Part shown: in pieces, positions 1 to 64,000 of the stretch | Layout: each line of letters begins with the position of its first letter | How positions within the stretch are numbered: position 1 is the first letter of the stretch | Source: Dehalococcoidia bacterium | GTDB lineage: Bacteria; Chloroflexota; Dehalococcoidia; GIF9; AB-539-J10 | Length of the DNA: 64,000 nt | Direction of reading: 5' to 3' | Assembly: GCA_034431195.1 (NCBI GenBank) | Contig: DAOUDP010000025.1 | Location: forward strand, 20,220 to 84,219 | Translations under genes and position numbers: made by a program | Notes under the pieces: model-generated | What the model saw: only the letters and a program-made list of their open reading frames with translations | What the model was told of the DNA's origin: nothing | The model's database searches: none

Positions 1-51
1 CCTTGGCTGGTGGGGGCAGATAGAAGGAGGGGGAATTTCACCCCACCCTTG

Positions 52-74
52 CCCTCTCCCATCGAGGGAGAGGG
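52..74. repeat. Palindromic CCCTCTCCC-N5-GGGAGAGGG hairpin (REP-like)
   Basis: Perfect 9-bp inverted repeat 52-60/66-74 downstream of the convergent beta-oxidation operon. Confidence 0.6.
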
Positions 75-105
75 AATTTCTGCTGGCTATGGCAGTCACG
101 AAAAA

Positions 106-139
106 GCCTCGCAATGACCGCCTTCCATCATTGCGAGGC
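106..139. repeat. GTCATTGCGAG-family inverted repeat (REP-like, possible terminator)
   Basis: gcctcgcaatga (106-117) pairs with tcattgcgaggc (128-139); same core as the repeats at 11.4 kb, 16.4 kb and 46.1 kb. Confidence 0.75.
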
Positions 140-163
140 AGGGTATAGAAACGGGCTTGATGA

Positions 164-1312
164 TCAGACCTCGATTTTCCCTTCCTTCATCGTATCAGTC
201 GGTTTAAACACTCCTACGTTAAATCTCTGAGCAAGAGCTTCACATCTCCTGGTCAATTCAGCATATCCTATGCCCTTTGCAAGCTGGAAGGGGCCGAAGC
301 CGCCTCCTCCATTGACTATTGCGGTATCAATATCGGAGGCGCTCTTTGCCACTCCCTCGTCAAGCAGTTTCGTTGCTTCATTTACCTGCAAGGCAATGAG
401 GTCATTCACACTGAACTCTTTAGTAGCCTTTGAGGTATCTATTGTAGGTCTACCTGCAGACCAATCGTAAAAGCCTTTGCCGGTCTTCTTCCCGAGTTCG
501 CCTGCGTTAACCTTCTGTTCAAGTGCTGTTCCTCTATAATCCGGAGAAAGCCCATCGTGGAGATACTTGAGCGAGTGATAAGCGATATCAATTCCTACGA
601 AATCCAGCAGCTCATAAGGAGCCATAGGCATCACTGCCTTGAACGCACCATCAAACTCCTCCGGAGATACAATTTTTTTCTCCAGTATTAGCTCAAGCAA
701 AAGCATGACAGGGGCATTTACTCTGTTGTAAATGAATGAAGGAGAGTCTTTCTCAACCCTGACTGGAGCCTTGCCTGTGTTCTTCGCTAAATCATATGTG
801 ACCTGCATGGTCTCCTCGCTTGTCTTTTCTCCCTTTGTCACCTCAACGAGCTTCATCCTGACGGCAGGGTTAAAGAAGTGCATTCCGACAACCTTGTCCG
901 GCCTGTTCGTCGCTTTTGCTATCTCGGTGATGCTCATGTTCGAGGTGTTTGTCGCAAGAATGGCATGCTCTGGTGCAAACTTATCCAAGTCCTTGTAAAC
1001 TGATTTCTTAATATCCATGACCTCAGGAACTGCTTCAATCACAAAGTCAGCATCTTTAACTGCCTCCTCGATGCTAATAGTTGTCTCAAGCCTGTTTAGC
1101 AGCTCATCCCTTTGTTCTGCGGTTAGCTTTCCCTTGGCAACAAAAAATCTCTCCAGGCTGTCCTTAATCCCCTGGACGCCTCGGTCAATGAACCTCTGCT
1201 CGATATCCCTCATGGCTACCTTGTAGCCGCTCATCAGTGCAACTTGGGCCATCCCATGCCCCATATCTCCTGCACCCATTACCGCTATCTTTTTAATTTC
1301 TTCGACCTTCAT
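164..1312 (-). CDS. 3-hydroxyacyl-CoA dehydrogenase (NAD-binding domain plus two C-terminal 3HCDH-type domains)
   Basis: GAGDMGHG Rossmann motif, EAVPE, ATNTS, GMHFFNP, GKKTGKGFY; extra C-terminal LLDEGVA..DID..GGG repeat; AGGAGG RBS. Confidence 0.92.
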   Translation of the reverse strand: MKVEEIKKIAVMGAGDMGHGMAQVALMSGYKVAMRDIEQRFIDRGVQGIKDSLERFFVAKGKLTAEQRDELLNRLETTISIEEAVKDADFVIEAVPEVMDIKKSVYKDLDKFAPEHAILATNTSNMSITEIAKATNRPDKVVGMHFFNPAVRMKLVEVTKGEKTSEETMQVTYDLAKNTGKAPVRVEKDSPSFIYNRVNAPVMLLLELILEKKIVSPEEFDGAFKAVMPMAPYELLDFVGIDIAYHSLKYLHDGLSPDYRGTALEQKVNAGELGKKTGKGFYDWSAGRPTIDTSKATKEFSVNDLIALQVNEATKLLDEGVAKSASDIDTAIVNGGGGFGPFQLAKGIGYAELTRRCEALAQRFNVGVFKPTDTMKEGKIEV

Positions 1313-1339
1313 TCTGACCTCCTTTTTAATTTATACTGT

Positions 1340-2110
1340 TTATTCCCCCTTGAATTGGGCCTCTCTTTTTTCTAGAAATGCTGTTATTCCCTCTATGGCA
1401 TCTTTTGAGCTTGACACCATGTTGAGGTTTTTCCCTTCGACCTTCAGTCCTTCTTCAAGTGTTGTTTCGAGTCCGAGGGTGACTGATTCCAGAATAGCCT
1501 TAACGGCAAGCGGCGCCTGCTTTGCCAATCTGTGGGCAAGGTCCTTGGCATCATTCATTAATTCCCCCGGTTGAGAGACCGTGTTGATAAGACCGATGTT
1601 CAAAGCTTCAGGAGCATTTATTCTCTTTCCGAAGACGAGCATATCCATTGCCCTTGTTTTCCCGATTAACCTGGGCATCCTCTGTGTGCCACCCCAGCCG
1701 GGAATGATGCCGAGGTTGACCTCAGGGCAGCCGATCTTGGCCTTCTCCGTACTGACCATGACTCTGAAATGGCAGGCCATCGTTAGCTCACAGCCACCTC
1801 CTAAGGCATAGCCATTTATCGCAGCGACCACAGGCTTGGGATATCTTTCGATTCGAGTAAATACCGCCCGCCCCTTGTTACCAATCTCTGCTGCCCTTGC
1901 TGCCTCGGTAACATCAAAACCGGCCGAGAATCCCTTCTCACCGGCACCGGTGATGATCAATGCCCGTACCTCTTTATCCTCCTCGAATGGGTCCAGTGCC
2001 CTGTCAAGGTCCTCGAGCAAAGCGAAATTTACCGAATTAGCTGGTGGTCGGTTCAAAGTGATTATCCCGATATTGCCTTCCTTCTCCACAATCAAAGTTT
2101 CATAAGCCAT
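1340..2110 (-). CDS. Enoyl-CoA hydratase/isomerase (crotonase family)
   Basis: ITLNRPPAN, FSAGFD, ALGGGCEL, PEVNLGIIPGWGGTQR (both catalytic Glu present). Confidence 0.95.
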   Translation of the reverse strand: MAYETLIVEKEGNIGIITLNRPPANSVNFALLEDLDRALDPFEEDKEVRALIITGAGEKGFSAGFDVTEAARAAEIGNKGRAVFTRIERYPKPVVAAINGYALGGGCELTMACHFRVMVSTEKAKIGCPEVNLGIIPGWGGTQRMPRLIGKTRAMDMLVFGKRINAPEALNIGLINTVSQPGELMNDAKDLAHRLAKQAPLAVKAILESVTLGLETTLEEGLKVEGKNLNMVSSSKDAIEGITAFLEKREAQFKGE

Positions 2111-2195
2111 CCTATCCCTCCTTCATAGTTTCCTTTGTGCATCATGGCAAAACACGACTTTCTCGATAATCCCCTTTCTGGATATCTGTCCTAAG

Positions 2196-3404
2196 CTATT
2201 TTATCCTCTCAATTATGGTTGCAGTACCCTGTCCACCACCAACACAAGGCGTGGCAAGACCAAGTCTCCCCCCTTCCACATCCAGTATCCTGGCCAATGT
2301 TCCTACAAGCCTTGTTCCGGTAGCACCGAGTGGATGACCAATTGCCGTGGCTCCACCCTTCACATTCACTTTATCGGGGTCTATCCCTAACTCTTTTATG
2401 GCGTTGATTGTTACAATGGCAAACGCCTCGTTGATTTCCCAGAAATCAATATCCTTAACCTCCATCCCGGCATGCTTTAGAGCCATTCTGCTTGCTGGAA
2501 TTGGGCCCAATCCCATGACACTCGGGTCAACACCAGCCCATCCCATGGAGATAATTTTAGCTAGAGGTTTAAGCCCGGATGCCTTTGCCTTTTTGCTTGA
2601 CATTAATATCATCATACATGCGGCGGCGTTTAACGGAGAGGAGTTCCCCGGGGTTATGTTCCCATCTGGTTTAAAAGACGGCTGCAATTGGGCAAGGGCC
2701 TCTATAGTTGTATTTGGCCTGATGCTCACATCATGGTCAATGACCTGCTTTGTGCCGTCTGGCATTGTCACTTCGACGGGCATTATTTCGCCCTTAAAAA
2801 ACCCCTCTTCCAGCGCCTTGGCTGCCGTTTGATGACTTCTAAGCGCCCACCGGTCCATATCCTCTCTGGTGAAATCGGTCTGGTCGAACAATTTTTCTGC
2901 AGTGAGGCCCATATTGTATGTCGTCATTATCTCGTATTTGGCATACTCTGGTTCTGAAAACAATTTTGGATTTGGCTCCACTTTTATTTTGCTGGGGTCA
3001 ATCCCGGGCCCCGGCATGGGATTGTGTGTCATGTGTTCAATCCCACCTGCAATGACGATGTCTGAATATCCAAGCATTATCTCCATAGCACCTTGATGTA
3101 TGGTGGACATCGCTGAGGCGCACTGCCTGTCGATTTGCTGAGCGGGAACGTTGAATGGCAATCCTGCCAGAAATGCAATGTTCCTTCCTCCATAGAGCCA
3201 CTGTTCGCCGAAGGGAAAAGCAGTTCCGGTTAGCACGTCGTTGATTTCCTCTGGCTTAATTCGGGTTCTCTCAATAAGTTTTTTTATCAATGTCGCGGCA
3301 ACATCATCCATCCTCAAGCTGTTGAACACATCCCTTTCTGGCTCTCTTGGTCTCGACCTTGAAAATGGCGACCTTAGATAATCAACTATTACTGCATCTT
3401 CCAT
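2196..3404 (-). CDS. Acetyl-CoA C-acyltransferase (thiolase)
   Basis: RQCASAM catalytic Cys, NEAF, GHPLGATG, CVGGG motifs. Confidence 0.95.
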   Translation of the reverse strand: MEDAVIVDYLRSPFSRSRPREPERDVFNSLRMDDVAATLIKKLIERTRIKPEEINDVLTGTAFPFGEQWLYGGRNIAFLAGLPFNVPAQQIDRQCASAMSTIHQGAMEIMLGYSDIVIAGGIEHMTHNPMPGPGIDPSKIKVEPNPKLFSEPEYAKYEIMTTYNMGLTAEKLFDQTDFTREDMDRWALRSHQTAAKALEEGFFKGEIMPVEVTMPDGTKQVIDHDVSIRPNTTIEALAQLQPSFKPDGNITPGNSSPLNAAACMMILMSSKKAKASGLKPLAKIISMGWAGVDPSVMGLGPIPASRMALKHAGMEVKDIDFWEINEAFAIVTINAIKELGIDPDKVNVKGGATAIGHPLGATGTRLVGTLARILDVEGGRLGLATPCVGGGQGTATIIERIK

Positions 3405-3504
3405 TAAAACTACCCCCTTTTAAAATTTTGTAGATCTGAGTTGCAGTACCCGCCCGATTATATATCTGGGCAAGGTTAATGTCAATTAAAAATATCTTAT
3501 TTTC

Positions 3505-5043
3505 TCACTTGGTGCGAGATACCAGGCTATCCAGCTCCGTGTACGTTTGTTTAAGGTTGTGATAAAGCTTACGATAAATTTGATGATACTCGTGATATCT
3601 ACAAACATTTTGAGGAACAGGCTGAATGTGCTCTTTTATGGCAATTGTATTCGAGCAAGCCTGTTTACAGGAATTGTAGACGCCGGCACCGACTCCAGCT
3701 AGCAGGGCAGCACCAAACGCTGCGGCATGTTCAACCTGGGTGGTAACAACTTCTCTGTCGAAGACATCGGCTTGAATTTGCCGCCACAGTTTGCTACGTG
3801 CGCCGCCACCGGTGAGCCGCACTTGGATGATTTTTAGTTGCTGTTCCTCGATGATGTCCAGCGAATCTTTAAGGCCGTAAGCCACTCCCTCCATGATAGA
3901 CCGTATGATATGGGCACGGGTATGGTGCGGCATGATGCCAAACAGGACACCCTTGGCATAGGGGTCCAGGTGAGGAGTGCGTTCACCCTGAAGGTAAGGA
4001 AGGAAGATGAGTCCCTGGCATCCTGGTGGTGCTTGAGCTGCCTCTTCGCTCATCAATCTATAGACATCCCGATGAGCACGGTCTTCTGTTTCTTTTTCCC
4101 TGGCGAAGAAGTTATCCCGCAGCCAGCGCAGGGAGAGGCCAGCAGCTTGCATAACCCCCATCAGGTACCATTTAGAGGGGACTGAATGATTGAAAGTATG
4201 AATTCTGTGGAGGGAATCACATTTTACAGAATCGGAATGGGCGAAGATTACCCCTGAGGTACCAATGCTGGAAGACGCCAAACCTTCCGTTACAATGCCA
4301 GTACCGATGGCGGCGCAAGCGTTATCTGCGCCTCCAGCAACTATAGGGATTCCTTTTTTGAGATTAGTTGCTTCAGCGGCTTCCTTGGTAATCTGCCCAC
4401 AGATGTCAATAGACTCTACACAGGGCGGCATCCATTCCTGCGGTATGTTTAAAGCTTTCAAAATTTCCGGTGACCAGCTTCTATTGGTAACATCAAAAAA
4501 TAGTGACCCAGCGGCGTCGGATACTTCGGTCATCAATTCACCGCTGAGGCAGAACCGTATATAGTCCTTTGGTAACAATAAAGTGGAAATCTTGTCATAG
4601 AGCTGCGGCTCATTTTCTCTGACCCATAGAAGCTTGGGAGCGGTAAAGCCTGGCAGTGCTGGGTTACAAGCCAGCGCTATTAGCTTATCTTTGTCAACTT
4701 TTTCCATAATCCAGCGGCATTGCTCATCAGTGCGCTGGTCCGACCAGATAATGCATGGACGCAAGACCCTATGCTCCTTATCCAGAAGCACCAGGCCGTG
4801 CATTTGTCCCGATACGCCTATACCTTTAATGTCTCGTGGGGAAATTCCAGAGCTGGCCATGACTGCTGTTAAAGAAGATGCCGTAGCCTGCCACCACTCA
4901 TGAGGGCTCTGCTCCGCCCAGCGTAATCTGGGATGTCTTGTTTCGTAGGAGCAAAAGGCGATGGTAACTGCTTGACCGGCGGTGTTGAAAATGCCGGTCC
5001 TGGCTCCCGTAGTTCCAATATCAATGCCGATGAGATATTCCAT
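3505..5043 (-). CDS. xylB: Xylulokinase (FGGY kinase)
   Basis: GIDIGTT, SGQMHG, GFTAPKLLW, PKDY, SDAAG, GGADNA, PYLQGERTPH, GGGARS. Confidence 0.9.
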   Translation of the reverse strand: MEYLIGIDIGTTGARTGIFNTAGQAVTIAFCSYETRHPRLRWAEQSPHEWWQATASSLTAVMASSGISPRDIKGIGVSGQMHGLVLLDKEHRVLRPCIIWSDQRTDEQCRWIMEKVDKDKLIALACNPALPGFTAPKLLWVRENEPQLYDKISTLLLPKDYIRFCLSGELMTEVSDAAGSLFFDVTNRSWSPEILKALNIPQEWMPPCVESIDICGQITKEAAEATNLKKGIPIVAGGADNACAAIGTGIVTEGLASSSIGTSGVIFAHSDSVKCDSLHRIHTFNHSVPSKWYLMGVMQAAGLSLRWLRDNFFAREKETEDRAHRDVYRLMSEEAAQAPPGCQGLIFLPYLQGERTPHLDPYAKGVLFGIMPHHTRAHIIRSIMEGVAYGLKDSLDIIEEQQLKIIQVRLTGGGARSKLWRQIQADVFDREVVTTQVEHAAAFGAALLAGVGAGVYNSCKQACSNTIAIKEHIQPVPQNVCRYHEYHQIYRKLYHNLKQTYTELDSLVSRTK

Positions 5044-5077
5044 GATTATTTTCTCGTGGGTTTAGTATGCTCTTCGG

Positions 5078-6139
5078 TTACACTGCCTGTTCACGGCTTC
5101 GCATAATGTCCGTTACAAATTTCCTGTTTAAGCCAAGGGCTTCAAAAACAACAGCCAGACTCTTGAGGGCGTCCTTCTGTTTACGAGCTTGAGAGAGAGC
5201 CTCCTTGTTAACCTTCTCCGCCAGGTTGTCAATAAATTCCCATTGCAGAACGCATTGCTTTGCCGCTTGTATTGGGTCTTCGGTGTAAGGGAATATGTCG
5301 AAACCGATTCTTTCCCCTTTGCTACCATAGTTAATGCGTCTCAGTTCTATAGCAAGCTCCAACGTTTCCATAAAGCGAGTGGCACCCACGATATTATCAT
5401 CATCAAAAATCCCCCAACCGCTATTGCCATGCTGGTGCCCCAGCAGATTCTCCTTGTTTAACAAGGCAGCATACTCGGCCAGTGATTCACCGTTCATTAT
5501 AAGGTGTTGCCAATCCATGTTTATCTTCAGGCGACTCACATCAACGCCCATTCTTTCCAGTTTGCGGATGACAAAAATGGTCATACCTATGTTGCGCATC
5601 AATATCTTCATCGCTGGTTCACTGCATTTGTGCTCCAGTAGAACAGTAACATTCTTGCTATTGGCGTAGTCTACTGATTCAGCCAGGCAGGCGATAAAGC
5701 TATCCCAGATGTCTTCGTAATCCGCCTGAAAGGGGTAATTGTAGCCCTCGCCACCCGGCCATATGATAAATTTCGCTTCGATATCCCCAGCGAGGTCGAT
5801 AGCTTCTTTGGTGCGAGTTACGGCAGCTCTTCTTGTTTGTTTATCGGGATGAGTAAAAGCTCCCGAGGCGAATTTAGGGTCTGTGTGTAATCCACTGGCA
5901 ATAGCATAGATATCTTTGTCCGCCAATACTCGTTGCAATTTGTCCACATTTGTTTCATTTATTTCCCCCGGGTAGTGGAATTCATAGCCATCGATAAGAT
6001 TACCAAGCCCAGCGACTACTTTTTCCATTCTTTGCACCATGCTCAGTTTTTCTGCCCCGCGATGATAACCCACGGGGAGGAACCTGGTAGCCAGGGAACC
6101 AAACGCCCACACACCAAGGCTATTTTTGACTCTACCCAT
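5078..6139 (-). CDS. Xylose isomerase-like TIM-barrel sugar isomerase (divergent)
   Basis: FHYP, IIWPGGEG, EHKCSEP, DWQH, HQHGN..DDD, GFDIFP metal-ligand pattern; co-transcribed with xylB; GGAGGTG RBS. Confidence 0.75.
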   Translation of the reverse strand: MGRVKNSLGVWAFGSLATRFLPVGYHRGAEKLSMVQRMEKVVAGLGNLIDGYEFHYPGEINETNVDKLQRVLADKDIYAIASGLHTDPKFASGAFTHPDKQTRRAAVTRTKEAIDLAGDIEAKFIIWPGGEGYNYPFQADYEDIWDSFIACLAESVDYANSKNVTVLLEHKCSEPAMKILMRNIGMTIFVIRKLERMGVDVSRLKINMDWQHLIMNGESLAEYAALLNKENLLGHQHGNSGWGIFDDDNIVGATRFMETLELAIELRRINYGSKGERIGFDIFPYTEDPIQAAKQCVLQWEFIDNLAEKVNKEALSQARKQKDALKSLAVVFEALGLNRKFVTDIMRSREQAV

Positions 6140-6349
6140 GCTTGTTTCACCTCCGTTCCGTATTTGCAGCCTGGAGCATCAGGACTATTTTAGTCGATGT
6201 AGACCACGAAACCAATTATCTATCAATAACAAAGAGTTGACCCTACCCTATAAATGTGCGCAAGAATCTTGATACTACTGTGTAATTATGATATTTTCTT
6301 TAATCTTACAGGCAATATCGATTGCCAGGCACAGGGGTTCATTTACTTT

Positions 6350-6377
6350 AAGAGGGCTACATGAAGAGGGCTACATG
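6350..6377 (+). repeat. 14-bp tandem duplication AAGAGGGCTACATG x2 covering an RBS and ATG
   Basis: Exact copies at 6350-6363 and 6364-6377. Confidence 0.85.
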
Positions 6378-7679
6378 AAAGCTAAGGTTAAAGTTATTTT
6401 TCCAGCCTTAAAACAAGGTGAACCTGGTTGGCCATATATAGATTATGACTATAAAAGAAGAACCGAGGAGATAATATCTAAACTAGAAGAAAATATTCCT
6501 GAGATTGAATTTTCAAAAGCCATTCTTTATTCACCTGAAGAAGCAAGAAAAATGCTTGATGCCGAAAAAGGAAATTATGATGGATACCTAGTTTACTTAA
6601 CCACATTATGGACCGGAATTCCTGAATTTACGGCCCTAAATTATCATCCAGTTATTGTTGCTGATGAACTTTTCTCAGGCTCAGGAGGGTTTATCAACAC
6701 TCATTCTTTAATTAAAAGAGAAAAACTTCCTGTTGTTTCGATCGCCTCTTCTAATTTTAAGGATATAGTGGATGGAGTGAAATTGTTTCCTGTTATAAAG
6801 AAGATGAAAAATTCGCGGATTCTAGCGGTTTTTGATGAAGAAGGCTTCTTTGTGAATAGCTACGTGATAAATAAAATAAGAGAAATCTTTGGAACAGAAG
6901 TATTACAGATGAAATCTGAGGAGATAAATTCTTATTACCGAGAAGTTGATGTAAGTGAAGCGGAGAAAATCAAGACAAAATGGATAAAGGAGGCAGTAAA
7001 AGTAGTTGAGCCGAGTGAGGATGAGATTTTGAAATCAGCAAAATTATTTTTAGCTATTAAAAAAGCTATGGATGATAAGAATGCTGATGCGTCTACAGTT
7101 GATTGTCTTTCCCTGTGTTACGAACATAAGCTACCAGCTTATCCCTGTCTTTCCTTCTTTCAATTGAACAACGACGGTTTAACTGGAGTTTGTGAAGCTG
7201 ATCTTGAGGCAGCAATAACTCAATTATTAATACGATATTTAACTGGTAGACCTGGTTATATTTCAGACCCTGTTATTGATGTTGCCACGAATCAAATCAT
7301 CTATGCTCATTGTGTTGCTACAAACAAGGTTTATGGACCAGACGGGCTTGCCAATCCCTATATTATTCGTTCCCACGCTGAAGACCGCAGGGGAGCATCC
7401 GTGCAATCGCTGATGCCATTAGAGGAGACTGTGACAACGGTAAAGGTAAGCCTTGACAAAGCTTTCGCCATACATCAGGGGAAAACAATAGCAAATGTAG
7501 AACAGGATAAAGGCTGCAGAACTAAATTGGCAGCAGGAGTTGAAGCGGAAAAGATACTGGAGAAATATCATTTTGAGTTATTTAAGTGGCACTTAGTAAC
7601 CTGTTATGGGGATTTTAGGAAACAATTTATTAATTTAGCTACTCTATACGGGCTTGAGATATTTGAGCAAGACAAATAA
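6375..7679 (+). CDS. L-fucose/L-arabinose isomerase-like protein (start revised from 6288 to 6375)
   Basis: STVDCL, YPCL, CEADL, GRPGYISDP, YAHC, IRSHAE, GCRTK, HLVTCYGD pattern of the FucI/AraA-like family; AT-rich. Confidence 0.7.
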   Translation: MKAKVKVIFPALKQGEPGWPYIDYDYKRRTEEIISKLEENIPEIEFSKAILYSPEEARKMLDAEKGNYDGYLVYLTTLWTGIPEFTALNYHPVIVADELFSGSGGFINTHSLIKREKLPVVSIASSNFKDIVDGVKLFPVIKKMKNSRILAVFDEEGFFVNSYVINKIREIFGTEVLQMKSEEINSYYREVDVSEAEKIKTKWIKEAVKVVEPSEDEILKSAKLFLAIKKAMDDKNADASTVDCLSLCYEHKLPAYPCLSFFQLNNDGLTGVCEADLEAAITQLLIRYLTGRPGYISDPVIDVATNQIIYAHCVATNKVYGPDGLANPYIIRSHAEDRRGASVQSLMPLEETVTTVKVSLDKAFAIHQGKTIANVEQDKGCRTKLAAGVEAEKILEKYHFELFKWHLVTCYGDFRKQFINLATLYGLEIFEQDK

Positions 7680-7759
7680 CCAAGAATTAGTGCTACCATT
7701 GTGCTCCCTAGACAGTTGACAATGTCGCCTTTTGGAGCGGGTATAAAGGAGGGTGAGAA

Positions 7760-9079
7760 ATGAGCAGAAATCCACTCCATGCAGATGGCTGTTGGTTTAA
7801 AGATGAAGGGGGTCGGGTGGTCATCTTACGGGGCGTGAACGTTGCCGGCAATAGCAAAATACCTCCCTTTGTGCCGTTCAGCGATACAACCCGTCTTGAT
7901 CCCCTTAAAGAATGGGGAATGAACGTAATTCGCCTGGTGCTGATATGGGAGGCTATCGAGCCTGAGCCGGGGAAATACAATGAGGACTATATTGATGCTA
8001 TGGAGGCGCTGGTAAGCGCTGCAGGGGAACGCGGGATATACGTCATTCTTGATATGCATCAAGACATGTTCTCGCGCTATCTTAATGGTGGCTGTGGAGA
8101 TGGTGCTCCATCCTGGGCTATTGACCCTTCTATTCCTCAAGATGCACCAGCTAACGATGAAAGGTGCATTGACTGGGTTAACGGTCTGAATGACAAAAAT
8201 GTGCTCCGAGCGTTTGATTCCTTCTATGCAAATGTAAATGGCGTTCGCGACCACTACATCTCCATGTGGGCGCATATAGCACGGCGCTTTGGAGACCATC
8301 CCGCAGTGATTGGCTATGACCTGATGAATGAGCCCATCGGCGATGAGGTCTCCCAGCTCGCTCCTCTTTATGAAGATGCCGGAGCAGCTATTCGGGGGTT
8401 TGATCCTGATGGTATCCTGTTCGTTGAGCCAAGCATTTTTACCAGTTTTGGCGCTATCTACTCTCAACTCCCGCCACTTTCCCTGGCTAATTACGCCTAC
8501 GCTCCTCACTTCTACAGCGCATCTCTGCTCATTTCCAATATCTTTTCAACCGCTGAAGCTGATAAGTCTTTCGCTGATTTTAATTCCAAGGTGGAAGAGC
8601 TGGGGGGAGTTCCGTTACTCCTGGGAGAATTTGGAATGTATCCTGAAAAAGCTAGAGTCTCGGAATACATCGATGACATTTATCGAAGGCTCGATGATTG
8701 TTTCTATGGAGGAACCCAATGGAACTACTGCCCTGGTTGGGACTCCACGAAGCTCGATGGTTGGAACAGGGAGAACTACTCAATCATTGATGACAGGGGT
8801 AATATACGCCAGAATTTTAGGGTTAGAGCATGTGCTCAGCGTGTTGCTGGAATACCAAAGAAGCTTGAGGTCAGCGATAAAAGGGTCCGCCTGGAGTGGG
8901 AAAACCAACCGGAACTGGCTGCTCCCACCTTGCTCTATGTTCCATTGGATATCATGTTTAACGGGTCACAATTCGACATAATAGAAGGGGCTTCCGTCCA
9001 TTGTGAGCTTGAGAATCGCTATCTTACCTGCACCGCTTCAGGTTGGGGTACGAGGACTGTGGAGGTCAAAGCAAGATAA
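7760..9079 (+). CDS. Glycoside hydrolase family 5, endoglycoceramidase-like
   Basis: LRGVN, NVIRLVLIWEAIEP, LDMHQD, MNEP acid/base Glu, PHFY, LGEFG nucleophile Glu; no evident signal peptide. Confidence 0.85.
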   Translation: MSRNPLHADGCWFKDEGGRVVILRGVNVAGNSKIPPFVPFSDTTRLDPLKEWGMNVIRLVLIWEAIEPEPGKYNEDYIDAMEALVSAAGERGIYVILDMHQDMFSRYLNGGCGDGAPSWAIDPSIPQDAPANDERCIDWVNGLNDKNVLRAFDSFYANVNGVRDHYISMWAHIARRFGDHPAVIGYDLMNEPIGDEVSQLAPLYEDAGAAIRGFDPDGILFVEPSIFTSFGAIYSQLPPLSLANYAYAPHFYSASLLISNIFSTAEADKSFADFNSKVEELGGVPLLLGEFGMYPEKARVSEYIDDIYRRLDDCFYGGTQWNYCPGWDSTKLDGWNRENYSIIDDRGNIRQNFRVRACAQRVAGIPKKLEVSDKRVRLEWENQPELAAPTLLYVPLDIMFNGSQFDIIEGASVHCELENRYLTCTASGWGTRTVEVKAR

Positions 9080-9095
9080 GGTCTCTATATTGATG

Positions 9096-11270
9096 TCAGG
9101 TAGTGATATAGTGTGATTTGCCATATTTTGCCAGCAGCTCAGCGCTATGCATTACTTTGATATTGCTGTTACGCTTATCCAAGCCACCCCTGAGCTGAAG
9201 AACACAAGGGGTGCAATTGGTAACCACTATATCGGCGCCAGTGGCTTCTATATTGTCCAGCTTTCTGTTCAAGATTGACCCTGATAGTTCGGGGTATTCA
9301 AGCACAAAAGTGCCAGCAAAGCCGCAGCAAACATCAGCATCATTCATCTCTATTATTTCAACCCCTTCCCTCCGGAGTAATTGTCTGGGCTCGTGATATA
9401 TGCCAAGTCCCCGTCTTAGATAGCAGGAGTCATGGTAAGTAACCTTGAGGTTTTGAGAAGGCATTTTCTCTGCCGTAGAAGTTAATTGAAGAATCAGCTG
9501 TGAAAAGTCTCGAATTTTGGTGGACATTGCTTCCGCTCGGTGACTCCACTCAGGGTCATTAACAAGCAGCCGTGGATACTCCCGTTGCAGCATAACGGCG
9601 CAACCGGGGCATACGGTAACAACATAATCAGGATTCATTTCTTCAATGGCAGCGATGTTTATTTTGGCCAGCTTGATGCATGTTTCCTCGTCGCCAGTAA
9701 CCAGTGCCGGGGCACCACAACAAGTTTGCTTTCGGGGATAATATGGCACAGCGTCCCATTCTTGGAGATACTTCATGACATCTTCGCCAATTTCAGGATA
9801 GGCGTAGTTAGCAACACACCCGGCGTAGAAAGCTACCGTAGGCTGAGCTGTTGCTCCAGGTGATGAGAAATCTTTCATCCTGTGGTGTAACGGACGATGT
9901 GATGCTGCTGGAAGGCTGATAGTTCGAGTTAGCGAGTCGAGTGGATAGGGAAGCCGTCTTATCATGGAGTCCTTGCCGACGAATGGCGATTGCAAGTATG
10001 AGCCAATTCTTATCGTTGCGTTCAGCCACCTCGCGTGGCTCAAGATACCGTGATAGGCAACCTTATCTGTCCATGATAGGCCACTTTGGGCAACGATGTT
10101 TTTCCTGAGGCTTAATATCATGTGTGGTATGTCAATATGGGCGGGGCAGACCTCAGTGCAAGCCATGCAGTTCATACACAAGCTTGCCGGGTCAGCAGCT
10201 TTATCAATGCCGTGCAGAAAGGCGGTCAGAATGGCACCGATGCCCCCCTGATATATGTAGCCATAAATCTGCCCGGCGACTGAGCCAAAGACAGGGCAGA
10301 TATTAAGGCAAGCGCCACATTTAATGCAGTATAGCGCCTCTTTGAACTCATCAGATTGTCTTATTTGCGTGCGACCATTATCCACCAGGACGATGTGGAG
10401 TTCACCAGGACCCTGAATGCCGAACAGCGGTTCTTCTGACATAGCGGTGGTAGCACTGGGACCAGTAATGTGAGAGACATAGACTGACTGTTTTTGACCT
10501 GTCGTGCTGCGGCTAAGCAATTTAAGTATTGCGGTGGCGTCATCCAGACTGAAAACAAGCTTTTCATAACCGACTACTGCCACATGTATTGGAGGTAGGG
10601 TGGTGACCAAACAGCCATTAGCTTCATTAGTGACGATGACCAAGGTTCCAGTTTCAGCTATGGCGATGTTGGCTCCTGAAATACCCATATCTGCATTAAG
10701 GTAGGCTTGCCTCAATGTGCGACGGGCTACCTCGACTAGCTTTTGAGGGTCAGGCCCTAGCTCCTCGCCGGCTACTTTGGAAAGAAGCTCAGCTACTTGC
10801 TCTATAGTCTTATGTATCGCTGGCCCCACCAGATGTGAAGGTTTTTCTCCTGCTAGCTGGATGATATACTCTCCGAGGTCAGTTTCTGTTACCTCAATGC
10901 TAGCGTCCTTAAGATCTTTATTTAATTCAATTTCCTCGGTGACCATTGATTTTGACTTGACTACCCGTTTTACATTGCGTTCCTTTGCTAGCTTCAAAAT
11001 ATAATTGTTGGCATCCTTGGCATCTTTAGCTTCATAGACCACAGCACCGGATTTAGTAGCTTCCGCCTTAAATCGCTTCACAAGTTGGGGAAGGTTGGCG
11101 ATGGATTTCTCTTTTACGTGGCGAACTTCGTCTCTTAAACTATTAAAGTCAATGCCATCCATCCCAATCTGGCGGGCTAGCTTTGTGATCAACATGAAAG
11201 TAGGAAGAGCCATCTGCAGATTCTTATCTGCCAGTGCCTTATTCACACGCTTTCTCATCTTTGCCGTCAT
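9096..11270 (-). CDS. LutB/LldF-type LUD domain + 2x[4Fe-4S] + CCG domains fusion (lactate-utilisation-type oxidoreductase)
   Basis: ETDLGEYIIQL, GISGANIAIAETG, CIKCGACLNICP, CMNCMACTEVCP, CCG and YHDSC..CCG motifs. Confidence 0.9.
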   Translation of the reverse strand: MTAKMRKRVNKALADKNLQMALPTFMLITKLARQIGMDGIDFNSLRDEVRHVKEKSIANLPQLVKRFKAEATKSGAVVYEAKDAKDANNYILKLAKERNVKRVVKSKSMVTEEIELNKDLKDASIEVTETDLGEYIIQLAGEKPSHLVGPAIHKTIEQVAELLSKVAGEELGPDPQKLVEVARRTLRQAYLNADMGISGANIAIAETGTLVIVTNEANGCLVTTLPPIHVAVVGYEKLVFSLDDATAILKLLSRSTTGQKQSVYVSHITGPSATTAMSEEPLFGIQGPGELHIVLVDNGRTQIRQSDEFKEALYCIKCGACLNICPVFGSVAGQIYGYIYQGGIGAILTAFLHGIDKAADPASLCMNCMACTEVCPAHIDIPHMILSLRKNIVAQSGLSWTDKVAYHGILSHARWLNATIRIGSYLQSPFVGKDSMIRRLPYPLDSLTRTISLPAASHRPLHHRMKDFSSPGATAQPTVAFYAGCVANYAYPEIGEDVMKYLQEWDAVPYYPRKQTCCGAPALVTGDEETCIKLAKINIAAIEEMNPDYVVTVCPGCAVMLQREYPRLLVNDPEWSHRAEAMSTKIRDFSQLILQLTSTAEKMPSQNLKVTYHDSCYLRRGLGIYHEPRQLLRREGVEIIEMNDADVCCGFAGTFVLEYPELSGSILNRKLDNIEATGADIVVTNCTPCVLQLRGGLDKRNSNIKVMHSAELLAKYGKSHYITT

Positions 11271-11412
11271 TTCGTATTCTCCGCCAGCGAGATTAATTCG
11301 CTACACTCGCAATAGCACCCCAAGGGAGAAATCATAAATCCCAATTTAGTAGCCATCAGCTTCATACTGACCGTTTTTCATTCTTGCTCTGTCATTTTGC
11401 CTTTTGATTTTC

Positions 11413-11628
11413 CTGAGATTGCCACGCCTTCGGCTCGCAATGACAATGGAAAGGGGCTTGCAATGATCCCTTCCGTCATTGCGAGGAATCCCCCACGAAG
11501 TGAGGGATGACGAAGCAATCTCCAAGCGAGATTCCTCGCTTGGCTCTTCACGTCGCTCAGGCTTCGGCTCGGAACAAGCTCCGCAATCTGGTACCCCGCC
11601 GAGATTGCCACGCTCCGCTCGCAATGAC
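11413..11628. repeat. Cluster of GTCATTGCGAG/GCAATCTC palindromic REP-like units
   Basis: Units at 11415-11444, 11475-11522 (inverted) and 11601-11628, plus a related unit at about 11528-11589; 11413-11444 is identical to 16609-16640. Confidence 0.85.
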
Positions 11629-11641
11629 AGTTGAGTAAAAA

Positions 11642-12421
11642 TCATGGTAACCGATATGTCTCCTCATTGAATTCTTTCACTTCCTTATGGCTATCCAGTA
11701 ACACAATGTGAACTTCTTCGGGACCTTGAGCACGGAGCAACGGTGCTCCAGGTATGTCGGCGGTAGTGCTTCTGCCGCTAATGTAAGTGATGTAGGTTGG
11801 CATCTTCTTTCCTGCGGCATTTTTACTAAGTAATTTCAGGATTGTAGCACCATCGTTCAAGCTGGAAACCAGCTTTTCACAGCCAATCATTGCCACATGT
11901 ACGGGGGGCAAGGTGGCAATCAGGCGGCTGTTCCCTTCATTGTCTATGATAACTAGAGTTCCACTTTCAGCTATGGCAATATTGGCTCCAGAAATACCCA
12001 TATCTGCATTGATAATAGACTGCCTCAAATAGTGACGTGACGCCTGCAGTAGAATCTCGGGGTCAGGTTCCAATCTTTCACCAATGGCTTTGGAAAGTAA
12101 CTCAGCTACCTGTTCTATATTTTTTTGTATTCCCTGGCTTACCAGAGGCGGAAGTTCCTCTCCCGCCAATTGAGCAACCCACTCTCTGAGGTCTGTTTCT
12201 ATTACCTCAATGTCAGCATTCTCAAGGTGTTTATTCAATCCAATCTCCGTGGCTACCACAGACTTCGACTTGACTACTCGTTGCACGTTACGTTCTCGTC
12301 CCAGCTTCACGACATAATTATTAGCATCCGCGGCACTTTCGGCCTCGTAGATTATCGCACCAACCCTGATAGCTTGTATCTTAAATTGCTCTACCAGTTC
12401 CGGCGTTGATATGGCAGTTAT
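11642..12421 (-). CDS. Stand-alone LUD-domain protein, paralog of the LutB N-terminal domain (probable ATA start at 12421; ORF-track start is GTG 12310)
   Basis: Aligns with 9096-11270 (YEA..A.DANNY..KL..ERNV.RVVKSKS, GISGANIAIAE.GT); frame open to 12421 with GGAGG 7 nt upstream. Confidence 0.8.
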   Translation of the reverse strand: MTAISTPELVEQFKIQAIRVGAIIYEAESAADANNYVVKLGRERNVQRVVKSKSVVATEIGLNKHLENADIEVIETDLREWVAQLAGEELPPLVSQGIQKNIEQVAELLSKAIGERLEPDPEILLQASRHYLRQSIINADMGISGANIAIAESGTLVIIDNEGNSRLIATLPPVHVAMIGCEKLVSSLNDGATILKLLSKNAAGKKMPTYITYISGRSTTADIPGAPLLRAQGPEEVHIVLLDSHKEVKEFNEETYRLP

Positions 12422-12521
12422 CTTTAAACCTCCAATCCAAGAAATTGCAAAATGCTATGTTCTTGTTTCCCTGGTAAAGTTCTGTGCCACAGGTTCAGGT
12501 GCTTGAGATGTCCAGCCTGCT

Positions 12522-13127
12522 TCACTGTGCCACAAGCTCCATGCCCTTGTTGAACGCCACCATATTGGTATCAAATTTTTCCCCAGGAAAGCTTTCCCGC
12601 AACACTAATTCCATCGATTTCTTATCAATGGGGAAGATGCCAGAGCCAACTAAAGCACCGATGAGTATCATATTGGCGAAGATAGGGTCACCCAGTTTCA
12701 TTGCTTCATCAGTGGCATTTATCAGCCATGATTTAGCTGATAATCCTTCGATAGCCTCGACGATCTTATCCAGGCTTGGGTATTCCATCCCAGCGGCATG
12801 TATCAGTCTGGAGTTGGCTATGGTGATAACATCGGAATTTCCGAATTGCTGCAGTATTCGCAGAGTTTCTACAGGTTCCATGCCAAGGATGATATCAGCA
12901 CGCCCATTGGGAATAAACGGGCTATACTCAGTTTCCCTCGAGATTCTCAAATGGCTCATAACACTGCCGCTTCGTTGAGATGCCCCATATGTTTCTCCAA
13001 TGGTCACGAAGTACCCTTCCCTTATGAATGCTTTACCGATAAGCAGTGATATCATCACGTTTCCCTGTCCACCAACGCCAGCGATAATTAAATTGAGTGG
13101 GTCTTTCGTTAATGTCTTCATAATCAT
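12522..13127 (-). CDS. iorB: Indolepyruvate:ferredoxin oxidoreductase beta subunit
   Basis: AGVGGQGN, GASQRSGSV.SH, NMILIGAL; ATGA overlap with the iorA stop. Confidence 0.9.
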   Translation of the reverse strand: MIMKTLTKDPLNLIIAGVGGQGNVMISLLIGKAFIREGYFVTIGETYGASQRSGSVMSHLRISRETEYSPFIPNGRADIILGMEPVETLRILQQFGNSDVITIANSRLIHAAGMEYPSLDKIVEAIEGLSAKSWLINATDEAMKLGDPIFANMILIGALVGSGIFPIDKKSMELVLRESFPGEKFDTNMVAFNKGMELVAQ

Positions 13128-15067
13128 ACTGCCTCCCTGATAATGGCACCTTGCGGGCATATATCTGCGCATACGCCACAGCCGGTGCATATTGTTTCAT
13201 CTATGGTAGCTTTGCCACTTTCGCTATCCCATACCATTCCCGGGCAACCGAACACCCTGGTGCATAGTCTATCGCAGCCACAGGCTTCCCCCAGGCACTT
13301 ATCACGGTCAACATGTACCTTGTACGGAGGTTTCTTGTCCCTCCTTCCTCTCACCAACTCGCACTCGCGGCGCATTATCACCACTCGAGGGCCTCCGTCT
13401 TGAGCTATGGCCTTTAGCAGCGTTGCCGTGCTATTCTCAAGGTCAAACGGGTCACAGACCTCAACCTGTACTCCTAACGAATGGCACAAAGCTTCCATAT
13501 CTACAGCTCTTGTTGTTTCCCCCATACCAGTCACTCCCGTTCCAGGATGAGGTTGGAAGCCAGTCATGGCAGTGGCATTATTATCCAGGATGACGAGAGT
13601 AAAATTTGATTGGTTATAGATACCATTTATCAGTGCTGGAATTGCGGCATGGAAGAAAGTAGAATCACCGCACACAGCGAGCACCGGTTGATTGAAGCCA
13701 AATTGCCCCAGCTTTCCCAATCCATTAGCTACGCCAGCACCTGCTCCCATACAATACATTGTTCGCTCTTGAAAGAAGCCGGCGGGACCTATTGCCAGGG
13801 TGTAGCAGCCAATGTCACCGGTAACAAACCCATCACGCCGATCCAGCCTGAGTGCGTTTTTGATTGCCCAAAAAGCAGCTCGATGGGGACAGCCCGGACA
13901 GAAAGTCATAATTCGCGGTGGCATGTAGGTTATAGGAACTTGTTCTGCCTTTTTACTATATTCTGGGTCGCGAGGTTGGTAAGCAAGACCCATTATCTTA
14001 GCTATTGCCTCGATAACCAGGTCAGGATTTAGCTCTCCGTAGGCATTTATATGCCCGGAGTGCTTACCGTAGAATGTAGGATGGGGTGTGCCAGGCGGTA
14101 GGTCGGCAACCAGCTCTTTTATGCTTCCTTCCAGGAAAGGATCGATCTCCTCCACCATCAGTATTTTCTGCGATTTACCTAGATGTAGCTCAATGAGTTT
14201 TTGTGGTAGCGGCCAGATGGTGCCCAGCTTCAAGATGCCCACCTTGCTCTCCAATTTCAACGCCTTCACCGCCTCTAAAGAATAGAGCCAGCAGCTACCA
14301 CCGGTTATGATTAACAATTCTGCCTCTTCCGGCCCCGTGTACCAGTTGAAAGGCGATGATTCGAATAGATCCTGTGCCTTATCCAGTTTTGCGTGCAATT
14401 GGCTATGTAACCATGCGCTTGGGTATGGTATGAATTTGGGCAAGGTGGGCACAACGGGACATATGCTGTCGAAATGTGCCTTTTGCTCCTTTTTGGGCAA
14501 CTCACCCAATGTTACGTTGCCTCTGGCGTGAGCAATGCGTGTTACGCTTCGTATCATGCATATACTATTTAATTCCTCGGCGAGGTCGAAAGCCCATTTT
14601 GTCATGTCCTTGGCTTCCTGGAAGGTGGCTGGTTCCAGGAGGGGGATATCCAGCCACTTAGCTATGTTCCTCAAATCCTGTTCATTGGAGCTGGATAGAG
14701 CAGATGGATCGTCGCAAGATACCAGAACCAACCCGGCGCCTATGCCGCTCATAACGAGGTTGGCCAGGAAGTCAAAGGCAACATTCACCCCGTTCTGCTT
14801 CATAGAAGTGATTGCTCGAATGTTGGCGAAAGAGGCACCAGCAGCAACTTCCAACGCCACCTTTTCGTTAACAGACCATTCGGCGTAAAAATTCATTTCC
14901 TTAGCCACCGATATCAGGCTCTCCATTATCTCCGTTGAAGGTGTCCCTGGGTAAGCACTAGCAAGCCCTATGCCTGCTTCGAGTGCCCCGCGAGCAATAG
15001 CTTCGTTGCCGATGAAAAGCTGGGTGCTGCCGGGAGCATCTAATCCAACGCCTGACATACTACTCAC
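13124..15067 (-). CDS. iorA: Indolepyruvate:ferredoxin oxidoreductase alpha subunit
   Basis: GNEAIARGA, YPGTPSTE, NEKVALE, FCPGCPH, GDIGCY, GDSTFFH TPP motif, DN..TAMTG.QP, C-terminal ferredoxin. Confidence 0.93.
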   Translation of the reverse strand: MSSMSGVGLDAPGSTQLFIGNEAIARGALEAGIGLASAYPGTPSTEIMESLISVAKEMNFYAEWSVNEKVALEVAAGASFANIRAITSMKQNGVNVAFDFLANLVMSGIGAGLVLVSCDDPSALSSSNEQDLRNIAKWLDIPLLEPATFQEAKDMTKWAFDLAEELNSICMIRSVTRIAHARGNVTLGELPKKEQKAHFDSICPVVPTLPKFIPYPSAWLHSQLHAKLDKAQDLFESSPFNWYTGPEEAELLIITGGSCWLYSLEAVKALKLESKVGILKLGTIWPLPQKLIELHLGKSQKILMVEEIDPFLEGSIKELVADLPPGTPHPTFYGKHSGHINAYGELNPDLVIEAIAKIMGLAYQPRDPEYSKKAEQVPITYMPPRIMTFCPGCPHRAAFWAIKNALRLDRRDGFVTGDIGCYTLAIGPAGFFQERTMYCMGAGAGVANGLGKLGQFGFNQPVLAVCGDSTFFHAAIPALINGIYNQSNFTLVILDNNATAMTGFQPHPGTGVTGMGETTRAVDMEALCHSLGVQVEVCDPFDLENSTATLLKAIAQDGGPRVVIMRRECELVRGRRDKKPPYKVHVDRDKCLGEACGCDRLCTRVFGCPGMVWDSESGKATIDETICTGCGVCADICPQGAIIREAV

Positions 15068-15089
15068 CTCCTTAAACTTGCCTCCATTT

Positions 15090-16202
15090 CTAAGCTAACA
15101 GCCTGTCAATTATGCTCTGTTGGAGACCAACATAAAGTAGATTGCTTCTATCGCCACTCCTGGTGATGATTTGCTGTAGCGCTCGTTTTTTCTTAAGTAA
15201 AGATGCCTCCTTGAGGTGAGCTAGATTCTCAGGAGGAAGGATATCAACTTCAAGCTTCCCCTTTTCCTTAGCCATCTCGATCAGTTGAGCACCGACATCA
15301 GTGCGGACAATAACGGTGTTCCATCCCTCAATACCTTCCACTGAGCCTACTGAGATATCGGCAAACTCCGAAGTCATATCCAGGCAGTAAGCACAGGCAG
15401 GCATGACAAACCTCCTGATTTCATCCAGTGGAAACGAAATTCTATCTGATGGAGTGTACGCTTCAAATATATTTGCCGGAGGAGGTGGGATATCAAATTT
15501 AGTCACCTGTGGTAAGTTGAGATTTTCCTTTAAGAATTGATGGAATCCGTCAGGGGACAAAGCCCAGGTGCAAAACAATCCGACTACTAGCTTCACATTG
15601 CCTATGTTCACTCTGTTTTGTGGTGGTTCTTCCCTCATCTTGCTCAGTGCTAAGACCTGGCAGGGCATAGCTACTACCGCCAGTCGCTGTTCACTATCCT
15701 TAGGAATCCCATTTAGAGCCTGTAATACAGGACAAGCCATATAATTGGAGCCAGCACATTTCAGCATCTCCTCCCTGCTTCGAGCTAAGAAAACGCTCGG
15801 GGTTTTATCATCGGACATCTTTGTCAGGATTGCACCGTCAATAAATCCCTCCTCCAGTGCCAATGATAAAAGCGTAGTTACCGTTCCGCCATATTGTCCC
15901 CTCTCCTTAATGCGTCCATCCGTTGACCTTGCCATCAACACTTCCTTGGTGGTTCCCAGTCCATCACCGCTATATGGCGTTCCAAAAACTCGCTGGCTAA
16001 TCGCATCCATGTCAGTGTAAGTTCGTGGACAGTACTGATAACACTGCCCTTGTGAAAGGGTACAACTATCCAGGAGCACTATCCTGCCTTTGTAGGAAAC
16101 TAAGTAAGGACAACCACTGGCACATGCACCACATAGAGTGCATAATCCGGCATCTATAACCTCCGTGAGCAACTCCTTGGAACCTTTGACTTTCATATCC
16201 AT
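15090..16202 (-). CDS. F420 hydrogenase/dehydrogenase beta subunit (FrhB/FdhB)-like flavoprotein with N-terminal [4Fe-4S]
   Basis: CTLCGACASGCP, GQYGGTVT, MPCQV, GLFCTW, CAYCLD...EFADISVG, GWNTVIVRT. Confidence 0.85.
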   Translation of the reverse strand: MDMKVKGSKELLTEVIDAGLCTLCGACASGCPYLVSYKGRIVLLDSCTLSQGQCYQYCPRTYTDMDAISQRVFGTPYSGDGLGTTKEVLMARSTDGRIKERGQYGGTVTTLLSLALEEGFIDGAILTKMSDDKTPSVFLARSREEMLKCAGSNYMACPVLQALNGIPKDSEQRLAVVAMPCQVLALSKMREEPPQNRVNIGNVKLVVGLFCTWALSPDGFHQFLKENLNLPQVTKFDIPPPPANIFEAYTPSDRISFPLDEIRRFVMPACAYCLDMTSEFADISVGSVEGIEGWNTVIVRTDVGAQLIEMAKEKGKLEVDILPPENLAHLKEASLLKKKRALQQIITRSGDRSNLLYVGLQQSIIDRLLA

Positions 16203-16443
16203 AGTTTGTTCCTTTCACACGAGATTTCCATCTTCATTGCCTTCTTCGTGTCACTGTGAATTGCTTCTATTGTGCCATCCCGGAATTTAGGTAGTAACAT
16301 CTTCTCTGTGACCAGGTGTGAATGAATATCGATTGTCGTTTCCTATCCCTCAGCTTGTTTTGTGTATTTTATCACGTATCTTCCTCAAAGAGACATCCCT
16401 GTACTCGTTTAAATATGATGAGTGACACAAGCCTCCTCTTTCT

Positions 16444-16640
16444 GTCATTGCGAGGAGTGATAGCGACGAAGCAATCTCAAGTTGAAGCACTAAATTCTAA
16501 ACAAATCCTAATATCCAAATTCAAAACTCAAAACATCCTTGGTCATTTGGATTTTGGTCATTTGATATTGTTTAGCATTTCGGATTTAGGGTTTAGAATT
16601 TCGTTTTTCTGAGATTGCCACGCCTTCGGCTCGCAATGAC
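16444..16640. repeat. Composite repeat: GTCATTGCGAG REP pair enclosing a 7-nt-periodic AAATCC/TTTGG element
   Basis: REP at 16444-16478 and inverted REP at 16609-16640; the core 16484-16605 has an A-rich heptamer arm followed by a T-rich heptamer arm. Confidence 0.8.
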
Positions 16641-16923
16641 GTGTGGGAGGACTTGCACAGAGCAAAGAATTGTTTGAGCCCCAAATTTAAGCTCAAAATA
16701 GGACATAATCTTCATACTTTGAGGTGTCACCTATCTATCTGAACTAGATCAACCCCTGGCGCTGTATAAAATGATAAAATGGGGATGTGTTTAGCATCCG
16801 GCGGCATGTGCTGCTGATATTCCTTCCTATTGAGTTGGAAGAGTGAATGCGCCATGTGCTAACTCTTAGAGGGGGGATTTTTGCTTCACAGATTCAGACT
16901 AAGGCTTGTAAGGAGGTGTCTTT

Positions 16924-17793
16924 ATGAATGCCAATGATCATCCTTTGCTTGAGACAAATAAGGTCATGCTGATTGCTGGGGTTTACGATGTTTTATCGGC
17001 CAAGATTGCTCAGTGTGTTGGATTCCCTGCTGTGGTGGTGACGGGATATGGAGTGTCGGCAAGCTACCTGGGCGAGCCTGATTTTGGCCTTTTAACTCAA
17101 AGCGAAATTCTGGATGTAGCCCGGCGTATAGTTCAGGCCGTAGATATTATGGTCACAGTAGATGTTGATACCGGTTACGGTGGTCCTTTAAACGTGCAGC
17201 GTATGGTTAGGGAACTACTAAAAATCCGAGCAGGCGGGATGATACTTGAAGATCAACGATGGCCAAAGCGTTGTGGCCATATGCGGGGTAAAGAGGTTAT
17301 TGGTGCAGAAGAACATGCCATGAAAATCCGTGCTGCCAAAGACGCCGCAGGCGAAAGCCGGTTCATTGTCACTGCTCGCACCGATGCCCTCGCTACTCAC
17401 GGTGTGGATGAAGCGATTAGAAGAGCTAGGCTCTATAAGGAAGCTGGGGCTGATGTACTGTTTGTAGAAGGACCACGTAATAAAGAAGACCTACGCTGTA
17501 TTGGCGGAGAACTACCGCCACCTTTGGCAATCAATATGATTGAGGGAGGGGTTACCCCTGTATGCAGTCTGGAGGAACTATATGAAATGGGCTTTTTTGT
17601 CGTTGGCTATGTGCTTACCGGTCTATTTGCCGCTGTAAAGGCTCTGGAAAGAGTGTTCATTACTCTAAGAAAGGAAGGGGGAAGCTCCTCTATTACCAGC
17701 GACCTGATGAGTTTTGAAGATTCTAACAGTATGGTTGGTCTCGAACAGCGCTATCAAGAGTATGAGAAATATAGGATAGAAAGCGAATTATGA
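16924..17793 (+). CDS. Isocitrate lyase/PEP mutase superfamily C-C lyase (methylisocitrate/dimethylmalate lyase-like)
   Basis: YDVLSA, DVDTGYG, LEDQ.WPKRCGH, ARTDA, GADVLFVE; AAGGAGG RBS. Confidence 0.88.
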   Translation: MNANDHPLLETNKVMLIAGVYDVLSAKIAQCVGFPAVVVTGYGVSASYLGEPDFGLLTQSEILDVARRIVQAVDIMVTVDVDTGYGGPLNVQRMVRELLKIRAGGMILEDQRWPKRCGHMRGKEVIGAEEHAMKIRAAKDAAGESRFIVTARTDALATHGVDEAIRRARLYKEAGADVLFVEGPRNKEDLRCIGGELPPPLAINMIEGGVTPVCSLEELYEMGFFVVGYVLTGLFAAVKALERVFITLRKEGGSSSITSDLMSFEDSNSMVGLEQRYQEYEKYRIESEL

Positions 17794-17886
17794 AGCGAGT
17801 GCAGGCTTGCCTTTCCTAAAATATGAGCAGCTCGGCTATTTATGCACAACGAAGCACCATGATAAGATAAACAAAAACAAAATTGA

Positions 17887-17908
17887 GCCGGTAGAGGGCC
17901 GGTAGAGG
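17887..17908 (+). repeat. 11-bp tandem duplication GCCGGTAGAGG x2
   Basis: Exact copies at 17887-17897 and 17898-17908. Confidence 0.8.
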
Positions 17909-17977
17909 ATATGTGGGGATTGAAAAGCCCGTGACTAGATTATCTACGGAAATAAAGAAACGAAAGGAGGCAAGAAA

Positions 17978-18427
17978 TTGGAGAATATAAAGGTAGAGGA
18001 TTTATTAGCTGTATCACGTAAGGGAATAGAGACGGGAAGCAAGTCAAGTGTTTGTGCTGCGTTTATTTTAGGTGCGCAGGCCATAACCATAATAGGGGGA
18101 ATAGAGGGGAGAGCGTGGGGACTGCTGGGGCTTGCCCTTACGTTGATCGCAATTCAGCAGTTCCAAACGCGGTTTGCTATAGCACGAAATGTGCCAGCAA
18201 TGCGGAAAATCGGGATAGCTATACTGGTTCTGGGCCCAATTTTGCAAGGTTGCGTGCTGCTGGGAGTGCCGGGCTTCGTTTCGCAAACCCCGCAATTTGC
18301 CGAGGTTATTCATCACCTCGCCATGATAGCAGGAGTTTTTCTGATAATTTCAGGGATTGCCGGAATTCAGGCTTCCAACACAGCGAAGGAAGTGATAAAA
18401 ATGATAGGGGGAGCAGGAGCATCATAA
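17978..18427 (+). CDS. Hypothetical membrane protein (about 4 TM)
   Basis: AAGGAGG RBS before TTG; four hydrophobic segments. Confidence 0.7.
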   Translation: MENIKVEDLLAVSRKGIETGSKSSVCAAFILGAQAITIIGGIEGRAWGLLGLALTLIAIQQFQTRFAIARNVPAMRKIGIAILVLGPILQGCVLLGVPGFVSQTPQFAEVIHHLAMIAGVFLIISGIAGIQASNTAKEVIKMIGGAGAS

Positions 18428-18596
18428 GGAGGTTGTAAGGGAGGATTTATAAAGTTTTGTCCTGCTGTGATAGCTGGGAGTCGTACCCAACTTTGATAGG
18501 GAAAATGTAGTGCTGCTCATTTGAATAAGAAACATTCCCAAGCTATTCCACGGGGAAGGCAGGCGTGAGGAAGCTTGAATTTCTGGCTTAGAATAG

Positions 18597-18869
18597 ATGA
18601 AGAAAGTTAATGCGCTGATTATAAATCTTGAAGATAATGTTGCCATCGCCCTCAAAGATATTTCTCAAGGGAAGAAGGTTATAACATCGGATCGAGAGCC
18701 ATTTCTAGCTCTTAATGACATCCCTTACAGCCATAAGGTTGCTTTGATTCACATTCCCAAAGAAGGGAAGATAGTAAAATATGGTGAAACAATCGCCATA
18801 GCAAAAACTGATGTGAAGCCAGGAGAATGGGTTCATATTCATAACGTAGAGAGCGAAGTAAAGAGATGA
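18597..18869 (+). CDS. UxaA/SuyA-type SAF-domain small subunit
   Basis: DNVAIAL, IPYSHKVAL, KYGETI, GEWVHIHNVES. Confidence 0.9.
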   Translation: MKKVNALIINLEDNVAIALKDISQGKKVITSDREPFLALNDIPYSHKVALIHIPKEGKIVKYGETIAIAKTDVKPGEWVHIHNVESEVKR

Positions 18870-20026
18870 AGAGCTTCTTAGGTTATGAACGGGCTGATGG
18901 TTCTGTAGGGATAAGAAACTACCTCGCTGTTATTCCCTCGGTAGCCTGTGCTAATGGAGTGGTTAATCAAATTGCCAACGAAGTGGAAGGGGCAATCCCT
19001 ATTACCCATGGTTATGGCTGTGGAGCAGGACCAAGTGACCTGGTAATTACCTCCAACACGTTAAGTGGCATCGGGAGGAACCCAAATGTGGGGGCGGTGC
19101 TAGCAATCGGGCTGGGATGTGAGGTTGTGAATGTAGATAGTCTAGCAAATTCGATAGCTGAGAGAGGAAAACCAGTTGAACATCTTTTAATTCAGGAATA
19201 TGGTGGCTCACAGAAGACGATGGAGAAAGGAATAGAGATTGCTAGAAAGATGTCGGGGAGGCTCTCTAACCAAGCTAGGGTAGAGGTGCCTTTTGATAAA
19301 CTGGTGATAGGTCTTGAATGTGGTGGCTCTGATGCTTTTTCCGGGGTAACCGCTAACCCTTGTGTTGGTGCGGTATCAGATTGGCTTGTGGAGAGGGGAT
19401 GTACGGTTATTCTTTCCGAGACCACTGAGATGATTGGAGCAGAGCACGTCCTTGAGCGACGCGCAATGAATGAAGAAGTGAGACGAAGAATTGCCGAGAT
19501 TGTGACCCGCATGGAGCAAGCAACCAGGGATGTCTTGGGACCCTTAGCAGGAATGGTCATTGCTCCGGGAAACATAGATGGGGGGATAAGCACAATAGCA
19601 GAAAAATCGCTTGGCTGTATCAGAAAAGGAGGAACTTCCCCGATTGTGGAGGTTTTGGAATATGCCCAGGCTCCAACCAAGAAAGGCTTGGTAATCATGG
19701 ATACACCGGGATATGATGTGGAATCCATAAGCGCCTTATCAGCAGGGGGAGCTCAGCTTATTCTATTTACTACCGGTCGAGGAACACCAGCAGGGTCACC
19801 TATTTCCCCCACAATAAAGATTGCCAGCAATAGCGAAACTTATCATAAGATGAAGGATGATATAGATATTAACGCTGGTACAATCATAGATGGGGATGAG
19901 AGTATTGCTGAAGTGAGAGACGAAATTGTCCAGTTTATTGAGAAGGTTACCGAAGGAAAGAAACCCAAGGCTGAACTAAACAAACAGGCTGTTTTTGGCA
20001 TACTAAAAGCAGCCATATCTTTTTAG
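18866..20026 (+). CDS. UxaA/GarD/SuyB family dehydratase large subunit
   Basis: GYERADGSVGIRN, HGYGC, GLGCE, GLECGGSD..SG, SETTE, GN..GG..TI.EKSLG, FTTGRGTP; ATGA coupling. Confidence 0.9.
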   Translation: MKSFLGYERADGSVGIRNYLAVIPSVACANGVVNQIANEVEGAIPITHGYGCGAGPSDLVITSNTLSGIGRNPNVGAVLAIGLGCEVVNVDSLANSIAERGKPVEHLLIQEYGGSQKTMEKGIEIARKMSGRLSNQARVEVPFDKLVIGLECGGSDAFSGVTANPCVGAVSDWLVERGCTVILSETTEMIGAEHVLERRAMNEEVRRRIAEIVTRMEQATRDVLGPLAGMVIAPGNIDGGISTIAEKSLGCIRKGGTSPIVEVLEYAQAPTKKGLVIMDTPGYDVESISALSAGGAQLILFTTGRGTPAGSPISPTIKIASNSETYHKMKDDIDINAGTIIDGDESIAEVRDEIVQFIEKVTEGKKPKAELNKQAVFGILKAAISF

Positions 20027-20063
20027 TTTCCACGGCGTTAATAAAAATGAGCGGGAGGTTAAT

Positions 20064-21455
20064 ATGAAGTATAACAAGGTTACCGATGAAACTATCCGAA
20101 AGCTCAAGGACATAGTTAGGGATGAGAATATCCTTTCAGAACATCTCGCGGATTATGGGCATGACGAAACATATTTGTTGGATTGGGCACTTCCTGAAGT
20201 TGTTGTGAAACCGAAAAACAAAACAGAGGTGTCTGAGATATTGAAACTCGCTAACCGGGAGATAATTCCTGTTACTGCCAGGGGTGGTGGGACAGGACTG
20301 TCCGGTGGCGCAGTTCCTATTTACGGTGGAATTGTCCTTTCACTGGAGCGAATGAATAAAATCCTGGAAATAGATGAGGACAACTTTTTGGCTGTAGTCG
20401 AGCCCGGCGTCATCTTGGCTGAGTTATATAAAGCTGTGGAGGATAGAGGGCTTTACTATCCTGTCTATCCTGAAGAGGAGAGTGCTACCATCGGGGGGAA
20501 TGTAGCAACGAATGCTGCCGGTATGAAGGCAGTGAAATATGGTGTCACCAGGAATTATATCATGGGATTGGAAGCTGTACTTCCAAGTGGTGCAGTGATA
20601 GAGACAGGTGGGAAATATGTAAAGAATTCCACTGGCTATAATCTGACTCAACTTCTGGTAGGCTCTGAGGGAACCCTGGCCGTGGTAACCAGGATTATAC
20701 TGAAGTTAATCAAGAGGCCAAAGAACAGATGTTATCTGATTCCGACTTTTGAGACGCTTGAAGGTGCAATAGGCACTGTTCCAAAGATGCTCAAAGAAGG
20801 CATAGTCCCGGTTGCCATTGAATTCATGTTAGCCGCTGCCATGCAGCTGTGCCAGAATTATACGGGGATAAAACTTCCCATTCCAGAAGCAGAAAATTAC
20901 CTTATTATAATTATTGAATCGGATAGTGAATTGGAATTGAAGAATCTTACCGAGCGAGTTAACGCTATCTGCTTAGATAATGGTGCCTCCGATGTTTTCA
21001 TCGTGGACACGGAGAGAGATATGAAAAAGGTGTCCGATGTCAGGGCAAAACTGGGTTTTGCCGTGAAAGAGTTAGGATTAGTAGATATGGGAGATGCTGT
21101 GGTTCCGAGGAGTAAGATTCCTGAATTCATGAACATGTTGGCTGAAATAACGCAGAAGCATGGTATTCTGGTAAGCGGTAGCGGGCACGCTGGTGACGGG
21201 AATGTGCACTTTAGCGTCATCGCCTTTGGTACGCCAAAGGAGGAATTCAACCGTAAGTTGCCTGAAATTTTGAAGGATGTATTTAGAGGAAGTGTATCGC
21301 TAGGAGGCACCATCTCTGGCGAGCACGGAATTGGCGTTGTCAAGAAGAAATATGTGCCCATTGCGATAAAACAAGAGCAGATAGAGCTTATGGGGAAGAT
21401 AAAAAGAGTTTTTGATCCAAACTACATCCTAAACCCGGGGAAGATTTTTGATTAG
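20064..21455 (+). CDS. FAD-linked 2-hydroxyacid dehydrogenase (GlcD/D-lactate dehydrogenase-like)
   Basis: RGGGTGLSGG, ATIGGNVATNAAG, GSEGTL, GHAGDGNVH, SGEHGIG, LNPGKIF. Confidence 0.9.
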   Translation: MKYNKVTDETIRKLKDIVRDENILSEHLADYGHDETYLLDWALPEVVVKPKNKTEVSEILKLANREIIPVTARGGGTGLSGGAVPIYGGIVLSLERMNKILEIDEDNFLAVVEPGVILAELYKAVEDRGLYYPVYPEEESATIGGNVATNAAGMKAVKYGVTRNYIMGLEAVLPSGAVIETGGKYVKNSTGYNLTQLLVGSEGTLAVVTRIILKLIKRPKNRCYLIPTFETLEGAIGTVPKMLKEGIVPVAIEFMLAAAMQLCQNYTGIKLPIPEAENYLIIIIESDSELELKNLTERVNAICLDNGASDVFIVDTERDMKKVSDVRAKLGFAVKELGLVDMGDAVVPRSKIPEFMNMLAEITQKHGILVSGSGHAGDGNVHFSVIAFGTPKEEFNRKLPEILKDVFRGSVSLGGTISGEHGIGVVKKKYVPIAIKQEQIELMGKIKRVFDPNYILNPGKIFD

Positions 21456-21459
21456 CAGG

Positions 21460-22116
21460 ATGATTTTAGGTGTTGATGAGGCAGGTAGAGGCTGCGTGAT
21501 TGGTCCGCTGGTTATCTGTGGTGTGCTGGCAAGCGAGGAAACCATAGGGCGGTTTAGGGAAATAAAGGTTCGAGATTCCAAGCAATTAAGCCGAAAAAAG
21601 CGAGAGCAACTGGGTCCTGAGATAGTGAGCCTTGCGGAAGATTTCATGCTCATCAAGATAAGTCCCGTTGAAATAGATAAATGGTTACGTGTGCCAGGTC
21701 TTAATTCATTAGAGGCACGGAAAACTGCCGAAATAATTTCTCGTTTAAAGCCGCTGGTCGCCTACATTGATGCTCCCGGTAAGGGTGCGCGTGGCTATGC
21801 AAGGTTAATTAACTCAGCAATTCAAGGTGGGACTCAGATCATAGCGGAGAATTTTGCCGACCGGAATTATCCTGTGGTGAGCGCTGCCTCTATACTGGCT
21901 AAAGTTCATAGGGATAAGGTGATACGGGAACTACATGTTGAATATGGTGACTTTGGCTCCGGTTACCCCTCGGATAGGAAAACAAGGGAATTCCTCACAC
22001 AATATTATCATCGGGAGGGAAAGTTCCCCGACATAGTTAGAACCAGATGGGCAACGGTTACAAGGATAACTGGTCCTAGGCAAGCTGATCTGGAAAGTTC
22101 GTCCGTTCAGAATTAG
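21460..22116 (+). CDS. rnhB: Ribonuclease HII, archaeal-type
   Basis: GVDEAGRG, RDSKQL, YIDA, AD..YPVVSAASILAKV.RD, YGDFGSGYPSD; ATG at 21460. Confidence 0.9.
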   Translation: MILGVDEAGRGCVIGPLVICGVLASEETIGRFREIKVRDSKQLSRKKREQLGPEIVSLAEDFMLIKISPVEIDKWLRVPGLNSLEARKTAEIISRLKPLVAYIDAPGKGARGYARLINSAIQGGTQIIAENFADRNYPVVSAASILAKVHRDKVIRELHVEYGDFGSGYPSDRKTREFLTQYYHREGKFPDIVRTRWATVTRITGPRQADLESSSVQN

Positions 22117-22892
22117 GCAAGGATGAATTCTTTGATTGCTTTGAAGTAACGCTCCATTCCCACTAGCATTATATCGTTGTGCTCAGCATCGGGGATAATA
22201 ACCAGGTTCTTGTTGCTCGAGGCTGCATTTTCAAACAAGGCTTTGCCTTCAGTCGGGGGGATAAGGCTATCATATTCGCCATGGATAATGAGCGTTGGTA
22301 TGGTAATGGTTCGAATCTTAGTGAGGTTGGGGAATTCGGCGTCCTTTAGTCCCAAGGATTCGGTGGGAAGTCCCAGGTGCAGAAGAAGGTTAATGACACT
22401 GGCGAAGCCGCTCTCGATTACCAGTCCTTTTAGTTGCTCCTGGTGGTGATAGACTATTTCGATGGCAGGAGCGCTTCCTAAGGAGCGACCCATCACAAAG
22501 ATGTCGTTGCTATAGTGGTTTTCGTTCAGGATGTCTACGAATGCCTTAAATATCGCCGGGGCATCTGAAATCATATTGCTGAAGGTAGGTCTTCCCCGGC
22601 TTGCGCCATAGCCTCGATAGTCTGCCACGAATAGGTTAATGCCAAGTTGGTTATATATCGGGGCGATGTGGTCATAGTCGCTGACCACTTCACCATTGCC
22701 ATGAAAATAGATGAAAGAGGGTGCTCTCTGGTTATAAACATAAAAGCGGCAGGAAATGGAGACATCCTTATCTATGGGAATGAGATAGTCGCTCGCATTA
22801 GCGGGAGCTTTAGTAACATCTTTCCTGGGGAAAAAGATGAAGGAAAGGACTTCTGGCTGGTCCAGGATGGAATAATCAACTTGCTCCGGCAT
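22113..22892 (-). CDS. Alpha/beta hydrolase (ABHD13/BEM46-like)
   Basis: FHGNGE, DYRGYG, GRSLG nucleophile Ser, IHGEYD, AEHND. Confidence 0.88.
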   Translation of the reverse strand: MPEQVDYSILDQPEVLSFIFFPRKDVTKAPANASDYLIPIDKDVSISCRFYVYNQRAPSFIYFHGNGEVVSDYDHIAPIYNQLGINLFVADYRGYGASRGRPTFSNMISDAPAIFKAFVDILNENHYSNDIFVMGRSLGSAPAIEIVYHHQEQLKGLVIESGFASVINLLLHLGLPTESLGLKDAEFPNLTKIRTITIPTLIIHGEYDSLIPPTEGKALFENAASSNKNLVIIPDAEHNDIMLVGMERYFKAIKEFILA

Positions 22893-22970
22893 GTTTCTTC
22901 CAGGTTGATTTTAGCATGTAGTTGCAACATAAATCCAAACAGGACGGTTTATCAGGAGGCAGAATGGAAG

Positions 22971-23002
22971 GCTTCTATTTGAGGTTGGGTGAAGGTATAA
23001 TT
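22971..23002 (+). promoter_or_regulatory. Putative sigma70-type promoter, copy 1
   Basis: TTCTAT-N17-TATAAT upstream of hbd; 29/32 identical to 23932-23963. Confidence 0.55.
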
Positions 23003-23059
23003 CGGAACTATTCCAGAATTATAGGGACTATAATAAGTTGAATTAAAGGAGGAAACAGT

Positions 23060-23911
23060 ATGGAAATTAAGAAGGTGGGAGTGGTTGGTTGTGGGTTTAT
23101 GGGTTCCGGTATTACTCAGGTCTGCGCTCAATCGGGGTATCAGGTAGTAGTATCAGAAATAAATGATGAGCTTTTGAATAAAGGGCTGACAACGATTGAT
23201 TATTATCTGACTAGAAGCGTGCTGAAGGGCAAGATATCTGAGCAGGATAAGGATTCTGCCCTAGCTCGTATCAAAGGCACTACTAACAGCAAAGACTTCA
23301 GCGACTGTGATCTGGTGATAGAAGTTGTTCCTGAAAATATTGATTTAAAGAAAGAGGTATTCGCCAAGATTGATAAGATATGCCCTGAGCATACCATCCT
23401 GGCTAGCAATACCTCTTGTATATCTATTTTTGAGTTAGCTAAGGCAACCAACAGGCCTGAAAAGGTATTAGGCATGCACTTCCTTTCGCCTGTACCACCC
23501 AGCAAGTTACTGGAGATTGTCAGGTCTGCTGCCACTAGCGATGAGACCCTTGAGAGCGGCAAGAAGTTTGGTGAATCCTTGGGGAAGGACGTCATTGTTG
23601 CCAAAGATGTCCCACCGTTTATTTTCAATCGTCTGTTGATGGCCTTGGCAGGCACAGCCGTCAAGATGCTGGAAGATGGCATTGCCACCAAAGAGGATAT
23701 TGATAAAAGTATGACGTTGGGGTTGAGTCATCCCATAGGGCCAATAGCTCTATTAGACTTTAATGGTATCGATGTTGCCTATAAGGTGTCGCAGGCTATG
23801 TATGAGCAAACTAAGGACCCTCAATATGCTCCATCTGCTTTGATAAAAAAGATGGTTGAGACCGGACGGCTGGGACGTAAGGTGGGGAAGGGATTCTATG
23901 ACTACAAGTGA
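23060..23911 (+). CDS. hbd: 3-hydroxybutyryl-CoA dehydrogenase
   Basis: GCGFMGSGI, EVVPE, ASNTS, GMHF, HPIGP, GRLGRKVGKGFY; AAGGAGG RBS. Confidence 0.88.
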   Translation: MEIKKVGVVGCGFMGSGITQVCAQSGYQVVVSEINDELLNKGLTTIDYYLTRSVLKGKISEQDKDSALARIKGTTNSKDFSDCDLVIEVVPENIDLKKEVFAKIDKICPEHTILASNTSCISIFELAKATNRPEKVLGMHFLSPVPPSKLLEIVRSAATSDETLESGKKFGESLGKDVIVAKDVPPFIFNRLLMALAGTAVKMLEDGIATKEDIDKSMTLGLSHPIGPIALLDFNGIDVAYKVSQAMYEQTKDPQYAPSALIKKMVETGRLGRKVGKGFYDYK

Positions 23912-23931
23912 AATTCTTGGCGCTTGGGGGA

Positions 23932-23963
23932 GCTTCTATTTGAGGTTAGTTGAAGGCATAATT
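23932..23963 (+). promoter_or_regulatory. Putative promoter, copy 2
   Basis: TTCTAT-N17-CATAAT upstream of the 4Fe-4S gene; near-identical to 22971-23002. Confidence 0.5.
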
Positions 23964-24072
23964 GAGATAGAGCAAGCCGAGCCAGCGAACTTGCGGAAGT
24001 ACTGAAGCGAATTTGTCTAATGGACTTGAAAACCTATGAGATTTAGCCCAAGCGTGAGAACGGAGGAATTTT

Positions 24073-24990
24073 ATGAAAGCCGCTACTAAAGAATTTCTTA
24101 AGATGGCTGGGGGGTGGAGGCGTTTAGACCGGGCTTTGCATGGCTATGTCTATTATGTTCACTATGATGGGTATGTCAGAGTTGTTCTGAGGCTTGGCAG
24201 ATGGCTTGTAAAACATTTTCCACGCTCTAGATTTTTAAGAACGGCGTATGATTACCTCTTCAATAGATATCACGCCAAGATTCTGAGAGAGGAAGATGCA
24301 AAGAAATTCGTTATGCTCCATAGGGATATTCATGCGGACCCATCAATTGCTGAACAGATTATTCCTTTTAAAATTGCAAATAAAATCGTTCTCGAAAATC
24401 CCGAATACATAGCAGTCACCGATTGCCCCTGTCGTCTGGAGAAGAACCCTGCTTATCTAAAAGAGCATAATGATCTGCCAGTCAATGTCTGTGTAGCGAT
24501 TGGTAAGACCACCGTAAATTTTTGGCTTGAGAAAATACCACAGCGACATACAAGAAGTATCACCAGCGAGGAAGCTCTGCAAATCATTGCCGATGGGCAC
24601 AAAAAAGGTTGGATTAACACCATTTGGCTTAAAGATGCCACTGGCGGTAGAACGGGCATTTTATGCAACTGTTCCAAATGGTCTTGTGGAGGAATTGAAG
24701 CTATGAAGCTGGCGGGGCTGTTAAAACGAACAGGACCAAAATCCCCCAATATACTTATTCCCTCTGGTTATGTGGCCAGGCTGGATGAGAAGAAGTGTAT
24801 CGGCTGTGGAACATGCGTTGAAGTCTGCCCGTTTGATGCCTGTAAACTCAATCCGGATACACAGAAAGCGGAAACAGTCTATGACAAGTGTATGGGCTGT
24901 GGTGCTTGTGTAGATTTCTGTAAAGGAGAAGCGAGAGAGCTGGTGTTGGATCCCAACAAGGGCATACCATTAGACCTTGATAAACTTTAA
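24073..24990 (+). CDS. 4Fe-4S dicluster protein with additional Cys-rich domain
   Basis: DCPCR, VCVAIG, CNCSKWSC, CIGCGTCVEVCP, CMGCGACVDFC. Confidence 0.85.
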   Translation: MKAATKEFLKMAGGWRRLDRALHGYVYYVHYDGYVRVVLRLGRWLVKHFPRSRFLRTAYDYLFNRYHAKILREEDAKKFVMLHRDIHADPSIAEQIIPFKIANKIVLENPEYIAVTDCPCRLEKNPAYLKEHNDLPVNVCVAIGKTTVNFWLEKIPQRHTRSITSEEALQIIADGHKKGWINTIWLKDATGGRTGILCNCSKWSCGGIEAMKLAGLLKRTGPKSPNILIPSGYVARLDEKKCIGCGTCVEVCPFDACKLNPDTQKAETVYDKCMGCGACVDFCKGEARELVLDPNKGIPLDLDKL

Positions 24991-25111
24991 GCTCTGTCAA
25001 ATCTTTGTCTATCTAGGCGGACACGATTTTGTCAGGGGAGAATAACTGAGGCTGTATGGAAGGCGGCACAAGCAGTTGGTATGGCTTTGTTGGAAAGACT
25101 GGGATGGCCGT

Positions 25112-26272
25112 TCACAGGGGTTCCGCTACAACTTGGGAAATATCCTTGACGGCTAGCTTGCCTTCTAGATCCTCCACTTTTATGGCATCCCGGAGCATGG
25201 TCATGCAACTGGGACAAGCAACTGCCAGGATATCAGCTCCAGTTTCGTAAGCTTCTCTAACTCTAATCCTGCTGGGACTTTCTTCGCTTCCCGCCAGGAG
25301 ATCGGTAACAAAATTACCGCTCCCCCCACCACAGCAGAAAGAATTTTCCCTGCTCCGTTCCATTTCCACTAGTTCAATTCCGGGGATGCTTTGCAAAATT
25401 TCCCGCGGCTCATCGTATATTTGGTTATACCTTCCCAGGAAGCAAGGGTCATGATAAGTGACTTTAGCGTTGTGCTTGGATGGTTTTATTTTATTTGACC
25501 AAAGCGAAGCACGCAGGAGCTGAGTGTAATGATATACCTCAAAATATGTGTTACTGACTAGTGGATAATTATTTCTGATCGTGTTATAGGCATGCGGCGA
25601 AAGTGTAACTACCTTTTTGACACCGAGCTCTTTGAACTTCTGGACATTCTTCTCAGCCAGCACTCGAAATAGCTCATTTTCTCCAAGCAGATATACTTCG
25701 TTCCCACAACAATTCTCTTCATTGCCAAGGATTCCAAAAGATATTCCTGCTTTACTCAGTAGCGTGGCAACGCTCCTGGCCATTCTTTGTCCAGATTCAT
25801 CATATGAGCCGAGACATCCCACATACAACAGATATTCATCACCTGTTTCATATCTTTTTATTCCATTTGCCCAGGCATCTCTTCTACCCCTCTCCTTCAA
25901 TGGATTTCCAAGCCGGTAAACATCCTCTAGAAAACTGGAGACAGCGGGCGGTATCCTGCCTTTTTCTTTCTCTATCACGTCGCTTCTGGCAGCCACTATC
26001 CAATCGACGATGTCGCTGGCAAACTTCATTGGACATTGTTCCACGCAGTTCTTACATGTTGTGCAGGAGTACAAAATCTCGGCCAGGTGTTCTGACCACT
26101 CAACTTCACCCTTTAGCCATGCATAAATGAGCCATAGTCTGCCACTGGTGGAATAGGTGTCAAAGCGGAACCTGGCGTAAGAAGGACAGTTAAAATCTGA
26201 ATAGTCCGTGGGGAATTTACAATATCCGCATCTAAAGCATCTATGGATTTGCTCAGCATATTGCTTCATCAT
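25112..26272 (-). CDS. (Fe-S)-binding CCG-domain oxidoreductase (GlcF/HdrD-like)
   Basis: CFRCGYC..CP, CTTCKNCVEQCP, CCG, YHDPC.LGR, CCGGG, ACPSC; ATGA overlap at 26272. Confidence 0.9.
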   Translation of the reverse strand: MMKQYAEQIHRCFRCGYCKFPTDYSDFNCPSYARFRFDTYSTSGRLWLIYAWLKGEVEWSEHLAEILYSCTTCKNCVEQCPMKFASDIVDWIVAARSDVIEKEKGRIPPAVSSFLEDVYRLGNPLKERGRRDAWANGIKRYETGDEYLLYVGCLGSYDESGQRMARSVATLLSKAGISFGILGNEENCCGNEVYLLGENELFRVLAEKNVQKFKELGVKKVVTLSPHAYNTIRNNYPLVSNTYFEVYHYTQLLRASLWSNKIKPSKHNAKVTYHDPCFLGRYNQIYDEPREILQSIPGIELVEMERSRENSFCCGGGSGNFVTDLLAGSEESPSRIRVREAYETGADILAVACPSCMTMLRDAIKVEDLEGKLAVKDISQVVAEPL

Positions 26273-27654
26273 GCTGACATGTCCCAATTTCCTGGATTCA
26301 TAATTCCGTTAGGGTCTAATAGCTGCTTTATCTTTTTCATGATCTTCAGCGTATTAGGGTTCATCCTTTCCACTATCATTTTCTGTTCACCCACGTTTGG
26401 CTTCCACATGATCCCTCCTTGCTCTATGGAGAACTCGGCTGCTTCGTGCAGGGCTTTCCTGACCCTATCCATCTCATCAGGGTCAGCCCGATTGAATGTA
26501 AAAGCAAAGGCAAACATCATGCAGTGCCCCCCGGCAATAACTCGCCCTACGGTAGAATAAGAGAGGTTGTATTTTGAAGCAAGCTCTACCGTTTTTGTAA
26601 CAAATGTGGGGTACTTGTCGATCGGGATAATCGGTCCGCTGTATTCAAATCCACCCCCCTTTCTCACATCGGCAAATCTGGTGGTGTCCTTTGATGGCAT
26701 AGCCAGATAAGGTGGCTTCATGATTGGTGGGAGACTCATGAATCCCCCATCTCTGCTGTCAAAGTACTCCCAAAGCGTATCCCATAACATCTTCCTCTTG
26801 AATTCCAGCTCTTCATCCGAGTCGCCGGTTATATATATCAGCATGTTATAATTTTCTCTCAACATTAGCGGTAATGGCTGAAAATTGACCACTATGTCTT
26901 CTACCATTTCGGTATCGCTGAGTTTGAGCACGATGTTGGCAACCAGCTCCCCTCTATCAATTAAGAATAGCATAACGTCTCTCATTTTCTTGCAGGGATA
27001 AAGCCTCAGGGCTAACTTGGTGATGATGCCTGTGGTGCCGAACCATCCTAGAAAGAGTCCAGTCAGGTCAGGCAGCGGAGCCCCTTTTGAAAACCAGTAG
27101 GGGGATACGGAACACGAGCCAATTCGGCAAATCTCACCCGTGGGCAACACCACTTCTAGACCACTGACGAGGTCAGAATTAAAGCCGTATTGCTGTGCCA
27201 GACGCCCTTGACCATGTATTACTGCGTTACCCACTATTGTGGCTATTGGTGGTGAGTCAGGTATACTGTGCCTTAAGTGGGGATAACGCTTTTCCAGATA
27301 GCTTTTGAGCACACCATGTGTAGTGCCAGCTTCAACAATGACGTATCTGGCTTTCTCATTTACCTCTAGTATCTTTCCCATTCTTTTCGTATCTATTACA
27401 ATTCCGCCCCTCTGAGGAACGACCAGGCCGGTTAATGCCAGACCTCCTCCCTTTGGAACTATTGGTATTTTCTCTTTATTTGCCAGTTTGACTATCTCTT
27501 GCACTTCCTCGGTTGTCTTTGGCATCACTACATAGTCTGGTTCATGTGGTGTGGTTAATCCAGGATCTCGGCTGTAGAAATAACGCTCCTCTTTCTGGTT
27601 TGAAACATACCTCTCTCCAACTATGCCAACAAGGCGCTCATAAATATTAGTCAT
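26269..27654 (-). CDS. FAD-binding oxidoreductase (GlcD-like)
   Basis: PKGGGL, ATIVGNA..HG.G, VLPTGE, GTTGIITK, DPNGIMNPG; GGAGG RBS at 27654. Confidence 0.88.
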   Translation of the reverse strand: MTNIYERLVGIVGERYVSNQKEERYFYSRDPGLTTPHEPDYVVMPKTTEEVQEIVKLANKEKIPIVPKGGGLALTGLVVPQRGGIVIDTKRMGKILEVNEKARYVIVEAGTTHGVLKSYLEKRYPHLRHSIPDSPPIATIVGNAVIHGQGRLAQQYGFNSDLVSGLEVVLPTGEICRIGSCSVSPYWFSKGAPLPDLTGLFLGWFGTTGIITKLALRLYPCKKMRDVMLFLIDRGELVANIVLKLSDTEMVEDIVVNFQPLPLMLRENYNMLIYITGDSDEELEFKRKMLWDTLWEYFDSRDGGFMSLPPIMKPPYLAMPSKDTTRFADVRKGGGFEYSGPIIPIDKYPTFVTKTVELASKYNLSYSTVGRVIAGGHCMMFAFAFTFNRADPDEMDRVRKALHEAAEFSIEQGGIMWKPNVGEQKMIVERMNPNTLKIMKKIKQLLDPNGIMNPGNWDMSA

Positions 27655-27658
27655 AGCC

Positions 27659-28687
27659 TCACGCCTCCAATGCTGGCTTTTCGCCAATTGCCATTTTGCA
27701 TAAGTCGATCATATGGATTGGCTTTATCCCGCTTTTGGCAACTTTTTCATCTATATTTAACTGACACATGGGGCAGTTGAACACGCAGTATTCGGCTTCA
27801 GCTTTTAGCATGTCCTCTATGTTTCTCTTTTGCACATCGTCTGCCAGCTTATAGCCTTGGCCCATCCTGATAACCTCGGCACAGCAGAGAGCGTTCTCGC
27901 GGTCGTATTCTCTTTCAATTCTATCAGCTCCTACTAGCTTAAATATGTCGTCCACAAAGTGCTCTGTCTGGGGGCTGAGGCGGGTGGAACAGTTTCGCAA
28001 GTAGGCCACCTTAACATTCAGTGGCTTTATTTCACCCTTAAGTTCCTTCAGCTTATCGTATAGATATTCGAAGTAATGAGTGGTCTTAAATGGCACTTCG
28101 ATGTCGTAGGCTGGTGCCAGTGAGTTAAATGTGCCGTAACATTCATCGTGGAGACATATGAGTTCCTTGATCCCCAGCTTTGCGATATTTTCTATTACTT
28201 TGGGAAGTCTGTCTTTTATTACTGACATTCTGGCGTAATGCAGGTAAACAGCATTGCAGAAAAACTCCTGACCGTAAATATAGGACGAGGCGATACCTTC
28301 AAAAAGCCTTCCTGTAGCCAGGAATGCAAATTGAGGAATAAAGCAGCATGATAATGCCCTCTCCTCGACTTTGCCTATTCGGAACTTTCCTACAGGTTGA
28401 CATTGGTTAATCCACATTCTGATGATGGGCTTGGGGGCAGGTAATATGCCCTTTTCTTCCTGACGCTCAACGATCAAGTAAAATGGATGATTTCCCATCT
28501 TACAGTATTCTTCACAGGCATAGCATGTGACGCAGTCATGTAGCACAAAAGAATCTTCACCATTGATTATCTTTTGCATCTCTGTCTTTGCCTTGTCCTT
28601 GTCTAGGTGCAGATATTGGCATTTGACAAGGCAATCCTGAGTCTTACAGACAGTGCATTTCGCTGGATCAAAATTCAATTGAAGCAC
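27659..28687 (-). CDS. (Fe-S)-binding CCG-domain protein
   Basis: CTVC...CLVKC, CVTCYACEEYC, CLHDEC, LRNCS, CCAE, NCPMC. Confidence 0.85.
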   Translation of the reverse strand: MLQLNFDPAKCTVCKTQDCLVKCQYLHLDKDKAKTEMQKIINGEDSFVLHDCVTCYACEEYCKMGNHPFYLIVERQEEKGILPAPKPIIRMWINQCQPVGKFRIGKVEERALSCCFIPQFAFLATGRLFEGIASSYIYGQEFFCNAVYLHYARMSVIKDRLPKVIENIAKLGIKELICLHDECYGTFNSLAPAYDIEVPFKTTHYFEYLYDKLKELKGEIKPLNVKVAYLRNCSTRLSPQTEHFVDDIFKLVGADRIEREYDRENALCCAEVIRMGQGYKLADDVQKRNIEDMLKAEAEYCVFNCPMCQLNIDEKVAKSGIKPIHMIDLCKMAIGEKPALEA

Positions 28688-28710
28688 CTTATTTTATTGT
28701 CCCTAAAGGT

Positions 28711-29535
28711 CTACTCTGTTAAGGAAAGCATCGATAGGAAAGTTCTCACATCAGAAGAGTGACCTCCATCTAGCACAAGAGTTTGCCCTGTCATATAGCT
28801 TGAAGCATCTGAGGCTAGAAGAAGAACGGCGCCAACCATTTCCTCAGGTTCAGCTATTCGCCCCAGAGCCGTGCTGTCTTCAACCTTCTCACGAATCTCG
28901 GAGGTGCTCCATAACAGGCTGGAAAGCTTGGTTTTCACAACACCTGGAGCAATTGCATTTACCCTGATATTGTATTGTCCCCATTCCTGAGCAAGTACCT
29001 GCGTGAGCATAATAACACCCGCTTTGCTTATGGAATAGACTCCCAACCCTACATCAGGGGTAATACCAGCTGATGAAGAAACATTAATAATGCTTCCACC
29101 ACCTTTATCTCGCATTATCTTGCCTACTGCCTGACTTAGGAAAAAATAGCCTTTAAGGTTTAGCCCCATGATTACATCCCAGGCTGGCTCTTCGGTATTG
29201 AACACTGAGCCAAACACTGGATTGGTGCCAGCGTTATTCACCAGGATATCAATATGGCCAAATTCGTCCATCGCTTTTTTAACCAGATTGTCGATCTCAG
29301 GAAGGTGGCGAACATTGGCTGATACCGGAAGGGCTTTCCTTCCCATATCGGTTATTTCCTGAGCCACGGCTTCTAAGTCTGGTAATTTACGGCTGGCAAG
29401 CACTACATCAGCACCTGCCTCTGCCAGCCCTAAAGCAATGCTCCGACCAATTCCCCGGCTTCCACCGGTAACTAGGGCGACCTTCCCTGGAAGATGAAAC
29501 TTCTCCAGAAATGACTCCCTTTTACTATCATCCAT
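28711..29535 (-). CDS. Short-chain dehydrogenase/reductase
   Basis: TGGSRGIG, NNAG, YSISK, NAIAPG, LVLDGG. Confidence 0.93.
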   Translation of the reverse strand: MDDSKRESFLEKFHLPGKVALVTGGSRGIGRSIALGLAEAGADVVLASRKLPDLEAVAQEITDMGRKALPVSANVRHLPEIDNLVKKAMDEFGHIDILVNNAGTNPVFGSVFNTEEPAWDVIMGLNLKGYFFLSQAVGKIMRDKGGGSIINVSSSAGITPDVGLGVYSISKAGVIMLTQVLAQEWGQYNIRVNAIAPGVVKTKLSSLLWSTSEIREKVEDSTALGRIAEPEEMVGAVLLLASDASSYMTGQTLVLDGGHSSDVRTFLSMLSLTE

Positions 29536-29579
29536 AGTACTACTCCTTATAATGATACTCAGCTAGATATGCCGACAAT

Positions 29580-31106
29580 CTAGGTTTTACCATACAACTC
29601 TCTAAATCGCTCCAACATCTTTCTGGGGGTTACGGTAGGTCTTTCATATTTGGGCAATTCTTTTTCTATGCCAAACAGATATTTCGCTATGCTCTTCAAA
29701 GGCTCGAGCTCATATCTCCCCATCATGGTGATAGTTTCCATCTGTGGAGAGCCACCGCCATGCAATCCTGCCACTTGCATCACCCCAGCTACCTCAGAGA
29801 CTATCATACCCTCTATGCCCCGGAAACACCGGTGTTGATTTTCTGCAGATATCTTTGGATTTCTCATCAGGTATTTATTTGCCAGTTTTCCCGTTTCTTC
29901 CGAGAAGAATTCCTCTTCAAAGGGCATGGTAGCGCACAAACCCCCAGCAAGGTCAGCGACGATTTTAAACTCGTTATAAATCTCCTCTCCAGCGAGCTTC
30001 CTGCCAGCATTGGTTAGAATTTCATCAGGTACCCATGTTCCAGACGACGATTTCTCAGCACGATAGGCACTCATTTGACCTGCAGCAAAAACAAGTTCTG
30101 CCGTGCTTATCATATGACATAGCTTGTCCCTTACGTGAGTTGTCCTTTCAATCCCATTGTATTCCGCCACAAGTGCTGCGGCACTGGCTAGAACTTCCGA
30201 TACCGCAGGCTTACAACCGGTATATGAATGACGGTGGTAATGGGCAAAGAGCAAAGCAAGGAAACCAGCGAAAGGCGTTTGTCCTGGGTTAGCCTTTCCA
30301 TCCATGAAGACCCTTTCCCGAGGGACAAAGACATCATCAAAGATAGTAAATGATTCCGCATCGCCCATTTCTGCACCAGGAGCCTGTCCATATTTCACCT
30401 TATGCATACGCGCCGGTCTAACAAGCATTTTTACTCCTTCCCAATCAGCGGGGATGGCGAAGGCAACAGCGTAGTCATTATCTTTATCAGTCATGAATCT
30501 TGTAGGTATGGCTATAATCTCATCGCTCACTGGAGCGGTTGTGTTATCAATCTTGGCTCCCCTGACCACGATGCCATCAGGCCTGCTTTCTACTATTCTG
30601 AGATAAAGGTCGGGGTCCACCTGCTCATGAGGTCTTTTTAGCCTGTCGCCTTTGGGGTCGGTTTGAGCACAATTAGCACATATATCATTGTCCTGCCAGT
30701 ATCGGAGATACTTAAGGAAGTTTTGATTGGTATCTGTGCCTAAGAACTGATCCATCTCATAGGTAACCACGGAGAGGGCATTCATAACATCTATTCCCAT
30801 ACACCTCATAATACAGCCGCCAACCCTGTGGCAAAGGAGCTTGGTCATTAGCTGCTTCTTCAGTAGGTCATCCACGCTTTGGTGAATGTGGGTAAATCTG
30901 TTTATCTTCTCTCCGGTTAAGTGTGATGTTGTCGTGCATAGATCCTGCCACTCTGGGTCATTAGCACGATCGTATGTCTCTCGTATAATGCGTAGCTGTC
31001 CACTAAGTCTCTCGTCATCTCTACCCACTTTCTCTCCACTGATGTAGAGATTCTTCCGCATCTTCTTGATTCTATTGAAGTAATCATCGTATGTCTTAAT
31101 GGCCAT
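29580..31106 (-). CDS. abfD: 4-hydroxybutyryl-CoA dehydratase/vinylacetyl-CoA isomerase family (HpaB fold)
   Basis: CIMRC and HRHSYTGC [4Fe-4S] ligands, QTDPKGDR, GIVVRGAK, HGGGSP. Confidence 0.82.
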   Translation of the reverse strand: MAIKTYDDYFNRIKKMRKNLYISGEKVGRDDERLSGQLRIIRETYDRANDPEWQDLCTTTSHLTGEKINRFTHIHQSVDDLLKKQLMTKLLCHRVGGCIMRCMGIDVMNALSVVTYEMDQFLGTDTNQNFLKYLRYWQDNDICANCAQTDPKGDRLKRPHEQVDPDLYLRIVESRPDGIVVRGAKIDNTTAPVSDEIIAIPTRFMTDKDNDYAVAFAIPADWEGVKMLVRPARMHKVKYGQAPGAEMGDAESFTIFDDVFVPRERVFMDGKANPGQTPFAGFLALLFAHYHRHSYTGCKPAVSEVLASAAALVAEYNGIERTTHVRDKLCHMISTAELVFAAGQMSAYRAEKSSSGTWVPDEILTNAGRKLAGEEIYNEFKIVADLAGGLCATMPFEEEFFSEETGKLANKYLMRNPKISAENQHRCFRGIEGMIVSEVAGVMQVAGLHGGGSPQMETITMMGRYELEPLKSIAKYLFGIEKELPKYERPTVTPRKMLERFRELYGKT

Positions 31107-31120
31107 CTTTCCCTCCTTTC

Positions 31121-32062
31121 TCAGCTTTTAAAGCCAAAGATTTTCGCAGCGTTTTCTCCAAGTACTGCGTCTATTTCTTCTTTTGTAAATTTAATGCCGT
31201 CAGGTGCATTCTCAGGGAGCTCCTTTATCATGTTAAGCCAGTCTTTCATAGGGATTACAGCCTCCAATACGGGATTGTCTGTTCCCCAGAGGAACTTTGA
31301 TGCATCAGCCTCATCAAAGGCTGCTCTTAGCATATGGCAAAACTCGGCAAAGTTTCTTCTTGCTGTTACCTGTTGACCTGAGAAATCGGCATAGAAGGTG
31401 GTTGCCTTGGCCGATATCAGGTTAACCATCTCGTGCCACCAGCAATGACCTAGATGAGCACCTATGACCGTAAGTTTTGGGAAATCACTTACTATGCTAT
31501 CCAGGTAGACAGGCCTGGCATATTTACTTTTCAGGGGCTTTGAAATGGGCCCCAGATGGGAAAGCAACGGGATATTCAATTCTTGAGCCTTCTCCAGTAC
31601 CCTGTGTGACACTTCACTGTCAGGATAGAAGCCTGCTGCGGGATGATATTTAAGACCGCGGCATCCATAGTCGTTCACCGCTCTGTCCAGGATGTCAACC
31701 GCGTCAGACCTGCGCGGGTCAACCCCGGCGAATGCAACAACTCTATCGGGGTACTTCTTTGCCAAAGAGCCATAGAATTGATTGATCTCGTCCACTGTTT
31801 TACCTGCCTCTCCTATTCCGTATCCCCAATCAATGGCCATAACAAAGGCCTTGTCCACGCCTGATGCGTCCATGTTTGCTATCAGCTTCGAGCCATCAGC
31901 ATCCATCATTGGGTCCATGATGTTGTTCTTTACTTCATCTACTGTAGGAGAACCCAGTTTGTTCTTTCTAAAAAAATCTATTCCGATTTCAGCCAGTTCG
32001 TTCCAGTAATTATCCGATATAATGTCCCATGTCCAAACATGACAATGTGCATCTATAATCAT
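31121..32062 (-). CDS. Amidohydrolase family protein (Amidohydro_2)
   Basis: IDAHCH, GLKYHP, SHLG, AHLG, WGTDNP. Confidence 0.9.
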   Translation of the reverse strand: MIIDAHCHVWTWDIISDNYWNELAEIGIDFFRKNKLGSPTVDEVKNNIMDPMMDADGSKLIANMDASGVDKAFVMAIDWGYGIGEAGKTVDEINQFYGSLAKKYPDRVVAFAGVDPRRSDAVDILDRAVNDYGCRGLKYHPAAGFYPDSEVSHRVLEKAQELNIPLLSHLGPISKPLKSKYARPVYLDSIVSDFPKLTVIGAHLGHCWWHEMVNLISAKATTFYADFSGQQVTARRNFAEFCHMLRAAFDEADASKFLWGTDNPVLEAVIPMKDWLNMIKELPENAPDGIKFTKEEIDAVLGENAAKIFGFKS

Positions 32063-32574
32063 TTTTTCCTCCTTCCGCTAACCTGTTAGTTTGTGTTACA
32101 TCCTCTTTGAGTCCCAAGCTCTTATTAGCCTTTATATCGCACATTTGCACTGGCAACCGATAAATCGCTCTTCCGCAGATGCTCACGATGGTGCTCGGCC
32201 GTCTGGGATGACATGCTACAGCTAAGTCTATACACTGAGACATCTCTGGCATCTGATATTTTGCATTTCGCCTAATGGCATACCGTTTATAGGTTAGAAA
32301 TACTTCGGAATAACAAATAACATATAATGCCTGGTGCAAAGCATACCACAATGGGTCTATCCTTGTTAAGATGGCTTAAGTTCTTGTCGCCATCCCAGAT
32401 CTAGTTTTTTCTTTCGATGCTTCCACCTATTCTTAGGAATTAGGTGTTGCTACATATATGGAGATGCTCAGGAGTATGAGGATAAGCTGAAGGAGCAGAA
32501 AATCAGTGATGAGTTATGAGAGTTAAGGTAGGTTTGGTAAAATACTATTGTTCTGTGGAACGAGATTCTGCATG

Positions 32575-32659
32575 GGGGAAGTGTCGGAATTGGCAGACGA
32601 GCATGACTTAGGATCATGTGCCGTAAGGCGTGGGGGTTCGAATCCCCCCTTCCCCACCA
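32575..32659 (+). tRNA. tRNA-Leu (anticodon TAG)
   Basis: GGGGAAG/CTTCCCC acceptor stem, CATGA-CTTAGGA-TCATG anticodon arm, long variable arm, GGGGG-TTCGAAT-CCCCC T arm, encoded CCA. Confidence 0.97.
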
Positions 32660-32787
32660 AGGGTATCAATAGGCAGAACTCCTATTTGTTCTTTTGATTT
32701 GCCATCTTGCGGCACCGGCAGGTTATAGTATACTGTAACCTGTTTTGTATTCATCTCTATTCGTTTTATGAATGAGCGCAAGAAAGC
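32614..32787 (-). pseudogene. C-terminal remnant of a probable large serine recombinase reading into tRNA-Leu
   Basis: AFLRSFIKRIEM..KQVTVYYNLP..DGKSKEQIGVLPIDTLGGEGGIRTP; the last 15 codons are the tRNA antisense; family recognised from memory. Confidence 0.65.
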
Positions 32788-32789
32788 TC

Positions 32790-33020
32790 CCAAAAAATCG
32801 TCTTCTATTACCCCCGTTGTCCTGTTCAAGAAGGAAGAAAGAGGCAAGGCAAACAAGAATTTCCTTACAAAGTATGAAGCTGACGTTATTGTCCAATATC
32901 GCCAGGGTGGTTGAGCCAAGGGCAGCAGTGAAATGTCTTACATGCCCTCCCGACCCCCACCCCGAAGAGTTTTGGTGTAAATGGGAACTTACTGTGAGGG
33001 AGCCTAATAAGCGTATTTGA
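32790..33020 (+). pseudogene. 3' remnant of a DUF6125-like protein (frameshifted)
   Basis: KIVFYYPRCPVQEGRKRQGKQEFPYK* in one frame, IARVVEPRAAVKCLTCPPDPHPEEFWCKWE in another; no 5' half. Confidence 0.55.
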
Positions 33021-33036
33021 CGGGAATCGGGTGTAG

Positions 33037-34695
33037 TTGTATTCTAAGTTTATGGCTAGAATGAGAGATCCAGCAGCTCAACAAACTACTAAGACTGTGG
33101 GATTTGACATGAACTTGCATGACCTTGTCGGTGGCTTAGAGGACGAGCTTCTCATCGTCAATAGTGAATATCAAGTCAGCTTTGCTAACTCAGCTATGCA
33201 GCACAGGTTGCCTGAGGGCACTGAATCACCTGTCGGTAGGCATTGCTACGAAGTCTTCGAGGGGAGGGATAAGCCCTGCAGCGCCCCTCTGTGGGAGTGT
33301 CCGCTTAGGGATGTATTGCAGAGCGGCAACTCGGCAAGCGTCATTCATCCTTATCCCTCCCCCAGCGCAGGTAGCACCTTGGGTAGATATGTCAAGATTA
33401 CCATGTGGCCACTCAAAGATAGTCATGGCGGGATTGATGCAGCGGTTGAGTTGAGGAGAGATGTTACTGCAGAGAGAGAACTGGAAGTGCAGATTCTGAG
33501 GCGACATCACCATCTTGATGCTTTAAGCCGTATTTCTTTTGCTGTTAGTGGGTTATGGGATTTAGATGCTATCCTAAATGTAGCATTTGACACCGTGTTA
33601 CAGATCTTTGGCGGAAGCACAGGAGGAATCCTGCTTTTTGATGAAAAAGTCCAAAAGCTATGTTACAAAGCGCACCGTGGCCTTTCTGCCAAATACGCTG
33701 GAGAGATGTGCCTGACCATGGGTGGGGGAATAGCGGGAAAGGTGGCTCAAACGGGTGAGCCTATTTTGTTGGAAGATATTTCTAGAGATCCAGATGCTGC
33801 TCGCCCTGATTTGATAGCCGCAGAGGGTCTTAAGGGATTCGTTAGTGTCCCTTTGAAAGCAAAGGACAAGGTTTTGGGCGTGATGAATGTTGCCAGCCAT
33901 CTGGCGGGCAAATTCACCTCAGATGATATGTACCTCCTGAACTCAATTGCTTGCCAACTTGGCACGGCAATCGAGCAGGCAAAGCTATATGAACAGTTGA
34001 GTGAAGGAAAGGAAAGATACCAGATACTGCTGAGGCAGGCTCTTACTATCCAGGAACAGGAGCGAAAAAGAATTGCCAGAGAGCTACATGATGAAACAAG
34101 TCAAGAGCTTACTGGCTTGGCGCTCAACCTGCAGGCAGTTAATGAAATGATGGAAATGGGCGGCGTCGAAGATGCTGAAATTAAGGCAATATTGAAAAAG
34201 ACTCAGTCCCTAGCAGTCCATGCAGGCACCGAGTTAACCAAGCTCATAAGGGAGCTCCGCCCCACTCTATTAGATACATTGGGGCTGCCCGCTGCTATTC
34301 ATCAGCTTGCCGAGGCTAACCTCAGTTCTCAAGGCATTAATGTGTCATCAGAGTTTGGAGGAATTGACCGGAAGTTACCGTCGGAAATTGAGTTGGCGTT
34401 TTTCCGCATTACCCAGGAGGCTATGAGCAACATTATAAAGCATTCAGAGGCAAAGAATGCCAGTATCAAAATAGAATGTAATGCTAAAAGATGTATTTTA
34501 CGGGTTGAGGATGATGGCAAGGGGTTTGATGTTGGCAAGATCACAAGCATTGACAGGAGAGGTCGTGGTGCTGGCCTATTCGGCATGAAAGAAAGGGTAA
34601 AATTAGTAAGCGGCACTTGTTCTATTGATTCCCAGCCTGGGCAAGGGACTAGAGTTATCGTCAAGGTTCCAATAAGGGGGAGCGCAGCCGATTGA
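33037..34695 (+). CDS. PAS-GAF sensor histidine kinase (HisKA_3/NarX-UhpB type)
   Basis: PAS with CYEV..PC..CP, GAF, ERKRIARELHDE, QEAMSNIIKHS, DDGKGF, GLFGMKER. Confidence 0.93.
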   Translation: MYSKFMARMRDPAAQQTTKTVGFDMNLHDLVGGLEDELLIVNSEYQVSFANSAMQHRLPEGTESPVGRHCYEVFEGRDKPCSAPLWECPLRDVLQSGNSASVIHPYPSPSAGSTLGRYVKITMWPLKDSHGGIDAAVELRRDVTAERELEVQILRRHHHLDALSRISFAVSGLWDLDAILNVAFDTVLQIFGGSTGGILLFDEKVQKLCYKAHRGLSAKYAGEMCLTMGGGIAGKVAQTGEPILLEDISRDPDAARPDLIAAEGLKGFVSVPLKAKDKVLGVMNVASHLAGKFTSDDMYLLNSIACQLGTAIEQAKLYEQLSEGKERYQILLRQALTIQEQERKRIARELHDETSQELTGLALNLQAVNEMMEMGGVEDAEIKAILKKTQSLAVHAGTELTKLIRELRPTLLDTLGLPAAIHQLAEANLSSQGINVSSEFGGIDRKLPSEIELAFFRITQEAMSNIIKHSEAKNASIKIECNAKRCILRVEDDGKGFDVGKITSIDRRGRGAGLFGMKERVKLVSGTCSIDSQPGQGTRVIVKVPIRGSAAD

Positions 34696-35344
34696 GAAGA
34701 TAAGAGTGCTGGTGGTGGATGATCACACCATCGTGCGGGATGGCATCTGCGCTTTGCTGGCGTTGGCTGCAGACATAGAGGTGGTTGGCGAAGCAGAAAA
34801 TGGTAGGGAGGCGCTGGATAAGGTAAGACAGCTTGCCCCGAATGTGGTGCTTATGGATATAGCCATGCCTATTATGGATGGGCTGGAAGCGACACGTAGA
34901 ATACGCAAGGAATTCTCAAAAACAAAGGTGTTGGTGCTAACCCAATATGCTGAGAAGGAGTATATTTTCCCCATTATCGAGGCAGGAGCCCAAGGCCTCA
35001 TAAGCAAGGCAGCGGCATCTTCAGAGCTTACTTCGGGCATAAGGGCTGTCCACCAGGGCGATTCCTTCCTTTCTCCTGTCGCAGCAAAGGTTTTCGTTGA
35101 GGACTATCAGCGAGGAACTCCTGGGCGAGAAGAAGGAGATCCTTACCGCCAGCTGACAGACAGAGAAAGAGAGGTACTCAAGCTAGTTGCCGAGGGGTAT
35201 ACTACCAAGGAAATAGCAGATTTATTAGTAGTCAGCACGAAAACGGTGGAAGGACACAAGACCAATTTAATGGCTAAACTGGACATCCACAATAAGGCTG
35301 ACCTCGTCAAGTATGCCATACGCAAGGGCATCATAACTGTCTGA
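34691..35344 (+). CDS. NarL/LuxR-family response regulator (probable ATT start at 34691; GTG 34706 alternative)
   Basis: KIRVLVVDDH, LMDIAMP, LTDREREVLKL..EG.TTKEIA..L..S.KTV..H. Confidence 0.93.
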   Translation: MEKIRVLVVDDHTIVRDGICALLALAADIEVVGEAENGREALDKVRQLAPNVVLMDIAMPIMDGLEATRRIRKEFSKTKVLVLTQYAEKEYIFPIIEAGAQGLISKAAASSELTSGIRAVHQGDSFLSPVAAKVFVEDYQRGTPGREEGDPYRQLTDREREVLKLVAEGYTTKEIADLLVVSTKTVEGHKTNLMAKLDIHNKADLVKYAIRKGIITV

Positions 35345-35448
35345 TAGTATAAGCAAACCTAACCTTTTCAACGTCGCTCAATCAGGGTTTTTGCCTCCAT
35401 AAACAAGCTTTAATTCGACAGAATTCAGGAGTTAAAACCACATATTTT

Positions 35449-35462
35449 GAGGGGAACCCCTC
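35449..35462. promoter_or_regulatory. Perfect palindrome GAGGGG-AA-CCCCTC, candidate operator for the NarL-type regulator
   Basis: Inverted repeat immediately upstream of the MTHFR operon; weaker look-alike at 35384-35396. Confidence 0.4.
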
Positions 35463-35493
35463 TTTTGTTTCACCCTAAGGCGAATTACCATAT

Positions 35494-37668
35494 ATGATGA
35501 ATAGTAAAGAAGCGGAGCTATGTTCATCCGAGAGGAAAACAATGTATTCAGCGGGTATCGATGCCTTTAAAAGTGACCACAGCGATGGTGTTAAGAAAAC
35601 CTCTTTTGACCATACGCTCATGCCTCCTTGCCAAGATGCTTGTCCCTTGCATATGGAGATTCGAGAATACGTTGATTTGATTGCCCAAGGGCGGGTGATG
35701 GAAGCATTGCAGGTCATAAGGGATGGCAATCCCTTTCCCTCCATCTGTGCCCATGTGTGCATCCATCCTTGCGAAGATGCTTGTCGGCGTGGTCAGGTGG
35801 ATAATTCCGTTGCCATCAGAGCACTGAAGAGGTTCGCTGTAGAATTCGGTGGCGATAGAATGATCCAACTGGAAGCTGAGACGAGACACGAGGAGAGGAC
35901 CGCCATAGTGGGATCTGGTCCAGCAGGATTGTCTGCTGCCTACTACCTAAGAAGGTTAGGCTATCCCGTAACCATCTTTGAGGCCTACTCAGAGCCCGGG
36001 GGGATGTTGCGGGTGGGTATCCCCAAATATCGCCTCCCGGGGGAGGTACTCGATACTGAGGTTCAAAGGCTGATCCAGATGGGGGTTGAAATCAGGACAA
36101 ATACGCCAGTAGTATCTCTGGATTTGCTGTTTGATATGGGCTACAAAGCCGTCTTCGTAACCGTGGGTGCTCATCAGGGTCTTAGATTGGGAATAGAAGG
36201 AGAGGACAGTCCTGGGGTGGTTGATGGGGCAACCTTCCTCCGTGAGGTGAACCTGGGGCTTAAACCATCTATTGGTGAAAGGGTTGCTGTGGTGGGGGGC
36301 GGCAATGTAGCGATTGATGCCGCCCGCGCAGCACTCCGATTGGGCGCAAGGGAGGTAAGAATCCTCTACCGCCGCAGTCGGGAAGAAATGCCAGCAGACC
36401 CTGCAGAAATAGAGCAAGCAATAGAGGAGGGAGTAGAAATTCTATTCTTGGCAACACCAACTAAGATAGCAAGAGAGGATAGACAGTTGGGACTAACCTG
36501 TATACGTATGGAGCTCGGTGAGCCGGATGCTAGTGGCAGGCGCCGGCCAATACCCATCCAAGGCAGCGAATTCAATATGGGGATTGACACCCTAATTACT
36601 GCTATTGGCCAAGCGCCACAAATTCCCGGTGATTTCCGTCTCCGCATTGGCAGAGGCAGCACTATTCAAGTTGATCCCATCACTCTCACCACCAATCGGG
36701 TGGGAGTTTTCGCTGGAGGCGATGCCATCACCGGACCGGCAACCGTAGTTCAGGCATTGGCAACTGGTAGGGGGGCAGCTTCCCGCATCGACGACTACCT
36801 CCAGCATAGATATCCCTTAGTTAGCAAAGATGAGAAGGAAACCCTAGCAGGCGAGCTTCTCCCCAAAACTATAGAGATGATAAGGAAGCTTACCCGCTTT
36901 GAGCCGCTAACCGTTTCTCCCGAAGCAAGGGTGAAAGAGTTCGAGCTCGTGGAGCTTGTTTATGACTGGGAAAGCGCCATCAACGAAGCCAGGAGATGCC
37001 TGCGCTGCGGCATGGGCGCTGAGATCTTGTTCCAAGACAAATGTGCTACCTGCCTCACCTGTTTGCGAGTTTGTCCCTATCACGTGCCCTACCTGGACGA
37101 CAGCGGCACCATCCAGATACCTGCTGATCAGTGTCAAGCCTGCGGTATATGCGTGGCCGAATGCCCTGCTAAGGCTATAGTTTTGCGCAAGCCACAGGAT
37201 CGTCGGCAGATAGATGAGGAGTTAGATCATGTCCTTAAGTCTGCGGCACAGGCGAAGTCCAAGCCCTTGATTATTGGCTTCTCTTGTCAATACGGGCTTT
37301 ACGGCACTGGTGCCCTGGCGAGCTTATGGAGGGGGGCTAAAGCTGGCATTTGGATAGTACCTGTCCTGTGTGTAGCCAAGATAGAAGCTGAGCACATATT
37401 GCAGGCCTTTGAGATGGGTGCTGAAGGCGTTTTTATTGCTGGATGTGGGCAAGAACAGTGTGCCAGGGAAGATACTGCTTTCTGGGCGTTACAGCGGATG
37501 GAAAAAGCCAAGAAGGTGTTAGCTCAGATTGGTCTTGAACCACAACGCCTGCAAGCCTTTAACTTATATGCCGATGGAGAGGATCCTGCCACGGCGTTAG
37601 ATAAGTTCACTGAGCGAATAGGAGAGTTCTACTTGGCTTCAGCAATAAAGCAGGAGGTGAAGACTTGA
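35494..37668 (+). CDS. GltD/SudA-like NAD(P)H flavoprotein fused to 2x[4Fe-4S] and MvhD domain (start possibly 35542)
   Basis: PCQDACP..C..VC..PCEDAC, GSGPAG, GGGNVAID..YRR, CLRC, CATCLTCLRVCP, CQACGICVAECP, MvhD-type FSC..VLC..GC...C. Confidence 0.88.
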   Translation: MMNSKEAELCSSERKTMYSAGIDAFKSDHSDGVKKTSFDHTLMPPCQDACPLHMEIREYVDLIAQGRVMEALQVIRDGNPFPSICAHVCIHPCEDACRRGQVDNSVAIRALKRFAVEFGGDRMIQLEAETRHEERTAIVGSGPAGLSAAYYLRRLGYPVTIFEAYSEPGGMLRVGIPKYRLPGEVLDTEVQRLIQMGVEIRTNTPVVSLDLLFDMGYKAVFVTVGAHQGLRLGIEGEDSPGVVDGATFLREVNLGLKPSIGERVAVVGGGNVAIDAARAALRLGAREVRILYRRSREEMPADPAEIEQAIEEGVEILFLATPTKIAREDRQLGLTCIRMELGEPDASGRRRPIPIQGSEFNMGIDTLITAIGQAPQIPGDFRLRIGRGSTIQVDPITLTTNRVGVFAGGDAITGPATVVQALATGRGAASRIDDYLQHRYPLVSKDEKETLAGELLPKTIEMIRKLTRFEPLTVSPEARVKEFELVELVYDWESAINEARRCLRCGMGAEILFQDKCATCLTCLRVCPYHVPYLDDSGTIQIPADQCQACGICVAECPAKAIVLRKPQDRRQIDEELDHVLKSAAQAKSKPLIIGFSCQYGLYGTGALASLWRGAKAGIWIVPVLCVAKIEAEHILQAFEMGAEGVFIAGCGQEQCAREDTAFWALQRMEKAKKVLAQIGLEPQRLQAFNLYADGEDPATALDKFTERIGEFYLASAIKQEVKT

Positions 37669-38348
37669 TAGTTGCAGAGCAAAAACCTTTAGGGGAAATA
37701 AAACGCCTGATTGCTCCTTACGAGAAGGTGTTAATCCTTGGCTGTGGTACCTGTATGACTGTTTGTGGTGCTGGTGGGGAAAGAGAGGTCTCCTTGCTTC
37801 ACAGTGCATTGAAGGTGGCCCAGGCTAGAGGTGGAAATGAGGCTCATAGTTTTTTGGAATACACAGTGAAGCGGCAGTGTGATTTTGAATTTCTGGACAT
37901 GCTCGAGGATAGGGTCGGGGAGGTGGATGCCATTCTCTCGCTAGGTTGTGGCATTGGTGTGCAGGTGATAGCTGAGCGTTTCCCAGGTATACCTGTTTTG
38001 CCTGGCGTCGACACATCTTTTATGGGTGCGTCTAAGGAGTGGGGTGTTTGGGATGAGCGATGTGCCGCTTGTGGCGAATGCAGACTGGATGAAACTGGTG
38101 GTATTTGTCCCATCACCAGGTGTGTTAAGGGCATACTTAATGGTCCCTGTGCGGGCAGCAAAAGTGGAAAATGCGAGGTGAGCAGCGACATGGACTGTGC
38201 CTGGGTACTGATTTATGAGCGACTGGAGAGGTTAGGGCAATTGGAAAAAATGCGCCGATATTACCCTCCTAGGAACTTTCGGACAATCCCCAGGCCGAGA
38301 AGGATCGTGAGCAAGGCTGACATTGATCTGGGAGGAAACGATGGCTAA
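37665..38348 (+). CDS. metV: MTHFR-associated Fe-S/Zn protein MetV
   Basis: LGCGTC.TVC..GG, KRQCD, GCGIGVQ, CAACGEC, GICPITRC.KGILNGPCAG, CAW. Confidence 0.88.
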   Translation: MIVAEQKPLGEIKRLIAPYEKVLILGCGTCMTVCGAGGEREVSLLHSALKVAQARGGNEAHSFLEYTVKRQCDFEFLDMLEDRVGEVDAILSLGCGIGVQVIAERFPGIPVLPGVDTSFMGASKEWGVWDERCAACGECRLDETGGICPITRCVKGILNGPCAGSKSGKCEVSSDMDCAWVLIYERLERLGQLEKMRRYYPPRNFRTIPRPRRIVSKADIDLGGNDG

Positions 38349-39246
38349 ATCACTTTTTGAGGAAAGACTCAATTCCGGTAAGTTTTTGGTGACCACTGAG
38401 ATTGGGCCTCCCAAGGGAACAGACATCTCAGAAATGGTTCACCATATAGAGCTACTTAAGGATAAGGTTGATGCTATTAATGTCACCGACCATCAAAGTT
38501 CCGTGATGAGGTTCCCTTCCTTGGGTGGCTGTCTCTTGGTGAGGGAACATGGTGGTGAACCTGTATTTCAGATGACCACCCGTGACCGCAATCGCCTGGC
38601 GCTTCAAGCCGACCTCCTTTTGGCATATTCCAGGGGCATCAGGAATGTGCTTTGCCTCACTGGCGATTCTGTTGATGTCGGCGACCACAAGGAAGCAAAA
38701 CCAGTGTTTGACCTGGATTCTGTGCAGCTATTAAGAATGATCAGGATAATGGAATCAGGGAAAGATCTAGCAGGGAATGATCTCAAGGGCGCCCCAGAAT
38801 TCTGTATCGGTGCCTCAGTTCACCCCGCGACAGATTCCATCGAGCCACAACTTATCAAGTTTGACAAGAAACTGGAGGCCGGGGCGCAGTTCTTCCAGAC
38901 CCAGGGCGTATATGACCTAGATTGCCTCCGCAGGTTCATGCAGTATGCCTCCCAATTTAACGTCAAAATCCTGGCAGGCATTATAGTTCTGGCTTCAGCG
39001 AGGATGGCTCAGTATATGAACGACAATGTCCCTGGGATAGTTGTTCCCCAAGCTGTAATCGATGAGCTGGCTGGTGCAGAAAAGGGCAAGGGACTTCAGA
39101 AGGGCATTGAAATTGCTGTGCGGTTGATGAAGATGATAAAGGACGAGAATTTGTGCCATGGAGTTCATATTATGGCGGTAGGGAGGGAAGGCATTGTCCC
39201 CGATATTTTGGAGGCTGCTGGACTGGAAGTCAGCGTGCACGTTTAA
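38341..39246 (+). CDS. metF: 5,10-methylenetetrahydrofolate reductase
   Basis: TEIGPPKG, NVTD, RDRNR.ALQ, NVLCLTGD, KKLEAGAQFFQTQ, GVHIMA; GGAGG RBS, ATG 38341. Confidence 0.93.
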   Translation: MAKSLFEERLNSGKFLVTTEIGPPKGTDISEMVHHIELLKDKVDAINVTDHQSSVMRFPSLGGCLLVREHGGEPVFQMTTRDRNRLALQADLLLAYSRGIRNVLCLTGDSVDVGDHKEAKPVFDLDSVQLLRMIRIMESGKDLAGNDLKGAPEFCIGASVHPATDSIEPQLIKFDKKLEAGAQFFQTQGVYDLDCLRRFMQYASQFNVKILAGIIVLASARMAQYMNDNVPGIVVPQAVIDELAGAEKGKGLQKGIEIAVRLMKMIKDENLCHGVHIMAVGREGIVPDILEAAGLEVSVHV

Positions 39247-39320
39247 TTTTTAGCGAAAATGGCTCGTGGGTCGAGCGGGCTAATCAAGTCTAAGGAGGGA
39301 GGAAAGGAGGGAAAATAATA

Positions 39321-40121
39321 ATGGGAAACGCCAAAAAAGTCTTAATCGTAGACGATGAACCCGATTTTCTGTTAGCTTTGCAGAGGACTATGGAAGCAAG
39401 ACAATATCAGGTTACTACTGCCAGCAACAAGGCAGAGGCACAGGAAGGAATCAAGAAAGAGGAGCCCGATATCATCATTCTGGGCACAATGACTCCCCGT
39501 GGAGAAGCATTCTCGCTGCATCAATGGTTAAGGCAACATCCCGGGACTAGGGACTTGCCTATCCTGGTGGTCGACGCTGCCCCGGAAAGGCAACTTATCA
39601 AGGGGTGGAGAAGGGACGAGGCTGTGATGATGGAGGCTGAGGACTACATAACCAAGCCGATTGAACCAGCTTCACTAGCGCTTCGAACCCAGGCGATACT
39701 GGAGAGAGCAGCCAAACGGATAAAAGTGCTCATAGTGGATGACCATTCTGTGGTCAGGGATGGGGTTCGTGCTGTGCTCATGCTGCAAAAAGACATTGAG
39801 GTAGTAGGTGAAGCTGTGGATGGGAAAGATGCAGTGGAGAAAACAGGCCAGCTCTTGCCTGACGTGGTGGTAATGGACATAGTCATGCCTGTAATGGACG
39901 GGTTAGAGGCCACTAAGCAGATATACAAGGAATATCCTCAAATCAGAGTTGTGATGCTGTCACAGTACGATGACGAGGAGAACGTCGCTGCCGCTGAGCA
40001 GATAGGAGCCTATGGATTCATCCCTAAGAGGGCGGCCAGCTCCCAACTCATAAATGGCATAAAAACCATATACTATATGGGAGAGCATCTCCAGAGACCC
40101 GCAAAAGTTTCTAGCGACTGA
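39321..40121 (+). CDS. Tandem receiver (REC-REC) protein without output domain
   Basis: N-terminal VLIVDD...IIILGTMTP (no phospho-Asp); C-terminal VLIVDDH...VVVMDIVMP. Confidence 0.85.
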   Translation: MGNAKKVLIVDDEPDFLLALQRTMEARQYQVTTASNKAEAQEGIKKEEPDIIILGTMTPRGEAFSLHQWLRQHPGTRDLPILVVDAAPERQLIKGWRRDEAVMMEAEDYITKPIEPASLALRTQAILERAAKRIKVLIVDDHSVVRDGVRAVLMLQKDIEVVGEAVDGKDAVEKTGQLLPDVVVMDIVMPVMDGLEATKQIYKEYPQIRVVMLSQYDDEENVAAAEQIGAYGFIPKRAASSQLINGIKTIYYMGEHLQRPAKVSSD

Positions 40122-40253
40122 CGGCACCTAGCAAACAATGTTAGGCTCAGTGCCACCTTGGAGCAGTGTAGCCTTGGAATTAGTGATTAAGAAATTTTGC
40201 CAAAAATCTAGCCATTTTTGCCTTAAGACTCTTATCCTCAGAGCATTTTTTAA

Positions 40254-41784
40254 CCTGAATTTGGATATCCTATCTTTTCATCAATGAGGCAAAAAACTTC
40301 TTTCCCTGTACCAAATAGGGTCAATTTCTGATGAAAAGCGAAACCGCCCTCCCCCTACTTTATAAGGGCATCAAGAAGGGGGTTTATCCTTTAAAGGCTA
40401 GCCATAAGCTAATTCATAGCATCTCAAGCGAAATTTGCAGAACAGAATTACCTTGTCTAATGCTGATAGCTTAAGCAGCATCTGGTGGGCATGCTTGACT
40501 ACTGTCCCTGCTCCTTGATAAAGCCTCCATCTTGCTGTTGAGATGGTAAAGGTGCGATGCCATGGTGGTAAAGCCAGTAGCTTCATGGCTAAAAAGAGGT
40601 TATAGGCGATAATTCCTATCCTGAGGAACACTGCGTTGGCATAAGTCTCACCACAGGGCATCCAGTTCATACCAAAGCCATCCTTTAGTTTCTTAATGAA
40701 ATTCTCTGCTCGTCCTCTTTGGTTACGGAGATGCACTATATCCTCAGTCGGCTCCTCTCTATTGGTGGCGATGACATGATAGGAGTAGGGGTTAGAATCA
40801 AATAGCTCTCCCTGTAGTTTTGGCCAGCGTTGCACTACAAGCCGAAATGCTTCCCTCGTATTATTCATGGTGTGAATTGTCTTAGCTATCTCTCCGCCTC
40901 CCTCATAAGACTGCCAACCTTCTTCCCCTATACTTTTAATAGTCCCCTTCACTGCTTTGTCCTGATCGGCAGTCATAGTAAAAAGTATGTCATGCTCAAA
41001 GCAGTAGTTTATTACTGCAGCCTGACAAGCAGCGCTATCTGAACGATAATATCTTATCCTCTTCCCCTGAAGCATAATATTTTCACAGTACTTGATAAAC
41101 TCTAACGCTCCAGCCTCAGCAGGAACATTCTCGTCACGAAATTCATCTCCTGAGGCCAAACTTGGTTCGAAAAGGAAGCCTGAAAGGGGTTGATAACCCT
41201 TTTCTTTTTTATAACTCCATTTTGCCTCTTCCTTCTCTGCTTCTATTACTGTAGCATCAGTGTCCAGGGTATATTCTTTTCTCGGTTCTCTGTTTAATGC
41301 CTCATTCACCATATGTCTATTTAGCCTAGCTAGTCCGAGAAGTCCTCTACCATCCTGACCCATGCGTCTTAGCCAATCCCCTACAGTGCACGAGGCAGGA
41401 AGCTCTTTCGTCTCCACTAGTCCCCTCAGGCTTATCTCAGCCTTTAGTTCCCTCAAATCTTCAAGTTTCTTCCCACCTCCGTGAAGCGTCAGCACCAGAG
41501 CTATAACAAATTGAGATGGCTTATATCCTCGACCACTAGCTGGTTTTGGTAATTCACTATCCATAACCTTTGGTAACTTCAGTGCTTTTGCTAGCTCGTA
41601 AGGAGCACTAAGCCGCCTCTGGCAGCTAAAGGTTCATCTGTTGCTACTAGCTTGAAGGGTAGAATCCCTTCCCTATGCCTTTTAGTCATTTTTCACCTCC
41701 AGGGTTGCCTAATTTTGCTGCTTACTATAATACAATTGCCAGGCCTCTTGTAGCTAAAATGAGCTCGCAATCGCTGATTTCAGG
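40254..41784 (-). mobile_element. IS1380-family insertion sequence (about 1.53 kb)
   Basis: Ends CCTGAATT.. (40254) and ..ATTTCAGG (41784) share CCTGAA-T; encloses a DDE transposase; no TSD seen. Confidence 0.7.
40398..41689 (-). pseudogene. IS1380-family DDE transposase, frameshifted near codon 29
   Basis: GGAGGTG RBS + MTKRHREGILPFKL..ARGGLVL, then frameshift to YELAKALKLPKVMDSELP; LDTDAT, RSDSA, RGRAENFIK, NAVFL motifs. Confidence 0.8.
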
Positions 41785-41917
41785 ATGGTGTGCTCAGTTG
41801 CGGGCTGGGGGCCTTATTGCTACAATTACCTTTGATGGAAGGGGTGGTGCTAGGTAGTTAAGCTGAAAGCAAGTTTGAAAGTTCTACCTATTGTAACCCC
41901 AGCTCCATTAGGATGAA

Positions 41918-42958
41918 TTGATGGGAAGCAGCAAGAGGTTAGCTGAAGATTTCCAATCTTACCAGCAGAGGATAGAAGCAGGGCTGAAGGAGATTATTGG
42001 TAGCAATCCTCTCACTTTTTATGATGTATTGCGATACCACATGGGGTGGCAGGATGAGCAGGGTTGCCCTTGCCATCGGGAAGCGGGGAAGTTTATTCGT
42101 CCTCTCCTTTGCTTGCTTAGTTGCCAGGCAGTAGGAGGGGATGCAAGGCGGATAATGCCTGCCGCGGCAGCGCTAGAGCTCATTCATAATTTCTCCTTGA
42201 TTCACGATGATATTCAAGATGCTAGCTCCGAACGCCATCACCGTCCCAGTGTGTGGAAGATATGGGGTCAGTCACAGGCGATAAACGCCGGCGATGCCAT
42301 GTTTGCCCTGGCCTTCTCAGCCTTGTTCAAACTAAGGTATAATGGTATAGACGAGCAAAAGGTAGTGACTGCGGCTCAGTTATTAAATAAGGCTTGCCTG
42401 GAGCTTTGTGAGGGGCAATATCTTGATATTGCTTATCAAAGCCGTCTTGATGTCACTATGAAGGACTATCTTGATATGATAGCTAAGAAGACAGCAGCGT
42501 TAATGGCAGCATCAACTGCTATAGGGGCATGTTTGGCTGCGGATGGTGATAAGGTGGTGGATTCTCTCTATGGGTTTGGTAAAGAGCTGGGTATGGCTTA
42601 TCAAATTCAGGATGATGTATTGGGTATCTGGGGAAAGGAGGAGGAGATCGGGAAGCCGGTGAAAGAAGATATTTCACGGAGGAAGAAAACATTACCGGTG
42701 GTCTACGCCTTTGAGAATTGTGAGGATAGTGGCCGTGAAAAACTAGAGGAGCTTTACTCACAGGAAGTTATTTCAAATGATGATGTTGCCATAGTGGTGG
42801 AAATCTTGGACTGCTCAGGGGCGCGCAAACATGGTGAAAAGTTGATACGACGATATCATCGTCAAGCTCTGGCGAAATTGGGAATAAGCAGTTTAGATTT
42901 GTCATGTCGGACTCCGTTAAAGGAGATGGCGAGCTTTTTGTTGGAACGCGACTACTAG
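41918..42958 (+). CDS. Polyprenyl (geranylgeranyl) diphosphate synthase
   Basis: GKFIRP, HNFSLIHDDIQD..RH, NAGD, GQYLD, KTA, QIQDD.LG, KKTLP. Confidence 0.93.
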   Translation: MMGSSKRLAEDFQSYQQRIEAGLKEIIGSNPLTFYDVLRYHMGWQDEQGCPCHREAGKFIRPLLCLLSCQAVGGDARRIMPAAAALELIHNFSLIHDDIQDASSERHHRPSVWKIWGQSQAINAGDAMFALAFSALFKLRYNGIDEQKVVTAAQLLNKACLELCEGQYLDIAYQSRLDVTMKDYLDMIAKKTAALMAASTAIGACLAADGDKVVDSLYGFGKELGMAYQIQDDVLGIWGKEEEIGKPVKEDISRRKKTLPVVYAFENCEDSGREKLEELYSQEVISNDDVAIVVEILDCSGARKHGEKLIRRYHRQALAKLGISSLDLSCRTPLKEMASFLLERDY

Positions 42959-42966
42959 GTACAGAG

Positions 42967-44166
42967 ATGCAAAAAAAGACTGTTAAAGGTATGTCCGTTG
43001 AAGGGAAGAGGGTTTTAGTTAGGGTTGATTTCAATGTGCCACTGGATATGGAGACAGGTGCCATTACCGACGATAGTCGTATACAAGCATCACTGCCCAC
43101 CATTAGGTATCTTGTTACGCATAGGGCAAAGGTAATACTTTGCTCTCATCTAGGGCGTCCTAAAGGCAAAGTTGTTGAAGAATTACGGATGGCGCCGATA
43201 GCGCGACGGTTGTCAGAACTTCTGGAGTTGCCCGTTGCGGCCGCTGATGGTTGTGTGGGTGAAGAGGTGAAAAGCAAGGTGGAAATGCTTGGGGAGGGAG
43301 ACGTCCTCCTTTTGGAAAACCTCCGGTTTCACCCTGAGGAAGTGGCAAACGATCCCTCCTTCGCTAAAGAGCTGGCTGAGTTAGCTGATCTATATGTCGA
43401 TGATGCCTTTGCAACCAGCCACAGAGCACATGCGTCTACCGTTGGTGTGGCTCAATATTTGCCAGCAGTGGCTGGTTTTCTGTTGGAGAAGGAATTGCAA
43501 GTATTAGGCTGTTTATTAAGCGAGCCAAAACGCCCATTTGGTTGTGTGGTAGGTGGTGCCAAGGTGAGCGACAAAATGGGGTTACTACAGAACATGTTAA
43601 GATGGGTAGATGTCTTACTTATCGGTGGTGGCATGGCAGCTACTTTTTTGAAGGCGCAGGGGTATGAGGTGGGCAATTCCCCTGTGGAGGAGGACAAGCT
43701 GGATCTAGCTAAGGAGTTATTGCAGGAGGCAGGTGGAGAGTGGACTGCCAAGATTTTGTTACCTGTAGATGTGGTGGTAGCACCAGCAATTACCCGTGGT
43801 ATTAGCAGCCAGCTTGTGTCTATAGAGGGGCTTCCAGCTAATAGTTTCATCGTAGATATTGGAGCAAACACCATTGTGCTTTTTTCAGATGTGTTGGGAA
43901 GATGCCACACCGTTGTATGGAATGGTCCTGTGGGTGTTTGTGAAATGCCTCCCTTTGACCACGGCACCAGGTCATTGGTGAGTGTTCTTTCCACTCTCAG
44001 TAATGCCACCACTATCATCGGGGGTGGCTCCAGCGCCGAGGTGGTTCAGGAAATGGGGTTAGTTGATAGAATGACTCATGTCTCTACAGGTGGTGGGGCA
44101 AGTTTGAGGTTTCTGGAGGGTGCTCCTTTGCCTGGGGTAGAAGCCCTGTTGGATCAGGAAGAATAA
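42967..44166 (+). CDS. pgk: Phosphoglycerate kinase
   Basis: RVDFNVP, SHLGRP, LENLRF, DAFATSHRAHAS, GGAKVSDK, WNGP, STGGGASL; ATG 42967. Confidence 0.97.
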   Translation: MQKKTVKGMSVEGKRVLVRVDFNVPLDMETGAITDDSRIQASLPTIRYLVTHRAKVILCSHLGRPKGKVVEELRMAPIARRLSELLELPVAAADGCVGEEVKSKVEMLGEGDVLLLENLRFHPEEVANDPSFAKELAELADLYVDDAFATSHRAHASTVGVAQYLPAVAGFLLEKELQVLGCLLSEPKRPFGCVVGGAKVSDKMGLLQNMLRWVDVLLIGGGMAATFLKAQGYEVGNSPVEEDKLDLAKELLQEAGGEWTAKILLPVDVVVAPAITRGISSQLVSIEGLPANSFIVDIGANTIVLFSDVLGRCHTVVWNGPVGVCEMPPFDHGTRSLVSVLSTLSNATTIIGGGSSAEVVQEMGLVDRMTHVSTGGGASLRFLEGAPLPGVEALLDQEE

Positions 44167-44178
44167 TAGGACTCTATC

Positions 44179-44946
44179 ATGCGCATTCCTTTAATTGCCG
44201 GTAATTGGAAGATGAACACCACGGTAGCTGAAGCTGAGGAACTTGCTTCTTCTATGCGAGCGAAGTTGGATAAAATAGAAGGGATAGAGAAAGTAGTCTG
44301 TCCGCCGTTTATTTCTTTAACTGCAGTGGGCAGGATACTCCAGGGTTCCTCTGTGAGGTTGGGGGCTCAAAATATGTATTTTGAAGTGAGGGGGGCTTAC
44401 ACTGGGGAGATATCTCCGACAATGCTTAAAGGGCTCGTGGAATTCGTTATCTTAGGGCATTCTGAGAGGCGCTCGTGCTTTGTCGAGACAGATGAGGTAA
44501 TTAGTAAGAAAGTGCAAGCTGCTCTGGATTTCGGACTGAAGCCTATCTTGTGTGTTGGTGAAAGGCTTGAGGAAAATGAAGCTGGTGAAACAGAACGGGT
44601 TATCACTAAACAATTAACGGAAAGTCTAGGTGGCATAAAACCCACCATTAATTTAATTGTCGCCTATGAGCCGGTATGGGCTATTGGCACAGGCAGGGCG
44701 GCTGACGGGTTAACCGCGAAAACCACCATTAAATGTATTCGGGATATCCTTGCCAAGCTTTGGGGTAGCGATGTGGCTCAAGAAGTGCGTGTTCTCTACG
44801 GCGGTAGTGTTACTAGCAACAACATTGCCGAGTTTGTTTCCCAGTCTGAAATCGATGGTGCTTTAGTTGGTGGTGCGAGCCTTAAAGCCGATGAGTTTCC
44901 GAGCATTGTGAGTCAATCGTCCGTGATTAAAAGGCAGGGGGCTTAG
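44179..44946 (+). CDS. tpiA: Triosephosphate isomerase
   Basis: AGNWKMN, GHSERR, AYEPVWAIGTG, YGGSV, LVGGASL. Confidence 0.98.
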   Translation: MRIPLIAGNWKMNTTVAEAEELASSMRAKLDKIEGIEKVVCPPFISLTAVGRILQGSSVRLGAQNMYFEVRGAYTGEISPTMLKGLVEFVILGHSERRSCFVETDEVISKKVQAALDFGLKPILCVGERLEENEAGETERVITKQLTESLGGIKPTINLIVAYEPVWAIGTGRAADGLTAKTTIKCIRDILAKLWGSDVAQEVRVLYGGSVTSNNIAEFVSQSEIDGALVGGASLKADEFPSIVSQSSVIKRQGA

Positions 44947-44964
44947 CTAAAGAGCGTCGAGGCG

Positions 44965-45876
44965 ATGAGATGTCTTGTTGCTATTGTTGGTCCTACAGCG
45001 ATAGGTAAAAGCAAGCTTGCCCTTCGATTAGCTTCCGATCTTGGGGCGGAATTAGTAGGTGCCGATAGCCGCCAGGTTTATCGGTATATGGATATCGGCA
45101 CCAACAAACCTACGCTGGAGGAACAAAAGTCAATTCCTCATCATCTCATTGACGTAGTGAATCCCGATGATGATTTTAACTTGGCGAACTATCTCCACAT
45201 GGCTCGCCGGGTAATCCAGGATATCCAGCAGAGGGGTAAGTTGCCGTTGCTGGTAGGAGGTAGTGGCCTTTATGTCTGGTCGATAATCGAGGGTTGGAAA
45301 ATTCCTAACGTTCCTCCCAACCGAGACTTAAGGCGGAAACTGGAAATTAAAGCGAGGAAGCAGGGCAGTCACGCTCTTTACCAGCAATTGCATGAAATTG
45401 ACCCTGTGATAACGGAAAAGATAGACCCCCGTAATATACGTCGTGTCATAAGAGCTTTGGAAATCCATCAGCTGTCTGGGCAACTCCCTTCGCTAATCAG
45501 GCAAAAACAGGCGCCCCATTCCCCCATTTTAGTTATTGGTTTGACTGCAGAAAGAAGCGAACTTTACCACAAAATTGACCAGCGAGTGGATAAAATGATT
45601 AATAGAGGATTAGTCGAAGAGGTAAAGGAGCTGATGCACAAAGGTTATAGCCTTTCCTTGCCTTCAATGTCTGGCATAGGCTATAAACAGGTTGGTGATT
45701 TTCTTTCTGGCAGCGTGTCGTTGCCTAAGGCAGTGGAGCGGATAAAGTATGAAACTCACCATTTGGCTCGTCATCAATATGCCTGGTTTCGTCCCAGCGA
45801 TGCTAGAATCAACTGGCTTGATGCCAATAATGCCAGGAAAAAGGCGAATGATTTAGTGGAGAGCTTTCTATCATGA
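44965..45876 (+). CDS. miaA: tRNA dimethylallyltransferase
   Basis: GPTAIGKS, ADSRQVY..MDIGT.KP, VGGSGLY, IGYKQ, ARHQYAWF. Confidence 0.96.
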   Translation: MRCLVAIVGPTAIGKSKLALRLASDLGAELVGADSRQVYRYMDIGTNKPTLEEQKSIPHHLIDVVNPDDDFNLANYLHMARRVIQDIQQRGKLPLLVGGSGLYVWSIIEGWKIPNVPPNRDLRRKLEIKARKQGSHALYQQLHEIDPVITEKIDPRNIRRVIRALEIHQLSGQLPSLIRQKQAPHSPILVIGLTAERSELYHKIDQRVDKMINRGLVEEVKELMHKGYSLSLPSMSGIGYKQVGDFLSGSVSLPKAVERIKYETHHLARHQYAWFRPSDARINWLDANNARKKANDLVESFLS

Positions 45877-46736
45877 AATTTCATAAGCTACAGGGTAGTG
45901 GCAACGATTTTATCCTTGTGGATGGCAGAGATGTGGAGCATGATTGGGCAGAATTGGCACGAGCCATGTGTCAACGCCACTTAGGTGTGGGAGGCGACGG
46001 ATTGCTGGTGGTGGAAAGGTCTAAAGTTGCTGATTTGAAGATGCGTGTTTTCAACCCCGATGGTTCTGAGGCTGAAGCATGTGGTAATGGACTAAGGTGT
46101 TTTGTTAAGTATGCTGTTGAACAGGAGATAGCGGATGAAGTGTCACTGCGAGCGGAGCCAAGCAATCCCTGTTTAACTGTAGAAACTCTAGCAGGTATCG
46201 GAAAGGCAAAAGCCTGTGTAGCGGCGAATAAAGTAACGTGGGTTGAGGTGAGTATGGGCATGCCTCGATTTGAGCCTCAACAGATTCCCATCAAAGGGGA
46301 AATTGATATAATACCAATATTGAACTATCCTTTAACCTTGGGCAAAAGGAAGTTGGGTTTGTCTCTTCTATCTACGGGAAATCCTCACGCGGTGTGCTTT
46401 GTCTCTGAACCGGTTGTCAAATTCCCATTAGGGAAAGTAGGTCCGAAGGTGGAGAAGCATCACATGTTTCCGCAAGGGACTAATTTTGAGATAGCAAGGA
46501 TTCTAGATAGAAGGAAGCTAGAAGCTAGAGTGTGGGAGCGTGGCGTCGGGGAGACTTTGGCTTGTGGCAGTGGTGCTTGTGCCATCGCTGTAGCTGCTCG
46601 TTTGCTCAATTATGTTGGCACGGATGTTGACATAATATTTCCAGGAGGAGCTTTAGCGGTATATTGGGATGGGAAAGGTGAGGTAATGCTTGGTGGTCCT
46701 GTGGAGGAAGTATTCACTGGAGAGTGGCTAAAATAA
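45873..46736 (+). CDS. dapF: Diaminopimelate epimerase
   Basis: GSGNDF, GGDG, NPDGSEAEACGNG, GNPHAV, NFE, ERGVGETLACGSGA. Confidence 0.96.
   Translation: MKFHKLQGSGNDFILVDGRDVEHDWAELARAMCQRHLGVGGDGLLVVERSKVADLKMRVFNPDGSEAEACGNGLRCFVKYAVEQEIADEVSLRAEPSNPCLTVETLAGIGKAKACVAANKVTWVEVSMGMPRFEPQQIPIKGEIDIIPILNYPLTLGKRKLGLSLLSTGNPHAVCFVSEPVVKFPLGKVGPKVEKHHMFPQGTNFEIARILDRRKLEARVWERGVGETLACGSGACAIAVAARLLNYVGTDVDIIFPGGALAVYWDGKGEVMLGGPVEEVFTGEWLK
46142..46169 (+). repeat. GTCATTGCGAG-family repeat inserted in-frame in dapF
   Basis: gtcactgcgagcggagccaagcaatccc is 23/28 identical to the reverse complement of 11601-11628; encodes VSLRAEPSNP. Confidence 0.7.
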
Positions 46737-46778
46737 GAAAAATTTGCATCACAATCCCGGCTATCTAGGGGGGAACTA

Positions 46779-47948
46779 ATGCAAGTGACTAAGCGGCTTG
46801 ATAGGTTACCTCGATATCTTTTTGTAGAAATTAACCGAAGGATTGCTGAAAAAAAGGCTGAGGGGGTGGATGTGATCAACTTTGCTGTTGGCGATCCTGA
46901 CTTACCCACGCCGTCTCATATTATTGAGTATATGTGTGAGGCAGCGCATGACCCTGTTAACCATCGTTATCCTGAAACCGCTGGCTTGCCTCAACTTCGC
47001 GAAGCCATTGCTGGATGGTATCGGAGGCGATTTGGGATTGCTCTGGACCCGAGTGGAGAAGTATTGCCACTCATTGGCTCGAAGGAAGGGATTGGACATA
47101 TAGCTTTAGTCTTTGTCGAGGCTGGAGACATAGCTTTAGTGCCTGACCCAGGTTATCCTGTTTACAGTATGGGAACCCTGTTGGCTGGTAGTGAACCGTA
47201 CTTCATGCCTTTGAAGGAGGAAAACGATTTCTTGCCTGATTTTGAAACTATCCCCGAGAATATAGCTAGGCGAGCAAAGCTCATGTGGCTAAACTATCCC
47301 AATAATCCCACCGGTGCTACCACTGAGCTTGATTTCTTTGAGAAAGCAGTTTCCTTTGCCAAGCAGCATAGCCTGGCAATATGTCACGATGCTGCCTACA
47401 CTGAGGTTGCCTTTGATGGCTATAAGCCACCGAGTTTCATGCAAGCCTCTGGGGCTAAGGAAGTAGGCGTGGAATTTCATTCTTTATCAAAAACGTACCA
47501 TATGACTGGCTGGCGAATAGGGATGGTGGTGGGCAATGCTGAAATGATAAATGCGTTGTTTCGAGTGAAGTGCAATCTGGATTCAGGTATTCCTCAGGCA
47601 ATCCAGCATGCTGCTATAAAGGCCCTAAACAGTTCTCAGGAGCATATTTCAGAGCACAATGCTATTTTGCAATGCCGCCGAGATAAGTTAATACAAGTTA
47701 TTAATCAGGTAGGGATGAGAGTGCGAGTTCCTAAAGCTACTTTCTATATTTGGGCGAGTATTCCTCAAGGTTACACCTCCATAGATTTTGCCGACAAGTT
47801 GCTTAATGAAGCTGGGGTAGCGGTGACTCCAGGCATTGGTTATGGAAAGAAGGGAGAAGGCTATATCAGGTTCTCCTTAACTCTTGCCGACGACAAATTG
47901 GAGCAAGGAATAGAACGATTACTATCCTGGCACGGGAGGCAAGAATAA
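46779..47948 (+). CDS. dapL: LL-diaminopimelate aminotransferase (class I/II)
   Basis: GDPD, YP...G...LR, GSKEG, PDPGYPVY, NYPNNPTG, HDAAY, SLSKTYHMTGWRIG; follows dapF. Confidence 0.88.
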   Translation: MQVTKRLDRLPRYLFVEINRRIAEKKAEGVDVINFAVGDPDLPTPSHIIEYMCEAAHDPVNHRYPETAGLPQLREAIAGWYRRRFGIALDPSGEVLPLIGSKEGIGHIALVFVEAGDIALVPDPGYPVYSMGTLLAGSEPYFMPLKEENDFLPDFETIPENIARRAKLMWLNYPNNPTGATTELDFFEKAVSFAKQHSLAICHDAAYTEVAFDGYKPPSFMQASGAKEVGVEFHSLSKTYHMTGWRIGMVVGNAEMINALFRVKCNLDSGIPQAIQHAAIKALNSSQEHISEHNAILQCRRDKLIQVINQVGMRVRVPKATFYIWASIPQGYTSIDFADKLLNEAGVAVTPGIGYGKKGEGYIRFSLTLADDKLEQGIERLLSWHGRQE

Positions 47949-49123
47949 GGCGAAAGACTGTTGCTACACAAGCTGAGCAAGAACGTGTATTTTTAGTTCG
48001 GGTCGAAAGCAGAGCCTCTAGTGATGGTTGGTCTGCAGTTGATTCATTAGAAGAACTATCCTATTTGGCCAAGACGGCTAATGCTGCTGTGGTGGGCAAG
48101 CTCATTCAAAAGCTAGGTAGGCCTTCGCCAGCTCACTATATCGGCAAGGGCAAGATTGACGAGCTATGCAATCTTAAGGAACAAATTCAGTATGATACAG
48201 TGATTTTTGATGACGACTTATCCCCACGACAGCAGAGAAATCTTGAGGAGGTTCTCGAGGTTAAGATTATTGACCGCACTGCACTCATCTTAGATATATT
48301 TGCCAAACATGCTCAGACTCGGGAAGGACAGCTTCAAGTTGAGTTAGCTCAGCATCAATATCTGTTGCCGCGGCTTGTTGGTCAGTGGAGTCACCTGGAG
48401 CGACTTGGTGGTGGAATTGGTACCAGGGGACCAGGTGAATCGCAGTTGGAGACTGACCGCCGTCTTATCCACAAGCGTATTAACCGTCTTGAACGCGAGA
48501 TAGAGGAAATAAGGCGACATCGAGACCTTTATCGAAAGCGTCGTAGGACGAGGGGTATGCCTGTAGTAGCTCTTGTAGGATATACCAATGCAGGCAAAAG
48601 CACTTTATTCAATACTTTAAGCAAAGCAAGCATGGTGGTGAAAGAGGACCTCTTTTCTACTTTAGACCCGGTAACTCGTCGTTTGACCCTGCCTGATGGG
48701 CAGCGGTTTCTAATTACGGATACTGTTGGCTTTATTCATAAATTGCCAACCTTGTTAATCGCTGCATTTCGTGCCACCCTTGAGGAGCTTAGTGAAGCTA
48801 ACCTGCTTGTTCATATAGTTGACATAATGCATAAGAATGCTTCTTATCAATGCCTCGCGGTGGAGAAAATATTAGAAGAACTAAACCTTAATGATAAGCC
48901 AAGGGTCACAGTGTTTAACAAGCTGGATTTGGCCCTGGGCAGTGAGGAAGAACTGGAATGTCTGACCACGGTTCCTTTCCTTGAAGGACAAAGTGGGCTA
49001 TCAAGCGAGAATAGTGTCCCCATCTCCGCTGCTAAAGGCTGGGGCATAAACAAGCTCTTGGAGAAAATAAGTTGCTATTTGGGCAATACCTTGCGGCAAG
49101 GTATGATGGCAAAAACCAGATGA
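47945..49123 (+). CDS. hflX: GTPase HflX (probable ATA start at 47945; ORF-track start 48065)
   Basis: ERVFLV..SLEEL..LAKTA N-terminus, GKGK, DRTALILDIF, GTRGPGE, GYTNAGKS, DTVG, NKLD. Confidence 0.95.
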   Translation: MRRKTVATQAEQERVFLVRVESRASSDGWSAVDSLEELSYLAKTANAAVVGKLIQKLGRPSPAHYIGKGKIDELCNLKEQIQYDTVIFDDDLSPRQQRNLEEVLEVKIIDRTALILDIFAKHAQTREGQLQVELAQHQYLLPRLVGQWSHLERLGGGIGTRGPGESQLETDRRLIHKRINRLEREIEEIRRHRDLYRKRRRTRGMPVVALVGYTNAGKSTLFNTLSKASMVVKEDLFSTLDPVTRRLTLPDGQRFLITDTVGFIHKLPTLLIAAFRATLEELSEANLLVHIVDIMHKNASYQCLAVEKILEELNLNDKPRVTVFNKLDLALGSEEELECLTTVPFLEGQSGLSSENSVPISAAKGWGINKLLEKISCYLGNTLRQGMMAKTR

Positions 49124-49267
49124 GCGACGCCTTTTGGTATCCCTTCGATGAATGGAGGGATATTTCAACCCTCGTGAGTTCATGAATGAGTTCATCCCTT
49201 GTAATTTCATGGTACAGTATATATAGTTACTGCTATCAATCAGAGAAGTGCTGCAAAAAACTGAAAC

Positions 49268-51193
49268 ATGGAACAAAGCGAAATGGCTGTTAATGAATTA
49301 GGGGAAGAAGAGAGGCTAGAGAGAGACAGCTTTACTAGTTACCGTCGGAGCTACCACTTTGCTAGGGAAAGCTCCAGCAACACCTGGGGAGCCAGACTGG
49401 AAAGGATAGTTCAGGTTATCCCCGACAAATTAGCCTTTGTTCAAGGCGATAGAAGGCTTACCTGGAAGCAATTTAATGAGCGGGTAAACAAATTAGCTAA
49501 CGGGCTGTTTAACTTGGGGATTAAGAAAGGAGAGCGAGTAGGTATTGCTGGGTTCAACTCCATAGAGTGGGTGGAGTCCTACTTTGCCATATCCAGGATT
49601 GGTGCTGTTCCGTTCAACTTAAACCCCCGGACTACCCTTGATGAGATAGCATACATAATTAAGGATGCCGATGCGGTGGCGATGATAGTGGAAGATGAGT
49701 ATGCCCGCGTTATAGAAAGGGTAATTGAAGGAATAGCCTCGTTAAGGTATTTCATAGTTTATGGCACGGCTAGGTCGCCACAGTATGTGCCCCGTGGGGC
49801 ACTTGACTATGACGTCTTGATGGCAAAGTATCGGGCTAGAAAGCCAAAGCTAGGTTATAGGGTGACGAACGAGGACTTTTGCTATCTAATGTACACTAGT
49901 GAAAAGACTGGATATCCCAAAGGAGTGGTGTGGGATAGTGAACAAAGGGTGAAGGGTGTTGAGCAACTTATTTACAATGTTTTGTTACCCCCATTTGACA
50001 GGTATGGTGATGAGAAAATTTTTGAGTTTCTGTTTAATTTATATCCTCTACTAGGACTTAGAACATTATCCCGTTTGAGCCGTCGTTTTGGCTTTATTCG
50101 TGTGGCGGTAATCAGGTTCTTTAGGATGACATGGGGAAAAGGTTTGATGGCCGACATAGGCAGGCGTCTCAAGAAGGAGGGGGTCAAGTATGTTCCAGTC
50201 TGCCCTTTGTTCCACGCAAGTGCCTATATGCAGACTTTTGGTATGGTTGCTGCAATTGGAGCTACTACAGTCTTCCTTCCCACTCCCTATCCGTTCAATG
50301 CCAGGGAACTTTTGGAAACAATAGAGAGGGAGAAGGTGGATGGCGTCATGATAAATGGAGATGCCTTCGCTCTGCCAATCCTGGATGAATTGAAGAAGGC
50401 GAAGGAGGAGGGTAGAACATATGACCTCTCATCGTGCCGAAGTATAGCATCTTCGGGAGTAAGGTGGTCACCTCGCACTAAAAAGGAACTTTGTAAATTC
50501 TTGCCTCAGGTCGTAGTAATGGATGCATATGGGTGCACAGAGTTTAGCGTTGGTTATGGGTCGGCTGCTGTCCTGGAGGATAAAGAGCTGCCCTGTGCTG
50601 GAGCTACGCTTCCTGCTAGAGGCGGAGTATACTCCCTACAAGTCCCTTTCAAGGTTATCAATCGTGAAACAGGGCAGGAGGTTACGCCCGGAACAGGAGA
50701 GGTGGGAGAATTTGCTGCTGCGGGATATGTGTCTCTAGGATACTGGAAGCGTCCTGCTGACACTAAGAAGGCTTTCAGGGTCATAGATGGCCGAAGGTGT
50801 TTCTTTACTGGAGACGATGGTTATATTGATGAGAGATTGCGGTTCTGTCTTGTAGGAAGAGGAGGCAAGGAATGCATAGATACAGGGGAGGAAAAGGTCT
50901 ATAGCGAGGAGATAGAGGAGTTCATCAAGTCTCATCCTAAAGTGAGGGATGCTGCTGTTATGGGGGTTCCTGATAGAGAGCTGGGCCAGGTGTTAGCTGC
51001 TGTTATTGAGGTGGATGAAGGGGAGGAATTAAGCGAGCGTGATGTAGTGGAGTACTGTAGCCAAGGCCTTCCGGCGCATAAAATACCAAAGCATGTAATG
51101 TTGGTAGTGTCTCTTCCCAGGGAGGCAACTGGCAAGGTGGAGAAGAGGGTGCTAAAGGAATTTGTTGAGTCTAGACTGGGAGGGGAAGCGTAA
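49268..51193 (+). CDS. AMP-dependent acyl-CoA synthetase-like protein 1 (divergent)
   Basis: YTSEKTGYPKG, PLFH, YGCTE, TGD, GR, TGKVEK; long insert after the A3 motif. Confidence 0.85.
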   Translation: MEQSEMAVNELGEEERLERDSFTSYRRSYHFARESSSNTWGARLERIVQVIPDKLAFVQGDRRLTWKQFNERVNKLANGLFNLGIKKGERVGIAGFNSIEWVESYFAISRIGAVPFNLNPRTTLDEIAYIIKDADAVAMIVEDEYARVIERVIEGIASLRYFIVYGTARSPQYVPRGALDYDVLMAKYRARKPKLGYRVTNEDFCYLMYTSEKTGYPKGVVWDSEQRVKGVEQLIYNVLLPPFDRYGDEKIFEFLFNLYPLLGLRTLSRLSRRFGFIRVAVIRFFRMTWGKGLMADIGRRLKKEGVKYVPVCPLFHASAYMQTFGMVAAIGATTVFLPTPYPFNARELLETIEREKVDGVMINGDAFALPILDELKKAKEEGRTYDLSSCRSIASSGVRWSPRTKKELCKFLPQVVVMDAYGCTEFSVGYGSAAVLEDKELPCAGATLPARGGVYSLQVPFKVINRETGQEVTPGTGEVGEFAAAGYVSLGYWKRPADTKKAFRVIDGRRCFFTGDDGYIDERLRFCLVGRGGKECIDTGEEKVYSEEIEEFIKSHPKVRDAAVMGVPDRELGQVLAAVIEVDEGEELSERDVVEYCSQGLPAHKIPKHVMLVVSLPREATGKVEKRVLKEFVESRLGGEA

Positions 51194-51382
51194 TAACTAT
51201 CTTGAGCATGAAGTAGACGAGGTAGGGTGGTGGGGCGAGCCTTATTGTGACATTCGCGGTAGAAGGACATACGCATTGTCTAAGCCTGCTTGACTATTCC
51301 AGTGCCGAGAAAGCAGTTTGCCTATTTCTCGTGAATAATGCTTTGCTGATCTCAAGGTAATCCCCACTTTGCTGATGTCCTC

Positions 51383-51391
51383 TGGTATAAT
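51383..51391 (+). promoter_or_regulatory. Possible extended -10 promoter for ligase 2
   Basis: TG-G-TATAAT about 90 nt upstream of the GTG start. Confidence 0.35.
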
Positions 51392-51479
51392 ATTTGAGAG
51401 ATTGTGTAACGTGATGCGATGGTCAGGTAGAGGGATATTGTGGATTTGGAGAAACCTGAAAAGGTTTAGAAAACGGTGA

Positions 51480-53408
51480 GTGGGAAGGAAAGTGTCTGCC
51501 AGCGAATTGAGAACTGGGTTAGAGAGGTTGGAGAGGGATAGCTTTTCCAATTACCGCCAACACTATCGGCATGGAACAAAATCTAACAACACTTTGGGAA
51601 GTAGGCTGGAGAAGCTGGCAAGGATTATTCCCCATGGGATTGCTTTTATTCAGCGAAATAGAAGGGTTACTTGGGAGGAATTTGACCGGCAGGTAAATAG
51701 ATTAGCTAACGGCCTACTGGACTTAGGGATTAACAAGGGGGAGCGGGTAGGTATCGTTGGGTTCAACTCCATAGAATGGATGGTAGCCAACTTTGCTGTA
51801 GCTAAGGTCGGGGCGGTTTCCTTTTTCTTAGACCCCAGATTGACCCTTGGCGAGATAGCGTATGTAATTAAAGATGCCGATGCGGTAGCAGTGATAGCGG
51901 AGGGTCTGTATGCCTCTACTATAGCAAGGGTGACCGAAGGGATGGTCTCCCTGAGGTATCTGATCGTTTATGATGTAGGTAGGGTGCCACAGCTTGTTCC
52001 CCCCGGGGCAATTATCTATGATGACTTGATGACAAGGCACCCGGCTACAAAGCCAAGGCTGAGTTATGAGGTGACCAATGAAGATTTTGCCCATCTGGAA
52101 TATAGCTTGGGAAGTGGAGGTTACTATGTCGGGGCAGTGTGGGATTATCAGCGGCTGACAAAGAGCTTAATGATGATGCTCTTGAGCGATTATCTACCGA
52201 TAGTGGATAGGGAGCAAGAGGGAGCCGCTATTGATTTACATGGTGCCATGTTTGCGCTGCCTGGGCTCAGAGGTTTACTGCGTTCAGGGCGTGGCATTTT
52301 TGGCTCGGCGCTTTGGAAGAAATTTTACCTCAAACATATCGGAATATTAATGGGCACTACATTTCGTATTAAGTTGGCTAGGCGTTTTGGGAAGGAAGGG
52401 TATAAGGTTCTCCCTGTTTGCCCTTTATTCTTTGAGGCGTGTTATAACCCAACTTTGGGCAGTATCTTGGTGGATGGTAGCTGCACTGTTTTCCTTCCCA
52501 CTCCGTCTCTCTTTGATGTGCAAGAGTTTTGTAGAATAGTGGAGAAGGAAAAGGTAAACATGGCTGTGATAGCAGGTGATGTTTTTGCTATACCCGTCGT
52601 GGAGGAATTAAGGCGGATGGAGAAGGAAGGAAGAAGATATGACCTTTCTTCACTAGGAATTATGCTCTCCACCAGGGTGACATGGACGCCTCATCTCAAG
52701 AAGGAGCTTCTGGAGTTGATCCCCTCTATGATAATAGTGGATGGCTACGGAGCTCGAGGTTCTGGCGTTGCCTATGTTTGCATTAACTCTTCCGTGGATG
52801 AGGAGATGACTCCCATTCAAATCAAAGTTGATAGAGAAGGGGTATACGCTTTTCAAGCTCCGTGCAAAGTTATCAATCCTGAAACCGGTGAGGAGGTTAA
52901 ACCCGGCTCAGGAGTGACGGGAGAGTTTCTCACCAATGGTCATAGTGCTTTGGGATTTTGGAAGAACCCTGAGGAAACAAAGCGGGCTTTCAGGATAGTG
53001 GAGGAGCACAAATATTTCTGTGCTGGGGACCTGGGTTATGTTGATGAGGGAGGATGGTTTCATCTGACAGGTAGAAAGGGTGTGGACATTATTGAAAGTG
53101 GTGGGAAGGAAGTTTATGCTGTTGAGGCAGAGGCGGTGATAAGGGCTCATCCTAAGGTCAGGGATGTTGGAATTGTTGCGCTTCCTGATGAAGAATTGGG
53201 CGAGGCAATAGCTGCTTGCATCCAGACACAAGAAGGTGAGGAACTAAGCAAGGAAGAGCTAATCGAGTATTGCAGCCAAAGGCTTGCGAATTACAAAGTA
53301 CCAAAGCATATACTATTTGTGGAGTCTATTCCTCGAGCATCATCCGGTAAGATAGAGAAAAGGATGCTAACGGAATTTGCGCAAGCTAGGATAGGTAAAC
53401 AAACTTAA
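51480..53408 (+). CDS. AMP-dependent acyl-CoA synthetase-like protein 2 (degenerate adenylation motifs)
   Basis: Collinear with the upstream paralog; A3 = YSLGSGGYYVG, PLFF, YGARG, AGDLG, SGKIEK. Confidence 0.82.
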   Translation: MGRKVSASELRTGLERLERDSFSNYRQHYRHGTKSNNTLGSRLEKLARIIPHGIAFIQRNRRVTWEEFDRQVNRLANGLLDLGINKGERVGIVGFNSIEWMVANFAVAKVGAVSFFLDPRLTLGEIAYVIKDADAVAVIAEGLYASTIARVTEGMVSLRYLIVYDVGRVPQLVPPGAIIYDDLMTRHPATKPRLSYEVTNEDFAHLEYSLGSGGYYVGAVWDYQRLTKSLMMMLLSDYLPIVDREQEGAAIDLHGAMFALPGLRGLLRSGRGIFGSALWKKFYLKHIGILMGTTFRIKLARRFGKEGYKVLPVCPLFFEACYNPTLGSILVDGSCTVFLPTPSLFDVQEFCRIVEKEKVNMAVIAGDVFAIPVVEELRRMEKEGRRYDLSSLGIMLSTRVTWTPHLKKELLELIPSMIIVDGYGARGSGVAYVCINSSVDEEMTPIQIKVDREGVYAFQAPCKVINPETGEEVKPGSGVTGEFLTNGHSALGFWKNPEETKRAFRIVEEHKYFCAGDLGYVDEGGWFHLTGRKGVDIIESGGKEVYAVEAEAVIRAHPKVRDVGIVALPDEELGEAIAACIQTQEGEELSKEELIEYCSQRLANYKVPKHILFVESIPRASSGKIEKRMLTEFAQARIGKQT

Positions 53409-53419
53409 AAGCGGGGAAT

Positions 53420-53575
53420 TCACCGAACCGGGTAAGTATCCTTTCGTCTCGATAATACCTTTCGAGGGGATATCCTTCGGGGATGCCGATAGCGTTGGGT
53501 GGCATCATAAGTTGCTTTAAGTGCCGTGGCACTCCAAAATGCTTTAACTAATGAGGATATCCATCGTGCTTTGTT
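53420..53575 (-). pseudogene. Decayed C-terminal fragment of an acyl-CoA dehydrogenase
   Basis: KARWISSLVKAFWSATALKATYDATQ [frameshift] GIPEGYPLERYYRDERIL aligns with DARRLSSMAKVY..SAVKVTYHAIQ..LPLERYFRDARM of 59751-60959. Confidence 0.7.
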
Positions 53576-53592
53576 GAGTTTTTATGCTGGTT

Positions 53593-53955
53593 TTATAGCG
53601 TTATAGCGTTTTCAATAAGCTCAATACGTTTGGTTTTTCCTTTGTCGTCGATTTCTACTGCTACGACATCGATACGCCATAAAGTTGGTAGACCATGATG
53701 AGTGTTAATATAGTGTAGAGATGAAGAAATGAGTCTTTTCTTCTTGCTCTCTGTTATTGATTCTTCAGGAGTGCCGAAATCTAAATTGCTTTTTGTGCGT
53801 ACTTCTATAAAGACAAGGTAATCCCGTCTCCTTGCCACGATATCGATTTCCCCTGCCTGACAACGAAAATTCGCCTCATAAATGTGATAACCTCTTTTCT
53901 TAAGAAATTTTTGAGCCAATTTTTCGCCTAGCTTGCCAATGTCCTTGCGGTTCAT
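53593..53955 (-). CDS. yraN: YraN family (UPF0102) endonuclease-like protein
   Basis: G..GE..A..FL.K.GY, GEIDIVA, FIEVRTK, GTPEESIT..K, RIDVVAV. Confidence 0.9.
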   Translation of the reverse strand: MNRKDIGKLGEKLAQKFLKKRGYHIYEANFRCQAGEIDIVARRRDYLVFIEVRTKSNLDFGTPEESITESKKKRLISSSLHYINTHHGLPTLWRIDVVAVEIDDKGKTKRIELIENAITL

Positions 53956-53968
53956 GCTCATTTCGACT

Positions 53969-55060
53969 CTAGTTAAGTTGGTTCGTTGAGACATGTTTTA
54001 CCTTTTCTCTAATGGGGGATATTGGTGAAAAGTTTTCGATAACGCCACCGCCTATTATCTCACCACCGTTGTAGAAGACGATAGCCTGTCCGGGGGTAAC
54101 TGCTCGCTGTGGCTGTGGGAACCAGACATTAATATTCTCTCCCTTTGGGGATATAGTGACTGGCGTCTCTAATGAGCGGTAGCGTATCTTGGCGGTGATG
54201 TTGTTGAGTTTGGCAGGTGGTGTGGCGGTTATCCAATGTGCTTCTTTAACGACGGCTTGTTGGCTGTAAAGCTCTTCTTCGGTGCCAAGCACGACGCGAT
54301 TATTATCCGATTCTATTCTTATTACGTAGAATGGCTTTTCTGAAGCTGTTCCCAGACCATGCCTTTGTCCAATGGTGTAAAAGGCTACTCCGCGGTGACG
54401 TCCTAGTATTTCTCCGGTAGAGTGTACAATGTCACCTGGTTTCGTTGCGAAGCGTTGGGTAAGGAAAGTGCGATAATTAGTATCGGAAATAAAGCAAAGA
54501 TCTTGGCTTGGCTTAGATGATACCGGTAATTCCTTCTCTCTTGCTAACTTTTTGACTTCTAATTTACTATATTTGCCCAGGGGGAAAAGGAGGTATTTAA
54601 GCTTTTCTTGAGTCAAATTGTAAAGGAAGTAAGATTGGTCTTTACTCTCATCGTTGGCTTTCAGTAGATGGTAACTATTTCCGGAGTACTCAATGCTGGC
54701 ATAATGTCCAGTGGCTAGATAATCAGCACCTAGGAAGAGCGCTTTGCTAAGTAGAAAGCCGAACTTTATGTGTTTATTGCAGGCGATGCACGGATTCGGA
54801 GTTCGGCCGCTTTCATATTCCTGGCAAAAGTAGTTAATCACATAATGCTCAAATTCCCGATGCACGTCAATCACGGAAAAGGGAATATTCAACACACGGC
54901 ATATCTGCTCAGCATGACGTTCTTGATATGTGCAGTGCGGAGTGTTCCACAGTTGCATGTGTACTCCGCTGACCTCGTAACCGGCTTCCTTAAGTAATAG
55001 GGCAGTTACTGAGGAATCCAGTCCTCCACTCAGTGCTACAGTTACTCGCTCTTTGCCCAT
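53969..55060 (-). CDS. mnmA: tRNA 2-thiouridylase
   Basis: ALSGGLDSS, GRTPNPCIACN..IKFG, ATGHYA, KDQSYFL, SQDLCF, TIGQRHGLG, TPGQAIVFY. Confidence 0.97.
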   Translation of the reverse strand: MGKERVTVALSGGLDSSVTALLLKEAGYEVSGVHMQLWNTPHCTYQERHAEQICRVLNIPFSVIDVHREFEHYVINYFCQEYESGRTPNPCIACNKHIKFGFLLSKALFLGADYLATGHYASIEYSGNSYHLLKANDESKDQSYFLYNLTQEKLKYLLFPLGKYSKLEVKKLAREKELPVSSKPSQDLCFISDTNYRTFLTQRFATKPGDIVHSTGEILGRHRGVAFYTIGQRHGLGTASEKPFYVIRIESDNNRVVLGTEEELYSQQAVVKEAHWITATPPAKLNNITAKIRYRSLETPVTISPKGENINVWFPQPQRAVTPGQAIVFYNGGEIIGGGVIENFSPISPIREKVKHVSTNQLN

Positions 55061-55063
55061 GGC

Positions 55064-55687
55064 TTACAGGTATCCCTTTTCCGCTAGCAAGTGGTTGACC
55101 TTTCCCCAAATGATTTCGGAGATTTTCTTCTTGGGTAGTGTCGCATCTACTACCAACCAGCGGTCAGGCTCTTCTGCTGCCATTTTAAGATAGCCTTGTC
55201 TCACTTGGCGATGGAATGACAGTTCCTGTAGCTCAAACCGGTCCAATAGCTTTCCTCTTCGCACCAGTCCTTGCTCCGGCGATAAATCCAAGAATATAAC
55301 GATGTTAGGCTTCACATTTTGTGTTGCTAAGTTGTTGACCATTTGCACGGTAGCCAGATCGAGCTCCCGTCCATATCCTTGATAAGCGGTAGTGGAATGG
55401 CTAAAACGGTCACAAATAACTATTTCCCCTTCCTTTAAGGCAGGCTGGATTACGTCAGCAACCAATTGAGCGCGAGAAGCAGCAAAAAGGAGTAATTCAG
55501 TTTGTGGGTGAATATTTTCTGTCTTCCGTTTTAGCATTTTCCCAATTTGCTCGCCCAGAGTTGTTCCTCCAGGCTCGTGTATCAGCACTGCAGGAAGATT
55601 TTTCCGCCGTAGCTTCCGGTATAAAGCATTAGCCTGGGTGCTTTTGCCACACCCCTCGCCCCCTTCAAAGGTAATAAATAAGCTCAA
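55064..55687 (-). CDS. tmk: Thymidylate kinase
   Basis: FITFEGGEGCGKSTQ, EPGGT, CDRF..ST.AYQG. Confidence 0.97.
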   Translation of the reverse strand: MSLFITFEGGEGCGKSTQANALYRKLRRKNLPAVLIHEPGGTTLGEQIGKMLKRKTENIHPQTELLLFAASRAQLVADVIQPALKEGEIVICDRFSHSTTAYQGYGRELDLATVQMVNNLATQNVKPNIVIFLDLSPEQGLVRRGKLLDRFELQELSFHRQVRQGYLKMAAEEPDRWLVVDATLPKKKISEIIWGKVNHLLAEKGYL

Positions 55688-55717
55688 TGGATTACTTTAG
55701 CTCCTTTATTTGTGATG

Positions 55718-57112
55718 TTACTTAATACTTTGGTTATTGGGGTCAAGATTTTGGCTTTTAGTTGATAGGTATTGTACATGCTGGATATAAGGAGATGGGG
55801 AATCAGCGGGATACACCGTATCCAAGCATTGTCTCATATGGTTAGCATTATTGCTCTTGAGGACATAGATTGGTATACCGACTGCTTCAGCATCTCTTAT
55901 TTTTTGCGGTTTTCGGCTGTAGTAGCTTTTGATAGTCAAGAAAAGATCAGCTTGTTTAAAGTCAGTAACTATTTTTACCTTTCTTCGTTTTTCTTCAGCG
56001 ACTTGTTTCAATCGAGAACGATTAGCGCCAAAGAGGTAAAGGCGCAGTAATTGTTCGTCACGCTCTTTGGGCATACTTTTTGGTGCTAACGGTATAGCCG
56101 TGTTTCCCTTATTTACATTTCCTTGTTCATCTATCCAGCGAAATTCTGTCTCAGTTGGCTGTTGATGTAAGACAGCATCCACAGCCTCGCTAACGCTCGG
56201 GTGAACAGACACTCTATAGTAGTCAACGATTTCAACTAGCACATCGAAAGTAGGCGGTGCTTTACGTTCCAGGATGGATTTTTGGGTGCGACGCCGTCTT
56301 GCTTCCTCATCTCCGAGGGTGACTGTCTGTATTCCGCCAATAAGGTCGGACAAAGTGGGATTCATTATTAGATTCTCCAGCGTATTTCCGTGTGCTGTGC
56401 CTATCAGTTGCACTCCACGCTCAGCGATAGTTCGAGCCGCCTGAGCCTCAAGCTCAGTGCCTATTTCATCAATAATAATGACTTCCGGCATGTGATTCTC
56501 CACTGCTTCGATCATCACTGCGTGTTGTTTGGCGGGAGTAGCTACCTGCATTCGCCTGGCATGTCCAATAGCAGGGTGAGGAATATCACCATCTCCGGCA
56601 ATCTCGTTGGAGGTGTCAATCACTATAACACGTTTTTTGAGGTCATCAGCTAACACTCGGGCTACTTCTCTTAGCATGGTAGTTTTGCCTATACCAGGCT
56701 TCCCAAGGAGTAAAACATTTTTCCCTGACTCAGCGAAGTCCTGCATCAATTTTGCGGTGCCAAATACAGCTCTGCCTACACGGCAGGTTAACCCGATTAT
56801 ATAGCCGTTTCTGTTTCGTATTGCTGAAATGCGATGAAGGGTGCGTTCAATTCCAGCTCTATTGTCCCCGGTGAACTCGCCAACCCGAGACACCACGTAG
56901 TCAAGATCATCGTGGCTAACTTCCTTGGAATTAATAATTAGTTCCCGGTGGGGGAAGCGAGCTTCGGGAAGACGCCCTAGGTCTAGCACTACTTCTATTA
57001 GCTCGCTGCGGTCGTCTTGCTGATAAACTGTCTCGCGAATATGGGGTGGCAAAATATCAAGCAGGGCGTCTAAGTCGTCAGTGATTTCTCTTCGCAAATG
57101 CCTTTCTACCAA
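55718..57112 (-). CDS. SpoIIIAA/Ycf45-like AAA ATPase (R3H-family protein with reduced C-terminus)
   Basis: [59 protein letters not shown]. Confidence 0.88.
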
Positions 57113-57987
57113 CCTCTAGTAGCTAATAGTTCCTGTGGCGAGATAGTCTTTATGTCCAGCCCGGGCATAGCAATTCCCAATCCTTTGGATACCTCGGCGA
57201 TAACTGACGAGTCTCGGTAATGAGTGGTTGCTTTGACTATAGCTCTTGCCATAGCTGGTGGATCACTTGACTTAAAAATACCTGAGCCAACAAACACCCC
57301 TTCGGCTCCAAGCTGCATCATCAAAGCAGCATCGGCTGGTGTGGCTACTCCTCCAGCAGCAAAGTTCACCACGGGCAACTTTCCTGTATTATGCACTTCC
57401 AGCACTAATTCTAACGGTGCGCCTAAAGCCTTCGCTTCAGCTACCAGCTCTTCCTCAGGTAGGGACTTAAGTCTGTGGATTCCATCCTGAACTGCCCGCA
57501 TGTGTCTTACCGCTTCAACAATATTTCCTGTCCCTGCTTCACCTTTGGTTCTAATCATGGCCGCTCCCTCAGCAATACGACGCAATGCTTCGCCAAGGTC
57601 ACGACAGCCACAAACGAAAGGAACCTTAAAATCGTGTTTCCAGACATGGTGGCTCTCATCAGCGGGAGTGAGCACCTCGGATTCATCAACAAAGTCAATA
57701 TCCAACGCCTCGAGCACTTGAGCTTCAACAAAGTGTCCAATACGGCATTTAGCCATTACTGGAATGCTTACTAATTCCTTTATGGCTAAAATTATTGTTG
57801 GGTCGGCCATGCGAGCTACACCGCCGGTGGCACGAATATCTGCGGGCACTCGCTCCAACGCCATAACAGCGCAAGCGCCAGCATCCTCAGCAACTTTGGC
57901 TTGCTCCGGCGTGACCACATCCATAATCACCCCACCTTTTAGCATCTGAGTTAAGCCAGTTTTGACTTTCCAGCTACTTTTCTCCAT
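57106..57987 (-). CDS. pdxS: Pyridoxal 5'-phosphate synthase lyase subunit
   Basis: [54 protein letters not shown]. Confidence 0.98.
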
Positions 57988-58034
57988 ATCTAATCAAATT
58001 ATAAGCGACCACGAAGGAAAAATCAAAAAATAGA

Positions 58035-58220
58035 TTAACTGCTCTTCCTTATTTCCTCCATCTCCTTCTCCACCTCCTTTAGCTCTTCCTCTAATTCCCT
58101 TTTATAATCCTCAAGCATGCTGAGGTATTCCTCTTTACTTGGGAAAGGTCTTATGCCGTGAAAGTAGAAACCGAAGGGAGGAAAACCAAAGTAGAATCTC
58201 CAGGACTTTCTGCGCCACAT
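58035..58220 (-). CDS. Small protein with aromatic/Gly/Pro N-terminus and coiled-coil C-terminus (DUF5320-like)
   Basis: GGAGGTG RBS; FGFPPFGF..EEYLSMLEDYKRELEEELKEVEKEMEEI. Confidence 0.75.
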   Translation of the reverse strand: MWRRKSWRFYFGFPPFGFYFHGIRPFPSKEEYLSMLEDYKRELEEELKEVEKEMEEIRKSS

Positions 58221-58222
58221 CT

Positions 58223-58954
58223 CTATTCACCTCCTATGATTGGATGTCTCGCTGGTGTGCCGGCACGCCGCGGATATTTTTCTGGCGTGGGATATATTTT
58301 ATCAATGATTACTAGATAACGCTTATCGCTAAGTTCTTCCAGCTCTACTTTCTTCACCTGGTTCAATTTCCCCCCCAAAACATCAATGGCTTTACCTGCT
58401 TGGATCACTTCTTGTTCGATTTGTCCCTTCTTCTGAGCTATGAATTCCCCCCCAATTTGACAGAAAGGCAATGCTAGTTCCACTAATGCGGGTAGTGAAG
58501 CCACAGCGCGGGAGACAACCAAGGTGAAATTTTCACGGAATAGTGGCTGGTGGGCTATTTCCTCAGATCTGCCAACTACTACCTCTACATAGTCTAATTC
58601 CAGTTGGTCGATAACATGATGAAGGAAAGTCGCCTTCTTGGCTTTAGAATCAAGAAGCACTAATCTCGATTGGGTAAGAAAAACCTTAAGTGGTATGCCA
58701 GGGAAGCCGGCGCCGGTGCCTATATCGATAATGCTGAATCCAGGCTGTCTTAATTCCTCTTTTGTCAAAGCCAAAATCACAGTTAGTGAATCGAGGAAAT
58801 GTTTTATCTGGACTTCCTGGTAATCTGTTATCCTCGTGAGGTTAAATTTCTTGTTCCAACTCACCAATTCTTGATAGTAAAGCTTGAACTGGGTTATCTG
58901 CTTGTCATTGAGATTTATGCCCAGCTTCTGAGCGCCGTCAATGAGTTTTTGCAT
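58223..58954 (-). CDS. rsmG: 16S rRNA m7G527 methyltransferase
   Basis: WNKKFNLT, KHFLDS, DIGTGAGFPGIP, SRAVA, YPRRAG.P. Confidence 0.97.
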   Translation of the reverse strand: MQKLIDGAQKLGINLNDKQITQFKLYYQELVSWNKKFNLTRITDYQEVQIKHFLDSLTVILALTKEELRQPGFSIIDIGTGAGFPGIPLKVFLTQSRLVLLDSKAKKATFLHHVIDQLELDYVEVVVGRSEEIAHQPLFRENFTLVVSRAVASLPALVELALPFCQIGGEFIAQKKGQIEQEVIQAGKAIDVLGGKLNQVKKVELEELSDKRYLVIIDKIYPTPEKYPRRAGTPARHPIIGGE

Positions 58955-59589
58955 TATAGTGCTTCATCAAAGAAGGCAGCTACTTTTGTGGCGACGGTTG
59001 ATTCATATCCCCACCAGAAGTGGTCTGCACCCTCAATGCTCTCCCATTTCTTAGGCTGGGGAAGGCTCTGGCAGAACTCAACGAATTGAGGCAGAGGGGT
59101 GAAATTGTCCTCGCTCCCGGAGAGAAGAAGCTTAGGCTTGAAGCAATCTCTGAGGGGCTGGAAATCGAACATAGCAAGAGGTGGGGAAATTGCTGCCAGG
59201 GCTTTAACACGGTCGTCATTGAAGCAAGCAGGCAAAGCGAAGCCAGCGCCGGCTGAATAGCCAACGAGTCCAATCCTTTGTGACTCTATTTCCTTCACTG
59301 AAGTTGCAAAGGAGATTGCTGCTCTGACATCCTCCTGCGCGCCAATTCCGTGACTAAACTCCCCTTGACTTTCACCTACGCCGCGGAAGTTAAACCTGAA
59401 TGGAATGAGCGATTTTTGGCCGAGCGCTTCAAAGACGCTGATTACCACATTATTATCCATACTGCCGCCGAAGAGTGGGTGAGGATGACAGATTATAACT
59501 GCCGGGAAAGGCTCTGCATCTTCGGGTATGCCTAGTATGCCCTCTAGGAAAAGCTCACCACAGGGGAATTTTACTTTCCTGGTCATCAC
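58954..59589 (-). CDS. Alpha/beta hydrolase
   Basis: CHPHPLFGGSMDNNVV, RFNFRGVGESQG, GYSAGA, GSED, ADHF. Confidence 0.9.
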   Translation of the reverse strand: MMTRKVKFPCGELFLEGILGIPEDAEPFPAVIICHPHPLFGGSMDNNVVISVFEALGQKSLIPFRFNFRGVGESQGEFSHGIGAQEDVRAAISFATSVKEIESQRIGLVGYSAGAGFALPACFNDDRVKALAAISPPLAMFDFQPLRDCFKPKLLLSGSEDNFTPLPQFVEFCQSLPQPKKWESIEGADHFWWGYESTVATKVAAFFDEAL

Positions 59590-59750
59590 TCTAATTACGA
59601 TTCCACGGAGAGTTTCTATGACTCTGCAATCATGCCATAGAACTCGGGCCTTCTGTGATTGATAAAATTTGCCCCTGCCTACTACCGAGGGCTGGAACTA
59701 TTCCCCTTTGTTTTGCGTCTTTGAGGAAAAGGGTATCACACCATAGTTTT

Positions 59751-60959
59751 CTAAGCGTATGCTGAGAATCCCTTGCCCAGGATAGTGTAAGTACTTATTA
59801 ACTTCATCATCTCGCTTGTGCCATCAGGAACCGTCTGCATTCTGGCATCCCTGAAGTATCTCTCTAAGGGCAACTCCTGGGAAAGCCCATTTGCACCGTG
59901 AATCTGTATAGCGTGATATGTCACTTTGACCGCCGATTCACCTCCATACACTTTAGCCATTGATGAGAGTCTCCTGGCATCCGGGTCTCCCTTGTTGATT
60001 GTATCAATAGCTTTATATCCCAGGAGCCTTGCTGTTTCAATCAGAAGGTTCATCTCATAGAGCATATTCTGAATCAGCTGGTGCCTGCCAATAGGTTTCC
60101 CAAATGTAACTCTTTCCTTAGCATAGTTTACCGAAGCTTCAAAAGCTGCCTGGGCTATTCCCACCGACATCAATCCCATTCCTGCCCTGGGCAGTGTGAG
60201 CAGTGCGGTGGTCGGTGTCATCGTGGTGAACAATTTCGCATAGCCCGGCGACATCGGTGGCATCTGGCCTTTGGAGGCAGCATTCTGCAATATAGCGCCC
60301 ATCTCATTTTCTTTGGGAACCTTACAATTATCAAAGAACATCTCTCCGGTGTCTGATGCATTCCATCCTATCTTGTGTAGCGGACTTGTCTCCCATGGAG
60401 AAACCTCTTTCTCTATTAGAAGGAAGGTCTGTGCTCCTGTTTCGGGATCTTTTACCCCTACAAATGCTGTATCGCAAGTCACGGCATTGCTTATCCAGGT
60501 CTTTGTGCCATTAACGATGTAATAGTCTCCGTCCAGCTTGGCCGTGGTTTGAATGTCTCGGGTATCACACCCCGCCTCAGGTTCAGTCTCGGCGAAAGCC
60601 CCGACGAACTCTCCTTTTTCAAGTCTGGGAAGTACCCTGTTTTTTATACCATCCGAGGCTATCGGGACAAAAGTTGCTGGAATGGCACCCATGCCGCAAA
60701 GCGGCAACAAACTTGCCCAAACCTTCGATATTTCTTCTGACATTATCCCGAATAGCGTCGGGTCCAAAAATGCCTTCATGTTTTCAGGGTCAATGCCGAT
60801 ACCTATCTTTTGAAAGTTCTTATTTATCTCTATTTCCTCTTCTCTGGTAAATGGCCCTTCTCTGTCCCTTTTATCAACTATGGGGGCATATTCCCGTTGC
60901 ATGAAGTCTCGCAGAGCATCCCTGAACATCCTTTGCTCTTCAGTGAAGTCGAAATCCAT
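59751..60959 (-). CDS. Acyl-CoA dehydrogenase
   Basis: MDFDFTEEQ, AETEPEAGCD, NGTKTWISN, R.TFGKPI..HQLIQ, QIHGANG, ERYFRDAR, VPDGT. Confidence 0.93.
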   Translation of the reverse strand: MDFDFTEEQRMFRDALRDFMQREYAPIVDKRDREGPFTREEEIEINKNFQKIGIGIDPENMKAFLDPTLFGIMSEEISKVWASLLPLCGMGAIPATFVPIASDGIKNRVLPRLEKGEFVGAFAETEPEAGCDTRDIQTTAKLDGDYYIVNGTKTWISNAVTCDTAFVGVKDPETGAQTFLLIEKEVSPWETSPLHKIGWNASDTGEMFFDNCKVPKENEMGAILQNAASKGQMPPMSPGYAKLFTTMTPTTALLTLPRAGMGLMSVGIAQAAFEASVNYAKERVTFGKPIGRHQLIQNMLYEMNLLIETARLLGYKAIDTINKGDPDARRLSSMAKVYGGESAVKVTYHAIQIHGANGLSQELPLERYFRDARMQTVPDGTSEMMKLISTYTILGKGFSAYA

Positions 60960-61219
60960 AGAACACCTCCTTGTTTTTCCTCGGCTTTAGCGTGATAATT
61001 CACTGCTAATAACTGGGCTCATTGCGCGATGACGCAATTCTACCTTATGCTTCTTTTAAGGTCAACTGTGTATCGGTAACCTTTTATTGTAACTATGGTG
61101 CGGTTCTAACTTTTCTGAACAGAGGGAAATCCGGAGCCCTCATTAGAACTAATCATAACATAGCTTATCCCTTTGACGCTTGTGAGCAAAATTGGTAAGC
61201 TACATAATTCGGGGATGAA

Positions 61220-62566
61220 ATGAGCAGCAACGTGAGTATGGAGAAGATTGTCTCTTTGTGTAAGCGAAGGGGCTTTGTTTTTCCCAGTAGCGAGATCTAC
61301 GGTGGGCTGGCTAGCTGCTGGGATTACGGACCCTTTGGAGTGGAGCTTAAGCGAAACATTAAGGATGCTTGGTGGAAGACTATAGTTCAAGAGCGAGACG
61401 ATGTGGTTGGTCTGGAGACGAGCATCATGATGCATCCAAAAATCTGGGAAGCAAGCGGACACATCGATAGTTTCACTGATCCCTTGGTAGAGTGCAAGTC
61501 CTGCCACCTGAGGTGGCGAGCTGAAGAACTAGGGGATGAAAAATGCCCCAAATGTGGAGGCGAGTTAACTAAGCCCCGTATGTTTAATCTGATGTTCAAG
61601 ACTTTCATGGGTCCCGTTGAGGATGAGGCAAGCACTATTTATCTCCGTCCTGAGACTGCTCAGGGGATGTTTGTCAATTTTGAGAATGCCGTAACTATTT
61701 CAAGGAAAAAATTACCTTTGGGCATTGCCCAGATTGGTAAATCCTTTCGTAATGAAATTACACCGGGTAATTTTGTTTTCAGAACTAGAGAGTTTGAGCA
61801 TATGGAGGTGGAATACTTCGTCAAACCCGGGGATGATAAACATTGGTTCGATTACTGGGTAAAGGAACGGTTCAACTGGTATATTGCCCTTGGCATCAAA
61901 AAGGAAAACCTCCGTTTACGACAGCATAGCAAAGAGGAGTTAGCCCATTATGCTAAGGACTGCTATGACATTGAGTATCTGTTTCCTATGGGATGGGCAG
62001 AACTTGAGGGCATTGCTAATCGGGGGGATTATGATCTAACTCAGCATGCTAAATTTAGCGGCAAGGACCTCAGCTTTTATGATAATGAAAGTGGGCAGCA
62101 CTATGTTCCTTACATTATTGAGCCTTCTGCTGGTGTTGAACGTTCCTTTTTAGCTTTCCTCATCGATTCCTACCGTGAAGAAGTAGTGGAAGGTGAAAAA
62201 AGGGTAGTTTTGTCTCTCCATCCTTCTTTAACTCCCATAAAAGTAGCCATTCTACCTTTAAGCAGGAATGAAAAGCTAACTCCTTTGGCCAAGGAAATTT
62301 ATGGACAACTGCGTTCTAGCTTCATAACCTATTATGATGATTCTCAAAGTATAGGGCGAAGGTATCGACGCCAGGATGAAATTGGCTCGCTGTTCTGTGT
62401 TACCATAGATTTTGAGTCTCTGGAAGACCACCAAGTCACCATCAGGGATAGAGATAGCCTGGCACAAATCAGGGTGCCCATAAAGGAACTTGAGAAGACT
62501 TTGCGAGCCAAGCTGAGTGGTGAGCCCTTTGACGCTTCTCCATTATGGGCAACAAGGCAGAAATAA
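61220..62566 (+). CDS. glyQS: Glycine--tRNA ligase (alpha2, GlyQS type)
   Basis: KRRGFVFPSSEIYGG, FNLMF, YLRPETAQG, QIGKSFRNEI, RTREFE, IEPSAG, IGRRYRRQDEIG. Confidence 0.97.
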   Translation: MSSNVSMEKIVSLCKRRGFVFPSSEIYGGLASCWDYGPFGVELKRNIKDAWWKTIVQERDDVVGLETSIMMHPKIWEASGHIDSFTDPLVECKSCHLRWRAEELGDEKCPKCGGELTKPRMFNLMFKTFMGPVEDEASTIYLRPETAQGMFVNFENAVTISRKKLPLGIAQIGKSFRNEITPGNFVFRTREFEHMEVEYFVKPGDDKHWFDYWVKERFNWYIALGIKKENLRLRQHSKEELAHYAKDCYDIEYLFPMGWAELEGIANRGDYDLTQHAKFSGKDLSFYDNESGQHYVPYIIEPSAGVERSFLAFLIDSYREEVVEGEKRVVLSLHPSLTPIKVAILPLSRNEKLTPLAKEIYGQLRSSFITYYDDSQSIGRRYRRQDEIGSLFCVTIDFESLEDHQVTIRDRDSLAQIRVPIKELEKTLRAKLSGEPFDASPLWATRQK

Positions 62567-62583
62567 GATTACTCTAGATCAAA

Positions 62584-64000
62584 CTAGCTCATTAACCTGA
62601 ATGCGGTGACATCCACCAATCCCAAATCGGTCAATCTCAATTCGGGGATTACCGGTAAGGCGAGGAAGGAAAGGATGGAAAAGGGCGCGGGAGGCAAATT
62701 GCCTAAACTGGCAGCAGCTTTTTCTAGTTGTTCAAACTGAACTACCACTGTTTCCAAAGGCTCGGCGGAGAGCAATCCAGCGATGGGCAGTGGTAGGGAG
62801 GCTATGGTCTGTCCTGCAGCGTAGACGACAAGTCCACCTTGTAAATTTTCTATCTCCTCGATTGCAGTAAAGATGGCGGCATCATTGGTGCCTACTGCTA
62901 TTATATTGTGGGAATCATGGGCTATAGATGAAGCTAGTGCTCCTTTTTTCAGGCCAAAGCCTTTGACCAATCCTACCCCAATATTACCGCTAGCTTTATG
63001 CCGTTCCACCACCACGAGTTTCAGGATATCCCTTTCAATGTCAGAGATGATTATTCCCTGGTTGCTTTTGACCTTTTGCAATCTTTTTCTGGTAATTATT
63101 TGCCCCGGGACGATTTCAATGACTGGCTGAGTTTCGCTGTTGGCGGTTAGCCTAAGTTGCTCAGTGGTAAATGGCTTCTTAATATGCACTGTATTTGTCA
63201 ATTCAGGTGCGATTTGGGGTGTTGAGGATAGACATTTACCTTTTTTAGCTACCAGCTTACCTTGATAGAACACCATATCTACAGCTAATTTGGGAAGTTC
63301 GGTGAAGGTGATGAGATGAGCCAGGTAGCCTGGGGCAATAGCCCCAAGGTTACCAAGCTGGAAATATTCGGCGGTATTTATGGTAGCCAATTGCAAAGCT
63401 CGAATTGGGTCTAGTCCACGGCTAATGGCTTTTCTCACCACGGCGTCGACATCACCTTCCCGGAGCAAGTCAGAGCAAGTGCGATCATCCACTACAAAGA
63501 AACATCTTTTGTAAGTATTGTCATTAATTAGTGGCAGAAGGGCGTCAAGGTTCTTCTCTGAGGAACCTTCTCTAATCATGAGGTACATTCCCAGTTTTAA
63601 CCTTTCTCTACCTTCTTCAAAAGTTGTGCATTCGTGGTCGGACAGGACTCCCGCTGCCTTATAGGCATTGAGTTTTTTGCCACTGAGTCCTGGGACATGT
63701 CCGTCAATTATTTTGCCTTGTGCAGCATTAATTTTGCGTAGTATTTCGTTATCACCATTTATTACGCCGGGGAAATTCATCATTTCCCCCAGTCCGATAA
63801 CATTTTGGAGGGTGAGGATTTGCTCTATTTCTTCCACACTGATTCTGGCACCTGATGTCTCGAGAGAAGTTGATGGTACACATGAAGGAGCCATGAAGAA
63901 TATGTCCATGGGCAAGTTTTGTACCCAATCAATAACAAATCTTATGCCTTGGATGCCACAAACATTGGCGAGTTCATGCAGGTCGGTGACTGAGGCTAAA
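62584..64000 (-). CDS. ade: Adenine deaminase (5' end beyond window)
   Basis: DPHELANV, GLGEMMNFPGV, DGH.PG, DHEC, REGS, VDD, SSIAHDSHNI, LALPVIP; frame open to the window edge. Confidence 0.93.
   Translation of the reverse strand, partial: LASVTDLHELANVCGIQGIRFVIDWVQNLPMDIFFMAPSCVPSTSLETSGARISVEEIEQILTLQNVIGLGEMMNFPGVINGDNEILRKINAAQGKIIDGHVPGLSGKKLNAYKAAGVLSDHECTTFEEGRERLKLGMYLMIREGSSEKNLDALLPLINDNTYKRCFFVVDDRTCSDLLREGDVDAVVRKAISRGLDPIRALQLATINTAEYFQLGNLGAIAPGYLAHLITFTELPKLAVDMVFYQGKLVAKKGKCLSSTPQIAPELTNTVHIKKPFTTEQLRLTANSETQPVIEIVPGQIITRKRLQKVKSNQGIIISDIERDILKLVVVERHKASGNIGVGLVKGFGLKKGALASSIAHDSHNIIAVGTNDAAIFTAIEEIENLQGGLVVYAAGQTIASLPLPIAGLLSAEPLETVVVQFEQLEKAAASLGNLPPAPFSILSFLALPVIPELRLTDLGLVDVTAFRLMS

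Follow-up and report, generated by a model that had tools for sequence, protein, structure and literature searches.

The question raised by this locus is whether a bacterium of the Dehalococcoidia begins some of its proteins at ATA or ATT, and whether it does so by a habit of the lineage or for separate reasons in separate genes. In the window, which is the whole stretch of 64,000 nucleotides that was analysed, three such genes had been predicted, encoding a LUD-domain protein, a NarL/FixJ-type response regulator and HflX. The three sites, ATA 12421, ATT 34691 and ATA 47945, are real, and their coordinates and local details are as first described. Each codon follows a Shine–Dalgarno (SD) sequence at a working distance (about 4–9 nt): GGGAGG at 5 nt for hflX, GGAGG at 7 nt for the LUD-domain gene and GGGGGAG at 8 nt for the regulator. 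The three products found no identical match in protein collections, the best matches being 92–96% identical. In E. coli, initiation at AUA, AUC, AUU and CUG amounts to 1–2% of that at AUG (10.1101/063800), and initiation at AUU and AUA is impeded by IF3 (PMC9723500). We consider it probable that the three sites have three histories rather than expressing one lineage-wide property: an inherited AUA at hflX, a clade-shared AUA at the LUD-domain gene and a G-to-T change seen only in the window at the regulator. For hflX and the LUD-domain gene, a start at ATA behind a strong ribosome-binding site is the most likely arrangement.

The proposed hflX start codon across Dehalococcoidia

The hflX coding sequence comprises 392 codons from the ATA (47945..49123, plus strand; proposed initiation codon 47945..47947). 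The SD GGGAGG (47934..47939) falls within the 3′-terminal part of the preceding aminotransferase gene (46779..47948), whose TAA (47946..47948) overlaps the ATA as ATAA. Against TIGR03156 (GTP_HflX) the product scored 454.5 bits, with a cutoff of 216.75, residues 15–376 matching profile positions 2–348 of 351 with position 2 on residue 15; the Pfam domains GTP-bdg_N, GTP-bdg_M and MMR_HSR1 were also found. No ATG, GTG or TTG occurs in frame from the upstream stop to residue 41, which leaves the conserved N-terminus without a canonical start. The first in-frame canonical codon, TTG 48065..48067 at residue 41, would remove 40 residues.

The codon homologous to the ATA of the window was compared in 79 Dehalococcoidia species. 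It is ATA in 44, ATT or ATC in 20, ATG in 14 and GTG in one, which makes ATH the state of 64 of the 79. A GGAGG-type SD stands 4–9 nt upstream in 59 of these 64 (43 ATA species, one further ATA species being without an SD call, and 16 ATT/ATC species, with four unclear) and in none of the 15 ATG or GTG species (Fisher p = 2.9e-12, a value that overstates independence, as the species are related and the tree suggests that ATH and canonical codons replaced each other only about seven times). In a neighbour-joining tree, two large clades are occupied by the ATH state, within which a canonical codon has returned in few places, and a third clade carries AUG without SD. The majority of the 14 ATG species have the ATG at the position aligned with the ATA of the window or at most one codon from it.

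The sequence around the codon is constrained on both sides. From codon 2 on, the entropy is 0.60, 0.58 and 1.11 bits at codon positions 1, 2 and 3, and this third-position bias indicates that coding constraint starts at codon 2. Upstream, the GGAGG core has near-zero entropy over 38 distinct sequences from ATA-start species; the SD is kept although the residues of the aminotransferase tail vary among species, and it is also kept at loci without an overlapping upstream gene. ATA was read in all independent assemblies of the close relatives (L001–L006 and L011–L013).

The 4-nt ATAA overlap, which recurs in this form at 24 of the 44 ATA loci, and the hflX frame, open for 45 codons upstream of the ATA in the window, would also suit production of HflX by fusion, read-through or frameshift from the aminotransferase, for which no initiation codon of its own is needed. 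This is extremely improbable, given that a long upstream ORF ending at the ATA is absent in 20 of the 44 loci, that 16 of them have an in-frame stop 0–3 codons upstream with SD and ATA still kept, and that no slippery heptamer was visible by eye at the junction; the in-frame stops were the ground for dismissing it. An upstream in-frame canonical start is absent in 33 of the 44 loci, and the other 11 have an in-frame TTG or GTG without SD 5–17 codons upstream, which some callers use.

Very little probability is likewise left for the view that the true starts of the three genes are the next canonical codons (TTG 48065, GTG 12310 and GTG 34706) and that the stretches before them are untranslated. 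These are the codons chosen by Prodigal-type callers, but at hflX the choice would cost 26 positions of the HflX model in a stretch that shows third-position-biased variation, and neither the TTG of hflX nor the GTG of the LUD-domain gene has an SD. That callers restricted to ATG, GTG and TTG would truncate such genes, as the original prediction held, was borne out in the hflX and LUD calls inspected, which were derived from metagenomes. The closest hflX relatives are called at 343–358 aa instead of about 392, with 34–49 residues cut, two of them (P0002 and P0003) at the equivalent of TTG 48065; LUD relatives are called at 214–223 aa instead of 259, with 36–45 residues cut, three of them (P0122, P0123 and P0125) at the equivalent of GTG 12310. 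The stretches dropped by the downstream starts are HflX residues 1–40 and LUD residues 1–37, an example peptide being TAISTPELVEQFK. ATA is already used as the start in at least one NCBI record, that of the HflX protein P0094, which equals the hflX ORF of L020 read from that codon.

Codons, SD sequences, the conservation of both and the coding constraint are read directly from the loci; from these we infer initiation at the near-cognate codons, with insertion of methionine and dependence on IF3. At hflX, the strong SD (GGAGG or AGGAGG, 5–6 nt upstream) would recruit the 30S subunit, the initiator tRNA would pair with two of the three bases of the AUA, and proofreading by IF3 would hold output at a few percent of the AUG level, by extrapolation from E. 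coli. In the clade of the window, the AUAA overlap would probably couple part of the initiation to termination of the aminotransferase. AUH with a strong SD in two clades and AUG without SD in the third amount to a weak hflX initiation site in every species examined, in two designs. As judged from sequence, the split between SD and codon points to selection for a weak start, and the AUH appears as an old, gene-specific trait common to dozens of species rather than a lineage-wide habit. The earlier suggestion that a weak start tunes expression is consistent with both the split among the 79 species and the tree.

A further reading, in which the AUH acts as a regulatory sensor beyond setting low expression, is tentative and we regard it as doubtful. 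Since AUH starts are policed by IF3, synthesis of HflX, a GTPase that splits ribosomes, would then respond to how IF3 and free 30S subunits are balanced. Were this true, infC would have a class-wide counterpart, a second circuit of its type, through which the state of the ribosome pool would govern a ribosome-recycling or rescue factor, and the clade with AUG and no SD would have swapped the sensor for another mode of weak initiation, possibly a leaderless one. Dozens of species pair AUA, AUU or AUC with a strong SD at hflX and none pairs ATG with one, which makes the gene a clean natural experiment on selection for weak initiation, and through it a connection of start-codon fidelity with ribosome rescue becomes open to test. 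A literature search found no paper that describes hflX with a non-AUG start, or Dehalococcoidia genes that start at ATA.

The LUD-domain gene and the response regulator

The LUD-domain gene (11642..12421, minus strand; 259 codons) encodes a LutB/LdhH-like N-terminal domain only. Its product matches Pfam LUD_dom with E = 1e-45, profile positions 1–189 falling on residues 10–242, and positions 57–292 of the LdhH model. Translation would start at the AUA (12419..12421), with GGAGG (12429..12433) 7 nt upstream. The first in-frame canonical codon, GTG 12308..12310 at residue 38, would remove 37 residues, and with them the beginning of the LUD_dom match (residues 10–37); moreover, TTG and ATG orthologues start exactly at the position of the ATA. 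The codon follows a spacer of about 100 nt (12422..12521, minus strand) from the stop of the POR gamma-subunit gene, found in the ATA and ATG lineages only. The 3′ half of this spacer is nearly invariant, and the SD is invariant in all relatives that have the spacer. A search for an RNA element in it gave no Rfam family match, its predicted fold was not significant (z = −0.9), and only two covarying pairs were seen among six close sequences.

The pairing of ATA with GGAGG 7 nt upstream was found on eight other contigs, which represent five sequence variants (loci L093, L094–L096, L098, which shares a contig with L010, and L099–L100). In sister lineages the homologous codon is ATG (L097) or TTG (L009 and L101). 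The AUA state is common to one clade, and among sister lineages AUG and UUG take its place at this codon.

The regulator presents a different picture. Its gene has 217 codons from the ATT (34691..35344, plus strand) with Response_reg and GerE domains, and is preceded by the SD-like GGGGGAG (34676..34682), a sequence that L091, a relative with 96% identity, has unchanged. The ATT (34691..34693), 8 nt after this SD, stands where orthologues have ATG, as in L091 and L092, the third base showing a G-to-T change seen only in the window. The same change creates the TGA (34693..34695) that overlaps the ATT as ATTGA and ends the upstream histidine kinase (33037..34695) nine codons earlier than in L091. 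Nearly all of the 120 homologues among the matches listed are 216–217 aa long with 99–100% query coverage, and the best 14 orthologues among them (83–96% identical) start with M-[ERQM]-K-I.

In this gene a downstream start costs little. GTG 34706..34708, five codons after the ATT, coincides with position 1 of Pfam Response_reg and keeps the whole receiver domain; only MEKIR, which is shared by orthologues, is lost. It lies 11 nt past the kinase stop, which allows re-initiation, but it is 23 nt from the SD and has none at working distance. The GTG may serve as a substitute start. The loss of conserved N-terminal residues that had been expected at all three genes holds for hflX (40 residues) and the LUD-domain gene (37 residues) and not clearly for the regulator, where the GTG at residue 6 is position 1 of the Pfam domain. 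The window-only G-to-T would have turned ATG into ATT and given the kinase its early stop; the regulator may now be expressed weakly from the ATT, or from the GTG by re-initiation, or the base may be an assembly error. A 212-aa regulator called at a GTG (P0281) was considered as a second ATT case and rejected, as ATG is present in its DNA where it normally stands, and the short call reflects only the choice of the caller.

For the three sites together, it is very improbable that the cause lies in errors of sequencing or assembly, or in dying genes that are losing their start codons. The regulator ATT, a single base change unique to the window, would fit such a cause, but the ATA codons of hflX and the LUD-domain gene were found again in many assemblies and samples that are independent of one another, both genes retain their full length and score strongly against their families, and even the regulator has an intact ORF, with 96% identity to the closest of the matches listed. 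Conservation in sister genomes accordingly differs by gene: it is found at hflX (64 of 79 ATH) and, in one clade only, at the LUD-domain gene, and is absent at the regulator. The presence of ATG in the orthologues undoes the original prediction for the last of these.

Near-cognate starts in the lineage

The original prediction had also supposed that ATA and ATT are widely tolerated as starts in this lineage. This was not upheld: 17 families syntenic with hflX (447 genes, about 80 species) gave no unambiguous near-cognate start, and only three of the 835 ORFs of 200 codons or more in 1.14 Mb, hflX not counted, seem to require a non-canonical start. Among the 18 syntenic families, hflX is the sole one without a canonical consensus start column. 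The bare motif GGAGG-N4-8-ATH is not rare, with 57 occurrences observed in the window against 39 ± 6.5 expected, so the evidence lies in context and not in the motif.

A lineage-wide relaxation of start selection, for instance through an altered IF3, with many genes on ATA or ATT, is in our estimate unlikely. Three cases within one 64-kb window speak for it, as do two further candidates in related species, an aminotransferase (L021, ATA) and a DXS (L086, CTG or ACG). About 0.4% of the long ORFs compares with roughly 0.05% annotated non-canonical starts in model genomes (10.1101/063800), a comparison skewed by the inability of callers to assign ATH starts. Elsewhere, changes of AUG into AUU have an extremely low frequency, 1 in 61,358 (PMC5622118). 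Nevertheless, an unambiguous near-cognate start was seen in none of the 447 genes of the syntenic families, as against about 60 of 79 species for hflX. The window has 56 ORFs of 100 codons or more, and long start-less 5′ stretches occur in only two of them, the LUD-domain gene (48 codons) and hflX (85 codons); the regulator orthologues carry ATG. Odd starts can be clustered in one window without any lineage-wide property behind them. A tblastn search with E. coli IF3 gave no match in the window or in any of the related loci analysed, which contain no infC. Three other apparent SD-plus-ATH cases in related loci were rejected: a 127-codon ORF (L019, L033, L045 and L053) without Pfam match, which is probably spurious; a glycosyltransferase (L042) whose domains begin after a canonical start; and DapF (L071), for which a GTG three codons downstream suffices.

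Comparison with known systems

To our knowledge, very few conserved near-cognate start codons exist. The textbook example is infC, which provides the main natural evidence for regulatory use of IF3 proofreading; its conserved AUU reportedly makes translation sensitive to IF3. It is the closest known parallel of the hflX start, where IF3 dependence would hold by analogy. In both, an AUH behind a working SD persists across many species in the gene of a ribosome-associated factor, with no return to AUG. The differences are that the product is HflX and not IF3, as the TIGR03156 score indicates, so that no self-discrimination loop is implied; that AUA rather than AUU predominates at hflX; and that in one hflX clade AUG without an SD has taken the place of this design. 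A second parallel is pcnB, the gene of poly(A) polymerase I, with an AUU start documented for enterobacteria, which in E. coli is said to limit a dose-sensitive enzyme. The likeness lies in a near-cognate start that keeps a protein scarce, and the ATA codons of the LUD-domain gene and hflX may do no more than this. The hflX ATH state differs in its spread, covering at least 60 species with HflX 58–92% identical to that of the window.

In E. coli K-12, hflX is annotated with a UUG start and GAGGG upstream. This is a sub-optimal start in the same family and agrees with a general pressure to make little HflX; UUG, however, belongs to the canonical class I, which with GUG gives 10–100% of AUG expression (10.1101/063800), while AUA belongs to the class of 1–2%. 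A compensation between start-codon and SD strength has been described as a statistical trend across genes, for AUG versus GUG and UUG (Belinky, Rogozin and Koonin 2017, PMC5622118). The hflX loci resemble it in pairing a weak codon with a strong SD and a strong codon with a weak SD or none, and depart from it in that a single gene family shows the split, in all-or-none form and with AUH among its codons.

Four-base stop/start overlaps of the ATGA type couple the translation of adjacent genes. Both ATAA at hflX and ATTGA at the regulator similarly put the start at the upstream stop, and one A/G change interconverts ATAA and ATGA with both signals kept. Here, however, the start codon is near-cognate, and the ATA of hflX is also kept where no overlap exists.

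Proposed near-cognate start sites in the window

All three near-cognate sites of the original prediction were found in the window sequence, with the codons, Shine–Dalgarno (SD) sequences and overlaps as described. In the LUD-domain gene (minus strand), the SD GGAGG (12433..12429) stands 7 nt before ATA 12421..12419; the reading frame is open from 11 codons upstream of the ATA, while the first ATG, GTG or TTG is GTG 12310, at residue 38. The protein read from ATA is predicted to begin (f)Met-TAISTPELVEQFK. For the NarL-type response regulator (plus strand), the SD GGGGGAG (34676–34682) lies 8 nt before ATT 34691–34693, which is overlapped by the TGA stop of the kinase gene (34693–34695), and GTG 34706 follows five codons 3′ of the ATT. 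The hflX gene (plus strand) has the SD GGGAGG (47934–47939) 5 nt before ATA 47945–47947, which shares bases with the TAA that ends the preceding aminotransferase gene; reading on from the ATA, the earliest canonical codon of the frame is TTG 48065 (residue 41). Profile searches placed LUD residue 10 at position 1 of Pfam LUD_dom and HflX residue 15 at position 2 of TIGR03156 (HflX), a model with the NCBIfam family name ribosome rescue GTPase, while the regulator GTG coincides exactly with position 1 of Pfam Response_reg. The best protein-search identities for the three gene products were 92–96%.

The motif GGAGG-N4-8-ATH (ATH being ATA, ATT or ATC) occurs 57 times in the window against 39 ± 6.5 expected; since the bare motif is common, the case for ATH starts rests on context. 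Of the 56 window ORFs of ≥100 codons, the LUD gene (48 codons) and hflX (85 codons) were the only two whose 5′ part runs for long with no canonical start. At 39306–39323 (AGGAGGGAAAATAATAATG), a response-regulator-like gene has two ATA codons placed between its ATG and a strong SD. With a spacing of 10 nt to the SD, this ATG is plainly where the gene starts, which shows that SD+ATA motifs can arise trivially.

The proposed hflX start codon among relatives

The closest HflX homologues (90–93% identical) are all called at 343–358 aa, so these too are without a canonical start. HflX homologues assign the window to Dehalococcoidia (Chloroflexota), and the close matches all come from metagenome-assembled genomes. 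Close relatives from five Logan assemblies, one JGI metagenome and three GTDB genomes carry the ATA, its GGAGG at 5 nt and the ATAA overlap, and the codon just before the aminotransferase stop varies among them (GAA, AAA, AGA). NCBI record P0094 is the ORF of relative L020 read from ATA, and at least one NCBI HflX record thus begins at this codon; the JGI, ENA and Logan calls are truncated or, in loci that offer it, begin six codons upstream at a TTG that lacks an SD.

One genome per GTDB species was scanned, which gave 80 loci and 79 usable sequences, and the start position was located from the conserved Phe of the FLV motif, about 16 codons downstream of it. ATA was found with an SD core 4–9 nt upstream in 43 species and without one in a single species; ATT or ATC had such a core in 16 species and was unclear in four; ATG or GTG was found in 15 species, all without the core. 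The combination of ATG and SD was observed in 0 of 79 species (Fisher p = 2.9e-12, a value that overstates independence since the species are related). An upstream in-frame canonical start is absent in 33 of the 44 ATA loci, and an in-frame stop lies at most three codons upstream of the ATA in 16, immediately before it in five of these. The AGGAGG is conserved at the nucleotide level across differing reading frames and persists in the 20 of 44 ATA loci that have no overlapping upstream gene; the entropy of the SD core is near zero. Mean entropy after the ATA is 0.60, 0.58 and 1.11 bits at codon positions 1, 2 and 3, the pattern typical of a translated frame.

A neighbour-joining tree of HflX proteins contains three groups, with ATC/ATT and SD (21 species), with ATG and no SD (11 species) and with ATA and SD (about 45 species). 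Reversions inside the ATA group are few, to TTG in locus L007 and to ATG in L035, L048, L056 and L061, and the third base of the start codon in the ATC/ATT group is C, T or A, never G. Taken together, the codon/SD split, SD conservation, codon-position entropy and tree indicate that selection has long favoured weak initiation at hflX. Such a site is built in one of two ways, from a weak codon behind a strong SD or from a strong codon with no SD.

The regulator and LUD-domain genes

Nearly all of the best 120 regulator homologues are 216–217 aa long with 99–100% coverage of the query read from ATT. Orthologues with ATG, which the original prediction had named as evidence against itself, were found here: the 14 closest homologues inspected (83–96% identical) start M-[ERQM]-K-I-[RKS], and L091, a 96%-identical relative, has ATG, reading ...GGGGGAGCGTAGCCGATGGAG... 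at the site of ...ATTGAG... in the window. From this comparison, a single G-to-T change at 34693 explains both the loss of the regulator ATG to ATT and the new kinase TGA. The kinase is thereby shortened by nine poorly conserved C-terminal codons (GEDKSAGSG in L091), which normally overlap the regulator gene. The regulator ATT is either a change seen in this window alone or an assembly error. Expression may proceed from ATT, which follows its SD by 8 nt, from GTG 34706, or from both; at the GTG, re-initiation would take place 11 nt after the new kinase stop. Protein record P0281, the sole shorter regulator call, was considered as a non-ATG case and dismissed, as its DNA also has ATG.

The LUD product matches the LUD part alone of LutB/LdhH (model positions 57–292 of 706). 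Its gene is flanked by POR subunit genes on one side and by a 724-aa gene on the other, the counterpart of which in the syntenic locus L010 has LUD, Fe-S and CCG domains. Among the protein matches, some are full-length (259, 252 and 259 aa) and the others are calls truncated to 214–223 aa. In DNA of relatives obtained by metagenome scan and contig look-ups, the window's ATA with GGAGG at 7 nt recurred on eight other contigs, which represent five distinct sequence variants (L093; L094, L095, L096; L098, on the same contig as L010; L099, L100). The start is ATG in an identical context in L097, and TTG in L009 and L101, in which a spacer of ~95 nt is missing and the LUD start follows the POR gene by 2 nt. 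Because ATA recurs in the variants and ATG or TTG occupies the same codon in L097, L009 and L101, the LUD ATA is a clade-level state at a bona fide start position, interchanging with ATG and TTG.

The spacer between the POR gamma and LUD genes occurs in the ATA/ATG lineages only (window 12422–12536, minus; L093–L100). Two direct-repeat copies flank it, CTTGTGGCACAG (12536..12525) and CCTGTGGCACAG (12493..12482), suggestive of duplication or insertion; the 3′ half of the spacer is almost invariant although the proteins of those lineages differ by 7–14%.

Extent and possible mechanism of near-cognate initiation

Among 835 non-shadowed ORFs of ≥200 codons in 1.14 Mb (the window and the 80 species loci), only three besides hflX seemed to need a non-canonical start: the window LUD gene and two candidates, an aminotransferase in L021 (minus, about 1676), with a conserved N-terminus beginning at ATA, GGAG at a 5-nt distance and no canonical start until 51 codons further in, and DXS in L086 (about 1887–1892), with a conserved N-terminus offering only ACG or CTG. 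When ORFs were clustered and aligned and the codon was read at the consensus start column of each family, hflX alone among 18 families had no canonical codon as its consensus start. For the remaining 17 families (447 genes), each ATA or ATC at that column has a canonical codon within 1–12 codons, and within three in all cases but one; these are ordinary start shifts. Because of both tests, the near-cognate start phenomenon is, as far as these sequences go, specific to hflX rather than general to these genomes. The proposed lineage-wide tolerance of ATA/ATT is thus not borne out, while two other parts of the original prediction stand: truncation by gene callers, seen in the HflX and LUD relatives, and tuning of expression by the start codon, which fits the hflX codon/SD pattern in 79 species.

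The GTPase HflX splits and rescues ribosomes. In E. coli, AUA, AUC, AUU and CUG gave 1–2% of AUG initiation on a strong reporter and 0.02–3% in other set-ups, and in model genomes ~99.95% of starts are annotated as ATG, GTG or TTG (10.1101/063800). AUU and AUA are impeded by IF3, mutants of which raise their use 1.5- to 5-fold (PMC9723500). Switches from AUG to AUU between close relatives almost never occur (1 in 61,358), and weaker start codons are accompanied by stronger SDs (PMC5622118). These near-cognate efficiencies, IF3 effects and the SD/start-codon trend lead us to propose that 30S binding at hflX would be driven by the SD, that the initiator tRNA anticodon would match two of the three codon bases and that output would be limited by IF3. 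In the clade of the window, translational coupling to the aminotransferase stop would contribute as well. The weak design would provide either a fixed low level of HflX or synthesis responsive to IF3 and ribosome status.

Among known systems, the AUU start of infC comes closest; it shares with hflX a conserved AUH with SD in the gene for a ribosome-associated factor. The autoregulation feature of infC fails for hflX because the product is not IF3, and we infer IF3 dependence by analogy. A simpler, "keep it scarce" analogue is pcnB. The hflX gene of E. coli K-12 is annotated with a UUG start, and a literature search for a non-AUG start of hflX found no paper describing one.

A motif, TTGACATAA(T)/TTAACATAAT, which resembles a −10 promoter box, is conserved ~10–20 nt upstream of the hflX start, both in the ATG clade (L039, L051, L058–L060, L062, L067) and in the ATC/ATT clade (L064, L071, L073, L078, L080, L085, L090); in the ATH clade it adjoins the SD. 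It would leave ATG-clade hflX with little or no leader, possibly as a leaderless mRNA. The gene order at 44965–49123 is miaA-like IPPT, dapF, aminotransferase and hflX, and the loose miaA–hflX linkage is common to the window and E. coli, where the order is miaA-hfq-hflX. Downstream of hflX (49268–53408) lie two adjacent paralogous AMP-binding (acyl-CoA synthetase-like) genes, a pair kept in all syntenic relatives examined. The sole RNA gene found in the window by ARAGORN and Rfam is a tRNA-Leu (anticodon tag) at 32575–32659.

Follow-up and report, generated by a model that had tools for sequence, protein, structure and literature searches.

Three genes lie together on the forward strand of the window (the whole 64-kb stretch of DNA that was analysed), in open reading frames at 35494–37668 (724 aa), 37665–38348 (227 aa) and 38323–39246 (307 aa). 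They encode a multidomain redox protein, here called the fusion, followed by MetV and by MetF, which is, judged by its sequence, the catalytic methylenetetrahydrofolate reductase (MTHFR) subunit. The first-pass annotation had started the fusion at 35494, but the ATG at 35542 (M17) is the likelier start because it is preceded by the Shine-Dalgarno (SD) sequence GAGAGGAAA and gives a protein as long as homologues of 707–708 aa (full range 699–708 aa); residues are numbered from 35494 as position 1 of the 724-aa form. The metF start was likewise corrected from 38323 to 38341. The TTG start of metV overlaps the TGA stop of the fusion by 4 nt (TTGA) and has the SD sequence AGGAGGTG upstream, and between metV and metF the overlap is 8 nt, with GGGAGGA ahead of the metF ATG. 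The translational coupling proposed earlier for the three genes is borne out by these overlaps and by the SD sequence before each downstream start.

Table 1. Features of the MTHFR locus and its flanking regulators
Feature	Position	Strand	Details
Sensor histidine kinase (PAS_4 - GAF - HisKA_3 - HATPase_c)	33037..34695	+	Pfam; first cassette gene
NarL/LuxR-type response regulator (receiver + GerE)	34706..35344	+	Pfam
GC-rich hairpin followed by T-run	35449..35470	+	consensus scan only; in the 150-nt spacer between regulator and fusion genes
Fusion gene	35542..37668	+	likely ATG 35542, 708 aa; longest ORF from 35494, 724 aa
N-terminal Fe-S domain (Fer4_20)	35623..35847	+	aa 44–118; Cys 46, 50, 85, 89, 93, 97; Pfam
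FAD and NAD(P)H domains	35899..36804	+	aa 136–437; GSGPAG in first Rossmann fold
Segment homologous to NfnB/NfnI-L N-terminus	36907..37011	+	aa 472–506; invariant C502xxC505
2x[4Fe-4S] ferredoxin domain	37027..37188	+	aa 512–565; Pfam Fer4_7/10/9
MvhD/FlpD domain	37261..37626	+	aa 590–711; Cys 598, 626, 651, 656; Pfam FlpD, E = 3e-22
metV	37665..38348	+	227 aa; DUF5981/MTHFR C-terminal-like Fe-S/Zn subunit; Pfam PF12225, E = 6e-36
metF	38341..39246	+	301 aa from ATG 38341; Pfam PF02219, E = 1e-38; NCBIfam PRK08645 C-terminal half
Response regulator, two receivers, no output domain	39321..40121	+	Pfam Response_reg x2; last cassette gene

In the fusion a GltD/NfnB-like core for Fe-S clusters, FAD and NADPH is joined to a 2x[4Fe-4S] domain and to MvhD, with Pfam matches to Fer4_20 (aa 44–118, E = 9e-19), Pyr_redox_2 (aa 136–425, E = 1e-29), Fer4_7 (aa 516–561) and FlpD/MvhD (aa 593–711); the E-values of the domain matches in the operon are far beyond chance. 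The first-pass annotation had described just such a core with two ferredoxin clusters and a four-Cys MvhD domain, and each of these elements was found. The core carries the motifs GGGNVAID (aa 268–275) and YRR (aa 292–294; YRRS, aa 292–295), and each Cys of its N-terminal Fe-S domain is kept in at least 115 of 120 close and at least 128 of 136 distant homologues. It is circularly permuted: the RCLxC segment is placed after the flavin domains, where aa 472–506 align to residues 12–43 of 4ylf_B and 18–47 of 5jca_L. Its C502 and C505 are 100% conserved among homologues and, as putative ligands, probably complete the set for the two N-terminal [4Fe-4S] clusters. The ferredoxin domain has two CxxCxxCxxxCP motifs (C517/520/523/527 and C547/550/553/557), and their eight Cys hardly vary: among 120 close homologues the one exception is at C547.

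The MvhD domain was aligned to the MvhD chains 5odc_D, 9sfi_K and 8rvu_F, with column analysis. It has exactly four Cys, Gly601 standing in place of the second CxxC Cys of stand-alone MvhD, and because the stand-alone protein conserves five Cys, one more than are left here, the cluster of this domain is only putative. At position 597 the fusion of the window has Ser, where 19 of 20 members sampled from the family have Cys. Roughly half the distant fusions form a "DGCD" class in which only one of the four MvhD Cys is left and metVF still lies downstream, so the MvhD cluster is not always part of the electron wire. The main role of the domain may be docking.

No HdrA core was detected in the fusion by domain search and structural matching over all 724 residues, which are fully assigned to the GltD-like core, a linker resembling the NfnB N-terminus, the 2x[4Fe-4S] domain and MvhD. 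HdrA models match only the C-terminal ferredoxin and MvhD part, where aa 513–711 align to positions 575–770 of HdrA2 (NCBIfam NF040770). The AF2 model of the fusion (pLDDT 84.2, pTM 0.84) has its top Foldseek matches among NfnA, StnA, NfnB, GltD and dihydropyrimidine dehydrogenase, not HdrA. The best matches overall are the NfnL-like domain of NfnA (9bov, 9n5u) and StnA (8oh5), with 396/386/357 bits and Foldseek E-values from 1e-51 to 3e-47; in the PDB sequence search NfnA 9n5u_A reached 396 bits and NfnB 4ylf_B 291 bits. No hdrABC genes were found in the window or in the flanks of 78 related loci (~0.88 Mb), where tblastn with HdrA, HdrB and HdrC queries against 877,680 bases detected Hdr proteins only in a Thermoleophilia locus (L083) that encodes an HdrL-type protein and not the compact fusion. 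Two short matches of ferredoxin type to the C-terminus of HdrA (in L040 and at 24700–24966 of the window) are not Hdr proteins, nor is a 74-residue match that falls in the linker of the fusion itself. The earlier proposal of a compact MTHFR module without HdrABC is supported: every contrary observation within reach was looked for, and none was found, either in the fusion or in the transcription units of its relatives.

The gene neighbourhood was surveyed in 78 Dehalococcoidia-type loci (denominators 56–63), and all relatives of the fusion come from metagenome-assembled genomes with generic names. A six-gene cassette of sensor kinase, LuxR regulator, fusion, MetV, MetF and double-receiver regulator is near-invariant among the Dehalococcoidia genomes, while the flanks beyond it vary. 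The fusion is followed by MetV in 63 of 63 related loci and by MetF in 62 of 63, which supports the earlier reading. The sensor kinase is present in 55 of the 56 loci having enough upstream sequence, the NarL/LuxR-type regulator in 54 of 56 and the double-receiver regulator in 57 of 58; receiver-only genes also occur 3' of metF in three other loci (L094, L132, L170). This dedicated two-component system probably controls expression of the operon. The hairpin in the spacer, which has no Rfam family match, is possibly a terminator or attenuator splitting two transcription units. Downstream of the cassette, folD and fhs occur in L011 and L077, and folD alone, ahead of the contig end, in L023 and L082.

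The link to metVF persists at 36–48% identity, where the fusion precedes metV-metF in all but one resolved context. These distant fusions lie on Desulfobacterota-type, unclassified and archaeal-looking contigs, several of them inside acs/cdh Wood-Ljungdahl clusters, with gene orders such as cooC-folD-acsD-cooS-acsB-acsC-fusion-metV-metF-nuoE-acsE (L084), acsC-fusion-metV-metF (L088, L089) and fhs-folD-cooS-fusion-metV-metF...acsD-acsB (L170). The same pairing is seen in L086 and L087, and in the archaeal-looking L171 and L172 the fusion adjoins a fused MetV-MetF and cdh genes. In L091 metF comes straight after the fusion and no metV was detected; in L099 a compact fusion has no metVF within 7 kb. 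The arrangement fusion-metV-metF is widespread among uncultured anaerobes. A further locus (L133) has the order hdrC-hdrB-hdrA-mvhD-metV-metF with a GltD insert in hdrA, and the fusion is colinear with this insert, the post-insert linker and the C-terminal ferredoxin domain of that HdrA, and then with MvhD.

These observations lead us to propose, as the likeliest function and with moderate confidence, that the three genes encode one soluble NADPH:5,10-methylene-tetrahydrofolate oxidoreductase, in which the fusion would be the electron-input subunit and would operate linearly, without bifurcation; we infer complex formation, NADPH specificity, cofactor order and the linear mode, like all functional assignments made here, from sequence and gene context. 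The FAD in the GltD/NfnB-like core would take a hydride from NADPH and release the electrons singly, first into the [4Fe-4S] pair of the permuted N-terminal domain, then into the [4Fe-4S] pair of the ferredoxin domain and on to the MvhD-domain cluster. From there they would reach the Fe-S centres in MetV and, last, the MetF flavin, where methylene-THF would be reduced to methyl-THF. The fusion would replace HdrCBA and MvhD of the Moorella type IV enzyme, or RnfC2 of the Acetobacterium type III enzyme, filling the input role without the HdrA thioredoxin-reductase core, HdrB or HdrC. NADPH is the predicted donor because the GGGNVAID...YRRS motif type is common to the solved NADP(H)-binding modules 5jca_L, 4ylf_B, 9bov_A, 9n5u_A and 8oh5_C, consistent with the NADPH-type flavoprotein suggested earlier; for Moorella HdrA, Kremp 2022 (PMC9430772) placed the NAD(P)H site in the GltD domain. 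The linear mode is favoured because in the closest solved homologues, NfnA and StnA, the FAD solely oxidises NADPH and feeds the cluster wire, with bifurcation located elsewhere (Li 2025, PMC11829005). A fusion-MetV-MetF architecture is not described in the searchable literature, which holds MTHFR types I–IV only, none of which matches; to this extent the first-pass annotation was right to call it possibly undescribed. The finding bears on how the MTHFR step in Wood-Ljungdahl carbon fixation is driven.

Close homologues offer precedents for both a linear relay and bifurcation: in NfnSL, bifurcation has been proven to take place at the FAD homologous to that of the fusion, and the linear mode is therefore not guaranteed. 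It is possible, if clearly less probable, that the same subunits are present and that their FAD bifurcates or confurcates electrons. The NADPH pair would then be split at the NfnB-like FAD, one electron passing through MvhD, MetV and MetF to methylene-THF (E0' about -200 mV) and the other through the N-terminal [4Fe-4S] pair to ferredoxin, with the net reaction 2 NADPH + Fd(ox) + methylene-THF -> 2 NADP+ + Fd(red) + methyl-THF; organisms running the pathway oxidatively would use the reverse, confurcating reaction. The core is homologous to NfnB/NfnI-L even in the permuted N-terminal CxxC segment, the first high-potential acceptor at the bifurcating FAD of NfnSL is a [2Fe-2S] cluster of the kind that MvhD would supply, and the two separate cluster sets of the fusion could be two exits from the flavin. 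Saving the drop of about 120 mV would matter for energy-limited or reverse-running Wood-Ljungdahl lineages, and the fusion is found both in Wood-Ljungdahl operons of strongly energy-limited lineages and in operons of Desulfobacterota type, in which the direction of the pathway may be reversed. Against bifurcation, the closest solved relatives, NfnA of NfnABC and StnA, use the module linearly (PMC11829005), the putative [2Fe-2S] ligands are missing from the "DGCD" class, and the C-terminal ferredoxin domain aligns with the wire-continuing part of 9bov_A, which suggests a series arrangement and not two branches.

We consider it improbable that the fusion is an independent redox enzyme, co-regulated with MetVF and not bound to it, that supplies or drains a diffusible carrier as an NADPH:ferredoxin or NADPH:unknown-acceptor oxidoreductase. 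Purified MetVF enzymes do accept reduced ferredoxin in vitro (PMC8760232, PMC9430772) and could therefore function without the fusion, L099 has a fusion with no metVF nearby, and the loss of MvhD Cys in many homologues means that direct wiring through MvhD is not universal. However, ferredoxin reduction by NADPH alone is uphill, the stop/start overlaps and the invariant fusion-metV-metF order across phyla are typical of subunits of one complex, and an MvhD gene or domain stands directly before metV in every MvhD-bearing variant, as fits the adaptor role of MvhD. Least probable, and in our view very unlikely, is an incomplete type IV locus whose fusion and MetVF are joined by HdrB/HdrC or HdrA encoded elsewhere. 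Split hdr loci have been reported, with hdrBC proposed to lie apart from metVF-hdrA-mvhD in some Acetothermia (Colman 2022, PMC9586279). The window itself encodes CCG-domain proteins at 9096–11270 and 25112–28687, but these lie 7–25 kb away on the other strand, in LUD (lactate-utilisation)/GlcD-type contexts. HdrC/HdrB bind the HdrA core in the solved Mvh-Hdr complex, and the fusion lacks this core; nor did the flanks of the related loci contain Hdr genes.

Among known systems, the type IV MTHFR of Moorella thermoacetica and Sporomusa ovata is described as HdrCBA-MvhD-MetVF (Mock 2014, as cited in PMC8760232; Kremp 2022, PMC9430772). The locus in the window shares with it the MetV and MetF core, an MvhD directly before metV and a GltD-like Fe-S/FAD/NAD(P)H module as nicotinamide site, which in Moorella is inserted in HdrA. 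Unlike type IV, the window has no HdrA thioredoxin-reductase core, N-terminal HdrA domains, HdrB or HdrC, its MvhD is fused and not a separate gene, and three genes stand in place of six. The type III enzyme of Acetobacterium woodii, RnfC2-MetV-MetF, has been reported as a soluble enzyme that does not bifurcate (Bertsch 2015, as cited in PMC8760232); with three subunits, one of them an Fe-S flavoprotein that oxidises NAD(P)H and is wired to MetVF, it is by analogy the closest functional counterpart of the linear mechanism that we favour. Its RnfC/NuoF-like input subunit (FMN, NADH), however, is unrelated to the GltD/NfnB fold and has no MvhD domain, and the predicted cofactor of the enzyme in the window is NADPH, not NADH.

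NfnA (of NfnABC) and StnA (of StnABC) share with the fusion the circular permutation, with RCLxC after the flavin domains, and the YRR NADPH motif, and their FAD passes electrons into a cluster wire (PMC11829005), as proposed for the fusion. Their module has an Fdh-like domain attached, and NuoF/NuoE-like partners hold the bifurcation site, whereas in the window MvhD is attached to the module and its partners are MetVF. NfnB, or NfnI-L of NfnSL (4ylf_B, 5jca_L), and GltD of glutamate synthase agree with the core of the fusion in fold, in the two [4Fe-4S] clusters and FAD, and in the NADPH motif; the window differs in having no NfnA/PyrK-like partner gene, a permuted N-terminal segment and added ferredoxin and MvhD domains. 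In HdrL of Desulfobacterium autotrophicum (PMC2702500) a GltD-like part is joined to Hdr parts, with MvhD following, and HdrA2 of Methanosarcina (NCBIfam NF040770) has the same C-terminal fusion of ferredoxin and MvhD domains; unlike the fusion, both hold a full HdrA core. Finally, dihydropyrimidine dehydrogenase (1h7x etc.) likewise leads electrons from NADPH through the FAD of a GltD-like module and four [4Fe-4S] clusters to a TIM-barrel flavin that reduces the substrate, but its barrel and substrate differ, and it is a single polypeptide with neither MvhD nor MetV.

The fusion gene, metV and metF follow one another head to tail (see table), and the first-pass annotation had proposed that they are translationally coupled. 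Stop and start codons overlap at both junctions: the TTG start of metV at 37665 overlaps the TGA stop of the fusion gene and is preceded by the Shine–Dalgarno sequence AGGAGGTG, and metF, which begins with the ATG at 38341 downstream of GGGAGGA, shares 8 nt with the end of metV. The coupling is thus borne out, as is the set of three genes placed at 35494–39246, with the exception of the fusion start, which is most likely the ATG at 35542 in view of the upstream Shine–Dalgarno sequence GAGAGGAAA and the lengths of homologues (707–708 aa). With a MetF catalytic subunit and MetV encoded directly beside it, the locus has two features of a MetVF-type MTHFR. MetF of this type reportedly has no NAD(P)H site of its own and carries FMN (Bertsch 2015). 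In a sequence search of the PDB, the window MetF had no more than weak hits to MetF/MTHFR structures of the NAD(P)H type, and for MetV no solved structure was found.

Features of the window and of related loci (L numbers); fusion residues are counted from position 35494
Feature	Position	Strand	Details
Fusion ORF	35494-37668	+	724 aa, first of three head-to-tail ORFs
Fer4_20	fusion aa 44-118		Pfam
Pyr_redox_2	fusion aa 136-425		Pfam
Dicluster ferredoxin domain	fusion aa 516-561		Pfam
FlpD/MvhD	fusion aa 593-711		Pfam, 3e-22
metV	37665-38348	+	227 aa; PF12225/DUF5981, E=5.7e-36
metF	ORF 38323-39246	+	307 aa; PF02219, E=1.1e-38, profile positions 2-287 of 287
Double-receiver regulator	39321-40121		directly 3' of metF
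IS transposase	40398-41564	-	DDE_Tnp_1_4
LUD + Fer4_8 + CCG fusion plus LUD protein	9096-12310	-	lactate-utilisation type; CCG protein 9096-11270
GlcD-like FAD oxidase + two CCG proteins	25112-28687	-	CCG proteins HdrB/HdrD-like
FrhB/FdhB-like protein and TPP enzyme fusion	13124-16202	-	370 aa and 647 aa
Tandem AMP-binding genes	49268-53408		641 and 642 aa
tRNA gene	32575-32656		
L056, metV break	8151-8400		
L084			cooC-folD-acsD-cooS-acsB-acsC-FUSION-metV-metF-nuoE-acsE-nuoF-...-fdhA
L088/L089			acsC-FUSION-metV-metF-thyX-cooC
L086, L087			FUSION-metV(-metF)
L170			fhs-hdrA-like-folD-cooS-FUSION-metV-metF-RR-RR-HK-metV-metF-acsD-acsB; second metV-metF pair
L170, fusion	7001-9085		'DGCD' class
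L171	5207-9103		FUSION divergent from 543-aa fused MetV-MetF, beside cdh (CODH/ACS) genes
L172	5214-9100		as L171
L132, input module to regulator	2093-10564		
Receiver-only regulator, L094	13259-13639		directly 3' of metF
Receiver-only regulator, L132	10184-10564		directly 3' of metF
Receiver-only regulators, L170	10732-11540		directly 3' of metF

Among NCBIfam models the GltD-like subfamily PRK12771 scores best with the fusion, at 505.3 bits where the cut-off is 516 (aa 14–565). The AlphaFold2 model built from 56 sequences is confident overall (pLDDT 84.2, pTM 0.84), and the PDB entries that match it best are NfnA of NfnABC, StnA, NfnB/NfnI-L, Xfn, GltD and DPD. Across 120 close and 136 distant fusion homologues, Cys 46, 50, 85, 89, 93 and 97, Cys 502 and 505, and the two sets 517/520/523/527 and 547/550/553/557 are near-universal. 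Residues 472–506 (SPEARVKEFELVELVYDWESAINEARRCLRCG) align to N-terminal residues 12–47 of NfnB/NfnI-L, which indicates that the GltD/NfnB core is circularly permuted: the segment with the first CxxC of the Fe-S domain comes after the flavin domains, as it likewise does in NfnA of NfnABC (9n5u residues 562–595). Presumably C502 and C505 bring the ligands for the pair of [4Fe-4S] clusters in the N-terminal domain to the full eight. The fusion thus carries the GltD/NfnB-type signature of eight Cys, the presumed cluster ligands, together with FAD and NADPH Rossmann motifs that include YRR.

The second Rossmann motif, GGGNVAID...YRRS at aa 268–295, is of the type common to all solved NADP(H)-binding modules of the fold (5jca_L, 4ylf_B, 9bov_A, 9n5u_A and 8oh5_C). 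Its YRR (aa 292–294, window 36367–36375) is kept in 114 of 120 close and 112 of 136 distant fusions; in the other 6 and 24 it is replaced by a covarying CLE, or in one case SLE (the homologues P0125 and P0142 are examples), a change that may represent a switch to NADH inside one fusion family.

The C-terminal domain aligns with solved MvhD chains (5odc_D, 9sfi_K), is confidently modelled, and brings MvhD, as part of the fusion, immediately upstream of metV. Its four Cys (C598, C626, C651 and C656) are invariant in the window's fusion family, whereas stand-alone MvhD conserves five (FxCxxC...C...CxxxxC); Gly replaces the second Cys of the CxxC pair throughout the Dehalococcoidia fusion family (Gly601 in the window). 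Just before C598 the window has Ser597 (TCT, 37282–37284); of 20 family members sampled, 19 carry Cys there. Distant compact fusions fall into two MvhD classes: the four Cys are kept in 51 of 136, and 62 of 136 have Asp-Gly-Cys-Asp, with three of the four Cys lost. Since a fusion of this 'DGCD' class still precedes metV-metF within a Wood–Ljungdahl operon (L170), MvhD may be mainly a docking module, its putative cluster being dispensable in some lineages.

The first-pass annotation had described the fusion as a GltD-type core with GGGNVAID...YRR, two ferredoxin clusters and an MvhD domain retaining four Cys, with HdrA, HdrB and HdrC absent. The domains and motifs are as described, the ferredoxin clusters corresponding to a dicluster domain with eight conserved Cys, and the absence of HdrA is upheld by domain models and structural matches alike. 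The HdrA2 and HdrA NCBIfam models match aa 513–711 only, the ferredoxin and MvhD tail; all 724 residues are assigned, which leaves no room for the HdrA core of ~400 residues, and no HdrA chain occurs among the 50 PDB matches listed for the model. HdrA, HdrB and HdrC from metagenomic hdrCBA-mvhD-metVF loci, their identities confirmed by Pfam, served as queries in a tblastn search that covered the window plus related loci totalling 877,680 bases. The only related locus with Hdr proteins was from Thermoleophilia (L083), where they accompany an HdrL-type protein and not the compact fusion. The C-terminus of HdrA also gave two short matches of ferredoxin type (in L040, another related locus, and at window 24700–24966), and there was a 74-residue match between the fusion linker and the segment after the GltD insert of large HdrA; the other window matches were its own CCG proteins. 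None of the three queries found a counterpart within the cassette of the 78 related loci, HdrB (CCG) and HdrC included, so that hdrABC does not stand beside the fusion in these relatives either.

The CCG proteins of the window were considered as hdrABC and rejected, as they belong to lactate/glycolate-type clusters on the strand opposite to the fusion operon. The surveyed parts of the window contain no acs, cooS, fhs or folD. Elsewhere in the window, an FrhB/FdhB-like protein lies beside a 2-oxoacid:ferredoxin-oxidoreductase-like TPP enzyme fusion with a C-terminal Fer4; a similar FrhB-Pfor pairing is described in ANME-1 (Chadwick 2022), and the pair may form an F420-linked 2-oxoacid oxidoreductase. 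Two tandem genes encode paralogous AMP-binding (acyl-CoA synthetase-like) proteins.

With one genome scanned per GTDB species, 173 relatives were found and 80 loci kept, nearly all from Dehalococcoidia/Dehalococcoidales MAGs. No exact copy of the window's fusion protein turned up in the contig index. In 78 of them the fusion is at least 60% identical to that of the window, and among loci with enough flank MetV is encoded directly 3' of the fusion in 63/63 (one truncated) and MetF in the cassette in 62/63. The double-receiver regulator is present downstream in 57/58 loci, and the PAS-GAF histidine kinase (55/56) and LuxR-type regulator (54/56) upstream. Neighbours beyond these six genes vary among loci, which indicates that the cassette is maintained as a unit. 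folD and fhs follow it in two loci (L011, L077), and folD precedes the contig end in two others (L023, L082); in the window an IS transposase occupies the place directly after the cassette where these relatives hold folD/fhs. On a 1.77-Mb Dehalococcoidia scaffold (L056), metV stops after ~42 codons and metF is missing; the break contains no Ns and points either to a rearrangement or to a join made in assembly. Another relative (L001, contig Ga0568915_0000013) encodes a stand-alone second MTHFR (PF02219, 296 aa) about 10 kb upstream of its cassette, and cassette-bearing organisms may accordingly have two methylene-THF reductases.

At 50% clustering the Dehalococcoidia fusions form one cluster, and the next relatives are at most 48% identical. 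About 25 more such clusters share the architecture (630–705 aa); a profile search named members in MAGs of Nitrospirota, Brocadiales, Deltaproteobacteria, Desulfobacterales and Thermodesulfobacteriota, each under a generic name. The relatives in both censuses are all MAG or metagenome sequences. The pairing with metVF, noted initially for a single locus, is general among close relatives and recurs in distant ones whose gene context was resolved (table); the architecture is found in at least five lineages, often within acs/cdh operons. The two loci with a fused MetV-MetF (L171, L172) look archaeal, with cdhB/C/D, presenilin and archaeosine TGT. There are two exceptions: L099, where ppdK and dnaG flank the fusion and metVF is absent within 7 kb, and L091, where metF directly follows the fusion with no metV detected.

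Other input modules complete a series with the compact fusion. One locus (L133) has the Moorella-type order hdrC-hdrB-hdrA-mvhD-metV-metF, in which the 1505-aa HdrA contains a GltD insert, and two (L094, L152) combine a large HdrA with mvhD and metVF. In L132 the genes before metV and metF encode proteins of 901 aa (Fdh/NuoG-like), 160 aa (NuoE-like) and 1041 aa (a NuoE/NuoF-GltD fusion); its metF is 66% identical to that of the window and is followed by a receiver-only regulator, and there is no MvhD. The set looks like an apparently undescribed module of the Bfu/Stn type wired to MetVF. The metagenome profile scan used generic patterns and returned mostly GltD-like genes without MvhD, which serve as a control set; only in L132 did metVF lie beside a GltD-like gene with no MvhD gene or domain nearby. 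A neighbour-joining tree of the GltD cores of 89 loci was star-like with long branches and scattered MetVF-linked cores, and is uninformative at this depth.

The spacer upstream of the operon matches no Rfam riboswitch or leader RNA family, and a promoter and terminator scan of 32.8–40.5 kb gave counts not above those in shuffled sequence, a hairpin at 35449 alone being notable. The tRNA gene just upstream of the sensor kinase is the sole Rfam match at gathering score in the whole window. Receiver-only regulators occur directly 3' of metF in unrelated lineages (the window, L094, L132 and L170). The second receiver of the window's double-receiver protein is ~50% identical by tblastn to the receiver of the upstream LuxR-type regulator, which makes the two paralogues. 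This recurrence and paralogy suggest a conserved phospho-relay control of the fusion-MetVF enzyme.

From sequence and gene context, the best-supported reading of the locus is a three-subunit NADPH:methylene-THF oxidoreductase composed of the fusion, MetV and MetF. NADPH would reduce the FAD of the fusion, from which electrons would pass through its two pairs of [4Fe-4S] clusters to the MvhD cluster and MetV, and from there to the MetF flavin and methylene-THF. Precedents for such a path are RnfC2-MetVF of A. woodii, which takes NADH as donor without bifurcation (PMC8760232), the NAD(P)H site of Moorella HdrA, assigned to its GltD domain (PMC9430772), and NfnABC, where NADPH reduces the FAD of NfnA, single electrons move along a cluster wire and bifurcation takes place elsewhere (PMC11829005). 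NfnA is also the closest solved homologue of the fusion. The main rival, also compatible with sequence and gene context but in our view less likely, places bifurcation at the NfnB-like FAD, on the model of NfnSL, with ferredoxin being reduced via the N-terminal clusters and MvhD opening the high-potential branch. NfnSL differs in having an NfnA/PyrK-like small subunit with [2Fe-2S], FAD and a NAD site, of which there is none in the cassette or its annotated flanks. If the rival held, the locus would encode the smallest flavin-based bifurcating methylene-THF reductase, in which three proteins and one NfnB-like FAD would use NADPH to reduce methylene-THF and ferredoxin together; run in reverse, it would oxidize methyl-THF with the assistance of ferredoxin.

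The electron donor of MetVF-type MTHFR and the energy coupling of this very exergonic step are an open question in the bioenergetics of acetogens and the Wood–Ljungdahl pathway. The Moorella-type complex resisted purification, and its second acceptor was not identified (PMC8760232, PMC9430772). The present architecture is pared down to a GltD module that binds NAD(P)H, a short wire of clusters and MvhD, encoded with MetVF in three overlapping genes, and makes a small system fit for heterologous expression and for asking whether a GltD/NfnB-type flavin wired to MetVF is sufficient and whether it bifurcates. The covariation of YRR and CLE and the loss of MvhD Cys provide natural experiments on cofactor choice and wiring. 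The fusion gene now goes by 'FAD-dependent oxidoreductase' or by the mistaken name 'formate dehydrogenase beta subunit', and its reading changes in metabolic reconstructions of the abundant uncultured Dehalococcoidia.

Four MTHFR types are published: MetF, MetVF, RnfC2-MetVF and HdrCBA-MvhD-MetVF (types I–IV; PMC8760232, PMC9430772). In marine Anaerolineae, hdrABC-mvhD-metVF with flanking two-component genes has been described, and metV was reported in no Chloroflexi clade besides the described marine subphylum I lineage (Sewell 2017, PMC5736913). The full-text literature, in which subscription journals are thinly covered so that absence is not proof, gives only types I–IV and no description of a GltD/NfnB-MvhD fusion with MetVF, in agreement with the early suggestion that the architecture is undescribed. 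Type III has an RnfC/NuoF-like FMN subunit, whereas the window cassette has no Complex1_51K or RnfC domain. Type IV has HdrA with a thioredoxin-reductase-like FAD core, found neither in the fusion nor in the window, and HdrB and HdrC in the gene cluster, both lacking from the window cassette. HdrL proteins combine the HdrA core and a GltD-like domain on one polypeptide, whereas the window fusion has the GltD-like part only. As the locus lacks what defines type III and what defines type IV, it is not to be filed under either; the window does share with type IV an MvhD directly before metV, although here as a fusion domain. From its gene content and domain architecture, the locus is best regarded as a MetVF-type reductase variant that has acquired a different, new input module and stands in evolutionary continuity with type IV.
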